Source of the DNA: Okamejei kenojei
Lineage: Eukaryota
Direction of reading: 5' to 3'
Length of the DNA: 64,000 nt
Assembly: GCA_035221665.1 (NCBI GenBank)
Contig: CM069151.1
Location: forward strand, 33,852,001-33,916,000
Shown: piece after piece, positions 1 to 64,000 of the stretch
Layout: every line of letters begins with the position of its first letter
Position numbering within the stretch: position 1 is the stretch's first letter
Made by a program: the position numbers and the translations under genes
Notes under the pieces: generated by a model
Told to the model about the DNA's origin: nothing
Seen by the model: only the letters and a program-made list of their open reading frames with translations
Database searches by the model: none

Positions 1-1911
1 CTTTTGCTGGTTCACCACATTTCAGTCCCCAATCTTAAAACCACAAGCACAATTTATCATGTATTAATTTAAGTCATACATTTTGCAGGTGAGTATTAAT
101 GAAGATACGAGAGTGCATTTAGATCTGCATTAACAGCTTCAGCAAGCTGGAAGCATTTGTCCAATCCTTCCAGCTGGCCAGAACATGGGTCCAAACCAAA
201 GATTTAAGCAGATGTCAGAGAAAGTGTGTAGTATAGGTGGGTGATGTGAATTGGAGGAGGATGTGAGGTCAGATCTAAGGCTAGATACAATTAATGTGAC
301 ATCGGCTGAGGAGGAGGGAGTTAGATTTGTAATCAGATGGGGGCTTATACTTGCCTTCTCTTGGGTGACTAAGTGGGTGACTAAGCTGCTGGAGATGGTG
401 TGTAAATGACAGAAGAAAAATATAGAAATAATGTATGCATTTTCACGAAACATTTCAAAAATATTGTGACAAATTGCCTTTTGACATTTTAAGCATGGAT
501 TTTACAGATACTTAGTTGTTGAATCAGATTCCACTGTATTAACTGCGTGTCTATGGGGAAAGTGGAGCTTTGAGATAAAATGGATGCACAACTCATATAT
601 TGCAGATTTGTACAATCTCATATTGGAAACCATTATTTACAGTCACTCTTGGGATGCTCTTGTTGCTAGTAAGGCTGACATGTATTGTTGAATCTATGTT
701 GCTGTAGTTGAATGGAGCCACTTCACATGAAAGTACAAACAACTGTGGGACTGGAAGGAGGAATAGGTGAAGATGGTGAATGTCCTATCTTGAAGGAATT
801 TAAAAACCAGAAAAAACTTTCATGATAGTCTAACAGATTTATAGTCAGTTTTACCAATGCCAAACTTTCATTTTAATATCCATCCACCCAGTCTCCTTAT
901 TCACCCATCAAAGCCCATCTCCCATGTCTGTTATCAAAGTCCAGAAATCCAGCAATCAGCTCTCCCTCAATATCCATTTATTCTTTCTCAGCCATTGAAA
1001 CCCAACTATACAGCTTCTAATTTTCCCATCAAAGTCCACCCCTCAATCCTCTGGTTCTCTCCCATTAAAGCCAACATTTGGCTCATCAATACCCAACCCT
1101 CTTGCTCTCTAATTTTGCATGAAAGCCATCCTCCAATGCCATCATTCTTTAGTTGGTCACCCTTCCAGTCCCCTAATTTTCTTTAGTTAATTATTTATTT
1201 TTATGTGATTTAAAGTTTGCCAAATATTTCATGGATTGTAAGAGGATGATTGTGAACTGGCATGGAGAGCTTTCTACGTTCATTTTGTACCTGGGATAGT
1301 TCATTTAAATTTTAGTTTGTACATCTGGTATCTCCTCCGAAGCTTTGTTATTCCTATCATTTCAATCAAAGGATAGGAATTCTTCTTGGATAATTTTTTT
1401 CGATCACTGTCTAAACATGTCCCCCTTTTCCTTCTTTACACTGCTTTCTGTGTTCAACCGTGGAAAAACTAATATAATTAATTCACATACAAGATTCAAC
1501 TGTTCAGCATTCGCCCTCCATCTGCACTGATATTTCTGCAGCTAGAAATCATCTCCCTCACACTCCTGCTTCCACCTTTGATCTTTCAAATCCATTAAAA
1601 CATTTAATCCCTCTCACCCTAATTGTTGCTCATTACGGCTCTCATATCCACTCGCCTAAACTGAAGGGATCTTATGCACTGTAAAAACAAGGACCTACAC
1701 ATTCTAGTAAACAAATATACACAAATTGCTGGAGTTACTCAGCAGATCAGGCAGCATCTTTGGAGAATATGGATAGGTGATGCTTCGGTCGGGATCCCTC
1801 TAAACTACTAATTATAGAATACTGGTTTGGCCATCCTTCATTCTTCTAAACACCAAGAAATACAGGTGAAAGCAATGTGATTCTCTTGGTAGGACAACCA
1901 TCTCTTCCCAA

Positions 1912-2088
1912 GGTAGACAAAATGGCTGGAGAAACTCAGCGGGTGCAGCAGAATCTATGGAGTGAGGGAAATAGGCAACATTTCGGGCCGAAACCCTACT
2001 CCATAGATTTTGCCGCACCCGCTGAGTTTCTCCAGCACTTTTGTCTACCTTCGATTTTCCAGCATCTGCAGTTCCTTCTTAAACATAA
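1912..2088. mobile_element. Penelope-type short element, fold-back form
   Basis: Inverted arms (ctggagaaactcagcgggtg / cacccgctgagtttctccag), tail cagcatctgcagttccttc, flanking direct repeat catctcttccc at 1899-1909 and 2089-2099. Confidence 0.8.
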
Positions 2089-2589
2089 CATCTCTTCCCT
2101 ATCAATATATATCCACAACATGTTTACAGTTATTTTTGTACTACATACAAGCTTTCTCTAAAAATGTATTTATCTGTTCTTAATAGCTTTTTAGCCTTTT
2201 GCTACTGTATCCTTAAAATCTTCCCAGTCCTCTGGTGTACCACTAGTCCTTGCCACTTTGATACCCTGCTTTTCAATTATTATCCTTTGCCTCCTTTGTT
2301 ATTGCCCCAAACTCCTTGTAATCCTGCAACAGAAACTCCTTCTTCATCCTAGCTATGTCATCAGCCCCTACATGGAACACGACCACTGATTCCTTCCACC
2401 CATTCCAAGTTCTTTTCTAGCCCAGAAGCGATGTCCATAAATAACCACAGCACCAGGCTGGCATCACAGCCTGGAGAATGATCAGTCCGGTGCACGTTGT
2501 TAAGCTTTTCATCACATAAATATTACGCAATGACTTTCTCATCAAAATAATTATTTCCTCTTGATATTCAGTGATACTATTGTCACCAA

Positions 2590-3260
2590 GTGCCCTATGA
2601 TTGACATCCTGGGGGCCACCATTGATCATCAGAAGCTTAAATGGTGCAGCCACATAAACATGGTGACTACGAGTGGAGGGTATTATGTGGCATGTAACTG
2701 TGGAGGGAGGGTATTATGTGGCATGTAACTGTGCAAAAGCTTAGCCCAACCTATAACACTAAGTCACAAATGTGATGGAATACTCTCCACCTATCTGAAT
2801 ACATTTTGTTCTATTGGTGCTTCTGAAGCTGTTTGCAAACCAGAGTGAAACGGCTTGCTTGGATGCCATTCACTTTGCTTGAACAATGATTTCTTCCATG
2901 CTATGACTGTAGAATATTTTATCTGCAAGATGCATTCCAGCAGTTCACCGAAACTCAATTAACACTATTTCCCAAAGCCATGTTCTCTACCACAAGAAGG
3001 AACAAGGGTGGTAAACATATAAAAACAGCCTGCAAGCTCAATTTCCCCTCTGTCACCACCTACAAATTTCCCTCTCATGTAGTACATCATCCTGACTTTT
3101 AAATATTTTGTCTCTTTTTAATATTAATTGAATCCTAGAACTCCTTACCCAGCAAATACTGAGGAGGTACGTGCATTGCACAAACTGCAGCAGCTCAGGA
3201 AGATGGATCACCTTCGCCTCAAAGATGTGCAGGGATGGGCAATAAATAAATGCAGCATAT
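2590..3260 (+). mobile_element. Ancient LINE 3' fragment (CR1/L2 group)
   Basis: DILGATID..KL.W..HI and VMEYSP remnants; related pieces at about 23300-23760 and 39220-39390. Confidence 0.45.
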
Positions 3261-3603
3261 TCTATGCTAAATAAAAAAATTGTCAAGATGAGTAAAAGGA
3301 GTTAATATATAGAGATCTTCTATGAGCGAATTGAATGGTAAACAGATTCGGGAAGTGAACGGCTTCTCCTTATTCTTAATACATAGGGCGTACCCGTCAT
3401 CTGACCCACACATAGTAGTCAATAATTTCTGTCAGTCTGTCGGCAGTCAAAGCACAAGTTGAATTTAGGATCAATAGATTTAACTTTTTGTTCTTTTTTA
3501 TGCTCTTTTTCATGTAGGAGTTATATGCTCAAGGAGTTAAATTGTATGGATTCGTGGAATTATTTGTATTATAATTGTCAGTATTTATAAGCATCAGCTC
3601 CTA

Positions 3604-3735
3604 GTAACCATGGAAACAATATGTTCAATGTTATCAACGCAGTGCTCAATTGGAGCTTGGAATCTGTAACCATGCGAAATAAAATAGACACAAAGTTAGC
3701 CTCTGCTTTCGGCAACGGCATTGAAAATGACGTCA
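3604..3735. promoter_or_regulatory. RFX X-box (GTAACCATGGAAAC, 3604-3617) plus palindromic CRE (TGACGTCA, 3728-3735)
   Basis: Consensus motif matches only; no functional data. Confidence 0.4.
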
Positions 3736-5030
3736 TTCGGCCTCTTTTGTCTGCAATATGTATAAATATATCTGGTATCTATACAAATACATTGATTTGT
3801 ACATCTGGTATCTCCGAAGAATGCATCTATATATTTATGCAGAGAACATGCATCCATTACACCTTTCAAATTTTGTACAGTGCACACGTCTTGTTACAAT
3901 TGCTGCCACATTTAATCAGGACTACTGAGGTGGATCTGATAGTATAATAGTGTGATAGTAAATAAAACCAAGGAATTCAACAGTTCAGACAGTATCTGTG
4001 CAGGGGATGGACAGAGTAGTATATCTGCCAGTGTACAATAGGTTTTATTTTGATGTCATTAGAGAACTTCCTGCACTTCTGGAAAAGTTGTTTGGATCCC
4101 TACATATTAGATTTAAGATGTGAGGTTTCAATTTGCTGCGCTAATAATTCACACGTGAGATGCATCCCCAGTGGAGGCATAATTTTACAGCATCAAGCCC
4201 TCCATGTTCTGACTCGAAACGTAGTCTGTCCATTCCCTTCACTATCTGACTTACTGAGCTCCTCTAGTAGTTTGTTTTTTGATGAGCAAGACAATATCTT
4301 TTCATTGTTCATTTTTATTCTGCATCATGCATCCATCCCCATCTTGCTACTTATATCTATGATCAAAGTACAGGAGTAGGAGTTATTGACTGATCCTAAT
4401 GGTGTTGACAGAATGGAATGGTACTGGCGACATTGGTTGGGTATTTTGGGCAGATTTAGACTCAGCTACCTGTGCTTTTACAGGATTATTAGATCTGGTG
4501 AAGTTGGGAAAGGTGTGAAGATCAGCATTCACTTTGTTGCACAACACTGTCCAGGGTTAAAAGGGTTGCTGATAATAATCATCTAAAAATGGTATGCTTG
4601 AGCCTTGGACTGCATCCTGCTGAGACAGATGAGTCGTAATAAAAATAAACTAATAGATCAAATCCCCATTTACACCCACAAGAAATAACCTCCAGCCATT
4701 CACTCTTGTTGTGCAGAACCCTAATGTACCAAGCCTGCTGCTGAATTCAGCTTTGGGTATGATTGGTACATTAAAGTTGTGTTATAGAAGGCATTGTTTA
4801 GTTTTGTTAAATGTGGGTGATGGTCTGTAATGAGTAGCTGATTAAATAGAACTCGGAATGTGGGCTGTTGTGTGAATGTTTCAGGCAGTCTATAAATGTC
4901 CACGTTCAGGAATATTAAGTCCTGAGTAACCACTTCAGCTTGTCACGATTCAGCCTAAAGACCATCACCTTTTTTGTTAATAGTGGTGAATCATGCCTGC
5001 TGTGACTAACAAACACACATTATTACTTGG

Positions 5031-5127
5031 GGGTTACACAAAATGCTGGAGAAACTCAGCGGGTGCAGCAGCATCTAAGGAGCGAAGGAGATAGGCGACG
5101 TTTCGGGTCGAGACCCTTCTTCAGACT
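5031..5127 (-). mobile_element. Penelope-type short element with intact minimal hammerhead core
   Basis: Minus strand reads gt-CTGAAGA-a-gggtctcgaccc-GAAAC-GTC. Confidence 0.8.
5097..5126 (-). ncRNA. Putative minimal type-I hammerhead ribozyme
   Basis: CUGANGA, stem II (GGGU/ACCC), GAAAC, palindromic ACGU and a GUC cleavage triplet. Stem I is weak in this copy. Confidence 0.55.
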
Positions 5128-5464
5128 TATTACTTTGTACCTCTGCACACTTCAGGATAACTATGCTGCATTGTCAGACTCTCCAAGATTCTCACACTGG
5201 CAGTCCTATTATTATGCAGTGTTAACTTCCTCTTGGCTTCCTGCAGTCATGGCTAATGTGTGTGTTTTAAAACGACAGCACTTTAGAGGTCAGGATGACT
5301 GATGTCAAGGGTCTACTACCTCTTATGATCTTACTCATTTGGGGCACGTTTCTGTAAATTTCAATTTTTTTTCTATAAAATAGAAACACTTATATTATTG
5401 TATAAAATAAAACTGGGAAGGCGGCACAACCGTGGCTGACGAGGGAAGTCAAGGGTAGTGACTT

Positions 5465-5990
5465 CCAAGGAAGAGGCATATAAATCGGCCAGAAGAATGT
5501 AGAACTCAACAGAGGAGGACAAAGGGGTTAATTACGAAGGGGAAAAAATAGCATGAAAGAAAGCTTGCGGGAAATATAAAAACTGACTGTAAAAGTTTAT
5601 TTAGGTATGTAAAAAGGAAAAGACTAGAGAAGACAAACAAACATAGGTCCCTTACAGTCAGAGACAGGTGAATTTATAATGGGAAACAAGGAAATAGGAG
5701 AACAGTTAAACGAGCACCTTGATTCTGTCTTCACTAAGGAAAAAACCTTTTCACCCAGAGGGTTGTGAATCTATGGAATTCTCTATTACAGGCAGTAGAG
5801 GCCAATTCACTGGATGTTTTCAAGAGAGAGGTAGATTTAGCTCTTAGGGCAAAGGGAATCAAGGCATATGGGGTAAAAGCCAGAACGGGTATACTGATTT
5901 TGGATGATCATATTGAATGATGGTGCTGGCTTGAAGGGCCAAATGGCCTACTCCTGCACCTATTTTCTATGTTTTATGGTTCTATGTATG
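5465..5990 (+). mobile_element. CR1 LINE fragment with internal deletion
   Basis: IKTDCKS-like ORF2 piece joined to the CR1 3' end (gttgtgaatctatggaatt ... gaagggccaaatggcctactcctgc). Confidence 0.75.
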
Positions 5991-6109
5991 GTATGATTCG
6001 GTATGATGACAAATACTCTGTCGAACGTCTACAGGTCAGGCACGTGCCGTCAGGGTAGGCAGTGCCTACCCTGACTAAAATTATAAAATAGTAATTATTT
6101 TATATATAT

Positions 6110-6606
6110 TCAATTTCAATTCAATTCAATTCAAATTTAATGTCATTGCACAGATACAAGTATGGGTACAATGAAATGCAGTTTAGTGTCAGTACGTAGT
6201 GATAGCAATGTTTAGATAAATACAGATAAATAAATACAGATGTGGGAATCTATCGGCGGGACTCCGAGTTCAGCAGTGCGATGGTGTTATTGTAGAAGCT
6301 ACTCCTCATCCTGCTGCTGCGGGACCTGAGGCTCCTGTACCGCCTCCCCGATGGTAGGAGGGCAGACAGTCCATGGTTAGGGTGGGAGGGGTCCTTGATG
6401 ATCTTCCCAGCCCGTCTCAGACACCGTTTTCGGTGGAGGGCATCCAAAGCAGGGAGCGGGGCACCGATGATGTACTGGGCGGTTTTCACCACCCGTTGTA
6501 GTGCCTTCCTGTCTGCTACGGTGCAACTGCTGTACCATACCGTAAAGCAGGTGGTCAGGATGCTTTCGATGGTACAGCGGTAGAAGCTGGTCAGGATCAG
6601 GGGGGA
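6110..6606 (-). mobile_element. Rex1/Babar LINE 3' fragment
   Basis: ORF 6250-6771 FYRCTIESILT...LQRVVKTA...LLPSGRRYRS; (TTGAA)n tail. Confidence 0.85.
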
Positions 6607-6756
6607 NNNNNNNNNNNNNNNNNNNNNNNNNNNNNNNNNNNNNNNNNNNNNNNNNNNNNNNNNNNNNNNNNNNNNNNNNNNNNNNNNNNNNNNNNNNNNN
6701 NNNNNNNNNNNNNNNNNNNNNNNNNNNNNNNNNNNNNNNNNNNNNNNNNNNNNNNN
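6607..6756. other. Assembly gap (150 N)
   Basis: N run. Confidence 1.
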
Positions 6757-7448
6757 AAATAGTAAAGGCACGGGAGAATTATGCCTCCCTAAGAGATCAA
6801 TCTCTTAGGGAGGCATAATTATCCCGTGCCTTTCATCAGCAGTACGTTTTAAACACGGAAGTATGTGCTACTCACGTGCTATGGACGCTGCTTCGAGCCA
6901 TCAGTGGGAACGGTCCGTAAAGGCAGCTGAAACTCTGCCTTCACACTGTGAACCAACTGTGTGCATGTGCTGCGTTGCGCACTGCGCATGCGCACCAGCC
7001 TACTGCGCATGCGCATGTGCAAGTTTCTTAGCGGGATTTTCAAGTGTGGATGGTGATTACCTGAAGAGTTTCACGAAGCAACCTTATGGATATTTTTGCT
7101 GCAGAATTGAATTTTGTGCACAAATAATATGGTAAGTAAATTTATTTTAGCTATATGTTTTTAAATACTTTATTAAGTGATAGGACCTATTGAAAACAAA
7201 TTACATGATAAAAGTTGAGGGAACAATTTGCGCATGCGCGGTTTCCACGATTTAAAAATAGCCGAATGACAGTTCACCGGGGAGGGAACAATGTGCGCAT
7301 GCACGGTTTTCAAGATGTAAAAAATGCCGACCGGCAGTTTACTGGGAAGGGAACAATGTGCGGGGAGATAATAATCTGCGCATGCGCGGTTTTCAAGATT
7401 TTTAAAAGCCACTGCCTACCCTGGCTGATTACTCACGGCACGTGCCTG

Positions 7449-7975
7449 CTACAGGTGTACGGTGGAGAGCATATTGATTGGTTGTATTACAAACTGGTTT
7501 GGTAACTAGAATGCCCTGGGATGAAGGAGATTGCAAAGGTGGTAGATAATGCCCGGCCCATCAAGGTACTCACCTCCCCACCATTGAATAAGGCAGCCAG
7601 TTTTATCAATAAACCACACCATCCTGGCCATGCTCTCATCTCGCTACTAACAAAGGGAAGCATGTACAGTAGCCTGAAAACTATGACCACCGGATTCAAA
7701 AACAGCTTCTTCCTAACAATCAGGCTATTGAATACTACACAATATTATCCTCAGCAACAATGATCTTCTAGGGACTTTATCGATTGGTTGTACTATCGAC
7801 TTTGGTATTTTTGCATTATTATGGTTTCCAAGTATTACTGGTTATTTAATTTATCATATTTTTTGGTTATTATATATTATCTGTGTATTATTATTATTTT
7901 TATGGGCCTGTTAAGCTGCAGAAATATGGATGTTGTTGTTCTACTGTCTGTGCATATGACAATTAAACTCTTGTT
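7449..7975 (+). mobile_element. Rex1/Babar LINE 3' fragment (host of the hAT insertion)
   Basis: YRCTVESI continues across the TSD; HHPGHAL and FKNSFF motifs. Confidence 0.75.
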
Positions 7976-10299
7976 AGCACCAAACCCACCCGAATTACAA
8001 AGTATGAAATTGCACTATGGTTCATCGCTGAACTCTATAGACCATACTTAAGATTCTTGGATCCCAAGTATATTGATTTTATTGCAAATAGTCGGTATTG
8101 CTGAATTACAAATGTAAGATTGCATAGGATTTGAAGTAATAAGAGAAGACTGCTTGGCTCTTCTAGAATGTTATTTGCTGCGTTATTTGTTGGATAAGCA
8201 AGTAAATCATATTGGATACTAGTTGTTATTGACTGGAAGTCAGAGTGATTGGGATTGTGCTGCCGATGAAAAATATAGCACAGCGCTGGACAGAAACTGG
8301 CTATGGTAGAAGCCTGTTATTAAGATGCCATAGTACATTGTACTGCAGCATTATAATTACTGGGATATCTCCATTAAGATCGTTTGTTTATATGACTTTA
8401 GATTCAGTGATTCCAACTTTCTGCAAAACCATGTGAAAGTACTGTACTAATGGTTTGATTCCGTGTTCAGAGTGACAATAAATGAGAACACTGTGATTTA
8501 TTTACAAGGGGAACGTGTAAGCCTCATATTTTTTACAGCTCTGACCTCGTTCAATGATAAACTAATTTCAAGACTGTGCTCACTCTTCATGGGGTTTGCT
8601 AATCCCAAATAAATCCTATTTTCCTACATTCTCCTAAATTAATCCTATACTAATATACTATTTCCTTTATTTTCTTATGCACCTGCATCATTCCTGAAAA
8701 CCGACCACTTTTCTTTCTCCATGTTATTCTCGCTGGCTTCCACCAATTCCAAGCTCATCTTCATTGATGGAGAAATCAGTGGAAAGTGTTTTCAAGTGTG
8801 AAAATGAAGAACAGAACCAGAGGAGAGATGAGGATAAATTATGTATCCATAATTTACCCACTGGTGATTGATTTCAGGCAAGTGGAACCTCATTAATGAG
8901 AGTTAAGCTCTGACTAATTCACAAAAAAGATTTCAGTAGGCACTGGAATTGAAAATTGTAAACAAAAGATCAGAGCCGACTGAAAATAAACACTCACATC
9001 TTGCTTCACGATCCCTTCATTAAGTGGGCTGTGAAGGCCAGATATATTCACACCCACAGAGACCCTTAGCTAGAACAACAACTGAGAACAACAAATGAAT
9101 GTACGCAATGATCATGCACAGTAACACTCAGGAAATGCCCAGCTCTCTGTTCGTGAGTCTGTGTAGTTATATAGGAAAGAGACCTATGAGGCAGACGCAA
9201 TAATTTCCAATCAAATGTTGAATATTAGTTTGAGAGGATCAGTCTCTTCAGACCAGTCTCCAAGGAGATTATCGGCAACCTTTTTTGGTAGGATACATTG
9301 AACTTGGCAGTAAACTGAATCAATCAATCAGTCTGTTTATTTTAAGTTATTTCTGATTTTGATATACCTAAATTCTCAGCACCATCTCTCTCTCTCTCTC
9401 TCTCCTTCTCTCTCCCACATTTCCCTCCCTTCCTCTCTTTTTGCTTCTCTTTTCATGTCAGATTTTTCCTTTTATTTTTCATAGTCTAACACAGTTACTA
9501 TTTTCCGTCTGCCATTATTTCTTTCTTCTTGTTTCTGCATTCCCTTTCTCTGATCCTTTCTCTCTTTTATCCTCATTTTAGTTTATTTTTCTGCCCACAA
9601 TATCCCTTCAATCTAACCTGTTATTTCTTTTGACCTCATTCTCTCTTTCACTCTTCACTCCTCTGGTCTCATGCACACAGTTATGGATCGAGCGACTGGG
9701 AGCACAGTTTTCCCATCCAGCTGAGTATTTGGATGTGGTTCTGGGGTAGCTGCATGGAGCACAGGATGATTCACCAGGTTGCTATGCTGGTTTCCATGGC
9801 ACATAGCAGTTGCTATTCAGGTCTCCATATTGCAACTGGTTTTATATTATGTTTTTGCAAAGGTTATCTTGCAGTTCCAGTATACCTCACTTGTGAATGA
9901 GTTCATGTTTTCACATGTAGTATCCCACGTATTACTTTGGTTTAACATTTAAATGAGAATTCTGATTAAGCTGCAAGTTGATTAAATGTCAATTATTACC
10001 GGTATCTTTTCAATGGTTCTTTATTGTCACTTATGCACTGCACAGTGAAATTCTTGCACCCATCGCCATATTTTGGCGCCATTTACAAAAGAAAAAGTCC
10101 AAGATCTGGTCCACATGCTGCATGTACTGGAGCGCATCCGATCCAGGTAAGTAATTCTACAATTCCATAGTAAACTCTAGGTAAAATACCACTGTAATAC
10201 TCTAGTGTAATACTGTGCAGTATAGCAAGAAACATAAAAATCAAGTGTGAAAGCTTCTGTACATATATAAGAAGGAAACAACTGTCAAGGACAAATGTG

Positions 10300-11480
10300 G
10301 GCATACCTGGGAGAATTTATTAGGCGGAATAAGGAAATAGTTGAGTTAAACAAATACTTTGTGTCTGCACAAAAAGCCTGCCAGAAACAAGATAAAACCA
10401 AGTGTTCAGGGCAAAAAAGAGTAAAATAAGTGAAATACATAATCAAAAATGTCTTAATAGTCCAAACATATCATATCCATTGGATCCCATCACATCTACT
10501 CCACTAGATTCTTAAAGAATTCCAATGGATGAGAAAAACAGGAAATATTGCTGGAGGTTAATGACTCTGAAATATAAACATAAAATGTTTGAAATGCCCA
10601 ACTGTTGAAGTGCCATCTATGTAGAGAGAAAGATGCATGCCTGATCTGCTGGATATTTACAACAATTTGTGTCAGATTTCCAGCGAAGGCAGTTTCTAGC
10701 TATAATGAATGATACTAAAAAAATGATAGATTCAAAGGTATTCATGATCTGCATTCCAATGTTTTGAAATTATGGAATATTCCTGCAAGTAAAAAATGTG
10801 ATCTCAGCAAATGAGGAGCTGCTAACTTATAAATCTGACATCATTAATAGGGAAAATGCAGGAATCTATCTTGAAGAATATGAAAGCAGGCACCTTAGAA
10901 GGCTATAACATGATTGAGCATAGTCAATGTGCATTTTGAAAAGGAAATCATGTTTGACTAATTTATTGTAGTTCTTTATGAATCCAGAAGAGCAGAGTGG
11001 GGGGAAAGTAATGTATGTTGTATATTCGGACATTTAAGAAGTTTTCAACGTGGCCGAAAATGTGAGGTTATCCGCTTCAGTAGAAAAGACTGAAATGTTG
11101 TGTTAAATGGTGAATTATTAGGATATGTTGATTTTCAAGGGAACCTGGATGCCCTGTACACAAGTTATTGAAAGATAACATGCAGATGAGGCAAATGCAA
11201 TGTTGGCCTTTATTGCAAGAGTATTTACATATAAGCATGAAAATGTCTTATGGTATTTATTTGGGACTTCGGGGGGACTGCAAGTGAGTATTGTACATAT
11301 TTGGTTTCCTTACCTAAAATGGATATACTAGAATATAGGGATGATAGTGAAGATTCATCAGGGATGAAGATAGATTGAGTAGCCTAGGCCAATAGTGCCT
11401 GAAGAATTGCCCATGACCTCTTTGAAGCATTCAAAATTCCTTGAAGTTTCAATCATAGATGTGGGGAGAATGTTTTTTTC
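10300..11480 (+). mobile_element. Old decayed CR1 LINE
   Basis: Remnants of the KSCLTNL and NAMLAFI motifs. Confidence 0.6.
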
Positions 11481-11484
11481 ACGT

Positions 11485-13465
11485 TCAGATTCTGTTTAGT
11501 TTATTGAAATTCTTTGTTCACACAAACTCACAGATTAAACAGTAAACATGCAGTAATGATAAATGCAACAATGAATACAGTGATAAATGCTAAACAGCAA
11601 AAATGTAGTACAAAATCCAAGTTGTGCAAAAAAATATTGAAGTACAATACTCGAATAACTGAATGTGGTAGAGTTAACTGTAAGAGGATATGGCAGCACC
11701 TTGTATGAAAGAGATGATTAGTTCAGAAGTCAAATAGCAGTGGGTCAGAAGCTGTTCTTAAGTCTGGAGATCGGCGCTTTCAAGCTCCTGTATTTTCTCC
11801 CAGAAGGCAGAAGAGAGAAAAGGGAAGGGTCAGGGTTGCAGGCAACCTTGACGATACTTCTAGCCTTCCTGATGCAACCCACCTTGAAGGTGTACATAAA
11901 ATGCTGGAGGAACTCAGTGGGCCAGGCAGCATCTCTGGAGAGACGATATGCGTGATGTTTTTGGTTGAGACGCTTCTTCACACTGTGGGATTTCGGTGTA
12001 AACCAGCATCTGCAGTTCCTTCCTACCCAGCTTGAAGATGGACTGAATGGAAGGAAGTGACAAGGCTGTGATGAATTGGGCAGGGTCGGGAGCAGAGCAG
12101 TTGCATTCTAGGCTGAGATGCATCTTGAATGTGTGGATGTTCAAAAGAATCTTCATAGACATGCCAAAACTTCTTAGATGCCAAACAAAGTAAATTCACG
12201 GATGCATTTTCTTGAATTGAATTGAATTGAATTGAATTTATTTGTCATTCAGACCTTTCGGTCTGAATGAAATTTCGTTCCCCTGCAGTCATACATATAA
12301 TAAAAAAATGACAGAAACACACAATAAACACAAATTTAACATCCACCACAGTGAGTTCACCAAACACCTCCTCACTGTGATGGAAGGCAAAGTCTTAAAG
12401 TCTCTGTCTCTTCCCTCTTTGTTCTCCCTCTGCGTCGAGGCGATCCAGGCTTCCGATGTTGTGAGCTCACCGGGCGATGGTAAGTAAGTCAGTCCCGCGT
12501 TCAACCAAGCTCCGCGAACAGGCCGGTTCAAAGTCTGCGGCCCGGGGTGGTCGAAGCTGCCGAAGCTGTCGCCCTCCAGACCAGCGGACGAAGCTGTTGT
12601 TGCGGGAGCTCAGAAAAACAGGTCACCAACCTGTGACCTGCGAGCTCCCAACGATGTCGTCCACTGGGCCCACAGCCGAGTCCACCGGGCCCGCGGCTGA
12701 GGTCGCGGTCGGGCCACTGCCACTGCCGCTGCCACTGCTCCGGGGCCGAGTCGGGTCGCCGCTTGCTCACAGCTGCCGCCGCTGCTGCCGCTGGAACAGC
12801 CTGTGGGGCCAGCGTGTCGCCGCTGCTGTTGCTGTGCTCCCCACAGCTCTGGGGCCAAGCCGGGTCGCCGCTGCTGCTGCCGCTGGAACAGCTCCGGGGC
12901 CGAGTCGGGTTGCCGCTGCCGCTGGAACAGCCCTGAGGCCGCCAGCTCACCCATTAGGCCTCGACAGAGACGAAGACGGGGAATACGACAAAAAAAGTCG
13001 CTCCCCCCCCCGAAGGAAGAAACCAAAGACATGTTTCGCCCCCCCACAATCTAATAAAACAAAATTAACTAAAAACAGGACAAAGGAACACAAAAAAAAG
13101 AAAATAACAGACAGACTGCAGGCGGGCTGCAGCTGTTAAGCCAGCGCCGCCATCTTGAATCAATTGATCACTTGAGCAGTTTCTTGATCACTGCATGTGT
13201 GTGAAGGGACTAGTGAGGTTTTTGGTGAAATAAATGTCAATAAACTTGAAGCTGTTGATCATCTCAATGCAAGCTCCATTAAGGGGTGCGGGGTAGTGAT
13301 CACCCGTTTACTTCCTTAGGTCAGCAACCAATTCTTCTGTCTTGTTGATGTTAAGAACTAAATTACTGTTGTGACACCATAACACTCGATTTTTGATCTC
13401 TGTCCTGTACTTTGTCTCACCATTGTTGCAGATTTGGCCAACCCAGAGATCAATAACGAAACTGT
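11485..13465 (-). mobile_element. Decayed Rex1/Babar LINE split by nested insertions
   Basis: ORF fragments LFSLLPSGRKYRSLKA (11745-11981) and WCHNSNLVLNINKTEELVAD (13308-13541). Confidence 0.7.
12215..13156 (-). mobile_element. Non-autonomous LINE derivative (5'UTR fused to 3'UTR), GC-rich
   Basis: Minus strand starts AAGATGGCGGC and ends with a GAAA-tetraloop hairpin (12245-12270), AATAAA and (TTCAA)n; short duplication cttgaat at both ends. Confidence 0.7.
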
Positions 13466-13467
13466 AA

Positions 13468-14770
13468 TCTATATTACTAAAAGTCTGATCTTGACCACTT
13501 CCTGTTGTTCTGTATTTTGATTTTCGAAAAAATGCTGCCATTTACGGCCACGCCCCTTTTTGGCCATCTTACTCAGATTCCGCTGCGCAGGACAAGAGGA
13601 TTTTTCCCATCAATGAAAAATAAAAGAGTTTTTAGTGTTTAAAAATGTTGAGATTCTCTCTCCTGAAGCCCCCCCCCCCCCCCGCCCCCGGGACTATAAA
13701 AGCCGGAAGTGTTGAGTGCCTCAGTCAGTCTCTGCAAGATGGGGGAGTGAGAGGGTCACGCCGCTCAGTCTGAGCTGTGAATAACACTGAACAGATGTCT
13801 ACTAAACTGTGAGTAGTTTTACTGATCTGTCAGTGGCCTTAATGTGGTATGAAAATATAGTTTGGAAATGCTAAAGCTGTGTTGCCTTTGGTTTAGAAAT
13901 GCTAAAGCTGCATTGCCTTTGGTTTGGAAATGCTAAAGGTGTGTTGCCTTTGGTTGGAAATGCTAAAGCTGTGTTGCCTTTGGTTTGGAAATGCTAAAGC
14001 TGTGAGCCTTTGGTTTGGAAATGCTAAAGCTGTGTTGCCTTTGGTTTGGAAATGCTAATGTTGCCTTGCCTAATTAAAGTTGCCTTGCCTAATTAAAGTT
14101 GCCTTGCCTAATTAAAGTTGCCTTGCCTAATTAAAGTTGCCTTGCCTAATTAAAGTTGCCGTGCCTAATTAAAGTTGCCGTGCCTAATTAAAGTTGCCGT
14201 GCCTAATTAAAGTTGCCTTGCCCAATTAAAGTTGCCTTGCCTTCTATATAATTAAAAGTCTAATCTTGACCATTTCCTGTTTGCGCTTTGTATTAATTTT
14301 TTTTTAACGCTGCCACGTACGGCTGTGATTTTTGGTCATCTTAGTCCCCCTCTACTTATCAGCTGCCAAGGATTTTTCCCATCGATTAAAAATAAAAGAG
14401 TTATTAGTGTTTAAAAAAATGTTGAGATTATCTTTCCTGTCAATCACGCCATGAAGGCCACGCCCCTTCTGGTGGCAGGGGGGGGGTGGGACTATAAAAC
14501 CCAGAAGTGTGGGCGTGGCTCAGTCTCTGCAAGATGGAGGAGGGAGAGGTTACGACTCGCTGTCTTTAGTGGCCTTGCACCCTGCTTGAAATGGTATGAA
14601 ACTGCGCTTGAATTTGGTGGCCTTGCACCCTGCTTGAAATGAAATAGCCGTGAGTCAACTGCCAGCGCACCAGTCAACTGCCAGCCCACCTGCACAACAG
14701 GCTTGAGTGACTGAGCCGCCAGCCCAAGAATCCATTCGCCCCACAATGTCCATACTAGCCCTCTGGAAAC
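13468..14770 (+). mobile_element. Helitron-like non-autonomous element with duplicated 5' segment and internal minisatellites
   Basis: A|TCTATATTACTAAAAG 5' end, repeated at about 14243; no TIR or TSD; 3' hairpin-CTAG not clearly seen. Confidence 0.55.
13860..14241. repeat. Two adjacent minisatellites: about 30-bp ggtttggaaatgctaaagctgtgttgcctt (about 7 copies) and 19-bp gttgccttgcctaattaaa (about 9 copies)
   Basis: Directly visible tandem units. Confidence 0.9.
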
Positions 14771-15039
14771 ATTTTTAGGGAAGCCAATTTGGAGGAGGTT
14801 TATTGGAATGGTACAGGACAGAAGACTACTGTTATCTGGAGGGAAGCTGTTATTGTTCTACTTAGAACAGAGAGAGGAAACTTAAGATTCTTTCAATATT
14901 AAGATGGGTTTGAAACTCTAGCAGCAGTACAGTAGGAAGTAAGAGAGTACAGATCCTCCTTTGAAAGAACCATGGGAGATATGAGATTTAAAAAAAATCT
15001 TGTCAATTAAGGTATATAGTGGCGGAGAGTATAGAACTA

Positions 15040-15545
15040 AGGAAGCTATAAACCATTGTGTTTTCTATCCCTAGCTGGAGAGTTGTCTCTAATTCTAGAC
15101 AGCGCACTTCAAGAAGAAGGTCAGAGCCTTGGAGAGGAAGAAGAAGTGCTTTATTAGAATGAAGTCAATTAAACCTCAACAGTGGGGAAGCTTTTAGAAA
15201 CAATTCAGGACAAATTAGCAGCCATTTGGATGATTAATGAAGGCCAGCAGGGATTTGTAAAAGGCAAATTGTATTTAACTAACATGAATTAGTTATTTTG
15301 AAGAAGTAGCAGAGACAGTTGATGAGATCAATGCAATAGATGTGTTGTAAATGGATCTCCAAATTACATTTGATACAGTGCCACATAATACGTTTGCCTA
15401 CAAGGTTACAGTTTATGGAGTAAAAAAGCAGTGGCAGCATGGATCTGAAAAACGTTTTGGTACATAAGAGGGGAAGATAATGTGAATGGTTGTTGTACAG
15501 ATGAGCGGAAAGTAGTCGACTAGAGCTTGGTACTAGGATCACCAG
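15040..15545 (+). mobile_element. Decayed CR1 fragment
   Basis: QQGFVKGK.CLTN and FDTVPH remnants. Confidence 0.55.
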
Positions 15546-15629
15546 TATTACTCATGCAGGGAGCCGGGAAATCCCAACCTCTGTGCCATTGCCATTCTAT
15601 CATATTTTAGTCCCACTCAATCACCAGAG

Positions 15630-15960
15630 AGCACAGTGGTGCAATACCACATAACCCAGGTTCAATCATGACCTTGGTGCAGTCTCTGTGGAGTTTGCAT
15701 GTTTTTCATATGACTGTGCGCATTTCCTCTGGGTTCTCTGGATTCTCTGGATTCCCCCCGTATCCTAAATTTGAGTCGGTTATTTGGCACACTGTTTAAG
15801 TGAGTGGTAGAATCTGTGTGGATTGGATTAAGAATGTGCAGATAATTAAAAAAATAATTAATATACAATTAATGTATTTTGGTGGTTGATGGTTGGCGTG
15901 CACTCAGTGGACCAATGGTTCTGTTTCCTTGCTCTATCTCTTCATGACTCTATGACTCTA
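15630..15960 (+). mobile_element. tRNA-derived V-SINE (HE1-like)
   Basis: A/B-box-like head; core tgtggagtttgcatgtt. Confidence 0.6.
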
Positions 15961-17892
15961 GATAGAGATTCTCTAACTCACAGCATCACCTATTCCAATC
16001 AGCCTCAGTTCCAGGGTCTGTCCACAGAACAGGAACTACAGCGCTCTTTAAACGGGGTTTATCCAGACTCAGATTTATATGACACTTTAAGCAAGGTCCA
16101 ACTATAGACCAGAGTTATGGATCAAATACCAATAATCACTGGATCTTTAACGAAGGTCTAAGAACAGAGTGAATGACTTTGCACTCACAAAGTGAGTTTC
16201 AGAGTCTAGACTGCTCGAGCTGTCAGACCTTTTGAGTTGAGTCGAACACTGACAGCTAGTCAATTGCAGTTCAATACATGGAGCAATATATATTAACAAT
16301 CCTCTGCTGAGAATTCTTGCATCATATGCATTGCACTGATATCTGGTGAGAGGGAAAGAGTTAACATAGGACTGAACTGGTGCTTGTGAAGCGCTTAACT
16401 CCCTTGATTAGCCCGAGAGACCTCAAGGAAGGAAAGAGATGTTACTTCGCTGAGTCTATTTCTCAGTGCTTTCAATCGCCTTTCTCGTTCTGGGGAGAAC
16501 TGTGGTGCAGTGCTGTGTCACTCTGCTCCATTACTGGGCCTACCAGCAGCTCTTTGCACAATAATGACAAGCTGGTTTCCAAAAATAGCCTAGTGGTGGG
16601 AAGCCTTCGACTCCTTAAACAATCTGAGCATGCTCAGGAAATTAGCAGAAATGTGTCAGAGTTCCTAATCTCCACTGAAAAGATTGTCACTTGAAGGGAG
16701 AGCCAGAGGTGAGAGGCAACTTGCGTGTGTGAGTGGAGTCTGCGCTCCTTATTCTTACTGTTCTACGGATAATGTCTACCTTGAAGGCGGGTGAGAATTA
16801 TATTAATCTGTGGTTGACTAGTTCATATAATGCCTGTTTCTCAACCAGTTTTATTGTGCCTGGTCCAGGTTTCTATTTAAACCTTGAAATTGCTGGCAAT
16901 TTAACGTACTATTAATCATTTTAAAGTGAAGAAATATTGCCCATTGTAATGTTTTAGTATATGTGGAGCAATATGTTTATTGCTGTTGCTTGTGATAAAA
17001 TGTTAATTCCATTCTTGAATTGATTTTCGTTGCGTTGTTCCCTAATGCCAGACATTCTGTAGTAAATAGCTGAGTGATAACAGCAGAAACTCAGGCAAAT
17101 GTAACTTTACCTTTTCCTATACTCTCACAAATTACAGTAGGTACCAACTCTCACTGGGTTAAAGTTCTACCAGTCACCCACTGCCGCTGGAGTGTAGTTC
17201 CTCAGGAACTGTCTCTCCATAATACGAGACACTGACTGGGGTGTAGTTCCACACCTATTGACTGGGGTGCAGTTTCACAGACACACTGACTCTCACTGGG
17301 ACCACAGTCCCTACTTCATGCAGCTTTTTATTGTTACTTTTATAGTTGTGAACCGAGGATGCCCATTTCCTTCCCTCCCACCAACCCCTGTCCCGCTCCC
17401 GCAACAAAGTGGCAGAGCAGTATATGATGAAAGGCTCAGATTTGTACCTAATCATGGATTTCCGAGGGTTGTATTTGGCCATCTTGAAGTCAGCAGTCAA
17501 TTTAGGATCTTGCTGATTAATTTGTTGACTTCCACATTTGGCAGTGCAATGGCAATTTACGGAAGCCTTTGTTTAAGCAGTTTTACATTTTCAGATTGTA
17601 AAATATTCCCCTGAAGTTCCAGTAATTTATGAAGCGTGAAGCTAATCTCCCAGAGTTAAAGAGATGGAGCTTTTCACTGGTGCATGCTATATTGTCCTTA
17701 AAGTCCATTGTTTATTTGGAAAGGCAGTTAGCACGAGGGGAGGAGGGAAAGAGGGAAGGTGTCAGTTCCTTCCGGGAGAGGTGTGGGAGGAAGAGTCGAT
17801 ATCAGGAATGAAAGGAGGGAGTTCAGTTCCTCAAGGGAACTGGGAAGTGAGTCACCACCTTCACGGGAAAGAGAGAGGCAGCATCTTTAGGA

Positions 17893-17910
17893 ATGGGCCA
17901 GCGTCTTAAG
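17893..17910 (+). CDS. Candidate first coding exon (MGQRLK)
   Basis: ggaATGg Kozak context and a perfect AAG|GTAAGT donor; phase 0 fits the next exon. No homology support. Confidence 0.4.
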
Positions 17911-20900
17911 GTAAGTTAAAAAGATGCATCAATTAGTTCTGCTGCCACCAAGCGCCAGAGACCTGGGCTTGACCCTAACCTTAGATTTTGTCAGAGTGGA
18001 GTTTGCATATCCTTCTGTTGACTGCTTGATTTTCTTCCAGTTGCTCCGGTTACCTCCTCATACCAAGAACGCGTTGATTGGAAGGTTAATTGTCTATTTA
18101 TAATTATATGAATATGGTGGGTCGAGAGACCTGTTTTTTGTACTGTATGATTCCATGACTCCTATCGGAGGAGAGAGCCAACATCTTTCAAGGAAAACGC
18201 TGTGAGTCAACACCTTCAGGGTAGAGAGTGTGTACCTTGGGAGGAAAGGAATAAGTGGCAGTTCAAGTGAGAGAGAGAGGGAAGAAGAGGAGGTTAAGTG
18301 CTTATGGGGTTGCTGGGACTCAGGCAGGAGTTTTGAGAGATGGAGCATCGCTTGATTTCCAGATCAGGAGGATGACAGACTGCAATGCTTTCTGATTTTA
18401 GCTACAGTGAGACTATGCACTGAGGCTGAGTCCGATTGGCACCAGTGAAATCCTTTGTGAATTTGTGCACAGAAATTCTAGTGTTAACTGTTGGAGCGTG
18501 TGTTAGGTTCTTTTAAAGTGGCCTGTCCTACGGAGGAGGACTGGCAGCAGCTTGCGTATGATTATAGACTGTGCTCAGCAGTTACCATGGTAATGATGTT
18601 GCTCAAAACTCAAAAGCAGCTAGTGAAAAACTGTCGCCCAGCAACACCGCATGAAGTGTGAGAAGGCAGGAGAAACATGAGCATTGGGAGAGATGATTGG
18701 CTAGGGAGCCATTAATGGCAGCTTAACCACGGGGCAGTGTGCCTGATCACCGGGCCTACTGCTTAACCATCAAGGTTCCACATCTCATTACCAGTTCTCT
18801 TTCTATCATAGGTTCATAAGTTTTAGGGGCAGAATTAGGCTATTCGGCCCATCAATACTACACCATTCAATCATTGCTGATCTGTCTTTCCCTCTCAACC
18901 CCATTCTCCTGCCTTCTCCCCAAAACCTCTGAAACCCATACTAAACAAGAATGTGTCAATTTCCACCTTAAAAAATATCCATTAGCCTCTATAGTCTTCT
19001 GTGGCAATGAATTCCACATATTCACTACCCCCTTGCTTTTGGTTTTGACCCAATTATAGGAATCTGCAATCATCACTGGGATCTCTGCACAGATAACAGG
19101 AATATCCTACCCAAAAGCATTAATTTGCTGATTCTGGGGTATTGCTCCCAATCACTGGTTCTTTCCCCGATGACCAATGCCATTCATTTATTTCCAGCTC
19201 CCTACTCTCCCCCCTCCTGTTGGGCCACATATACATCAGACAGTACATCCAGGAATTGAAACTGTTGCCTTCACTCGCACGTTCTATTCCTTTCATTGTC
19301 ATGAGTAACCAAATCTGAAGAGTCGACAAACTTCCTTGAATACAAGGTCATGACAATTTATACTTCAGCCTCCTACTGCTCCAATTTCTCCCAGCTTAAC
19401 ATAATCTTATTCCTGTGATGGATCGGAAGCTGGTTGAAATTAGAGCACAGGTTAGCATGATTTCATTGAGTGGCAGTAATGTATCAAGGAACTGAACTAT
19501 TTCCATAGATATGCACATGCTTATATCATCTCCACATTTGACTGCCGCTTTTCTTTCCTTGTTGGTCTTCCATCCAAATTATACACCATGTTCTAAACGC
19601 AAGGTGATGTCCTGCTCATCCTTGACTTTCTACTCCATTATATTTTTCTTCATTCATTCATTCATTCATTCATTCATTCATTCATTCATTCATCCGTTCG
19701 TTCATTCACAGGACGTAGGCACGTGGTGGGTCTGGACTCATGAAAAGGCCAAGCAGGTAAGGATGGCAGATTTGCTCCCTCTGGAGGACATAAGTGAACA
19801 AGATTGGTTTTTGTGATACGTCAGTAATTTTATGATCACAGTGTTGATGCTGGCTCTTTTTGAATTCTAAATTTACTTAATTCCTAGCATTTAAATTTCT
19901 TAATTACCATTGTGAGATTTAAATTTATGTTGCTAGACCAATGGCATAGGATTCTGGATTCTTGTTCAGTAAACATGCATTATTCCATTGGTGATGTTTG
20001 CTCTACAATGTTCTTCCATGCAATATATAAATCTCAAACCAACATTTGTTTGACATATTGCATATTCTCTACACCCATCAAAGTAACCGATCCTTCAACA
20101 TTGGCACTTAGTCCTGAAATCTATTTGAAATCCATTTCTCCATTCAAGCTGTTGTTCACCCTTCCTAAACATTGTCTCCTCCGCTTCAGCATTTATTTGA
20201 GATATGCTTTTTTGGGGGCATTTCTTAACATTAAAGTATCAGTATAAAATCCTGTTAAAATGTAGTTTACCTGATGTGGATGCTGGTGAACTCAGTGGGT
20301 CAGGCAGCACATGTGGAGGCAATGGGACAGTCAATGTTTCAGTTTGATATCTTACATAAAGAGTCTTGATGCAAGGCCTTGACCTGAAATGCTGACTATC
20401 CTTTGCCTCCACAGATTAATTTACCTTCTTTTGAGGCAGGGGCTTGCAGATGATAAGTGGAACCAGGTGTGGAGGGGAATGATAGCAGGTGGGGGATGAA
20501 GATGAGACGCGGTTAGGACATAGGAGTTGGTTGATGATAGATAGATAGACAGATAAGGAGAGAGAGAAAAAAAAAAGAGGTAGATGGAACCAGGTGGGGC
20601 AAGAAAAGGGTGGAGGTAGAAGCAGAAGATGTTAAGTGGAGGCAACAGCTTGCAGATCCTGGAATCTGATAAGTAAGGGAGGCGAAAAGTGGAACCATAC
20701 AAAGAAGGGAAGATGGGTAAATGGAAGCAGTTTCAGAAGGGGATAGGTGAGACACTAGGATACATGTGGGTGACAGATGAATGGACCCAGGTGCGGAGGG
20801 GAATAGAACTGCGTAATCGAGGGCTGGGAGAGCTTGGGTGGATCATGAAGAGGGAGAAAGGAGCACTGAGTGCGGGTTACCTGAATTTAGAAAATAACGT

Positions 20901-23900
20901 GTTTATACCATTAGATTGTACAACACCCAGATGGAAAATGAGGTACATTTAAGTGGAATGTGTGGTATTGTTGTTTGGGGAATGTTTTTTCACAGATCAA
21001 GGGATGGTATTTGATTGGTCGGTTGAATTGAGTTTTGGGGATTAGGTGAGACATTTCCAGAGTATGGGGTTTGTTGTGTAGTATTGTGCTGATTTACTTT
21101 TCTGGTGTTATTGCCCTGTGGTATGCCTTTTGCATAGGTAGGTATTTTCTTCTTCATTCCACTCTCTGAGGAGATTCAATGCTACGAAAGATGATTTAAT
21201 GATGAAGTGGAAGGAGTGCCTTGTAAATGTGAATTAAATGGAAGAATAAATCAATGCCACACTTGATCTTTGAACACAGGTCACCGCAAAAAAAACCCCA
21301 TTGTAGAATAGGGAAATCTTCTGATGGGCGGTTCCTTGCACATAATAGGAAGGGATAACATGTCACACTACAAAACAAAAACATAGGATGAAAAATACAG
21401 TTCTCCTTTGAGTTGGTAAGGAACAATGGAAGGCTTGGATAGAGTGGATGTGGAGAGGATTTTTCCACAATTGGGAGAGTCTAGGACTAGGGGTCATCGG
21501 CTCAGAATTAAAGGACGTTCCTTTAGGGAGGAGATGAGAAGGAATTTCTTAAGTCATAGGCTGGTGAATCTGTGAAAATCTTTGCCACAGAAGGTTGTGG
21601 AGGCCAAGTCAATGGATATTTTTAAGGCAGAGATAGACTGATTCTTGATTAGTACGGGTGTCAGGGGTTACGGGGAGAAGGCAGGAGAATGGAGTTTGGA
21701 GGGAGAGGTAGATCAGCCTTGATTGAATGAGGTAGACGATGCACCAAATAGCCTAATTCTGCTCCTATTACTTATGATCTTATGACATCCCCTATGTGCG
21801 GAGTTAGATGATGTTATGGAAATCTATGTGGAATTTGATTCATTTATGGAAATCTAACCTATTGCTGGAGAGCTTGAGTGGGAAATATAACATCCCAGTC
21901 TCACAGTTGGAAATTGTACCAAGGTTTATGGGAATTTAAGGAGGTGTGCAGAGGTACATTTCTGAAGCAAATGTGTGAATGCGAATAAACACGAAGGAGA
22001 AATCTTGTTACGTCAAGCAGATCAATTGGTTATTCCTCTCAGCAGAGTGTGAAAATTAGGTACTGCATTTTCAGACATATTTTTGAGATGTTGTTGTGCA
22101 TACATGAATCTTTATAATTTAGTATGTCTTTTCAAACTGGTGCCCAGTTAATAATGTCCTTTAATGGGAAATTCTGAAGATGGGTGTCAACCCGAAACAT
22201 CACCCATTCCTTCTCTCCCCTGCATGTCACGCGGAGTTACTCCAGCATTTTGGGTCAATCTTCTAAATTTCAAATGGATTGAGGCAAGCAGACTAGCTCA
22301 TGTCAGAAAGATGGTGATCTTTTCGAGTGTGTTTTGAGGATAATTTACTGCAGTAATATGTTGTAGAACCAACAAGACAGTAGTTAGACGTGGATGTTAG
22401 ATGTAGTAATAAGACAAATTTAGTTAGTAGTTGAATAATAACCAAATGTCTAATTAAGACTGAATATGATTATGTTTCAATTTAATGTTCATAAAGGCAA
22501 AATACAGAACTACTCTTAAAGATTGTAGATATATTTAAAGGCTGCCATCCCTTTTTATGTAACAGAAATTGTCAATGATATATATGTTAATAGGCTAAAG
22601 AATAATGAAATGGATTACAAGAAAATAATTTTATATGGATCAGTTGTTATTACCTAAAAATAGCCATGGATACCTTAATATAAATTAACATAAAACCAGA
22701 AGACAAAACGTATGACTGACCAAAACTAGCACTTAGTGACTGGGAGAGCAGTCAATTGAAGCAGGAGGTGATGATACAAGTTCAAGTACAGGTAGTAAAA
22801 ATCACAAATAGAGATCATGAAAAGGATTCACAAGGTAGATCAATATTAATTTTATTTTGCAGGGGCAAAAGGGGCAAAAACAATCATCGTGAGCAATGGA
22901 AACTTGAAAACTAAGCAGTGAGATTGTAAATTAGAACATTACGATATTTAAAAAAAGAAAGGTGTATTATAATATATTTTTATTCTTACTTGACACTAGT
23001 TTAAAATAAAGGACTAAACACCTAGACATTTTTTCAACTGAGTAGAGAGCCACTGTGGATTGGTTTGCTATAACTATTACCTGGGAAACCTAATTTTAGG
23101 TTTTGAAGCTGTGTCTAAATTAGTCAATGGGGAATTCCCACAGATGTTATTTGTGCAGATTTCTTAAAGGCATTTGATGAAATTACAGCTTAATGGTTAT
23201 TCAAATGTGTTTTTGAAATGGAATTCGACCTCAAGCCAGGCAACCAAATTCTATTGACCAACATCATGCCTCCGTATCTTTCTCTTTCAACGTCGTTAGA
23301 AAATAGTTAACAATTCAAACAATCAACAAAGATACCCATAAATTAAAATAACTTTCAGTGCCAGGCAGAATTCTTACCGTGGCCCTCTGTGTCATCATCT
23401 GTGGTCAACATCATTACGAGACGTTGAAACTTCCTCAACATTCCCTCCCCTTCACTACTGGTGTACAGTGATAGCAGTTTGTAACATGCATCACATACAC
23501 TGCACCTACTCATCTACATTATTCTGACAGCTTATCCTAAACTGGCCCATCAAAATAGACATGGGCAGCAAGTGCATGGGAATACCTTCATACATTAACT
23601 CCTCCAAACCACATATCTTCTCGACATGGGAATGTTATCACTGTTCACTGTTGCTGGGACCGAATCCTGGAATTCCCTAGCCAACGGTAGTGTAGATGTA
23701 CTTTCTCCAGAAGGACAACAGTGGCTCACCAGTACTATTGCAAGGGAAATTAGGAACTAATTAATTAAATTAGTTTCAATAAAAGGCAAGCAAAAATGAG
23801 GATTTACATCAATTGGTATTACTGTCAACTCATCAGATATATTGTAAGCTCATATATTTTGCATCTAAAAGGGAGAGTTTATTGTCTAAATAATACAATG

Positions 23901-26900
23901 TATGAATAGTTGGAGGTCTTAAGAGACGTGAGGGTCTAGGTGTGTAGGAAAGAACAGCAGATGTTGATTTAACTTGAAGATAGACACAAAAGGCTGGATT
24001 AAATCAGCGGGTTAGACAGCATCTCTGGAGAAAGGGAGTACGTGACATTTTGTGTCGAGACCCTTCTTCAGACCTAGGTGCTAGGGTCTAGGTGCTTGGA
24101 TCAGAAAAGATATAGAGGAGAAGCAAAATTATTGAATTGTTGCCTCCAGATGATTTTAAACCAATGGAATATAAAATCTGTCATACAAAATCTGGTTTAA
24201 CTATAGCTGGAGGACTTGAGCTTACTAGATCAGACCACAGAGAGACTACAGTGTAGACTTGGGTTTAGGTTTATTTATTGTCACCTGTTCCGAGGTACAT
24301 TAGAAAGCTTTGTTGTGCATGCTACCCAAACAGATCAGATATACTGTACATAAATACAAACATGATACTCAAGGACAATAGATAGAGCGCCTGACGTGTT
24401 GCGTGATTTTCATCAAGGATATTCAGAAGGATTTTCATCAAATATATTCAGAAGGATAATTCTGAATATATTCAGCGATTTAGTCTTGTTCAAGGGTATA
24501 AACGATGAAGAGTTGACCTGTGAAAAAAGTGAATGAGAGGGGAAAATCTCAATTTTTAAGATAGCCTCACATTCTTGGACAGCGCAGAGATCTTCACAAC
24601 CAACGAATGACTTGTTAAAAGTCAGTCCCTGTTGTTTTGTAACAATGGTAGATAACTGGTGTACAATAAGGTTTCATATAGGAAAGAACTAAATCTAAAC
24701 TCAGCCTGTGCCAAACCTTTGAGAGAACAACAATCCCTCTCCCCAGCTCCTATTACATTGCCCTACAAATGCCCCCTTTTTCAAATACGTATCTATGTTC
24801 CTTTTGAAGTTCTTGTTGAATTGACCATGACCATTTCTGGTAATGCAGTCTAGATTACCACAATTCCTGCCCATATCTCACTCCAGTTACCGAGCTATGT
24901 ACATGTCACACTCACCAAGCCACTGGTTCGGTTATTCCCCTTGAGTCACAAATTTCTATCTCTAACATGCTTCCAGACATGGGTTATACATTCTATTAAT
25001 TCATTTTCTATCTCCTCAGCACTCGATTGACTGCATGAATCCATTCTCACGGGAGCTGAACCAACTAGCAGAGTATCTTAAGGTAAGCTACACCATAATT
25101 TTAAAGATTCACTTTGTGGGGATTTCTGTTCCATTGTTAGATCATGAGGTCTATTTCACGACTAATTGTGTTTGTTAACAAATATCAAGAGCTTTGTTGC
25201 CCCTTGGCATTTGAGCAGGACGATGACTTTTGGTTGATGGTGTGACTGCTTTTGGCCTCTGATTGATGTCCCGCCACAATGAAGCACAAACATGAATCCT
25301 GTTACCACTTCAAACATGACTCCTCTTCCCATCAGGGGACTTGCTGGGACACTGTTGACCAGAGTAGACTTTTCCATGTTTATGATGAGGCAACCACTCC
25401 CACATGTTAGTGTCACCTTCAGCCTGCTATTATTTTGTGTTGATTCACAGCAGAAGGTATTTTTTGATGGGATCTGCAGTTTTTTCCACTGTTTCTTCAG
25501 GCGAGGCAAATGGAGATGGCTTACTATTATACTTGCTGCAGTGTAGTATTAGTATACCAGAAACACGGAATGATTACAGCTTGAAAAGAAACTATGTGCT
25601 CTATGCAAAGGTAATCCAACCTGTCCCACTCTCTTGCCTTCTTCTCTGAACCCAGTAAATTAATTTATTTTCAATATTTATCCATTTCTTATGAATATCC
25701 CAATTCAATCTGTCTCTGCTATTAACCCCTGGTAGTGCATTCCAGACCCTAACCATTCACTGTGTAAGAATATTTTTTCTTGGGTCACCTAAGTTATTCT
25801 AATGACAATTACTATTATTTTACGTCCCCTAATTCTTAACCCCTCTGCCACTATCAGTTTCTGTTTATCTTTATTTCCTTTACCCGTCATTATTTTAAAG
25901 AACACTATCAGCTCTCCTCACAACCTTGTCCGTCCTAAGGAGGACAGGTCTAGGCACTCCAGTCCATTCCACAGGATGTGGATTGTCATCCCTGGAATTA
26001 TTTTGATAATTGTCTTCTGCACCTTCTTCAGATCTGTTCTAAAGTGTAGACAAAATTAATTATTTGTCGTCGAATGAGTATTTTAAGATAGTTCATCATG
26101 ACCTTGTTCTTCTGCTGTGTTTCTGTTTATAAAGTCCAGCATGACATATTCTTTTATTAACCTCTGTCTGAACCAACCCTGCAATTTGTACATAAATACC
26201 CACCAGTTCCTCTGTACTTTCACTCCTTTTAAAATTGTACCTTTCGGCTTACATTGACCTTTTCAATTGTTTTTCTATCAAAATGTAACATTTTATATTT
26301 CTTTGTATTAAATTTCTTCTATCATCTAGTTGCCTATTCCACAACCATGTTTGTATCTCCTTGCTGTCTATTACCCTCCTCTTTACAGTTCACCATGACT
26401 TCAAGTATTGTGCCATATGCCCTGTACATCTACATTCAAATAATTAATTTGTAAAATATTAAGAAAAACAGTGATCTTAGTACAGACCCAGAGGGAACAC
26501 TACTGTACACTTACTTCTCGATCAAAGTGCAATTTTTAATTTTACTCTCTGATTCTTGTTACTTTCTAAAGCACTGCAACAGCCCCTTTTATTACATGTC
26601 CTTTTGATGACAGACCTATTATGTGGTACCTCATTGAATGCCTTTTGGAAGTACACGTATACCACATCAACTGCAATTCCTTGCAGCACTTTTAGTAACT
26701 TCATTAAAAAAATCTCAATCAAGTTAATTAGATATAATTTGCCTTTAACAAAATTCATGCTATTTTCGTTCCTGCGCTGTTTTTTTAACAAGGTTCCAAT
26801 GATCTTCATGTTACAATTCCTGGGCATTAACTCTGAATCCATAGGTCTTTAGAAGATTATGGTCAGTGGCCCTGCAACCTCCTTCCTTAATTCCTTTAAT

Positions 26901-29900
26901 AACTAGAATATTTCCCATCTACATGGGTCCTAAGGCACTCCGTGTGTGCTTCTGAAGTTAACGTAAATCATACACTGCTGAGATTACCATAACAACTTAC
27001 AATGAGCAAGTATTGCTGAAATTACCAATTATACCAGTATGCTATCGCCATACCCTTTGATAGCCAGTGTATGTTGGTAGGGTTACCATTGCCAGCGAGA
27101 GCTTTTGTTCGTTACTATGGTTACTACCCCCTTTGATGCACAACTTGCATTGTTGGCGCTTTTGCATCTTGTGACAGCCAGAATGCATTGCCAGGTATAT
27201 TATACCTAACAACGGTCGATGTGCATTGCTGAAGTTACCATACCCTTTGGGAGTCATTGGTATGGTTACCTTGGGTCCAATGGCAGCCATAATGTGTTGG
27301 AAGTTTCCTATTGGCCCCTGAGCTGGCAAAGTGTTATGGTTATGAAGATTTTTAGGGTGTGTTCCCAAAGGATAAATGGCAGCCAGCATGCTCTGCTGAA
27401 TCTCACAGGTCTTATGACAGCAAATATATCTTGCATGGGTAGCAGGATCCCTATGACAATGAATGAATGAATAGTTTATTTCGGTCATACATTAAAAAGA
27501 ACAAAACTTTACAATCTATGTGAATATGAACCAACACTGTATCCATTTCACACAACGTTCACATAATCAATGACCAAAAAAGGAATAGGCTGAAGCCACA
27601 AAGCTTATTTTTGCCTATTCTATACAATCCATAAAATAATCCAGAATATCAGCATTTCTAAGGAAAGAAAAAAAAACTCTAAATTGTAATCCTTACTTAT
27701 TTTACATTTTAATCATTTTACAGTATAATACTTAATTAGTTTACATTTTAAGGCTTTTTTGAAACTCAACAGAGAGCTACAAAATTTCAACTCATCACTA
27801 AGCCCGTTCCATAATTTGACTCCCAAAACTGAGACACATCTACATTGGTTCTCACTTTACATGTTTCAAAAATACACAACCCTCTTAAATTATAATGTCC
27901 TTCTCTTAATTTAATTTTTTTTTAAATACTAATAGGAAGGCTTTTATTCCTAACTCGGAAAAGTATTTCTAATGTATTTACATGCACAATATCCAAAAAC
28001 GTTAAGGTACCGGACTTTATGAATAATGGATTTGTAGTTTCACGGTAAGAAGCTTTATGTATTATTCTTATAGCTCTTTTCTGGAGTTTAATTATAGGGT
28101 CTATATTTGTTTTATATACATTTCCCCAAACTTCAACACAATATGACATATATGGCATTATAAGCGAGCAATACAATATATACAAACACTTCTTATTCAA
28201 CAGATCCTTTGTTTTGTAAAAAATAGCAATGGATGTAGATAATTTCTATTTGATGTATTCTATATGTGGCTTCCAACAAAGTTTATGATCTATAATCACT
28301 CCCAGGAATTTTGTTTGATATACCCTTTGAATTTCAACTCCATTCAATTTTATTTCACAATTAACCCTGTCACCACCAAACACCATAAATGTTGTTTTAT
28401 TTTAATTTAGGGATAATTTATTAATATCAAACGATTTTTTTTTTTAGCACTATCAATTCTCTTTCTACTGTTTTCAATAGTTCTTTTATATCATTCCCTG
28501 AACAAAATACATTTGTATCACCCGCAAACGTAACAAACTTCAACGTATTGGATACTTTACAAATATCATTTAAATAAAGTATAAATAACTTAGGTCCCAG
28601 TACCGAACCTTGTGGAACACCACAGGTTACTCTTCTAAGCTGTGATTCAGTATTATTAATTTTTACATACTGAAACCTATTACTTAAATAATTTCCCAAC
28701 CAATTTTGTGTGACACGTCTTATACCATAACGTTCCAATTTCTGCAAAAGTAAGGAATGATCAATTGTATCAAATACTTTACATAAATCAATAAATACAC
28801 CCACAATGTGTAGTTTCTTATCTATTGCTGTTGCTATATTTTCTACAAAATCCATCACCGCTAAAGATGTCGATCGATTACTCCTAAACCCATATTGATG
28901 ATCACTCAATAACTCATATTTCTCAATGAAGTCATCAAGTCTATTCACAAATAGCTTTTCAAGTATTTTAGAAAATTGAGGTAGCAAAGACACAGGTCTA
29001 TAATTTGATACCATATGTTTGTGTTGCTTGGGTTTTCATAGGTCTGTGATAATGATTGTGTGTAATAAAGTCATGATGGCCTAATGGCCTTTACCATTTG
29101 TGCAGATAGTAGCACAGGTACATCAATGTCTTCTGTTTTCTGTTGCAGGAGGCTTTGCAGCGCGAGCAGCTCCTGGAACAGAAGTTGGAGACGCTGCAGT
29201 ATTTACTGACCAATACACAGGTCCTCTCTGACAATGTCTGGCAGGTACAAACCTCTTCTTCTCTATAGTGCTGTGCTCTGATCCCCTATAGCTGGTGCAT
29301 CCAGCAAATACTGGCTCTCCATTAACGGTACTCCGCAAACCACTAGAGTGTGCTAGTCCTCCGATCCGGACACACATGGGTATGTACTTCTCTGCACACT
29401 AAACAAAGACAACTATTCAGCGGCTGCACTGGAAACCTGGTGTGAGCCCCAGGCCTCCCTGCTTCCAGGAGGCTGACATGAATGAATTGCTCCTTGGTAT
29501 GGAGAGGCTGTTTGTGAGAGTTGGTCACGGTGGGTCACGGCAGGCAGGGCCACCTCTTGCTGCTCCATGCTCCGGGGCCACCGTTGCTGCCCCATGGCTG
29601 GCATGATGAGCATGGACCATTGCTGTTCCTTGCATTAACCCAGAGTTTACAGTCATTCCCATCACCTCCCATTGGACATGATGGAAGCTGGTGAATCCCC
29701 CTCTCTTTGGTTGGCTATATTGGCCTCACCCAGCTGGAGATTGCTCTAGTGTAACAAGCTGAATGGCCAGCCGTCCTTGGTGCGCTACAATGAATCTTCT
29801 GGTGCTCATGTTCCTGAGAGAAACAGCATCATTCTGATTCATATCCAGCATGTATACTATTATATACTTTAGTTTACAGATGCAGCATGGAAACAAGCCC

Positions 29901-32900
29901 TTTGGCCCACCATGTGTCCATGCCGACTAGCGATCCCCGTACACCAACACTCTCCTACACACACTAGGGACAATTTACTATTTTTACCAAGCCAATTAAT
30001 CTACAAACCAGTGCGTCTTTGGAGTGTGGGAGGAAATCAGAGATCCCGGAGAAAACTCACGCAGGTCACGGGGAGAACATACGAACTCCGTACAGACAGC
30101 AACACTGCCTTTTAGGGTCGGTCAGGATCGAACCCGGGTCTCTGGCACAGTAAGGCAGCAACTCTACCACAGTGCCACCATGTCGCCCATTGTGTCCAGT
30201 AATATATCCCTCACAACACTGCCTTTCCGTTTACCTTGGTGTATCAACACCCACAGACGATCCCGGAGAAGATGCAGCGCTCATACAGTATACTGTAGCC
30301 CAGCACAGGCAGCATCCTTTGATCATGCTCCTATAGAGACAACAGCTTAGACAAAACCAAGTACAGCAATATACATTGACAATAGATAATAGGTGGAGGA
30401 GTAGGCCATCCGGACCTTCGAGCCAGCACCGCCATTCAATGTGATCATGGCTGATTATCCCCAATCAGTACCCCGTTCCTGCCTTGTCCCCATATCCCCT
30501 GACTCCGCTATCTTTAAGAGCCCCATCTGGCTCATAAACCTAACCCCAACTGAGATGGCTGGATGGCCGAAGACAAAGAGTAGCAATAACGGGGGCTTTT
30601 TCTGGTTGGCTGCCAGTTGGCTGCCAGTGACCAGCAGAGTTCCATATAGTGTAGCAAATTTTGGTAGTAGGAATAAAAGTGTAGACTATTTTCTAAATGG
30701 GGAGAGAATCCAGAAATCGGAGGTGCAAAGGGACTTGGGAGTGTTGGTGCTGGATTCCCAAACAGTTAATCTGCAAGTCGAATCGGTAGTAAAGAAGGCA
30801 ACTCAACACTAGCATTTATTTTAAGAGGGCTTGTATACAAAACTAGGGATGTAATGTTGAGGCTCTTTAAGGCATTGGCAAGGCCGCATTTGGAATATTG
30901 TGAGCAATTTTGGGCACCATATCTGAGGAAGGATGTGCTGGTTCTGGAGAGGGTGGAGAGGAGATTTACAAGAATGATCCCAGGAATGAATAGGTTAATC
31001 TATGGTGAGCATTTGTTGGCACTAGGCCTGTACTTGCCAAGTTTAGAAGAATGAGGGGGGACCTCATTGAAACATATGGAATAGTGAGAGGCTTGGATAG
31101 AGTGGATGTGGAGAGGAAGTTTCCACCAGTGGGAGAGTTTAGGACTAGAGGTCATAACCTCAGATTAAAGGACGTTCTTTTAGGAAGGAGATGAGAAGAA
31201 ATTAATTTTGTCAGAGGATGGTGAGTCTGGAATTATTTGCCACAGAAGGCTGTGCAGGCCGTCAGTGGATAATTTAAGGGCAGGGATAGATAGATTCTTG
31301 ATCAGTACAGGTGACAGAGGTTATGGGAAGAAGGCAGGAGAATGGGTTAGGAGGGAGAGGTAGATCAACCATGATATGAATGGTGGAGTAGACTTGTCCA
31401 CAGACAATATCCACAGTCTCTACCTCAGTTGTGACGATGTATGCAAGTAATAGTCTCGCAGAACTGGCAGCCAGACTGTGTTCCACACTGGGCTTTAGAT
31501 GATGTTTTGCTGGGTAGTGCCAGGGTCTTGATGCAGCATCATTGTAGATAACACATATCTCAATAATTAAGTAAAATCATCCATTTCATTGCTGGTTCCA
31601 TCAGTACTCTTGATCCTGCAATTGCACCTGATGCTAGTGAGATGCTCAGTGGGCCACCAGTGTAACTCAAATTCATGTCCAGACCTGTTCATGTTCATGA
31701 GGAAGGGTCTCAACCCGAAACGCCACCCATTCCATCTATCCAGAGATGTTTCCTGTCCCACTGAGTTACTCCAGCATTTTGTGTCTGTCTTCAGTTTAAA
31801 CCAGCATCTGCAGTTCCTTCTTACACATACTGTATTGAAATGTATGTGACTGACAAGCCATTTATTTGACTGTGGTAAATGCATTAAGACAATGCAGACA
31901 ATGTATAACATTGTTTCCGACTGACCCTCTTCCTTTATTAAGGTAGTTCAATTGACAGTATATCTGTATAAAAGCAGAAGCTCTCCACTTCTACAAAATG
32001 TTATATGGACACACTTGCAGTCTCATCCTTAATCCCTTTCTTTCTGTGAGCAATGACCAGATAATCTCTCTTGCAATACTTGGAAGTTTCCTTTTTACGG
32101 ACTTAGTTTAGTATAATTTAGTTTTGTTTGGAGATACAGCATGGAAACAGGCCCTTCAGCCCACCGAGTCCACACCGATCATCAATCACCTATTCACACG
32201 AGTTCAATGTCATTCACTTTTCCACACACTAGGGGCAATTTACAGAGGCCAATTAACTTACAAACCAACGTCATTAGGATGTGGGAGGAGATCGGAGCAC
32301 TTGGAGAAAACTTGCGTGGTCACAGGGAGAACATGCAAACTCCACACAGACAACACCCATGGTCAGGATTGACCCTTGGTCCTGTAAATCCTTTGCCACT
32401 GCATTGCCTTGGGCAATTAAATAAGTGTGTTGTGTGTTCATTGAGGATATATGATGCAGGGGTTGTGAAATCAGTAGGTTTAAAGGGCTGAATGGCCCTT
32501 ACTTTGCTTCATGTTTCAGATCCTATCCAGCTGTCCTGCTGTGGTTGTTACCTGTGAAGCAGGGGAGGGTATTTCTCCTGAGTAGGGTGGCAATGAACTT
32601 ACTAATGGATACCTTCCTCTGCAGGACACTCAGGCTGAGTGTGCAAATCTGACATTGAAGCACAGGGGATCATTCAAATCAGATTTGGATATCAAGACTA
32701 ATCACAAAAACATGGATGTAAAGGTGCAGGAGCTGAACAGTAAAACCGATCTGGAGAAGCTTACGGAGGCAAAGACAGGAAACACAGAAGGAGATAATAA
32801 AGATGGCGAGGAGATTCCAGAAGGAAAAGATCTGGCTTCACCTGACAATGATGTGGAGGATGGGTTGAACAGGAAACGTCGAAGACCAACTCTACGGAAA

Positions 32901-35900
32901 GGTAGGATCTCGGGGTGCGTGGTTTGTGAACTGAGTTTGCGATATCTGGAAACGTGGGTGTAGGGTACGTGAGAACTCGGGGGGTGGGAAAATAAATGCC
33001 TGGGGCTTTGGTGAAAAGGTGATCCTGCGCTGGGAATGGGGTATTTTGGGCTAGAGGATAGGATGTGGGACATTGACTGACCAGGGCCTAGAATTTTGAC
33101 CATGATGTTGTGGATGGAGATGGTGTGTGTGGGGCTGGGTTTGGGTGAGGTTTGTGGAGGTGAAGATTGTGTATGGGAATGGGAGTTGGATGTGGGGTTG
33201 GGGTGTAATGTGCAGGGGTTGTGATGGGGTTTGAAGGCTTTAGGTGTGTAGGGTGGGGATGGGGTATATGGAGGTGGGGATAGGATGTGTGGAGTTTGTG
33301 GGTTGGTTATTTGTCTCTCTTGTACGTAACGTTTTTATTTAAATGTTTGACTGAAATGTCCTTTTAAAATAATTACAAATTTAGCTTCTTGATATTTGTC
33401 TGTTACAGAAAAAAGACTCCAGGAATCGAAGATTCTCCGTAAACAAGCCATGATCAGAGACATGAGCGGTAACTGTACATCCGTATCAGCACAATACTGC
33501 TTTACAATCACTGCGTTACTGCGGTTGTGCATTCAACTCTCCATTCATCCCCTCCTTCGAAGTTGACTCTTTTCCCCTCCTGTAAAACTGCAGATTTTAT
33601 CTCCACCTACCTCCTGAAAAGTGCCGACTTCATCTCCTTTCCCTGAAGATGCTAACCCTTTCACACACCCACCCGTAAGGTGCTCTCTCCCTTCCCTCGG
33701 TGCTGACTCTCTCTCCCGTTCCCTAATGCTGACTCTTTTCCCCCTTCCCATGTGCTCTTTCCCTTCCTTCAAAGTGCTGACTCTCTCTCCCCTCCCTCAT
33801 TGGTGCTGACTCACTCTCCCCTCTATCATTGCTGCTGACTCTCTCTCCTGAAGATGTTGACTCTCTATATTCTTCCTGGAGGCCATTGACTCTTCTGCCC
33901 CCTGCTTCTTCCTCTGAAGGTTCTGACTCGATATTCTTCCTGGAGATTCTAGATCAGTTCTATCCTTGACACAGACCTCCCAACTATCCCGCTTTTGGCG
34001 GGATATTCCCGCTTTTTAGGTTCCCTTCCCGCCATTCTGAATTGTACCCTAATTATCCCGCTAAATTGTTCCTCCCGTGGTGAACGCCGGCGCCATGTGT
34101 CCCCGGTTTGCCAGCCCGCGCGATCAGCGGCACTTTGCCGGGCCCTAGTGGCCGCGCGTGCGCAGTGGGGGAGGGTTGCCGGGCCCCAGTGGCCGCGCGT
34201 GCGCAGTGGGGGAGGGTTGCCGGGCCCCAGTGGCCGCGCGTGCGCAGTGGGGGAGGGTTGCCGGGCCCCAGTGGCCGCGCGTGCGCAGTGGGGGAGGGTT
34301 GCCGGGCCTGGCGCCATTTCGAGCCATGCCACGCCCGGCCCAGAGCCCGGGCGGCGCCGGCCCGCGCGATCAGCGGCACTTTCTTGCCATCACCGGGCCT
34401 CCCCCCCCACCCCCACCCAGTGCGCAGGCGCAGACCCGCCGGCAACCTTGCCAAGTGCGCATGTGCCGCACCCGCCCGCCGGCAGCCCGCTGATCTGCAC
34501 CAGTGCGCAGGCGCATAGCCGCCGGCAACAACCCCAAGTGAGAGAAATGAAGGTGAGTCTAGTGCCAAGTTTATCAAAGTTTAACAAAGAATTATAAATG
34601 TTTCAGCATACATGTACCTTTTTCACATTTTGGCATTTAAAATACTTCTTCACAATTTAGAATTTGTGACATGGGACCCCGAATAGGGCGCCGCGACATA
34701 TTATGAATTTTCATTTAAAAATATGAATTTTGAGGGGAAATATTATGAATTTTGACAATCAAATGTTGGGAGGTCTGCTTGACAGGCTTTCTGTTATTGC
34801 ATTTGGCCAAAATAAAATCTACCTTTGTTTACCTCCTTTACAATGGCAATAATCCATATTTATCTTCAATATGTTTTAGAGAGAGGTCCCCCAGAGGTGA
34901 AGGTGCTGCGACAACAAGCGATTGTCCGAGATATGAGTGGTGAGTTTAGTTACTATGCTCCTGAGTCATGCAATAGAGTGCTCACTGACAATATTCACAC
35001 TCGTGTCCTGTTGGAGATGCGGTCGGGGAGGAAGAGAATTATTCCATTCCTTGCAACAATACATATCTGCAGGACAAGAGCAGCAATATATATCTGCTGT
35101 TAGACACGTACTTGTTCTAACAGCAGATTGGTATTGAATGGGTAGAGTCTAGTGATCTATGAATCATCCTTTATTTGACAGACAGAGGCTGTGTTCATTT
35201 TTGCTTTCTTATAATAAAAAGGCCCAAAGGGTTTTTTTGTCAGCAGAAGGTCAATTATTTTAGGAATGGAAACTCAGAGTTGTTGGGAGTTTCTGCAGAC
35301 ATTCTTAATCTTGGCAATGGGATATAGAATTGCAGGGGAGATTTAATGAAAGTTATCAAATTTATAATATTGATGGACTAGTTCCTCAGATAAACTGTTC
35401 CCCTGGCTGGAAAAAGTTAAGTGCTGAGGGTTCATCAGTCACTCACTGTAAGTGTGAGTCATGAGGTTAGGAGATATGGATTTTCTGTATTCCATCGTTG
35501 CAACATGGAATGATTCATACAGGGAATGTCTGATGGAGAGATCTTTGTATTTTTGAAAGAAAAATTAGGAGACTGTTGCAACTGAGGAAGAGTCAGAAGT
35601 GGAGTGTGAATGGAGCAATGGATTAGATTTAACTTCGTACAGGATCATACAGAGAGAATGGAACAGTGAGATAGTTTATGATTATTGTAGCAACAATCTA
35701 CTGTAATGTAGGTCAAATGGTTTGCTGTATATCAATTCTCAATGCAAAGTATACATACCATGTAATTCTGATGAAAGTTCATGGAACAATATGAAGGAAG
35801 TACTTGCCTATTCCCATTTCCACTATCAGTCCTGGGTTGGCAAAACGCCACTGCTCTTCCTCAGTGTTACACCAGGTGGCGCCATGGCCTGCTCTCGAGA

Positions 35901-38900
35901 TTAAGCCCACTGGAATCTTGGATCGGTGACTGTAATGCCAGAAAGGCTACAGTATATCAAACTTTAGACTGAGAGGGCAGATAAAGTAAATACTCTCTTC
36001 CTCACCCGCTGTTATATTGGCTGCAATCTGATCCACATAAATAACTGAAGGAACCAAAAAAACTCTGCCGCTTTATTTATACAGGGTCAAAAAGGAACTG
36101 ATGAATCCCATACCACAGTTAGGACATTGAATAGTACCAGGGCAGATACAGAGTAAAAGTGCTTGTACAAAATCCCATCAAAAATACTGATGGTTTGGAT
36201 GCAGCAAAAGTTACATACAAAAGAAAAACATCCTTTGTAAAACAACTGTACCACTAAGAGTCCCTGGACAGAGGCAACATTACTGCAGTCCCTTACATGG
36301 CAGGCTTCGTAACTGCCCAGAGGGGTAGCCAAAATGTCCTTTAGTGCAGGAATCTGAGAAAGGAAAATTAAATGATCAGAAACATTCTGAGACTAAAAAT
36401 ACAGGCCAGGTCCAGATAACAAATGGGTTCTGTGTTTACAGACATCTATATGTCAATTTTGTCCATAAATTGGAAAATGCACTAGAATGATTTGCTATGG
36501 TCACCATACATTATTGTGGTGAATGTCATCAAAAGCACATACGGCTGGTTAGAAAGCACAATTACTAAAAGCAGAGAGAGGGAGAGAGAGGGAGAAGCAG
36601 TTCTGCTATTTGTAGGAACAATGTATGCATGCATGTTGGATTTTTGAATGTTATAATATAATGGGAACTTGTTAGTATGCAGGGGTATATAATGTAAGGG
36701 TTTTTTTTAAACTCAGGATGGCGTGAATAAACAAAACACTGTTGTGCTGAAGCCCCAGTGAAAGTTCTTCCCAAGGACCTTACTAGAGGTGACCTAATAG
36801 ATGGCACGAGGAGCCCGTCAGTAAGCAGCCTGTCGCACATTAGTTGAGACAGCAAGTCTTGGTTGATGCTGCCAATAGTCCTAGGTCTCCTGTTGTTCAC
36901 CTCAGAGTTAGAAGGTTCTAGGTTCTGAAGGTTTGAACTCCCAATCTGAGTGTTGCTGCACTGGGGACACTCCACCATCAGGAGGCGCCACTGAGAGGAT
37001 GCTGGGCTACCGACAGAAGAATGTTGGTGGTCTTGGTGTGTGTGAGACTGCAGACATGAGCCATATTACAGGTCGTATTTGATGAGCTGTGTGCTCTGAA
37101 CAGCCAGAATCATATAAAAAGACAGCACAGAAGGAGGCCAGGCAAACTGCTGCTGGTCAAAAATTGACCTTTTGGAATCACACTTCTGAGAATTTGATGT
37201 GACCTTTCAGTTACTGATCTTTAAGTGCTCATCCAGGACTTTTTAAATGTAGTGAGAGTCTCTGACCCCCTCTGCTATTTGTTTACTGTTTGGGCCTCAT
37301 AAATGTATTCAATTCAAACTCATCATTTCTCAGTCATCTTTGTATCAAAGAAAACGTTCCCAGCCAATATAATCGTTTCTCATTGCTATAGTTCATGAGC
37401 CTCATGAATCTCCTCCACAGCTCTCTAATGGAATTATGTTCTTTCTGTAGCATCATGACCAGAACTATAGAGTCTACTCTGGCCATGGCCAAACTTATTT
37501 TATTTTCATAGTTCTAACAGTTCTGCTTGTTATATTCTCTGTCTCAGCTAATAAAAGCATGTATTCCACAAGCCTTCATTATTATCTATTGACTCATACT
37601 GCTATCTTTGTGCAACAAATTTACAGAGTTAATTTGTTGACATGAACTTCAAAATCCCTCTGTTTCTCTGCGTACTTGTTAGTATCGTACCATTTATCAT
37701 GCATTCCTTTCCTTTGTTGCCATTTACAAATATTTTATCTCACACTTCTCGGAAATGAATTGTGTTTGCTATTTCTGTGAATTCCCAACCATTCCAGTGA
37801 TGCCTACTAGTCAAGTAAGTTTCTTCCCACCTATCGATCACAATGACAAGTTTGGTATCATCATTAAACTTCTTAATGATGACCTCTATATTTAGTTATG
37901 ACCCCTATATTTAATTGTTTTTTTTGCTGAAACCCAGTGGCCTCATCTGCCACTGCAAACCACAGTGACCGAGTGGTAGAAGCTGATGCTCAACCTCATA
38001 GGGTTTCTTGGGAAGAAGGAGATATTTCTTTGGCAATATCAACTGCTCAACCATTTCTTTCATTCTCAGTCTTCTCCCTTTCGAATCTCTCAGCAACTGC
38101 TACCGTCTCAAATGTGCAATTTCCTTCTCGCCCAACAAGTGCAGAATGGAAAAATACTCGCACCTGGTGTCACACTCTCTTCAGTTGTTCACCCCATGTT
38201 CACCACCATAACCTCTGGCACACTCTCCACCATCCTGAAACTCACTGCTGCACCAATCACCCTGACTCCATTTGAGCTATTGCTGCAAGATTTCTAAACT
38301 GAAAGCAAATATTTAACCACGATATTATATATGAGACCTCACAGCCACATCTTAGTGCGTGTTGGAAATACAAGCGGCTGTTATAACTGATACTACAGTG
38401 CCAGGCAACAGCCTTGTGTGGATCACACCGCGACAGGGGTTGTTAAATTATATTCGTATGTCGTGCCTCATCTTTGAAGGATGTGGAGCAGGATCAACAT
38501 TGCACATACTCGCTTCAAATAGCACCACCAAGGAGCTGCACAGTCCCAACTCTCTCTCTCTCTCTCTCCTTTTGTAGTACGCATTTTTCTATATATTCCT
38601 CTCTCTCACATGATTCTCTGTACATAGATGATAGTCGTACAGCTGAAACACAGATTTTCATGGTATGCCAACTGACAGGCTCATCCTGTGTAGGTACATA
38701 TCTGTGTGACAATGGACCCTCTGCCCTGCAGTGTTTGGAAACCAGGCTGGAATGAGAACATTGCAGCAGCATAGTGTGGTATCCAGACAGAGGATCATGT
38801 GGCAACGTGAAAACACTAACAACTGTCCAATGATTGAGCAAGGAAAATATGGACTAATCAGCAAAGATGAATGATAATCGCACATTTGAGACACCAGTCA

Positions 38901-41900
38901 ATGAGGATGCTACTTTATTTCAATTCTGATAAATCAGTGAGGATGCTCCTTTATTTGCTCTTTTAGTAATTTCTTATTGTGATGGAACTTGCAATTATGC
39001 ACCTGATTTGGGAGTTAGGCAAATAATGTGGCTCTACTTTGCAGCTGGCTCAGTGAAGAGCCTCGATGCCAGCTATGGTGGGCTCAGAGAGGATGCTAAT
39101 ATTGGTGAGCTTATTCTGCAGAGACAGGATTGGTGTTATCTCTCTCTACTGGTTTGAGGTGTCCCCTGGTAGATAATATAGTACAGGAATGCAACGATAA
39201 CTGCTATCCAGCCATTCTCACTATCAGCACCCTGGGAGTCACCAGGTACCAGAAGCTCAACTGGAGCAAGCACATAAATACATGAATTTAGGAGCAGATC
39301 AAAGGTTGAATCACCTGTGGTTTGTGGCTCACCTCATGACAACCAAAGACTTTTCCATCATCAAAAAATTGGAACTGAGATGGAATACATAATAGTAATG
39401 CACTACATGGATTGACTAGTGATTGTTAGTCAGAATGCAAAGAATCAATAGATGCTTCTCAGGTTATGAAAATTGCTAAATCTAATTGAACCTCAGCTAT
39501 TCACAATCTATATCAATAATTTTCCTGAAGGAATGAAACGTCATTGCTCATGATGCTCAAGCAGGTGAGATTATGAGTATGGAGGAGGATGGAATGAGGG
39601 TTTAAGAGGTCATGGACAAACTGAATAAATGTGGGAGAATGTGGCAGATGAACAATAATGTGGGGGAAAAAATGACACTATCCGTTAAGATGTACATAAC
39701 TGAAAAACAATGTTAAATGCGAGAAATTGGGGACCTACTTGTGTTTGTGCAAAGGTCACTGGACTCTAACATCTAGGTGCATATGGAGGACAACCATATG
39801 GAGGACAATTCATATGTTGGCCTTTCTTACAAAAGGATTTTGGAATTACTCAGCGGGTCAGGCAGCATTTCTGGAGAAAAGGAATAGGTGATGTTTCAGG
39901 TCAGAACCCTTCTTCATACCCGGGTTTCCACCCAAAACGTCACCTATTCCTTTTCTCCAGAGTTGCTGCCTGACCCGCTGAGTTATTCCAGCATTTTGTG
40001 TCTATCCCTGGTGTACGCCAGCATCTGTGGTTCCTTCCTACACATTTAACCTATAAACCAGTATGTCTTAGGAATGTGGGAGGAAACTGGAGCATCCAAA
40101 GGGAAACCCATGCGGTCACAGGGAGAACGTACAAATTCCGTACAGACGGTGCCCAAGGTCAGGATCGAACCTGGGTCTCTGGTTGTCTAAGGCAGCAACT
40201 CTGCCACTGTGCCACCCTAGTGAGAAATTATGTATTGAGGGGTGGTTCTGGGCACACAGTCCAGTGACAATCAGGCTTTCAGCATGTTTTGCACGGTGAA
40301 TAAACTCAGTGCATGTCCCATGAGATATGTGCTCTGGGCATGCCGTCCAATCAGGGTTGATACTGGCCTCAGTTGTGTAAACAACAGCATTGGAGCACAG
40401 ACCAGTGAGAGAAGGGGCTCTGGACATGACATGCTGAGAAATGCAGACTTTGACACATTGTCCATGAGGAACTGACTGTCAGAACATTGGCGAGTGAATG
40501 ACAAATGGCATGGAACATGGTCTATTGAATGATGGGTGGTCAGGTCATGGTGACCAGAACTGGGTTGATTCTGGGCTAGTGGCACACTATGTAGAAGAGA
40601 TAGGCTCTGTGCTCATTGTGCAGTGAGAATCTGGTCCTGTGTTTTCCACTCAGCCAGGGGCAACACTGAGCACACTGACACACAAGGGCGAACACTTTAG
40701 AGATTCTGTTGAATCGGTTTCTGGCGCTGTATCTCTTTTGATCGTGCTTTCTAAATTGGGTTCATTTTTATCAACATTTGTTTTACATAGGTGATGTGCT
40801 GTCTGCAGACAGCAAGGCAAATGAATCAACAACAAATGTCTCATCTTCAGGAGATCCAGAGTCACATATGAAGTCACCTGATATTCCAATCTGTGAGGTG
40901 AAATCAGAAGCATTCGAAATATCGGAGGTAAATTCAATGAATCTCAAAGCTCCTGAGATCAGTTCACCTGATTCCAAGTCAACTGATGTCAAATTACCTG
41001 ATCCCACACCAACCATGGTCATGTCAACTAATTCTGAGACATCTGAGGTCAGGTCAATTGTTCACACATCTTCTGAGGTCAAGTCAACATATTCCAATCC
41101 ATGTGAGGTTAAGATAATTGATCCTAATGTATCAGAGATCAAGTCAGATAATCCCAAACCATCTGAAATCAATTCAACATACCCTGAATCACCTGACATC
41201 AAGGCAGTTGATTCTAAAGCCTCAGTAATCAAGTTAATTGATTTCAAACCATCTGAAAATGAATCGACTTGTTCTAAATCATCTGATATCAAGACAATTG
41301 ATCCCAAAGTGATAGAGGTCAAATTAGCTGAACACGAGCCATCTGAGATGAAGACAATTGATCCTAAGATGTCAGAGGTCAAATTAGCAGATTCCAAACC
41401 ACCCGAGATCAAAACAGTTTATTCCAAACCATTTGATGGCAAGATGATTGATTCTGAAGTGTCAGAAGTCAAATTAGCAGATTCCAAACCATCTGAAATC
41501 AAGACAACTCATTCTACATCATCTGAGGCCAAGGCAATTGATGCTAAACAGTCAGAAGTTAAGTCAGCTGATCTTAAATTAGTGGAAATTGAATCAACAC
41601 ATTCGAAACCATACAACGTCAAGTCAAATGATCTTAAAATGCCTGAATTCAAGTCTGCTGATCTCATCCCAGCTGAGGTCAAATCAACTGATTCATCTGT
41701 GCCTGAATTCAACCCATCGAATTTCAAACAATCCATGGTGAACCCAGTTGATCTCAGACAAACAGAAGTTCAGTTATCTGATCCCAAACCATCTAGGGTC
41801 ACGTCAATTGATCTCAAACAATCTGAGATTAGATCAACACCTCTCAAACCATCTATAATAGAGTTAATAGATCCTAACCAATCCACGGTATTGTCAGCTG

Positions 41901-44900
41901 GCCCCAAGATGGTTCAAGTGAAGTCAACTGATCTCAAACCATCTGAAGTCACATCTACTGATTCCAAACTTTCTGAGGTCAAGTCAAGCACTACCAAGTT
42001 GTCTGAGATCAAGTCAACTGCTTCTAATGGGTCAGTGACCAAGGCAGCTGATTCCAAGCCTTCTGAGGTCACATTATCTGCACCCAATGATTTCAAGATA
42101 ACGTCAGTCATGCCGACTGATTACAAAATCAGATCAGATGGTCCCAATGAGGCAGAAGTCAAGTCAGTTGCTTCCCAGGAATATGAGGTCAATTCAGCTG
42201 CTCCCAAGACATCTGACGTCAAATTATCTGCACTTAACATATCTGAGACCAAATCAACTGATCCTGAACTTTCCAAGGTCACGTCAGCTTCTTCCAAAGT
42301 TTCTGAGATCAAGTCAACTGTATTCAACATGTCTGAGACCAAAGCAACTGATCTCAAATCTTCCGAGATCAAGTCAGCAGCTCCCAAGACGTCTGACGTT
42401 AGATTCGTTGCTCCTAAGGTTCCTGGGATCGTGTTAGCTATTCCTAAACCAGGTGAGGATGCGTTATCTGTTACCAAAACAGCTGAGATCAACTCAACTG
42501 ATCCTGAAGTATCTACAGTGATATCAGCTAATCTAGAACTTTGTGATATGGTGGCACGTTTCCATAAGTCTTACGACCAACTATTAAGCAAACCAGAAAT
42601 ATGTAGCATGAGGTCATCTGGTACTAAATCGTGCAACAATGTGCTTTGTATGTTGGAATTGGATGAGTTGAGGTTGCAGATTAAGCAGCTACGGAAGGAA
42701 TTGGAGGAATCTCAGGAACAAGCAGCCCGGCACCAGAGGAGCTATTTGGACTTACAAAGTAAGTGGATTTCATAAAGGAAAGGGTTTTTTGGGGGGGGGG
42801 GGGGGGAGGAGGGGGAGGCCAGGCCAGATGTGCTGCATTCCATGCTCAATCCTGGGAATGAGACAGGGGTTTTAGGGTTGGCAAGAATAGTCCTGTTTGG
42901 TGTGAAGCTGAGCAGTGGTGGGGAGTTGTGGGAATCAGACTTTGACATGCTGTGCTGGAGGGGCAATGGATAGACTGAAGGAACTGACATAAGGTGTTTA
43001 GGGAGTTGGATGTAGGAATGAGAGTTGGAGATGTAGGGTTTTTATGGACAGTTTCAAGAATTGGAGAGACATGTTGGGGAGTCAGTTTTACATCACTCCC
43101 CATCAAAGGATGTAAAAGTCCCTATCAAAGGATGTAAAAGTCAGACAAGTCACTTTTACATCCTTTGGGCCATAGCATTATATCTAACTGAAAACATATA
43201 TTATCATGAAGGCATCTGGAGAAGTTGAAGTCTCACAAATTGCCCTTGTAATTGCAGGATGAACTTTTTTTGCTCCTGCACTTAAACCTCTTGTAAAAGG
43301 GGCAACATACCATTTGCCTTCCTACTGATTTGCTGAACCTACACGTAGGGTTTGTGTAAACTGGTCCAAGTACTTCTGAACAGCAGATCTTTTCAACACC
43401 CAATTTAAAAAAAAATTAAATAAACATTTCTACTTTTTTCTTCCAAATTGGAGGGCTTCACATTTTCCCACTCTGTATTTCATGTGCTATGTCCCTACTC
43501 AGCCAATTAACCCGTTATTTCTTCATAGCTCCCTACATTTTCTTGCAACTCAAAGATTAAAATTGCTGGAAATATTCAGCAGGTCAGGCAGCATCTGTGA
43601 GTGGAGAATAGAGTCAATGTTGCAGGTGCATGAGCTCAGCTCCCACTGCCATCCTGCTTTTTTTTAACACTATGGTGAGCTTTACCCTTCTACCTCCCCT
43701 GGCTATGTTCAGTGGAAGAGTGTAGAGAGAGATTCACGATGTATTTAGCCGCTGTCATATCAATCTCTTGCCTTTCCAAACACTGCAGGATTGCTGGAGG
43801 AACAACGATTGGTCAATGTGCAACAGACTGAAAACTTTGCCAAACAGATCCAGCGTCTCCAAGGTGAGTGACAGTTCTTGGGTTTGAGCTGTGCTGTAGA
43901 ACGCAAACATACCACAGTGACTGAGGCTGGGGATAAGCAATACGAAGCAGAGAAGTGCAATGCCATATGAGGATATGAGCAGAGCCCAGCAGCGTGGCTG
44001 GAGACCCTGGCGTAAATGTAGATTCCTCATTCTCAATTAAAAGATGAAGGAAATAAAAGTTACATTAGCAAATTTGCAGTGTGGCAGTGTGAACTGTGAA
44101 GAGGATTCTATGAGGATGCACGGTGACTTGGTCAGATTGGGTGAGTGGGCAGATGCATGGCTTTTGCAGTATAATGTGGATAAATGTGAGGTTATCCACT
44201 TTGGTGGCAAGAACAGGAAGCCAGATTTTTACCTGAATGGTGTCAGGTTAGGAAAAGGGGAAATACAATGAGACCTGGGTGTCTTTGTACATCAGTCACT
44301 GAAAGTAAGCATGCTGGTACAGAAGGCAGTGAAGAAAGCTAATGGCATGTTAGCCTTCATAACGAGAGGAGTTGAGTATAGGAGCAAAGAGGTACTTCTG
44401 CAGTTGTACAGGGCCCCGGTGAGATCACATCTGGAGTATTGTGTGCAGTTTTGGTCTCCTAATTTGAGGAAGGACATTCTTGCTATTGAGGGAGTGCAGC
44501 GTAGGGTGATGAGGTTAATTCCCGGGATGGCACGACTGACATATGATGAAAGAATGGAGCGGCTGGGCTTGAATTCACTGGAATTTAGAAGGATGAGAGG
44601 GGATCATATAGAAACATATAAAATGATTAAGAGATTGGACATGCTAGATGCAGGGAACATGTTCCTGATGTTGGGAGTGTCCAGAACCAGGGGCCATAGT
44701 TTAAGAATAAGGGTAGGCCATTTAGAACTGAGATGAGGAAAAACTTTTTCACACAGAGTTGTGAATTTGTGGAATTCTCTGCCTCAGAAGGCAGTGGAGG
44801 CCGATTCACTTGGTGCATTCAAAACAGTTAGATAGAGCTCCTAGGGCTAGCGGAATCAAGGGATATGGGGATGCAGGAACGGGGTACTGATTGTGGATGA

Positions 44901-47900
44901 TCAACAATCATCACATTGAATGGCGGTGCTGGCTCGAAGGGATGAATGACCTACTCCTGCACCAATTGTCTATGTATCTATGTAGATAGAGTATATGAAC
45001 TCGGCTGATGAGCTAATAAACTCCTTGGATTCATAACAAGGCAATGTGGCACAAAATGATAGAGGGTGTGTGAGTGCTGAATGGCATCAGCTGTGAATAC
45101 AGTTGTGGGCAGCATGCCTAATGTTTGGATGAGAAAGGTACAAAACTAGTTCTAAAAAAGATGAGCTCACAGGAACTGAGTGGAAATCTTTCTTGATACA
45201 GATAACTTCACATTTCTGGTATTCCCTTAAATCTTCTCTGCATTCTCTCCATTGCATCTATGATCGTATGTGTTATTCCATGTGTGATTATAAACAACAG
45301 CTCTAATGACGTAGTGGATAAGACATTGACATCCCAAATCTGGAGTTGTGTGTGAAAGTCATGTCTGGAATGGTGCAGCATTTGGAGTATTTAGTGCAGT
45401 TCTGGTCACCCACCTATTGGAAGGATGCCATTAACATGGAAACGGTGTACAAAAGATTTACAAGGATGTTTCTGAGTCTGGATGACTTGAGATAAGAAGT
45501 GGCTGGATAGGCTGGGTCTTTTTTCTGTGGATCATGAAGGCAGAGGGGGGATCTTATAGAGGTATATAAAATCATAGTGGAATAGATATGGCAAATAAAA
45601 ACAATAATTTCCCCAAGGTGGAGAAGTCTAAAACTAGAGGGCATAGATTTGTGAGAAAGGAAAGATTTTAAAAAGGAATAGAGGGGCAACCTTTTCACAC
45701 AGAGGGTAGTGGGCATGTGAAAAGAGCTGCCAAAGTTGCAGAAGCAGTTTCAGTTACAGCATTTAAAAGCCATTTGGATAGGGGTAGAGTGATACGGGCA
45801 AAGCACAGGCAAATGGGACTAGTTCAGGTAGACAATTGAGTTGGCATGGACAAGTTAAGCTGAAGGGCCTGTTTCTGTGCTGTATAACTCTGACTATATG
45901 ACACAAGCTTAGCATAAATTCCCAACTTTTCAATTATATTACTCGAGAAAGATAGTGCATTCACAACAATAATAATAACACAAAGAGTAAGGTGACATGC
46001 TTCAATGACTACCGACCGGTGGCACTAATATCCGTGGTGATGAAGTGCTTTGAGATGTTGGTTATGGCATATGTCAACTCCTACCTCAACAAGAACCAGG
46101 ACCCACTACAATTTGCTTACCGCCACAACATGGCAACGGAGGATGTGATCTTGCTGGCTCTCCACTCTGCACTGGATCACGGACAATAAAAAAACATATA
46201 TCAGGCTGTTGTTCATTGACTACAGCTCACCGTTCAACACATTATCCCCTCCAAACTGTTTGCTAAGCTTAGGGAACTGGGTCTCTGTGTATCCCTCTGC
46301 AGCTGGATCCTCGACTTCCCCTTTAACAGAACACGATCTATACGGGTTGGCAGCAACTAGATAACCATAAGCACAGGAGCTCCTCAAGGCAGTGTGCTCA
46401 GCCTCCTGCTCCACCCACTCTATACCCATGACTGTGTAACCAGTCACAGTTCCAACTGCATCTTTAAATTCGCCGATGACATTACTGTTGTTGGACGAAT
46501 TACAGATGATGGTGAGTCAAAATATAGGAGGGAGATCGATTGACTGACCGAATGGTACCAGAACAACAATATTGGTCTCACCGTCAGTAAAACCAAGGAA
46601 CCGATTGTTGAATTTAGAAGAGAAAGGCCGAGGATACACAAACCTGTCTTCATCGATGGGACGGTAGTGGAGCGAATCAACAATTTCAAATTGCTGGGCA
46701 TGCATATCTACGAAGATCTGTCCTGAACACAGCACACTGATGAAATCATAAAGAAAGCTCATCAGCACCTCTACTCCCTTGGAAGATTATTCAGATTCGG
46801 TATGTCGACGAATACTCTCTTGAACATTTGCAGATAGAGCCATAGTCATAGAGTGATACAGTGTGGAAACAGGCCCTTTGGCCAAACTTGCCCACACCGA
46901 CCAACATGTCCCAGCTACACTAGTCCCACTGGCCTGCGCTTGGACCTGCGCTCCACCTGTCCTATCCATGTACCTGTCTAACTGTTTCTTAAACGTTGGG
47001 ATAGTCCCAGCCTCAACTACCTCATCTGGCAGCATGTTCCATACACCCACCGCCCTTTGTGTGAAAAAGTCACCCCTCAGATTCTTATTAAATTCTTATT
47101 TTCCCCTTCACCTTGAACCTGTGTCCTCTGGTCCTAGATTCCCCTACTCTGGGTATGATCTCATGATTTTGTACACCTTTATAAGATCACCCATCATCCT
47201 CCTGTGCTCCAAGGAATAGAATAGATGTACAGTTATGAGCATGCTGACTGGTTACATCACAGCCTGGTTTAGCAACTCCAATGCCCAGGAAGGAGAAAGC
47301 TTGCAAAAACTGGTGAACATGGCCCAGTCCATCACAGGAACTGACCTCCCCACCATCAAAAGATCTAAGGAGGAGCTGCCTCGAAAAGGCAGCCAGCATC
47401 ATCATGGACCCACACCACCCTGGCCATACCCTCATTTCACTCCTGCCATCGGGAAGAAGGTGTGTGAACCTGAAAACTGTCATATCCAAGTTCAGGAGCA
47501 GCTTCTTCCCAACAACCAGCTATTAAACACTACAACCTCCAACTATGCTCCGAACTACATAGACGTGGGGCATTATTTTGTCGTTGCACTATTATTATTT
47601 GTTTGTTTTTATATACTAAATGTTTTTGTTGTTTATTATGGTGCTTACAGAGTACTATGTTTACTTGTCTGTTGTGCTGCTGCAAATAAAAATGTCATTG
47701 TTCTCGGGACATATGACAATAAATCACTCTCGACCCTTGACTTACATTTTCAACAGTGCTACTGTCTAATTGAGCATATGGGATTATAAGGGATGTACGG
47801 CAAAGACTCGGGTGTTCTGCTCAACCAATCAATTTATGATCCACTTGAGCCTCATCTTTTCTCATCTAATTCTATCTGAGTAGTCCTGTATTCCATTCTC

Positions 47901-50900
47901 CGTTAGATAGACACAAAATGCTGGAGTAACTCAGCAGGCAGGCAGCATCTCCAGGGAGAAGGAATGGATGACGTTTTGGTACAAGACCCTTCTTACACAA
48001 TTCTTTCCCCCTTGTTTGCTGTCTGAGAACAAGGAGTTTCAGCTCCAGTGGCTAGAAAAGCATGATGCCACTACCTGAGAGGTATTGGCTGCAATGACCG
48101 AACTCAAATCTCTTTCTTTAACCAAAGCAGCAGACTCAATAACAACACTTATAGATATCTGCTTTGTCCTATTCAGTGCAGCTTCGGTCTGTCCAGGAGG
48201 AGATTGAGAGCTTGGAGGAAGAGAAGGAGAGTGAGCTGACAGAAGCACATGAGGAACTTCACTGCGCACAGGAGGAGATTGTGAATCTCCGTCAGGCAGC
48301 CGAGGAGGCAGCGGGAGAACGGGAAAATGAGATTGCAACGTTGCAGGAGGAGCTATGTCGTATTCGGGCTGAGCTGGAACACCTTCAGCAGACAACAGTG
48401 GAGTATGAGCTGGAGATCACCACACTCCGAGCAGAGATACAGATGAAAAGTGACAGTCGACAGAAGAAAAACTCTGAAGAGGTTACTCAGCTCCAGGGTA
48501 TGATCCAGGCAGTGAAAGATATGTCCTATACAGAGGGGTTTATTAAATGGAGAGGGGATTCCATATAGAACAACATGGTGGGTAGATGTGTATTGCTAAG
48601 TGGTAGATTGAGATTGTTATTGGTGTTCATGTGGTACTAATTACCTAATTTCATGTGGGGTTAGTCACTGGTTTAAAAAAAAGGTCCAAAGTACTTGATG
48701 ATGAGTTCAGATGATAGACTTCATGGGTGGGGATCCTGTTGTTACTTTTCAAGTCATGTGAATGAATGAGAAATGACACTGCCTAGTGAAAGGAGAGATG
48801 TCAGGAGATTTTACTCTTGGACTTTAGCACCAGTTCCAGGAGCAATTGAGCTATAGAAAATAAATTAGAGAACTGAATGAATAGCAAAAATAGACCAGGC
48901 AAGCAAAGCAAGACTAGTGAAATGGGCAAATCAAATTTAACAACATGGAATGTTAAGTTAAGTTGAAGGAGGAAAAGAAAGAAGAATTTAATGGAATTCA
49001 AAGGGGGTTCAGAAACAGTGGGCAGAAAATAAGATTACTACCATAGATATTGTCTATAATAGCCAGATATCTCATATAGATATTGTGGGCCAAATGACCA
49101 ACCTCGAGCTGCATTATTTAATAACTATATATAACTAAAGATGTGAAGGCAAAAAGAGCATGTACAAATACGATGGACTGAACTGAGCAGGCTGTGGCCA
49201 GCTGTTCAAAGGAAATTCAGTGTTCAACTGCTTGCAGGTAAGTAAATCACAGATCTGATGCAGACCCACCGTTAGTAATGGATGAGCTGAGTGACAGAAA
49301 CCAGCAAATGTGTTTCTGTAATCTCACACCAGTCAGACCTAGTGTTGGATCAGAGTCCCCTTTCAATAATTTCATTTATACTCACTTTATATAATTTCAT
49401 TGTTTTAATGCATGTAAAATACTCTAGTTATTTTGCCTTTTGTAATATTTCAAATGATTGAGACATTTAAAAATCTGTGCAAAATTGCATAACATTTGAC
49501 AGATGTTAGAGACAGAGATACATTCCCCACACCCAATCTCCGACCTTGTCTCCTGTCAAGGGCTGTCGGGATATTTGGGGTAGTGTCCCAGCTGTATGCT
49601 AGCTAGCTGCTGACACCTTGCTATGCCTGTCTTACTTCCGATTTGGGAGGCCCAGGGCGAAATAGACCCAACCATCTGTGCCACATTAGTACATATATAG
49701 GGAGAGCATTGAGCAATGGGCATTGAAAGGTCCAACGGAACACACTCAACTGAGACAATTCAGCCAATATATTTTAGGAGGAAAACAAAAAAAAAATGAG
49801 ATTCTGTATCAATATGAGTAACTGAGAGAAAAGCTGGGAATAGACATGGAAATGATGTAGGTGGCACAATGGTAGAGTTGCTACCTTAAAGCGCCAGAGA
49901 CCATGGATTGATTGTGACTATGGATGCTATCTGTATGGAGTTTACACGTTCTCCCAGTGACCGCATGCGTTTTCACCGGATGCTCCGGTTTTCCACCACA
50001 TTCCAAAGACGTGCATGTTTGTAGGTTAATTGGCCACTGTAAATTGTCCCTAGAGTGTAGGATAGAACTAGTGTACAGGTCATCGTTAGTCGGCTGGGAC
50101 TCGGTGAGCCGCAGGGCTGTTTCCACGCTCTATCTATAAACTAAACTGATGCAAAGTCAATATTAATGCAAAACTTAAAACATCTCATTACAGTAATGGC
50201 ATTAACACCTCCAAGTGAAAGGAATCTAGTCTAATTAGAAAGACGAGTAAAGAATAATCAAATTGTTGTGACTAGAAATGTTTAATGATTCTTTCTCACT
50301 GGGCAGAAAGTGAGAGTAAAGAAATAGGAATGAAATTCCTAAATTGCATAAAGGTTTTCTCCCTCCAGCAATGTGTTATTCAGCCCACAAGGACAAAGAC
50401 ATCACTAGAACTAATAAAATTGATTTTGTAGATGAACTAGATTAAGACAGTGACCCCAGCACTTTTAAAATCCAAATGGAAAAGGAAACATATTTGTACA
50501 AAAACTGGAAGAGGATGAGTTTTGGGCAGACATGTGTATAAAGACATGTTGGTGGTTGTGAGGTGGAAAGAGTTACCGATTAACTGGACTGCGGAGCATA
50601 GTTTAAGAAAGTAAACAAGACCAGGTACAGGCCTTGAGGCTTCTCGGTCTCCTCTGTTTTTCTTCATGATTACGCCTGGTCTTTTACCTTAAGTCCACTA
50701 TTAATTCACTCTCATATGCATTTGTTGTTCAAAAATAAAGCTAACTCGGCCAGTAAATAGACGCAACAACTCATGTCCACAGCGCTCTCGAGCAGAGAAT
50801 TCCACACCATTCAAAAGCCTCGGAGGAATAAAAAACATTTTATCTCAGCCCTTTATCCTGAGACAAGGCCCTCTTGTTCTACACTCTTTGGCCTCTCATT

Positions 50901-53900
50901 TTTCTAAATTCCAATCAGTATATACACCTCCTGCTTAATATTTCCTCACAAGCTAATCTCAGAAATCAATCATAGCATTTGTAGGGAAATTTGATTTCTT
51001 CATCTTTCAAATGGATTATTTTTCTCCCTAAACCTTTTTCTGCCATAAATTTGCTAGGAATTCCTGACTGTAGTACAAGGTGGCCCCTATGGCTCCCATA
51101 GAAAAAGGAACACCAGAGGTGGATATGTTCCTCACTAGCTTGTCCAGGTCCTTCTCGTCCTGTAAAAACACTTTCCCACCTCCGTCCATCAATGCAGCAT
51201 CCATCCATTCAGCAGCGGAAGAGTGTTGAGTGGTGCTTCCATCGTCACACCTGCTTGCTACATTTTGACAAATGTGAGAACTTGCAACACATCAAAAAAA
51301 ACAATAAACTCAGTTTCAGCGCGGTTCTACCTGACGATTAAAGTTCTCGGTTTTCATGTGACTTTCACAAACAGCATTAGGGTGACCTGCACCAATGTCA
51401 GAAAAATGCTGAAGATCAATTTCTAAGCCAATTTCTTAGCTACATTGGCGGTAGAAAACAAATAAAAAGATGTAATGGTAAACCATTGTAACGCATACAC
51501 AATTGCACATACAATTGGCTATGGGCATAGTGTTCAATTCTGAAAAAATAAGCGATTTTATGGGGGCATTGAAAAATTACAAATTCTTTAGGGCATAACA
51601 GATAAAAATAGATAGGAGGGTACACAAAAAGCTGGAGAAACTCAGCGGGTGCAGCAGCATCTAAGGAGCGAAGGAGATAGGCGACGTTTCGGGTCACGAC
51701 CCGAAACGTCGCCTATCTCCTTCGCTCCTTAGATGCTGCTGCACCCGCTGAGTTTCTCCAGCTTTTTGTGTACCCTCGATTCTCCAGCATCTGCAGTTCC
51801 TTCTTTAAAAAAATAGATAGGAGGTTGCTTAGAGATTTAAAGTGCTTAGCAGAAGAACCAGGCAACAGGAGGACACTGTTTTGGACAAAGTAAGTTGTAG
51901 TGATTGGGAATGCACAGCCTGAAAACATGATAAAAATAGATTAAATTATTTACTTCAGGAAGAAAATTAATGAAAATAATTATATGCCATTGAGGAAAGT
52001 GAGATTAACTGGGTAGCTCTTTCACAGAGTAGACTGCCATGATGTGCTAAATGCTCTTTATCTGAGCTCTACCACACTATGATTCTGTTAATAAGTATGT
52101 TCCATAAAAAAAAAAGGAAATTACAATTAATTTTGGGATGTTGAGGGAAAAACAATTGGACATAACAAGAATTATCAATTATGTGTGTGGGAATGCAGTT
52201 AAACAGATAAAATAAGGCAACGGGCGAAGACGAGTTGAGAAAAGACATTAAAACAAAACAAAAGGAAAAACATTTTACATATTTTGAACATAAAATTAAT
52301 ATCAAGTGGAATTGCGGAAGGGGAGGATGCTATCAATTAGATTTGAGAAGTGGGGGAGGTGGGAAGGGTTGGTGGGATATTTGTACGTGTTATAAACGTG
52401 TGGTTCTGTGTGGGATGGTTAAATGCCCAAACTTGCCTGGCTAAATGTCTTCTGTCACAACCCCTGCACATTTCAGTGTAAATCCATCACGATAGGAATG
52501 AAGGAAGTGGCTAAAACAATGCCTTTTTTAGCAGGGTTTTTTAGGGTATGGAATTCTCGACCAGAAGTTATTATCTCCCTGCATGTGTGTGTTGCTATTT
52601 AAACTGTGTGTGTAACAGGTGCAGTACAGTGTCTGCAGGTTGAGTGTCGAAATCTGGCTCAAGAATGTCGAGTTCTGCAGAATGATAACAAACAGCTGAG
52701 GGAAAGACTGCAGCAAATGGAACGGCAGTATTGCAGGTAGGACAAATTAACTATGTTATGTATGCTTTGGTACGTAAGGCTTGCACCCTCTCTCTCTCAT
52801 ATACAAATAAACAAACATGTATTCACGTGCATTCACACAACACACACACCTTTATCAATAAAAAACACACACTTATACACAAATTCACCATTATGCTTAT
52901 TCATGCTCTCACACACATGCTTGCTTCCACCCTCACTCACATATTTAGTCACCTTATACATTCACTCTCACACTTAACACTCACACACAACCTCTTGCAC
53001 ACTCGTTGATGCATTTATTAATAACTAAATCTATGATGTGCTTACACTCATGTGCTCCCACATATACTCACTTATTTTCTCTCTCTCTCGCTCGCACACA
53101 CATGTTCACTCCTGCTACTTCAAATTCATGCATGGCCTCTCNNNNNNNNNNNNNNNNNNNNNNNNNNNNNNNNNNNNNNNNNNNNNNNNNNNNNNNNNNN
53201 NNNNNNNNNNNNNNNNNNNNNNNNNNNNNNNNNNNNNNNNNNNNNNNNNNNNNNNNNNNNNNNNNNNNNNNNNNNNNNNNNNNNNNNNNNNNNNNNNNNN
53301 NNNNNNNNNNNNNNNNNNNNNNNNNNNNNNNNNNNNNNNNNNNNNNNNNNNNNNNNNNNNNNNNNNNNNNNNNNNNNNNNNNNNNNNNNNNNNNNNNNNN
53401 NNNNNGCTTGGTCTGGTTCTCTTCAAACAGCTCACCAACTTTCATTCTGCCTGCTCATTATAATAGTTTCAGCCACAACATGATGTGCTGTCAATTGTCC
53501 AGGCACTCAAAGGGGACTCAATTTTATGAGTGTAAACATGATTAAACTAACGGAAATTATCAAAATGAGCTTGCATCCCCCACAAATGAGGTGGATTGCA
53601 GCTCCAAGAAGTGCACTCATTAAACCTTGCGGCAGTAACAGGAGATGTTGGGCTCCATATTTTCCCAGCACCAGAGAACAGGAAGAGAAAACAGGGAATG
53701 AGGTCAACAGGGGTCACTCAATATCTTGTTGCTGTATTGGAAGTGTTGATTTCTGTCTCACGGCCTGAGATTGCTACAATTATTGTTGTTAAATGATTGT
53801 GTTATAATGGGCTGATGGGGTGCCAGTGAAATACAGCAAGCCATTCTCTAATGGGTTGCAGGATTGCTGGTTCGCTGACAGGGATGGTAGCAGTTGCTCC

Positions 53901-56900
53901 ATGCAGCAGGGAATAGCTTGTCTTCTACCAGGCTGATCTCACTCTGCCAGTACCCATGATGTTAAGTATCAGCCAAACAACCCTGACTACCTGCTGCTTG
54001 AGCTGAAAATGTGCAGTCCAAGGTTTTTACTTGTCTTTGGAGCAGCACAAAGTAGTGCCGAACTAAAACATTATTTTTATGTTTAATGAACTGCCGCCCC
54101 AAGCTTCTGCCAGAATGGAGCTCATCTCAACGACTTCTGGAAAATCATTCAATTAATGCCGCCCTCCCACTCCTACCCCCAACTCCAGGTCCAAGGTCAC
54201 CCCCAGCAGAAATTGGACACTAATGCTAGTTTGTGTGTTTAGGAGCTGAACGTCAACTCATCTTCCTTCAATTCTTTCTACATTCCCTCCTTCTCTTCTC
54301 TTATAGCTGCTCATTGTATGTCTGACAGGAAAGCCTGAATCCTCATGTTGTTGAGGTTGTGCAACATTGACAGACCACAATAGATATTAGTACCTTCTCC
54401 TCTGAGCTCCGCAGAGCTCCTGTAAAGTAGTTCATGCAGCAACATCACTGTTTGAACAATCTAACTTAGGATTGATATCTGTAAACTGATACAATAGACC
54501 ATAGGTGCAGGAGTAGGCCATTCGGCCCTTCGAGCCAGCACCGCCATTCACTGTGATCATGGCTGATCATCCATAATCAGTATCCCGTTCCTGCCTTCTC
54601 CCCTTGACTTTGCTACCTTTAAGAGCTCTATCCAACTCTCTCTTGAAAGCATCCAGAGAATTGGCCTCCACTACCTTCTGAGACAGAGAATTCTACAGAT
54701 TCACAACTCTCTGGGTGAAAACGTTTTTCTTCATCTCTGTCCTAAATGGCCTACCCCTTATCTTTAAACTGTGGCCCCTGGTTCTGGACTCCCCTAACAT
54801 TGGGAACATGTTTCCTGCCTCTAGCGTGTCCAATCCCTTAATAATCAACATATGACAGTCCCGCCATCCCGGGAATTAACCTTGTGAACCTACCTACGCT
54901 GCCCTCCCTCAATAGCAAGAATGACCTTCCTCAAATTTGGAGACCAAAACTGCACACAATACTCCAGGTGTGGTCTCATCAAGGCCCTGTACAACTGCAG
55001 AAGGACCTCTTTGCTCCAATACTCAACTCCTCTTGTTATGAAGGCCAACATGCCATTAGCTTTCTTCACTGCCTGCTGCACCTGCATGCTTACTTTCAGT
55101 GACTGATGAACAAGGGCCCCCAGATCTCGTTGTACTTCCCCTTTTCCCAACTTGACACCATTCAGATAATAATCTGCCTTCCTGTTTTTGCCACCAAAGT
55201 AGATAACCTCACATTTATCCACATTAAACTGCATCTGCCATGCATCTGCCCACTCTCCCAACCTGTCCAAGTCACCCTGCATCCTTATAGCATCCTCCGC
55301 CCAGTTCACTCTGCCACCCAGCTTTGTGTCATCTGCAAATTTGCTAATGTTACTTTTAATCCCTTCATCCAAATCATTAATGTTTATTGTAAATAGCTGT
55401 GGTCCCAGCACCGAGCCTTGCGGTACCCCACTAGTCACTGCCTGCCATTCTGAAAGGGACCCGTTAATCCCTACTCTTTGTTTCCTGTCTGCCAACCAAT
55501 TTTCTGTCCATGTCAGTCCCCTACCCCCAATATCATGTGCTCCCATTTTGCCAACTAATCTCCTATGTGGGACCTTATCAATGGTCTATAATCTTCATAA
55601 CTCCACTCCGGTTGTAACTTTCTGTTGAGAGAGAAAAACAGATACTCAGTCCACTTGGAAAAGTATGGATCACATTTCAAGATGTTTTAAATATCTCCAG
55701 CCTGGAGGCAGCCCAAAGCATAAAAGTTCATGACCACAATCACCTTGACAGCCAGTGGAAAAGCAATCCTCACTAGGCTCTGAAGTTACAATTGAAACAA
55801 GACACATTTCAATAAGGACATCTTTACCATGCCTCCTTCTCATGCTTGGTTCCTCTCAATAATTCAGGTGGGGGAATTGTTCCCTGAAAACTCTGGGTGA
55901 ATGTAGTCTCTTGCCGAGTGCCTATGCCCCTATTCCTCTTCTGTTGTCCCACTTCTGTTCTGCTCTGTACCCTCTGCTTATCCCCCAATGAGAATCTCCA
56001 TGCACCCGTGACTGGGAACAACAGATTTGCCCAGAAGCCTTGACATCAGGCGAATGTTATTCGGCCACTGGCAAACCGCTCCTTGTAGACTTTATGAAAC
56101 CTTTTGAATTATAATGACCTCTAGAAATCGATAGATCATTAACCTGCAAGTTTTGGTCATTGATCCACATGTGGAAACTGGCCGTTTGTCCCAACTCGAC
56201 TGTGCCAAACACATTGTTGATGATTCCTACTATTAATGCGGGTGGAGGTTGCTTTCTGCTGCTCAGTGCACGTTCAGCTGTCCAAGATTAAGAGAACTGA
56301 AGCATTGAACTCTAATTTGGCAGAGCTGGTGTCAAATCAGTGTTGCATACTGAATGATATTGTCATCTGCCGACACTGTATACTGCCAGTGGGCATTATC
56401 GTCACCAGCACTAATGTCCTTACCAACATGTCTTTTGGTGCAGCGCATGCAACAAATATGCTCGCACATTTTGTTCACCATGCTGGAATCAATTTGCAAC
56501 TGCAACAACAGGAAACATGGAGCTGAGTTTTACAGCCACTCACTTGCACTTACTTATACATAGTCTTATGCTCACGTACTCAGTCACTGATACACTCGCT
56601 GAATTAGAAACCGTGTCAAGCATCCTATAAACTCACTGTTTACAGGATGATTTACTCTGTTTCTAACTTTGGAAATGTTTACTGGGGTTGTATAAAGGAA
56701 CTTTCACTCTGACCCACTTGTGTTCTATCTCTACTGGGAGTGTTAGAGGGGACAGTGTAGGGGGAGTTTTACACTGTATCCAAATGTGCTGCATCTGCAC
56801 TCAGTGTTTGATGGGATGGTATAGCGGGATTTTTACTCTTAATTTATTGGGTTTACTGTGTTTGATGACAGAGTATAGAGGGAATTTTAGTCTGCATTTA

Positions 56901-59821
56901 CTCTGCGCTGCACCTCCCCTTCGAGTGTTCAATGGAACAGTGTGGAGAGAACATTATTCTCCAGCAAAATACAGAACAATGGAATAAGTCAGTGGATCAG
57001 GTGGCGTCTGAAGAGGGTTCCAGACCTGAAACGTTGCCTATCCATTCCCTCCACAAATGCTACCTGACCCGTTGAATTACTCCAGCACTTTGTTTTCCTC
57101 AAGATTCCAGCTTCTGCAGTTCATTGTATCTCAACTTTATTCTCTATCTAGTTTATGTTCTATCCGTCTTGGCTATGTTTCTAATTTCCTGATTGGTGGA
57201 TGTTTGATGGGACAGTGTAGAGGAGCTTTACTCTGTATCCAACGTACTGTACCCTGGCTGTGAGCCTTTGATGGGGCAGTGCCATGGGAGCATTCATGCC
57301 TAATTAACCATTGTGTTGAAGGCTTCAAAGGTTCACAGTTAATTTGGGAAATTGATTACTTTTAAAGGACTTGTTTGATTTTAAAGAGTCAAAGAGAAGC
57401 ACATATTTCCTAGGTAGACAAAAGTGCTGGAGAAACTCAGCGGGTGAGGCAGCATCTATGGAGCGAAGGAAATAGGCAACGTTTCGGCCTGCAAAATTGC
57501 CTGTTTCCTTCGCTCCATAGATGCTGCCTCACCCGCTGAGTTTCTCCAGCACTTTTGTCTACCTTCGATTTTCCAGTATCTGCAGTTCCTTCTTAAGCAC
57601 ATATTTCCTGTTTTCCTTTTAGATCAGGTGACGAATTTAAAGTGGACACTCCAGGGTCTGAAAGCCATTGTCAGCAGCAGGGTGCAAAGGCTGAGATATC
57701 GTCTGAGAACCAATCCAGAAAACTAAATGGCAACAAACTCAAAGAGACAGGACTAAAATGCCAGGAGGAACTGAAGCTCCCTCAGAAGGAGGAGCTGAGG
57801 AAATGCCAGGAGAAGTTGGCTGATAAAGTAGCTGCAAGCGGCCGAGCTTCTGCAAGAGAGCAGCTTGAAGATGGGCGGCAGGTTAGAGGACTTGAGGATG
57901 GAAGCAAGGGTGGTGGTACCACATCTGCCCAGAAGATAAAAAGCCCCGAGCTAGATCCTAGAGCTCTCCAGAGGGCAGAAGAGAAAGGACGGTTTGAAGA
58001 ATTAGATTTAAAACATCGACTGCTAAAGGCAGAAGAGAAAGCACTGACTGTGCAGCATGAGGTAATGGCGACATAGGGCTCAGAAACAACAAGTAGTTAT
58101 CTCCATCTTTAAGTACAGAGCAAAATAGTGGGCTTTGGGAAACTTTTTTTCTTTTAAATAAGTGGAGAGCAGTAGAATTGGATAATTCGTTCTGACTGAC
58201 ACACCCTTATGGAAGCCTTCACACATACTAGACTTTCTGTTACTAGTCCTAGTGAGATCCCCATTGTGAAGATGTGCGGCCCTTGTAAGCTCTTTGCACA
58301 CTCATACACACTTTGTTTTTTCCCCTTAATTCTGTCACTTCCTCTTTTTGGCTTTGCATTTAAAATCTTTTTTTGCTCTCATCCATCTACCAGTCTCAAC
58401 TGAATACTTCACCAAGTTATCATCCAGTCTTTCTTCACTGGTTTTGAACAATTCATTTTCATTCATTCAATTCCCATGCCCCCTGTCATCAAAACCCTTT
58501 GCATTTCTACTATTTCACTCATGGTCACCAGTAAAGCTGACTCCAGTCACTTCTTTGGATCCCTTTTAATTCTATTCCTCCACCTCCTTCCACCGTACCC
58601 CAAGAATTGCAGTTTCTTCCAACTAAACATTGGGACGTATGCTCTATATTGACCACTGTTATTATCTCCAATAATATGCCTCAGGACATCTGGTACAGGA
58701 ATGCTCTTTAATGGCTTTGTCACGTCCTGATCGACCTATTCTAGAGCTCTTCCTTATTTTTGCTTTGATTGCATTTCATCTCATTTAAAACTTGGCTCCA
58801 GAAATGTTAACCCACATCAAGGCTACATAGTCATACTACTGTCTCAACCAAAACATTCTAACCCTGTTTAAATCTCTCCATGGATTCAATTCTTTGTATA
58901 TCCATCTTGTTGCCTACCTTTTTCCATCTTTGATCCTCAGACTCTGTACGTTGTCTTTCCACCTGCGTCCCTTCTGTAATGTTTTCACTTGTAAAGTTTA
59001 TGATTCCTAGAAATCTTTCCTTTCTTTGTCAGCTCACTGCTCCTTTTATCTTGCTCCAGAATGAAGTACAATGGGAATGTTTCTTTGTTAAAGGCTGTCT
59101 GACTGCCTCTTGCTGTTGGCTGCTTTATACAATCCCTGTGAGAGGAGTGGGTCTACATATGTCAAGCACCTGTGTGTGGAACGAGTCTGTGTATTGTATT
59201 TGCATAGAGATGAGAAGTTAGGTCTGTGTGTAAGAGTTAGGTCATTGTGCAGAGCCGGTGAGGGCAATGGGTCTTTCAAAATGAGACCGATGGTCAAATT
59301 GGCTTGAGTGCAAGGTTTGTGGGGTATGTAAATTGTCTGTGTGATGAGGTTCAATTATATCAATACATCTTTGCTGTACTGGTTCTTTTCTTTTTCCTTC
59401 TCACCACATTTGAAAAGCTGTCGTATCCTTTTCAGAGCTGCACTGGCACTGTGCATTTCCACTGTATTGGAGGTATAAACTTAGTCCCAAGACTCAAAGC
59501 CCCAGAGGTTAGGTGGAGAGCCTCAACTCCAGACAGGCCATGTATAGTCTCACCTGTTCAGTGCATTTGTACAAGGATGGGTTTCTCTATTATCTTATGC
59601 AGAATCTAGTGCCTCACACACACCCCTGATACTGTGTCAACAAGTCGTGCTTTGCTAACAAGTGATTCTTTCTGTTGTGTGCCCAGTGCGAAGGATTAAT
59701 CACTGATCTGAGAGCGCTTGAGGAAAGATACAGGAACAGCCAAGAGGAGCGCAGCCAGCTGGAGTTACAGCTCAGGCAATTCAAGGAGGAAGTCCACAAA
59801 CTGAAAGGGGTGCCTTGTCAG
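17893..59821 (+). CDS. ccdc136: Multi-exon gene, CCDC136-like coiled-coil protein of the SLMAP/TRAF3IP3/CCDC136 family (3' end probably outside the window)
   Basis: Exons 17893-17910, 25020-25082, 29149-29244, 32625-32901, 33409-33468, 34880-34939, 39045-39104, 40791-42758, 43789-43863, 48177-48497, 52619-52736, 57623-58061 and 59687-59821 have canonical GT donors and (internal exons) AG acceptors with compatible phases, and join into an open 1230-codon frame. The C-terminal exons resemble CCDC136 as I recall it (LEELRAQ..., LLEDERL..., LRSLREEI...). Orthology versus paralogy is unresolved. Confidence 0.75.
17930..18160 (+). mobile_element. V-SINE (HE1-like), decayed
   Basis: gcgccagagacctggg ... 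gtggagtttgca core. Confidence 0.6.
18581..18594. promoter_or_regulatory. RFX X-box-like palindrome GTTACCATGGTAAT
   Basis: Motif match; ATTGG boxes nearby. Confidence 0.3.
18808..19030 (-). mobile_element. CR1 3' fragment
   Basis: Reverse complement of the CR1 3'UTR; VVNMWNSLPQK. Confidence 0.7.
20420..20950 (-). mobile_element. Penelope-like 3' region (purine-rich on +)
   Basis: Low-complexity pLTR-like sequence next to a family short element at about 20278-20415. Confidence 0.45.
21430..21790 (+). mobile_element. CR1 3' fragment
   Basis: GLDRVDVERIFP...TRGH and CR1 3'UTR. Confidence 0.8.
22172..22262 (+). mobile_element. Penelope-type short element with hammerhead core
   Basis: CTGAAGA-t-gggtgtcaaccc-GAAAC-ATC at 22174-22201, followed by family sequence. 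Confidence 0.7.
23940..24075 (-). mobile_element. Penelope-type short element (hammerhead core mutated)
   Basis: Same family sequence; CTGAAGA is intact but the GAAA box is altered. Confidence 0.7.
25020..25082 (+). CDS. Exon, SLMAP/TRAF3IP3-like (HSIDCMNPFSRELNQLAEYLK)
   Basis: ctcctcag| acceptor, AAG|gtaagc donor, 63 nt, phase 0-0. Resembles SLMAP ...MYSQELFQLSQYLQ. Confidence 0.8.
25650..26900 (-). mobile_element. Old decayed CR1
   Basis: ORF 26522-26842 VDVVYVYFQKAFNEVPH. Confidence 0.6.
27459..29020 (-). mobile_element. 5'-truncated L2/Crack-type LINE (RT domain, C-terminus, 3'UTR)
   Basis: ORFs 28427-29014 (NYRPVSLL, QYGFR, GVPQGSVLGP, FAGDT) and 27922-28200; 3'UTR stem-loop at about 27582-27620; AATAAA plus (ATTC)n tail. 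Confidence 0.85.
29149..29244 (+). CDS. Exon, SLMAP/TRAF3IP3-like coiled coil (EALQREQLLEQKLETLQYLLTNTQVLSDNVWQ)
   Basis: tgttgcag| acceptor, CAG|gtac donor, 96 nt. Strong match to recalled SLMAP EALHREQMLEQKLATLQRLLAITQEASDTSWQ. Confidence 0.9.
29870..30185 (-). mobile_element. V-SINE (HE1-like)
   Basis: Minus strand tRNA-like head ggtggcactgtggtagagttgctgcc ... ggttcgatcc; V core. Confidence 0.8.
30380..31395. mobile_element. Two CR1 fragments (minus 30380-30525; plus 30555-31395)
   Basis: RPHLEYCEQFWAP and QRDLGVLV motifs; CR1 3'UTRs. Confidence 0.8.
31697..31828 (+). mobile_element. Penelope-type short element
   Basis: gaagggtctcaacccgaaac ... ccagcatctgcagttccttc. Confidence 0.7.
32105..32380 (-). 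mobile_element. V-SINE (HE1-like)
   Basis: gagaacatgcaaactccacacaga core. Confidence 0.75.
32625..32901 (+). CDS. Exon, acidic low-complexity segment ending in basic motif RKRRRPTLRK
   Basis: cttcctctgcag| acceptor, AAG|gtagga donor, open frame (ORF 32655-32963), phase 0-1. Internal aaaacATGg at 32712 could be an alternative start. Confidence 0.75.
33409..33468 (+). CDS. 60-nt exon 1 (EKRLQESKILRKQAMIRDMS)
   Basis: tgttacag| ... G|gtaact, phase 1-1; paralogous to the next exon. Confidence 0.8.
33972..34777. mobile_element. Non-autonomous DNA transposon with 7-bp TSD (P-superfamily-like, tentative)
   Basis: TIR cagacctcccaac / gttgggaggtctg; TSD cttgaca at 33965-33971 and 34778-34784. Confidence 0.85.
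34137..34308. repeat. 41-bp GC-rich tandem repeat, 4 copies plus a partial
   Basis: gccgggccccagtggccgcgcgtgcgcagtgggggagggtt starting at 34137, 34178, 34219 and 34260. Confidence 0.9.
34880..34939 (+). CDS. 60-nt exon 2 (ERGPPEVKVLRQQAIVRDMS)
   Basis: gttttag| ... G|gtgagt, phase 1-1; shares LRxQAxxRDMS with the previous exon. Confidence 0.8.
39045..39104 (+). CDS. 60-nt exon 3 (AGSVKSLDASYGGLREDANI)
   Basis: ctactttgcag| ... G|gtgagc, phase 1-1, open frame. Confidence 0.6.
39843..40043. mobile_element. Penelope-type short element, fold-back form
   Basis: Inverted arms meet in the hammerhead region at about 39900-39940. Confidence 0.75.
40045..40218 (-). mobile_element. V-SINE (HE1-like) 5' half
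   Basis: tRNA-like head and V core. Confidence 0.75.
40791..42758 (+). CDS. ccdc136: Giant exon: 55 x 10-aa Ser/Glu/Lys/Pro repeats followed by the start of the CCDC136 coiled coil
   Basis: Lies within the 665-aa ORF; ttttacatag| acceptor, CAAA|gtaagt donor; ends LELDELRLQIKQLRKELEESQEQAARHQRSYLDLQ. Confidence 0.85.
40892..42541 (+). repeat. Coding 30-bp tandem repeat, 55 units (consensus about SEVKSTDPKP)
   Basis: Units counted by hand from CEVKSEAFEI to STVISANLEL with no indels. Confidence 0.9.
43789..43863 (+). CDS. ccdc136: Exon (RLLEEQRLVNVQQTENFAKQIQRLQ)
   Basis: ctgcag| ... AAG|gtgagt, 75 nt; matches recalled CCDC136 [25 protein letters not shown]. Confidence 0.9.
44080..44990 (+). 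mobile_element. CR1 LINE 3' part
   Basis: ORFs 44044-44271 and 44311-44736 (NVDKCEVIHFG, HLEYCVQFWSP). Confidence 0.9.
45380..45900 (+). mobile_element. CR1 LINE 3' fragment
   Basis: HLEY..QFWSP and TRGH remnants; 3'UTR. Confidence 0.75.
45985..47742 (+). mobile_element. Rex1/Babar LINE, frameshifted, with nested CR1 3' end (about 46843-47215, minus)
   Basis: NDYRPVAL, DPLQFAYR, GAPQG, KFADD and later HPGH motifs. Confidence 0.85.
47905..47998 (-). mobile_element. Penelope-type short element (decayed)
   Basis: gatagacacaaaatgctggagtaactcagc ... gacccttctt. Confidence 0.65.
48177..48497 (+). CDS. ccdc136: Exon, core coiled coil (VQLRSVQEEIESLEEEKESEL...EEVTQLQ)
   Basis: Inside ORF 48164-48568; ttcag| acceptor and G|gtatga donor; matches recalled CCDC136 LRSLREEISLLEHEKESEL...IASLRAEMEMKS. 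Confidence 0.92.
49860..50148 (+). mobile_element. V-SINE (HE1-like), full length
   Basis: gtggcacaatggtagagttgct head, V core, (taaac)n tail. Confidence 0.8.
51616..51808. mobile_element. Penelope-type short element, perfect 80-bp inverted repeat
   Basis: Arms 51616-51695 and 51698-51777 are exact reverse complements; direct repeat aaaaatagataggagg at 51604-51619 and 51809-51824. Confidence 0.9.
52619..52736 (+). CDS. ccdc136: Exon, coiled coil (GAVQCLQVECRNLAQECRVLQNDNKQLRERLQQMERQYC)
   Basis: taacag| ... AG|gtagga, phase 1-2, heptad pattern. Confidence 0.8.
53142..53405. other. Assembly gap (264 N)
   Basis: N run. Confidence 1.
54492..55582 (-). mobile_element. CR1 LINE 3' part (RT domain)
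   Basis: ORF 54890-55546 SGVPQGSVLGP, KFADDTKL. Confidence 0.92.
56640..57290. repeat. Degenerate about 60-70-bp minisatellite (tgtttgatgggacagtgtagagggagctttactctg-like), interrupted by a Penelope-type element
   Basis: About 7 diverged units visible. Confidence 0.65.
56985..57128 (+). mobile_element. Penelope-type short element with hammerhead core
   Basis: CTGAAGA-gggttccagacct-GAAAC-GTT at 57008-57035. Confidence 0.7.
57412..57594. mobile_element. Penelope-type fold-back element immediately upstream of a splice acceptor
   Basis: Inverted arms; TSD aagcacatatttcct at 57397-57411 and 57595-57609. Confidence 0.85.
57623..58061 (+). CDS. ccdc136: Exon (SGDEFKVDTPGS...LKHRLLKAEEKALTVQHE)
   Basis: ttccttttag| ... 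GAG|gtaatg, phase 2-0, in the frame of ORF 57642-58076. Confidence 0.82.
59687..59821 (+). CDS. ccdc136: Exon (CEGLITDLRALEERYRNSQEERSQLELQLRQFKEEVHKLKGVPCQ)
   Basis: gcccag| ... CAG|gtaagt, 135 nt, phase 0-0; resembles recalled CCDC136 CQELCCELEELQ...EEQRRLQREL. Confidence 0.87.
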
Positions 59822-60893
59822 GTAAGTTGGTGAGAGGTAGGTGGGGGGGAATAGAAAGGTATAAAAGAGAAAGACAATGCCAACTATAGTTAATCTGCTC
59901 ATCCTTGCCACCCTCAGTCAACCCCCAGTGAAATGGCCACATCTCATTCATCTGCAGTTGAAGGAAGAGACTGATCCTCATCAGGATGGCAGCAAAGGTG
60001 GCATGTACCATCCAATACACTACAGGATAATTAATACATTTTGTTTTTTCCTTAATAAACTAGTGACACCAACTGGAAGAGAACAGTGCCTTGCAAATCA
60101 TTATTGGATTGAATGAAACTGTGAATGAATCATCATTTATTTAAGGAATTGTCTTGCACATTAACAAGTCTTGTTTTGAGAGGTCTTCCATTTCTGGCTA
60201 GTTTGGAGTAATTTCCCACCAGTGCTTGCAGCACATTATCTCGTGTTGGAGTTGGATCAAAATTTGACCCAGCATTGTGGACAAGTTAGTGCTCGGCATT
60301 TGCCATTTGCCTCAAATATGCCAGATAGATTCTCTGTATAGATATAGAAATGTAAAAGAGATTGAGACAGATAGTTCTGACAGCAAATGTAAAATAACCA
60401 AGTCTTACTAACGTAACATTTGACAATAAGTCTCTGATATTGTACTAAAGTACTGAAACTGATGGATATCTAGAGATTTAAACAGGAGATGCTAGAAATA
60501 CTTAGCACTGGGTGAAGACGTGTGAGAGTGTGAAGATTTGTGGAAAGAATAACATTTTCTGCCCAGAGTCAGACCTTCATTTTGCAGCAGGGCTGTTGTA
60601 ACATCCTTAATCCACCCGTGGAACCCTGAGCATTTTGACGAGATTTTGAGACCATGTCTGTGGCACTAACTTGAGGAGAAAATATAGATTAGGTTATTGG
60701 AGGGAGAAAATGCAGGGGTGGTAAATTTTAAAGTGGAAACTTTATAAAGAATTTTGGAGAACTGGGGGAATTCTAGAGTGCAGGAACAAATTGAGAGAGA
60801 TTGAGATCTCATGCACAAGGAGCCAGTACGAGGGGACTGCATTGCACAGAGGTGGGGTAAGGAAGGGCGTGAAGTACTTACTGTTGAGGATAA

Positions 60894-61434
60894 AGGGGCT
60901 GTACCACTGCGGCGACCTAATTGGCGAGTTTAGGAGAGTTTGAAAAAGTGTCATGTTTGAAGACCTCTTTCGACTATGTACAAGACCTCCTTCGACCTCC
61001 TTTGACTATGTTGAAGACTAGCTTCGACTAGTTACGGGAAAAGTGGACACCGAATAGTGGAGAGTGAAGACGACCTCCCTTCGACCTCCCTTCGACTATA
61101 TTGAAGACTATCTACGACTACCTTCGATTACCTTCGACTACCCTCGATTACCTATGAATAACATGCCGACCTACTACAACCTACTTCGACTAATAAAAAA
61201 TATAATAATATCAATTTTTTTCCATGGCGACTTTTTTTTACTCGCGGGCATTTTTCAGCATGTTGAAAAATACGCCACGACCTAGCTGAGGCCTCGAGTA
61301 CGCGGGGACTACTCTCGAGCATGAAGGAGAGTTACAAAGACCTCCTAGGACCTCGTGTCGACCATGCTGCGAGTATGTGTCGAGGCCAAACTCTTCTAAA
61401 CTCGCCAATTAGGTTGCCGCAGTAGGAAGTCCCT
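60894..61434. mobile_element. PIF/Harbinger-type MITE
   Basis: About 50-bp imperfect TIRs (gcggcgacctaattggcgagttta / taaactcgccaattaggttgccgc), TAA TSD, internal ttcgact repeats. Confidence 0.8.
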
Positions 61435-61928
61435 TAAGGAAATAATATCAAATTAGAGAAGGGAAGGGCAAGACGTGGAGTTTAAAAACGTGGAGACGTG
61501 GAGTTTAAAACATGGCTCTGTTTCAGTGGAATGTCTGTTTTTTGTAGGGCTTGAGCCAACATGGAAGTCAGGAAGAGAACAGCCTCTGATAATGCATTTA
61601 GTGTTCTGGCTTTTGGGAGATTTGATGAGACGCCTAGTCTTGAGCACACAAAGGTGGGTTGTGTGATTGACAGGATTATAATAGTTATTAAGCCAGAAAT
61701 TATAAATAAGCGGATTTTAAATTAGAGGTGATAATTTAACATCTTGGTGTTAAATAATTTGTTCTAATTATGGTGTAATAGTGCAGATTCGTGAAAGGAA
61801 CACAGTCTGATTTAACATATCTATTTAAACATTTATGTTCATATTTTCATTTTTCATGACAATACGAACAACCCTACCTCACTAGGTTAGACCCCTACAC
61901 TAGCGGATTATTATATCTTTCTCTAGGA

Positions 61929-62164
61929 CAGTGGTTCTCAACCTTGTTTGCCCCATGCACCGCTTTCACCATATGTCAGAATGTCATTCCCCCCCTCCTT
62001 TCCAAGATTGCCTGCCTCAAAAAGTGCATTCCAAATAATATGCAAAGGCAATAAAACGATCAACATTCTAACAGTTTGAGTTTGCTAATCTGTGGTCCCA
62101 GTTCCCCCCCTGAAAACCTGAAATCCCCCCCTGGGGGGAATTCCCCCCTGGTTGAGAACCCCTG
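61929..62164. mobile_element. hAT-Charlie-type MITE
   Basis: TIR cagtggttctcaacc / ggttgagaacccctg; 8-bp TSD ctctagga. Confidence 0.88.
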
Positions 62165-62539
62165 CTCTAGGATATACACCCCTCGTAGAACATCTGTGTT
62201 AAGTCTATAGTTAACTTTCATTAATTATATGTGTATGTAATTAACATCATAATAATATATTTTTTCTGCATTTTACTATACCCCTGTTGTGCTATTATCC
62301 AGTAGCTGTGGCATAATTCGGAAGACTTCTTTCCTTCCTTTATCAAAGGCATCAGAGATTTCAAATTGTTAACAATTATAGAATTCCATTCTGCCTCTGG
62401 ATCTTCCATCACTTTCTCATCTCTCTCCCTCATCTTGTTCATTATCATGTTTTCACTATCCCTTTTATTTCTCCACTGATCTTGAATGATCAGTCTTTAG
62501 CGAAAGCTTCAACTTTATCACTTATACCCCACTTCAATG

Positions 62540-63960
62540 AATTCTATCACCTTCATTTTGCTGATAGTTTCCACCCAGGTCTCACTTTCACATGATCCAT
62601 CTTTCATTTCCCTTACCGTTCTCAATTTCCCAATTCAGGGGATAGATTGTTGGCCAGTATTCTATACAAGCCTACAGTCTCACACAACTATCTATGATTA
62701 TACCTCCTCTAAACCTATTTCCTGTATAGAGTACATTCCATGTTCCCAGTTTCTACTGTTCAATTGTATCTGTTCTGATGATGATGCTTTCCATGCCTTC
62801 CTTTCTCCATAAACACAATTTCCCTTCACCTACTGTTCCCTTACCTATACTTCTGCCCTCACCCTCTCTCCTCCCAGAAAAGTTTCCTTTCGTCCTCCCT
62901 TCCATCTTCCATGTTCAATGGATCATTCCCTGCAATGTCCACACCTGGTGTCAGGACAACAGCCTCCTCTTGAATCTCACAAATACTAAGGAGCTGATTG
63001 TGGACTTTAGAAAGGCTCAACATCCGAGGACATACATGCCACTGGAGACAAATGGGACTACGGTGGATAGGGTGAACCTTTACCACCTCAGGCAGCTGAG
63101 GAAATTCAGAGTCTCTCTGAGGATCCTTCAGTGCTTCTACTCTGGGGCTGTAGAAAGCATCTTGTCCGGCAACATCTCAATCTGGTTTGGGAACAGCTCT
63201 GCCCAGAACAGGAAGGCTCTGCAGAGAGTTGTGAGTTCAGCCGAACGCACTATGGAAACTACACTCGCCCCCCTGCAGGACCTATACACCAGGAGGTGCA
63301 GATCCAGAGCTAGCAACATTATGAGGGACCCCTACCATCCCAGCAATGGACTGTTCCAGCTGCTACGGTCAGGCAAGCGCCTCCGCTGTCATGCTGTGAA
63401 AACAGAGAGGATGAGACGGAGTTTCTTCCCACAGGCCATCAGGACTGTAAACTCTTATCTCACCAGGGACTGATTTACTGTTGTGTTGTGTCTTTTTTTC
63501 TAAAATGTAAATACTGGTTCTGTTCTATTCTGTTCTGTTGCTTTTTGCACAATCCGCAGACATTGCCACTTTCATTTCACTGCACATCTTGTACGTGAAT
63601 GTGACAAATAAAGTTGACTTGACTTGATCTTCAATAGAATGCCATTGTCAGATGCATTTTTCCCTCCACTCTCCTTAAAGCATTCAGAAGTAAATGCTCC
63701 TTCTACAAACCTCTGGATACTCTCCAATTTCTATCAATCACTTCCTTTCATGTAGAACCATCCCATGCAAGTGCCCTTTTAACTTTTCTCTTTAAGCCCA
63801 ACAGTAAGCCAAATACTCCTTCCAGTTGCAAAATCTATTCCATTTGTACTGTTTTCAATTTAGAGTAGTACCTTAGACAATCACAATGTTGTCTCCTGTA
63901 GATTGGAGAAAATGCAGATTAATTGACAGCTTTGCAGAATATTTATATTATCTACTTAAG
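62540..63960 (+). mobile_element. Decayed Penelope-like retroelement (RT C-terminus / GIY-YIG remnants)
   Basis: YDYTSS..IPCSQFL..ICSDDDAFH in ORF 62537-62812; xIGE-like remnant near 63900. Confidence 0.55.
62943..63630 (+). mobile_element. Rex1/Babar LINE 3' fragment inserted in a decayed Penelope element
   Basis: ORF 62778-63473 WCQDNSLLLN...LQRVV...SFFPQAIR; AATAAA and gactt tail. Confidence 0.85.
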
Positions 63961-64000
63961 GTGACCAGTCACTTTTCACTTTAATTCTCTATTTCATTCC

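Follow-up and report, generated by a model that had tools for sequence, protein, structure and literature searches.

SLMAP-type coiled-coil exons ahead of a CCDC136 core at a locus of Okamejei kenojei

The SLMAP family and the locus set beside it

SLMAP (SLMAP3; PDB 6AKM) is a STRIPAK adaptor which stabilises SIKE1 and whose FHA domain captures phospho-MST1/2 for dephosphorylation (PMC11484480). The coiled coil CC1 of SLMAP and the coiled-coil region of TRAF3IP3 both bind SIKE1, bridging to STRN3-PP2A (PMC6323126). TRAF3IP3 (T3JAM) likewise has no FHA; its SIKE1-binding region spans residues 188-513 (PMC6323126, PMC10777921), its N-terminus is unlike that of SLMAP (PMC10777921), and it means that an FHA-less SIKE1 binder is already known. 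Both TRAF3IP3 and CCDC136 are paralogues of SLMAP (PMC11484480), and CCDC136, TRAF3IP3 and SLMAP form a three-member ohnolog family of whole-genome-duplication origin, occupying columns A, B and D of paralogon 5, adjoining FLNC, FLNA and FLNB, with column C empty in the seven bony species tabulated (PMC8040251). The same source gives the paralogon topology as ((A,B),(C,D)), with CCDC136 in 5A as the sister of TRAF3IP3; PMC3826523 gives the same chromosome set, and human CCDC136 stands in tandem with FLNC at 7q32.1 (PMC5702371). A search of PMC11461071 gave nothing bearing on the origin of the family.

The locus considered here lies in a window of 64,000 nucleotides of Okamejei kenojei (GCA_035221665.1, contig CM069151.1, positions 33,852,001 to 33,916,000 of the forward strand), the whole stretch of DNA that was analysed. 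With the CCDC136 (NAG6) of bony vertebrates it shares the core coiled coil (72-82% identity over 89 columns), the order of the core exons and the lack of an FHA, whilst adding CC1 exons, a duplicated conserved 20-residue motif and a 540-residue tract of decamer repeats; human CCDC136 is not known to have a CC1 segment. With SLMAP it shares CC1 (12 of 13 SIKE1 contacts), the C-terminal core and their order, but there is no FHA and, in the window, there are no exons for the coiled coils that follow CC1, and the core is only 38-47% identical. TRAF3IP3 keeps helices after CC1 and is not known to have a CCDC136-like core. Its likeness to the locus is taken from PMC6323126. The nearest sequences are shark models: the whale-shark protein XP_048466491.1, named 'sarcolemmal membrane-associated protein-like', has orthologous exons 1-5, and the cloudy catshark proteins GCB83402.1 and GCB83737.1 have orthologous exons 1-2 and 3-4, respectively. 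All three are annotated as short or partial stand-alone products, without any tie to CCDC136. Titles and abstract openings on CCDC136, SLMAP, TRAF3IP3 and SIKE1 hold no description of CC1 ahead of a CCDC136 core. We put at roughly 0.6 the probability that the locus is a cartilaginous-fish orthologue of CCDC136 with ancestral CC1 exons, whose long isoform would bind SIKE1/FGFR1OP2 and dock STRIPAK without an FHA.

The exon chain and its surroundings

Assembled by coordinates from the sequence, and thus not a transcript, the chain comprises 12 exons on the + strand from 25020 to 59821, with AG/GT ends throughout, compatible phases (in order 0, 0, 0 to 1, six phase 1-1 exons, 1 to 2, 2 to 0, and 0) and a stop-free frame. 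By a rough splice matrix, 10 of the 12 acceptors score within the top 4% of all AG sites in the window and 10 of the 12 donors within the top 5% of all GT sites. The two upstream exons of 63 and 96 nt described in the earlier note are present at their places with AG/GT ends, phase 0-0 and the peptides it gave, and the in-phase splicing into CCDC136-type exons that it proposed holds as a compatible, stop-free frame from 29244 to 32625 and onward.

A coding exon further upstream is suggested because the catshark model retains five residues ahead of exon 1's internal Met. The candidate for this first coding piece, at 17893..17910 (+ strand, 18 nt), would consist of an ATG in strong context, six codons and a phase-0 donor GTAAGT, which has the second-best score in 1-25000 by the rough matrix; an in-frame stop lies upstream, and with this piece added the chain comes to 1,230 codons. 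N-myristoylation of the candidate piece was considered and rejected, as the piece fits the consensus poorly. The stretch 16200-17910 has few repeats and several strong donors (16708, 17910), and is a possible promoter or first-exon region.

Exon 1 (25020..25082) encodes the opening of an SLMAP-type CC1, up to SLMAP residue 173, and exon 2 (29149..29244) its main SIKE1-contact helix, corresponding to SLMAP 174-205. The former is identical to catshark at 18/21 and to whale shark at 14/16 residues, with its score against shark SLMAP reached by 1 of 300 shuffles; the latter is identical at 30/32 to each of the two sharks. Exon 3 (32625..32901; 53/92 to whale shark, 35/59 to catshark) is a variable charged linker with a conserved basic cluster, KRRRPTLRK, at its end, and shows no significant alignment with SLMAP or lungfish CCDC136. 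It is followed by a 60-nt phase 1-1 cassette with an invariant motif, exon 4 (33409..33468; 19/19 in whale shark and catshark), and by a tandem copy of this cassette, exon 5 (34880..34939; 39/60 nt to exon 4, 16/19 to whale shark), the last exon common to the chain and the whale-shark RefSeq model. Across 32874-34939, the basic cluster and the 20-residue motif of exons 4 and 5 are nearly invariant in the window, whale shark and catshark, and neither matched a family. Exon 6 (39045..39104), a candidate 60-nt phase 1-1 cassette that could be skipped in frame, is the weakest of the chain: it was recognised by its splice sites (acceptor in the top 9.6%, donor in the top 2.8%), and no homologue was found.

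The longest exon, exon 7 (40791..42758; 1,968 nt, 655 open codons), opens with about 54 ten-residue repeats rich in S/K/E/V/P/T, a 540-residue tract with self-identity peaks at lags 10, 20 and 30 and with 30-, 60- and 90-nt units at the DNA level, and continues into the first CCDC136-type helix, its last 36 residues matching lungfish CCDC136 (0/300 shuffles). A search for relatives of this exon among proteins of 1148-3275 residues gave none, with one weak unrelated match among 7,986 scored. Exon 8 (43789..43863) is a helix of the CCDC136/SLMAP core, identical at 13/24 to lungfish CCDC136 and matching both this protein and shark SLMAP at 0/300 shuffles each. The main CCDC136 core is encoded by exon 9 (48177..48497; 101/105 to whale shark), whose matches carry PF28341, and is continued by the core coiled coil of exon 10 (52619..52736; 31/36 whale shark, 16/33 lungfish), the variable linker and helix of exon 11 (57623..58061; 63/137 to whale shark) and the last coiled coil, exon 12 (59687..59821; 39/45 whale shark, 20/45 lungfish), which closes with a strong donor 4.2 kb ahead of the window end. 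A Pfam scan of nine exon products and four proteins gave no family above the cut-off, and atlas searches matched only generic coiled coils.

No trace of the remaining SLMAP domains emerged from the window's 2,744 stop-free frames, N gaps at 6607-6756 and 53142-53405 excluded: the FHA region gave a best E of 0.56 (SLMAP-protein profile and tblastn), the exon following CC1 a best E of 3.1 and the tail anchor a best E of 0.18 (SLMAP profile), in a scan where short split exons score weakly (exon 1 itself, E 1.1). This bears out the earlier note's report that the FHA exons and the ALIDEDRLL exon are absent from the window; for the FHA, absence applies within the window, and exons upstream of it could exist. 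A mis-joined SLMAP was rejected, there being no FHA and the core not being that of SLMAP. The 150 longest flank frames contain no neighbour gene. At 62730-63470, a 247-codon frame with PF09004 (ALKBH8_N) is probably the tail of a retroelement ORF, and similar stretches occur near 46000-47500 and 6250-6600. Two further stretches, 27463-29018 and 33965-34777, are likely recent insertions, because individual contigs of DNA from related organisms jump over each of them; the second contains a GC-rich 41-nt tandem array.

Origins of CC1 and of the core

Exon 2 alone matches the SLMAP CC1 of PDB 6AKM_B at E 1.2e-6, the sole match up to E 10 among 177,635 sequences, and the SLMAP-type segment that the earlier note had recognised in the upstream exons is thus confirmed. 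In the SIKE1-SLMAP crystal, the contacts comprise seven hydrophobic and six polar SLMAP residues within 168-201, including four essential leucines (PMC6323126). Exons 1 and 2 cover all 13 of these positions. The window retains 12 of them, all four leucines included, with K in place of Q173, and both whale shark and catshark retain 13 of 13. Measured against shark SLMAP, contact positions are kept at 12/13 versus 19/31 for the other positions (one-sided Fisher p 0.039). The minimal SIKE1-binding fragment of SLMAP is 167-226 (PMC6323126), and counterparts of residues 206-226, none of them listed as a contact, are absent from the locus. A CC1 ending at the end of exon 2 is also annotated in shark SLMAP, since the Heptranchias isoform X12, 1 of 46 SLMAP matches, skips the next exon. 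We would expect with good confidence, judging from the sequence, that the exon 1-2 peptide binds the SIKE1 family. The helix is under selection, because CC1 is identical at 40/44 residues to each of the two sharks, against 53/92 for exon 3 (whale shark); a pseudo-exon or a chance match was rejected on this conservation in two sharks.

A protein search with exon 2 returned 47 matches from 89 candidates, 46 of which carry FHA (PF00498) together with PF27557 and PF28341, the latter two seen only as precomputed accessions; the one that carries PF27557 alone is the whale-shark XP_048466491.1. Amongst representative proteins there were 14 matches: ten SLMAP-type CC1 segments, the two catshark pieces, one exon-3 read-through and one unrelated repeat protein.

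The core leads to CCDC136. Searching proteins of 187-2000 residues with exon 9 gave 439 matches from 1,101 candidates, and in the top 120, listed with identities of 64-96%, PF28341 is present throughout and most of the names are CCDC136, from lungfish, amphibians and ray-finned fishes; the single cartilaginous-fish entry amongst them is a whale-shark model at 96%, which covers exons 9-12 only. Compared across 89 columns, the core in the window shares 82% of its residues with lungfish CCDC136, 82% with axolotl, 76% with gar and 72% with zebrafish, versus 46-47% with two shark SLMAPs; for reference, lungfish and gar CCDC136 are 80% identical over these columns, and shark and teleost SLMAP 49-52%. 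A 23-row tree, which took 17 of the 120 listed core matches and five SLMAP rows, with two model N-termini trimmed and two invertebrate rows left out as long-branch artefacts of a first tree, puts the five SLMAPs on one side and the window with all CCDC136 on the other, at 100/100. The core does not group with shark SLMAP, and the tree gives no resolution of the first branchings within the CCDC136 group (0/64). We have little doubt that the locus is a CCDC136 orthologue.

The exon order matches that of shark SLMAP. Exons 1, 2, 8, 9 and 10 are collinear with residues 163-175, 176-207, 588-611, 613-718 and 725-756 of Heptranchias SLMAP X12, each at no more than 1 of 300 shuffles; for exons 3-6 no significant alignment with SLMAP emerged, and the best SLMAP matches of the exon 7 end, the exon 11 end and exon 12 are out of register, as often happens in coiled coils. 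A separate observation is that, in local alignment, the CCDC136 core was matched best by the CC1-CC2 region of an invertebrate-type SLMAP, which may hint at an old internal repeat in SLMAP, or maybe at coiled-coil likeness only.

If the core is that of CCDC136, could the gene as a whole still belong elsewhere in the family? One option raised by the earlier note was a fourth ohnolog lost in mammals. Such a gene would fill the slot left vacant on the FLNA/PLXNA3 chromosomes and would be gone from bony vertebrates. The slot is indeed empty in the seven bony species of the table (PMC8040251), the base of the core tree gives no resolution and no flanking gene lies in the window, but the missing copy is expected to be SLMAP's sister and unlike the window core, because the topology is ((A,B),(C,D)) with C empty. 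The core stands instead at orthologue distance from bony CCDC136 (82%, against 46-47% to SLMAP), and no second cartilaginous-fish CCDC136 appears among the 120 exon-9 matches listed of 439; this option is very improbable. Equally hard to credit is the suggestion that the locus is the cartilaginous-fish TRAF3IP3, a B copy that kept both CC1 and core, with the core CCDC136-like because the two genes are sisters. An FHA-less CC1 with a CCDC136-like core would fit, and the protein searches returned no TRAF3IP3 sequence for comparison, yet the core identity is at orthologue level (82%, versus 80% for lungfish-gar), and the coiled coils after CC1, which TRAF3IP3 keeps, are absent at the locus. A separate annotated TRAF3IP3 presumably exists in sharks.

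The question then is how CC1 came to stand ahead of a CCDC136 core. Since SLMAP and TRAF3IP3 both bind SIKE1 via coiled coils, the A-B ancestor would have had the SIKE1 site, and CC1 ahead of a shark CCDC136 core is a prediction of retention. Might a copy of the SLMAP exons instead have entered the CCDC136 locus along the stem of the cartilaginous fishes? The identity of CC1 to shark SLMAP is high (31/44), and bony CCDC136 preserves no trace of it: CC1 occurs in 0 of the 120 CCDC136-type proteins listed, the best of them scoring 2.9 bits where the whale-shark CC1 model reaches 58.6, by a profile built on three distinct segments only and over annotation models among which no mammal or bird name appears. 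However, CC1 is no closer to shark SLMAP than to invertebrate-type SLMAP (29/44), and the window, whale-shark and catshark segments cluster together (99.9/100) without nesting in shark SLMAP, in a tree whose 44 residues give it little power. Retention also needs no extra event, as TRAF3IP3, the sister of CCDC136, binds SIKE1 too (PMC6323126). We regard such exon shuffling as improbable and consider that the CC1 exons were very probably retained in place. The earlier note's alternative of a CCDC136 retaining ancestral exons thereby gains support, from the orthologue-level core and from a CC1 conserved in three cartilaginous fishes; nor does any listed fish or shark CCDC136 already carry this N-terminus. 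With retention, the newborn CCDC136 copy would have started out with CC1 and shed both the FHA exons and those following CC1, with bony vertebrates losing CC1 later; a single FHA loss in the A-B ancestor would be the simplest account.

Transcript, mechanism and meaning

CC1 and the core are probably read in one mRNA, although annotation offers no such product. A protein joining CC1 to the core without an FHA was found in 0 of the 120 listed core matches, 0 of the 47 exon-2 matches and 0 of the 14 representative matches, and a search of proteins of 1148-3275 residues did not find one either; two protein searches, with length limits of 2,000 and 3,275 residues, contained no full-length proteins of other annotated sharks. 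The 203-aa whale-shark model XP_048466491.1 has the same exon 1-5 joins as the chain, and then departs into a different tail of 24 residues, for which the window offers no clear counterpart (best E 0.099). Exons 9-12 alone make up a second whale-shark model, and the two halves come from two annotation sets. The possibility, raised at the outset, that the upstream exons belong to a separate transcript is therefore borne out in part, by this short model with exons 1-5.

This possibility, in its full form, is that of a divided locus: the ancestral CC1 exons would now give a short soluble product (exons 1-5, about 200-260 residues), a free SIKE1-binding helix, and the CCDC136 core would have a start of its own further downstream, which is the bony-vertebrate arrangement. 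The whale-shark RefSeq model is just such a 203-aa protein, none of the four protein searches returned a joined one, and a short product ending in intron 5 is possible at the locus, because the frame read through past exon 5 closes at 35101-35103 and an AATAAA follows at 35213 (one of seven such hexamers in 5.9 kb). Set against this are exons 5, 7, 8 and 9 with matching phase-1 sites, the good acceptor and 655 open codons of exon 7, an exon order that follows SLMAP, and the lack in the window of any terminal exon resembling the whale-shark tail; moreover, the contigs that carry the catshark pieces are 3-4 kb long, so that split models are expected there. On balance we find a divided locus unlikely, whilst giving it real weight. 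A search of sequencing runs with exon 7 matched nine, with no RNA run among those listed. Contigs of four of these nine runs, compared over 24500-44400 at 85% likeness, showed no exon joins among the 15 joints listed (13,251 more exist), in tables dominated by repeats. One contig, probably DNA, stops matching at 32621 with five letters over, where a join from exon 2 would start; with four shared letters, it is a hint only and was left uncounted.

How would the joined protein work? By analogy with the published structure (PMC6323126), two of its N-terminal helices and a dimer of SIKE1 (or FGFR1OP2) CC1 would form a 2:2 four-helix bundle, and the second coil of SIKE1 binds STRN3, hence PP2A (PMC6323126). 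Between this helix and the core lie about 750 residues, made up of the variable linker, the basic cluster, two 20-residue motifs and about 54 ten-residue repeats. This spacer is most likely disordered and, consisting partly of in-frame-skippable phase-1 cassettes, would separate the CC1 helix from the CCDC136 coiled coil at a distance open to splicing; the basic cluster and the exon-4/5 motif likely provide a second docking or phosphorylation site, as far as sequence can indicate. A tail anchor, as in the relatives, is expected downstream of the window and would fix the coiled coil in a membrane; STRIPAK would thus be brought to the membrane site of CCDC136. Because there is no FHA in the window, the SIKE1 arm would be occupied without a kinase, i.e. 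without delivery of phospho-MST1/2. The net effect could then be competition with SLMAP, stabilisation of SIKE1 or placement of PP2A at another membrane. A bolder version can be imagined, in which a membrane-anchored decoy for STRIPAK survives in sharks and rays: a SIKE1-binding helix on a 750-residue, splice-tunable tether, with the exon-4/5 motif as second docking site, would soak up SIKE1/FGFR1OP2, displace SLMAP and lift PP2A off the Hippo kinases, a release of the brake since lost in bony vertebrates. We regard this as doubtful, and any strong Hippo claim is weakened because SLMAP3-null mice show no YAP change (PMC11484480).

For the family, the locus can be seen as a living intermediate in the division of one SLMAP-like ancestor among three ohnologs: FHA, CC1 and core all remain in SLMAP, SIKE1 binding in TRAF3IP3, and only the core in bony CCDC136. 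It also offers a natural FHA-less CC1 with which to examine possible competition with SLMAP in Hippo control, where its effect on signalling is hypothetical. It suggests, too, that CCDC136, a little-understood gene of cone, brain and sperm, began as a STRIPAK adaptor.

Follow-up and report, generated by a model that had tools for sequence, protein, structure and literature searches.

A tandem decapeptide array in a skate CCDC136 exon that likely encodes a disordered spacer

In a 64,000-nt window of the skate Okamejei kenojei genome (contig CM069151.1), a single exon encodes 55 diverged decapeptide units that keep step with one another throughout, which raises the question of whether a fold has held this register or whether the way in which the DNA was copied has simply set it. 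A sequence-only reading of the locus had taken the register as a sign of structural selection, acting either on a pentapeptide-repeat β-solenoid or on a PEVK/neurofilament-like spacer. The features of the gene model are these:

25020..25082, + strand: candidate upstream exon, 63 nt, phase 0-0, AG/GT, in frame
29149..29244, + strand: SLMAP-like coiled-coil exon, 96 nt, matching residues 12–43 of SLMAP chain 6akm_B (E 1.2e-6)
32625..32901, + strand: candidate exon of the gene model, 277 nt, charged linker
33409..33468, + strand: candidate 60-nt phase 1-1 exon of the gene model, member 1 of a duplicated pair
34880..34939, + strand: candidate 60-nt phase 1-1 exon of the gene model, member 2 of the pair
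40791..42758, + strand: exon carrying the array, both eroded edges and the first CCDC136 heptads, 1968 nt, AG/GT, phase 1-1, stop-free
40802..40891, + strand: eroded 5′ edge, with a weak in-register unit at 40862 (3.6 bits)
40892..42541, + strand: core array, 55 in-register 30-nt (10-residue) units, from unit counts and profile
42092..42121, + strand: unit 41, possible compensated −1/+1 frameshift within the unit, dependent on the gap penalty
42542..42661, + strand: eroded 3′ edge, four 10-residue blocks reaching the heptad anchor
42644..42758, + strand: first CCDC136 heptads, 50% identity over 34 residues to lungfish and newt CCDC136, helix in AlphaFold2
43789..43863, + strand: CCDC136 coiled-coil exon, 75 nt, 62.5% identity to fish CCDC136
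48177..48497, + strand: conserved CCDC136 exon, 321 nt (region of PF28341, CCDC136_middle), 337 matches at E ≤ 1e-6
52619..52736, + strand: CCDC136 coiled-coil exon, 86% identity to a whale shark model
57623..58061, + strand: variable linker exon, 439 nt, 41% identity to the whale shark model
59687..59821, + strand: last coiled-coil exon found, 87% identity to the whale shark model

Best matches only, by which the assignment was made, identify the gene as an elasmobranch CCDC136. For the conserved exon, all 120 matches listed (of 337) carry PF28341 and most are named CCDC136; the whale shark model is the best of them (92% identity), and the chimaera, fish and amphibian CCDC136 matches among those listed reach 61–78%. 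The first heptads match CCDC136 orthologs in 11 of 123 cases at E ≤ 1e-3, and together with the exon model these matches bear out the earlier claim that the array and the heptads share one exon. The SLMAP-type coil exon upstream matches none of the 123 CCDC136 proteins fetched. The 63-nt candidate, which we assume to resemble SLMAP, has no meaningful database match, the 277-nt candidate has no Pfam or PDB match, and the duplicated pair are identical at 39 of 60 nt. From exon phases only, we infer that the upstream exons are spliced to the array exon and that the latter is expressed. Neither an FHA motif on the + strand of positions 1–29100 (three patterns), nor a convincing C-terminal transmembrane tail-anchor exon in the last 4 kb of the window, nor any Rfam match within the window was found. 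One account names CCDC136 as a paralogue of SLMAP (PMC11484480), and another describes the human protein as largely disordered by prediction and links it to acrosome formation (PMC12101322).

The coiled-coil exons are those of CCDC136/NAG6, but here some 620 residues precede the first heptad within one exon, whereas in other CCDC136 proteins this stretch is short, variable and often charged (median 84 residues, maximum 235, n = 121). A periodic array of such kind was absent from 119 bony-vertebrate-type CCDC136 matches; the 120 listed included no mammalian sequence. Across 92 other CCDC136 N-termini the unit profile scored nowhere above 15.8 bits. A caecilian N-terminus considered as a relative of the array was taken as chance (P = 0.01 among nine controls, z 2.7 among 92), and a lungfish decapeptide remnant suspected by eye was rejected (z 1.6 at lag 10, P = 0.66).

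On recount, the core array comprises 1650 nt, exactly 55 × 30 nt, with zero in-frame stops (25, 83, 52, 6 and 70 in the other five frames), as had been reported. The column majorities, S-E-V/I-K-S-T/A-D-P/S/L-K-P, agree with the consensus S-E-V/I-K-S-x-D-P/S-K-P given before, and units 17 and 20, described as identical, do encode the same peptide and share 29 of 30 nt; on average, units are pairwise identical at 29% of residues and 55% of nucleotides. Residue identity is 0.29–0.33 at lags 10, 20, 30 and 40, 0.11–0.13 at lags 5, 15, 25 and 35 and 0.03–0.10 at the remaining lags, and since the second set exceeds the third, the five-residue sub-period noted earlier is real but weak. In a leave-one-out profile, offset 0 scored best for 53 of the 55 units, units 41 and 53 being the exceptions. 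Unit 41 is better explained by a compensated −1/+1 frameshift (around 42108/42117), for which the gain of 14.6 bits is the largest of the 55 units (next, 10.2) and which appears only with a gap-open penalty ≤5. It may be the sole compensated exception to the claimed lack of indels, which otherwise stands in that no uncompensated in-frame indel is present. The array also frays past the ends first assigned to it, with in-register remnants at 40862 and at 42602 (10.7 bits for the latter) and, possibly, an off-register one at 40805 (9.2 bits).

Similarity is flat across the lag between units, which diverge from the consensus by 31% and form a near-star phylogeny (parsimony 344 steps versus 358 ± 5 for shuffled columns); a strong higher-order repeat was rejected, the 60/90-nt echoes being local only. 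We consider it probable that the array is a disordered polyampholyte spacer that grew from a coding minisatellite. A 30-nt unit would have been multiplied by slippage of whole units or by unequal crossing-over. The almost star-like relation of the units makes a single old burst probable, and copying by whole units would have set the register for free. Copying would then have ceased and point changes built up, with selection purging stops and frameshifts and only lightly trimming the composition (acid at position 2, Val/Ile at position 3, few Gly, Arg and aromatics).

The substitution pattern allows selection on frame, residues and register to be considered in turn. The reading frame is strongly selected: 13.0 stops would be expected under neutrality and none of 5000 neutral simulations was stop-free, and 35–51 neutral indels would be expected (calibrated on 12 local repeat pairs), so that the array is of coding type and under selection, as proposed. 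The amino acids, by contrast with the frame, are nearly free, and selection on them is weak (dN/dS 0.55–0.80), with about equal divergence at the three codon positions (0.54, 0.59 and 0.52), dN/dS of 0.55–0.70, and 0.80 in a CpG-aware codon model (p = 0.047 versus neutrality). As to register, frame selection alone explains most of the missing indels, leaving four to six in-frame events expected; finding no uncompensated one against 4.3–6.3 (P(0) 0.009–0.03 with calibration error) is only mildly surprising, and selection may have acted on register to some extent. A conserved register is thus weaker ground for structural selection than it seems. In the composition tests (16 statistics tried, star tree assumed), acid at position 2 (41 versus 28, P = 0.0007) and Val/Ile-type residues at position 3 (48 versus 40, P = 0.008) were retained above neutral expectation, and Pro (44 versus 59, P = 0.007) and Gly (6 versus 18, P = 0.0003) fell below it.

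The array likely encodes a disordered, charge-balanced spacer of about 590 residues before the coiled coil, as opposed to a folded solenoid, judging from composition and structure prediction. Of its residues, 28% are charged, with a net −0.03 per residue, and the charges are evenly mixed (kappa 0.087 versus 0.171 ± 0.019 for shuffled sequences); Pro is present in 33 of the 55 units, the longest Pro-free stretch being 39 residues. AlphaFold2 gave the array pLDDT values of about 28–37 with almost no strands, and a self-aligned 80-mer a pTM of 0.13 with no secondary structure; with just 1 and 7 sequences these runs are weak negatives, although AlphaFold2 is described as tending to over-call β-solenoids on perfect repeats (PMC11795689). 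ESM Atlas returned nothing above 0.81 for the array. Against a spacer, the mean hydropathy of 0.438 slightly exceeds the charge–hydropathy boundary (0.424), towards folded proteins, and the Val/Ile retention and Pro/Gly depletion are also what a β-strand would favour.

The chain would be non-sticky and expanded, its contour measuring about 210 nm and its coil radius some 6 nm, and it would keep the N-terminal part at a distance from the coiled coil and the membrane anchor. Long isoforms would use it to connect the SLMAP-like coil, whose counterpart in SLMAP has a role in STRIPAK docking, with the CCDC136 coil and the tail anchor, and in an isoform starting from the in-frame ATG near 40868 it would be a brush with a free N-terminus; its length and composition would count, and the exact register little.

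Among known repeats, the PEVK half of the earlier spacer proposal proved the best analogy and the neurofilament half fell away: neurofilament-type tails carry repeated KSP phosphosites, and the array has 0 KSP and 4 S/T-P in 550 residues. The PEVK-rich region of periaxin, a polyampholyte of pentapeptide flavour, has been proposed as a non-folding molecular spacer, a role described as lacking experimental proof (PMC7072810). With the PEVK regions of periaxin and titin the array shares a charge-balanced, well-mixed polyampholyte rich in E, V, K and P and with no predicted fold, but it has only 37% P+E+V+K, with 25% Ser/Thr, and no more than 7 of its 109 pentamers match the periaxin motif in its broad form (2 in the curated form). 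It would thus resemble a PEVK entropic spacer in its working, by analogy and not homology, without being a member. The top phmmer match (E 1.8e-26) falls among decapeptide proteins of the PF25296 type, microbial or environmental, which share the period of 10 and an S/T-E-hydrophobic-K-S/T core; judged from two members, however, these have near-invariant G/N, Y/F/I, T/S before Glu and Leu after it, where the array has D, P/S/L, K and V/I. Whole-exon homolog searches found no ortholog. Among proteins of 360–1147 residues there were 17 compositional matches, and the two examined are bacterial Gram-positive surface proteins with near-perfect five-residue Pro/Val/Glu/Thr/Lys repeats, presumably acting as stalks, and an LPXTG-type tail, a likeness in composition only; among proteins of 1148–3275 residues there were zero. 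The 100 repeat-type matches listed had 13–43% identity, none with E ≤ 1e-30 and none with a best stretch reaching the heptads.

In the chimaera Callorhinchus milii, whose lineage is reported to have split off about 421 Ma ago (PMC3692497), the CCDC136 model (UniRef A0A4W3JQM1/A0A4W3IXS9) has tandem repeats directly before the same heptad, but these are 13 near-identical 9-residue and 4 near-identical 10-residue units, as against 55 diverged ones in the skate. Between the two arrays lies a 20-residue stretch of two related units, to which the unit profile gives 23.1 bits without gaps, a score that none of 1500 shuffles attains. It lies 68 residues from the heptad anchor, 2 out of register, and since chimaera units stand out of register at the same place, this has probably long been a hot spot for repeats, with no register kept across lineages, as judged from one predicted, N-truncated gene model and two matching units (four unrelated 50-residue records in its cluster were left out). 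The chimaera 9-residue unit scores near zero on the profile, and the amplified 10-residue unit was rejected as a same-phase homolog (P = 0.08 at fixed phase, 0.66 at best phase). The sequence-only reading had named frequent off-register indels in orthologs as the mark of a neutral minisatellite, and the chimaera model, with its 9-residue units and 2-residue shift, goes part of the way there.

The disordered spacer has to be weighed against four other explanations. The most durable, which we nevertheless regard as unlikely, is a conditionally ordered periodic binder, disordered alone, in which each S-E-V/I-K-S strand would dock onto a partner that itself repeats, be it a cytoskeletal lattice, a membrane or, by forming an in-register sheet, the other chain of the coiled-coil dimer, and spacing would be mildly selected. 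The register deficit and the retained acid at position 2 are in keeping with it, as is per-column dN/dS, lowest at positions 2 and 9 (0.57 and 0.60), 0.64–0.77 at positions 1–5 and 2.12 at position 10 (per-column model p = 8e-5); but constraint is weak throughout, the amplified chimaera units are off the profile, and the partner is only putative.

An autonomous β-solenoid or two-sided β-roll, arisen de novo from the minisatellite with 20 residues per coil, about 27 coils and a rod of about 13 nm, appears more doubtful still. Charged and uncharged columns do alternate, but mutation from the ancestral unit gives the same absence of inward charges (4 seen versus 6.9 expected, P = 0.18), so that the alternation is inherited, not selected. 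Hydropathy and Pro/Gly depletion lean towards a fold, as do weak Pfam matches, which lie far below the gathering cut-offs (PF25296 Decapeptide, 19.9 bits versus 45, E 7e-4; PF13599 Pentapeptide_4, 14.6 versus 38, E 0.036), and six weak PDB sequence matches (E 0.008–0.26), all to designed beta1 repeat proteins or IcmE/DotG, which we take to be pentapeptide-type solenoids. Pentapeptide repeat proteins, with their right-handed quadrilateral β-helix, share the weak five-residue sub-period and the small-acidic-hydrophobic order, but the array does not fit their consensus: the 2006 pattern matches 0 of 110 pentapeptides and the 2019 pattern 3, with no run longer than 1, where at least eight contiguous consensus-fitting pentapeptides are required for the Rfr fold (PMC8145042). 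Leu/Phe occupies the central position in 17 of 110 and Pro in 18, Gly stands at the turn in 1, and dN/dS at would-be core positions is 0.64–1.28 (1.28 and 0.90 at two of them in the CpG-aware codon model); with two shallow AlphaFold2 runs showing no fold, the pentapeptide-repeat solenoid proposed earlier is not upheld.

A passenger expansion, the exon being translated and kept open and the repeat merely tolerated, is very improbable: a dN/dS near 1 (0.80), the low profile scores of the other 92 N-termini and the likeness of the chimaera arrays to young minisatellites would suit it, but about 590 residues have survived to 31% divergence without collapse, their composition departs from neutral, and a long repeat tract occupies the same site in a lineage reported to have split about 421 Ma ago (PMC3692497). 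That the array is non-coding or an assembly artefact, the true acceptor lying near the heptads, is barely credible. In its favour, homolog searches found no elasmobranch protein with the array and the whale shark model starts past the array region, but 1968 nt stay open where 13 stops and 35–51 indels would be expected, the filter used gave no phase-compatible candidate acceptor between array end and heptads (six lie at 40851–42453), and the units are too diverged for an assembly duplication.

The repeat is likely of an ordinary kind, and the array an unusual variant of it in this lineage. As a spacer, it would offer a clean natural record of a coding minisatellite turning into protein, in which 55 star-like copies separate selection on frame (overwhelming), on amino acids (weak) and on register (marginal) within one exon, and it would warn that, when a repeat is old, its strict register says little for a fold. 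We hold it doubtful, much as for the solenoid itself, that a minisatellite older than the chimaera–elasmobranch split was recruited in sharks and rays as a proline-tolerant β-roll or lattice-binding rod of 55 units between a STRIPAK-docking coil and a membrane tether, and was kept in register by structure; a folded array would be a solenoid that arose de novo in a vertebrate, something surprising to specialists. CCDC136 is an acrosome- and cone-associated protein, and the locus suggests that its cartilaginous-fish form has retained a coil of SLMAP type at the N-terminus, joined to a very long tether. None of the other CCDC136 proteins fetched shows this architecture, which has a bearing on the split from SLMAP.

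The 55 units of 30 nt at 40892–42541 share a single frame open throughout, the remaining five frames each contain 6–83 stops, and average identity among them is 29% for protein and 55% for DNA. The sequence-only reading is thus borne out in describing 55 in-register units in one open frame, and also in describing units 17 and 20 as the same protein sequence (identity is complete). In a leave-one-out profile the best offset is 0 for 53 of the 55 units, with in-register remnants outside the core array at 40862 and 42602 (in the rest of the window the same score has a 99.9th percentile of 2.2 bits and a maximum of 15.3). The further claim that no indel interrupts the array stands when the units are aligned with gaps to a cyclic profile at gap-open 8 (zero indels); at gap-open 6 events appear at the array edges, and at 5 or below a −1/+1 pair appears within unit 41, where the gain is the highest of the 55, so that one compensated frameshift is possible and that claim holds only in part.

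We place the array in a model of 11 exons (25020–59821), chosen by eye, with AG/GT ends, agreeing phases and 1204 stop-free codons; judged from phase, one transcript may join them.

25020–25082 and 29149–29244, + strand: SLMAP-type coiled-coil exon(s) 5′ of CCDC136
33409–33468 and 34880–34939, + strand: pair of 60-nt candidate exons, phase 1-1, 39/60 identical
40791–42758, + strand: array exon, 1968 nt, phase 1-1
42092–42121, + strand: unit 41, candidate compensated −1/+1 frameshift spanning about 9 nt
44043–44978, 54488–55369, 21417–21729 and 31075–31382: dispersed repeat copies, 83–86% identical, source of the indel calibration

As a query, the exon at 48177–48497 returned 337 protein matches; all 120 listed carry PF28341 (CCDC136_middle) and most are named CCDC136, the best among those listed being a whale shark model (92%), with the Callorhinchus milii (chimaera) model A0A4W3JQM1 at 62%, which points to an elasmobranch as the source. 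Both 60-nt candidate exons, likely a duplicated cassette exon, contain a basic L-R-x-Q motif that we take to resemble a kinase docking or substrate site. A good acceptor at 61549–61593 (+), followed by a short open stretch closed by two stops, is possibly an alternative last exon without membrane anchor, and either of two assembly gaps (N runs, about 6607–6756 and 53143–53405) could conceal an exon. A tail anchor is present in CCDC136 orthologs; its exon was not found within the window, nor was an FHA motif located upstream in it. The exon at 29149–29244 matches SLMAP chain 6akm_B (E 1.2e-6), has no counterpart in the 123 CCDC136 proteins compared, and presumably corresponds to the SIKE1-binding coil of SLMAP. 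CCDC136 is a paralogue of SLMAP, and SIKE1 brings SLMAP3 to STRIPAK (PMC11484480). Cartilaginous-fish CCDC136 may have retained an ancestral STRIPAK-docking coil.

We suggest that the array is probably the outcome of whole-unit amplification followed by selection on frame and rough composition. A coding 30-mer would have been amplified by whole units, setting the register, and later selection would have kept the frame and, roughly, the composition; the product would be an expanded disordered spacer of about 210 nm contour and, by a scaling law, about 6 nm hydrodynamic radius, and would separate the SLMAP-like coil from the CCDC136 coil with its tail anchor. Counting for disorder are kappa (0.087 vs 0.171 shuffled), charged residues (28%, net −0.03) and Pro in 33/55 units; mean hydropathy, at 0.438 slightly over the 0.424 boundary, counts against it. 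The array contains no KSP sites and only four S/T-P sites. It may work like the spacer proposed for the PEVK-rich region of periaxin (PMC7072810; linked correction PMC8870199), yet it fails the periaxin motifs.

Constraint on the amino acids of the array is weak. Divergence is equal across the three codon positions, dN/dS by counting is 0.70, 0.69 and 0.55, and under a star tree, an assumption that inflates significance somewhat, the CpG-aware codon model gives 0.80 (p=0.047; columns in order 0.64, 0.57, 0.77, 0.68, 0.73, 1.28, 0.87, 0.90, 0.60 and 2.12); unit-tree parsimony is 344 vs 358±5 for shuffles. Among 16 composition statistics tried against neutral expectation, Gly, Arg, Pro and aromatics fall below it, acid at position 2, hydrophobics at position 3 and Ser/Thr lie above it, and net charge is slightly acid. 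The lack of charges at positions 1, 3, 6 and 8 is striking, yet within the neutral range (P=0.18). The units could also form a periodic binder that becomes ordered upon partner contact, which we hold to be unlikely.

An autonomous beta-roll seems less likely still, and the leads from sequence that might point to a solenoid are weak: 19.9 bits for Pfam Decapeptide (cut-off 45), 14.6 for Pentapeptide_4 (cut-off 38), six PDB sequence matches (E 0.008–0.26) to designed beta1 proteins and IcmE/DotG, and, among the six top phmmer matches, three PF25296 proteins exceeding the cut-off. The two PF25296 members examined have near-invariant columns, whereas the array is without them. An unrelated medaka protein with a near-perfect 10-residue repeat (LOC101155010, P0022) scores weakly on PF25296 (24.2 bits), which indicates that matches of this kind arise from period and composition. 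The resemblance to pentapeptide repeats proposed earlier does not hold up, since only 0/110 and 3/110 pentapeptides fit two consensus patterns from PMC8145042, no two of them adjacent; Pro takes the central position in 18 and Gly the last in 1. AlphaFold2 on the single sequence gave pLDDT of about 28–37 across the array, with helices solely downstream, and an 80-mer, run in an alignment with six further in-register stretches, gave pTM 0.13 and zero secondary structure. These negatives are weak because the alignments are shallow, and gain slight weight from the tendency of AlphaFold2, described in PMC11795689, to over-call beta-solenoids on perfect repeats.

The reading frame of the array is certainly under selection. 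Neutral mutation of a consensus unit to the observed divergence yields a mean of 13.0 stops (stop-free in 0/5000), and column shuffling yields 3.8 (P(0)=0.006). Neutral indels were calibrated on 12 dispersed-repeat pairs in the window, presumably LINE-like (484 substitutions, 49 indels, 6 of them in-frame); for 344–508 array substitutions 35–51 indels are predicted, 4.3–6.3 in-frame, and selection on frame is therefore certain. The absence of in-frame indels (P 0.009–0.03, small calibration allowed for) is less surprising, given that the array was chosen and bounded for being in register. Young minisatellites, intronic or upstream, occur at 13860–14242, 34135–34308 and 12775–12924 (unit sizes 31, 19, 41 and 45 nt). 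A passenger repeat is improbable, and a non-coding array hardly credible.

Turning to relatives of the putative spacer, homologue searches found no array-bearing elasmobranch protein, and the whale shark CCDC136 model begins 3′ of the array region. Ahead of the first heptads, the stretch in 121 CCDC136 matches has a median length of 84 (maximum 235), and strong periodicity is confined to two chimaera records (z 19–25, lag 9; the next 4.4 and 4.2). The chimaera model (P0245), a prediction with its start missing, carries the title 'Stress response protein NST1-like', an apparent mis-annotation. Its residues 1–200 comprise, in order, 13 near-identical 9-residue units (near-perfect, His/Asp-rich), a unique stretch, and four near-identical 10-residue units (containing Cys) that run into the heptad following the window's array. 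These amplified units have no significant match to the unit profile; 20 residues of the unique stretch, spotted by eye ahead of their test, score 23.1 bits on it ungapped, a value reached by 0/1500 shuffles (3/1500 with cheap gaps), the best of 92 tested other N-termini (118 in all) reaching 15.8. These 20 residues sit 68 positions away from the heptad anchor and so fall 2 off register, whereas the array in the window keeps phase with that anchor. The repeat is likely older than the chimaera–elasmobranch split, put at about 421 Ma in PMC3692497, and we read its site as one that re-amplifies, with unit length varying between lineages.

Mammalian CCDC136 has been tied to the acrosome (PMC12101322) and to cones (PMC4786810). 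Among the open-access papers listed on CCDC136, also with SLMAP, cartilaginous fish or tandem repeats, none was seen to describe such a repeat. Long repeat spacers are familiar from vertebrate proteins that are conserved in other respects, and the array stands out from known repeat spacers by its age, its regularity and its context.
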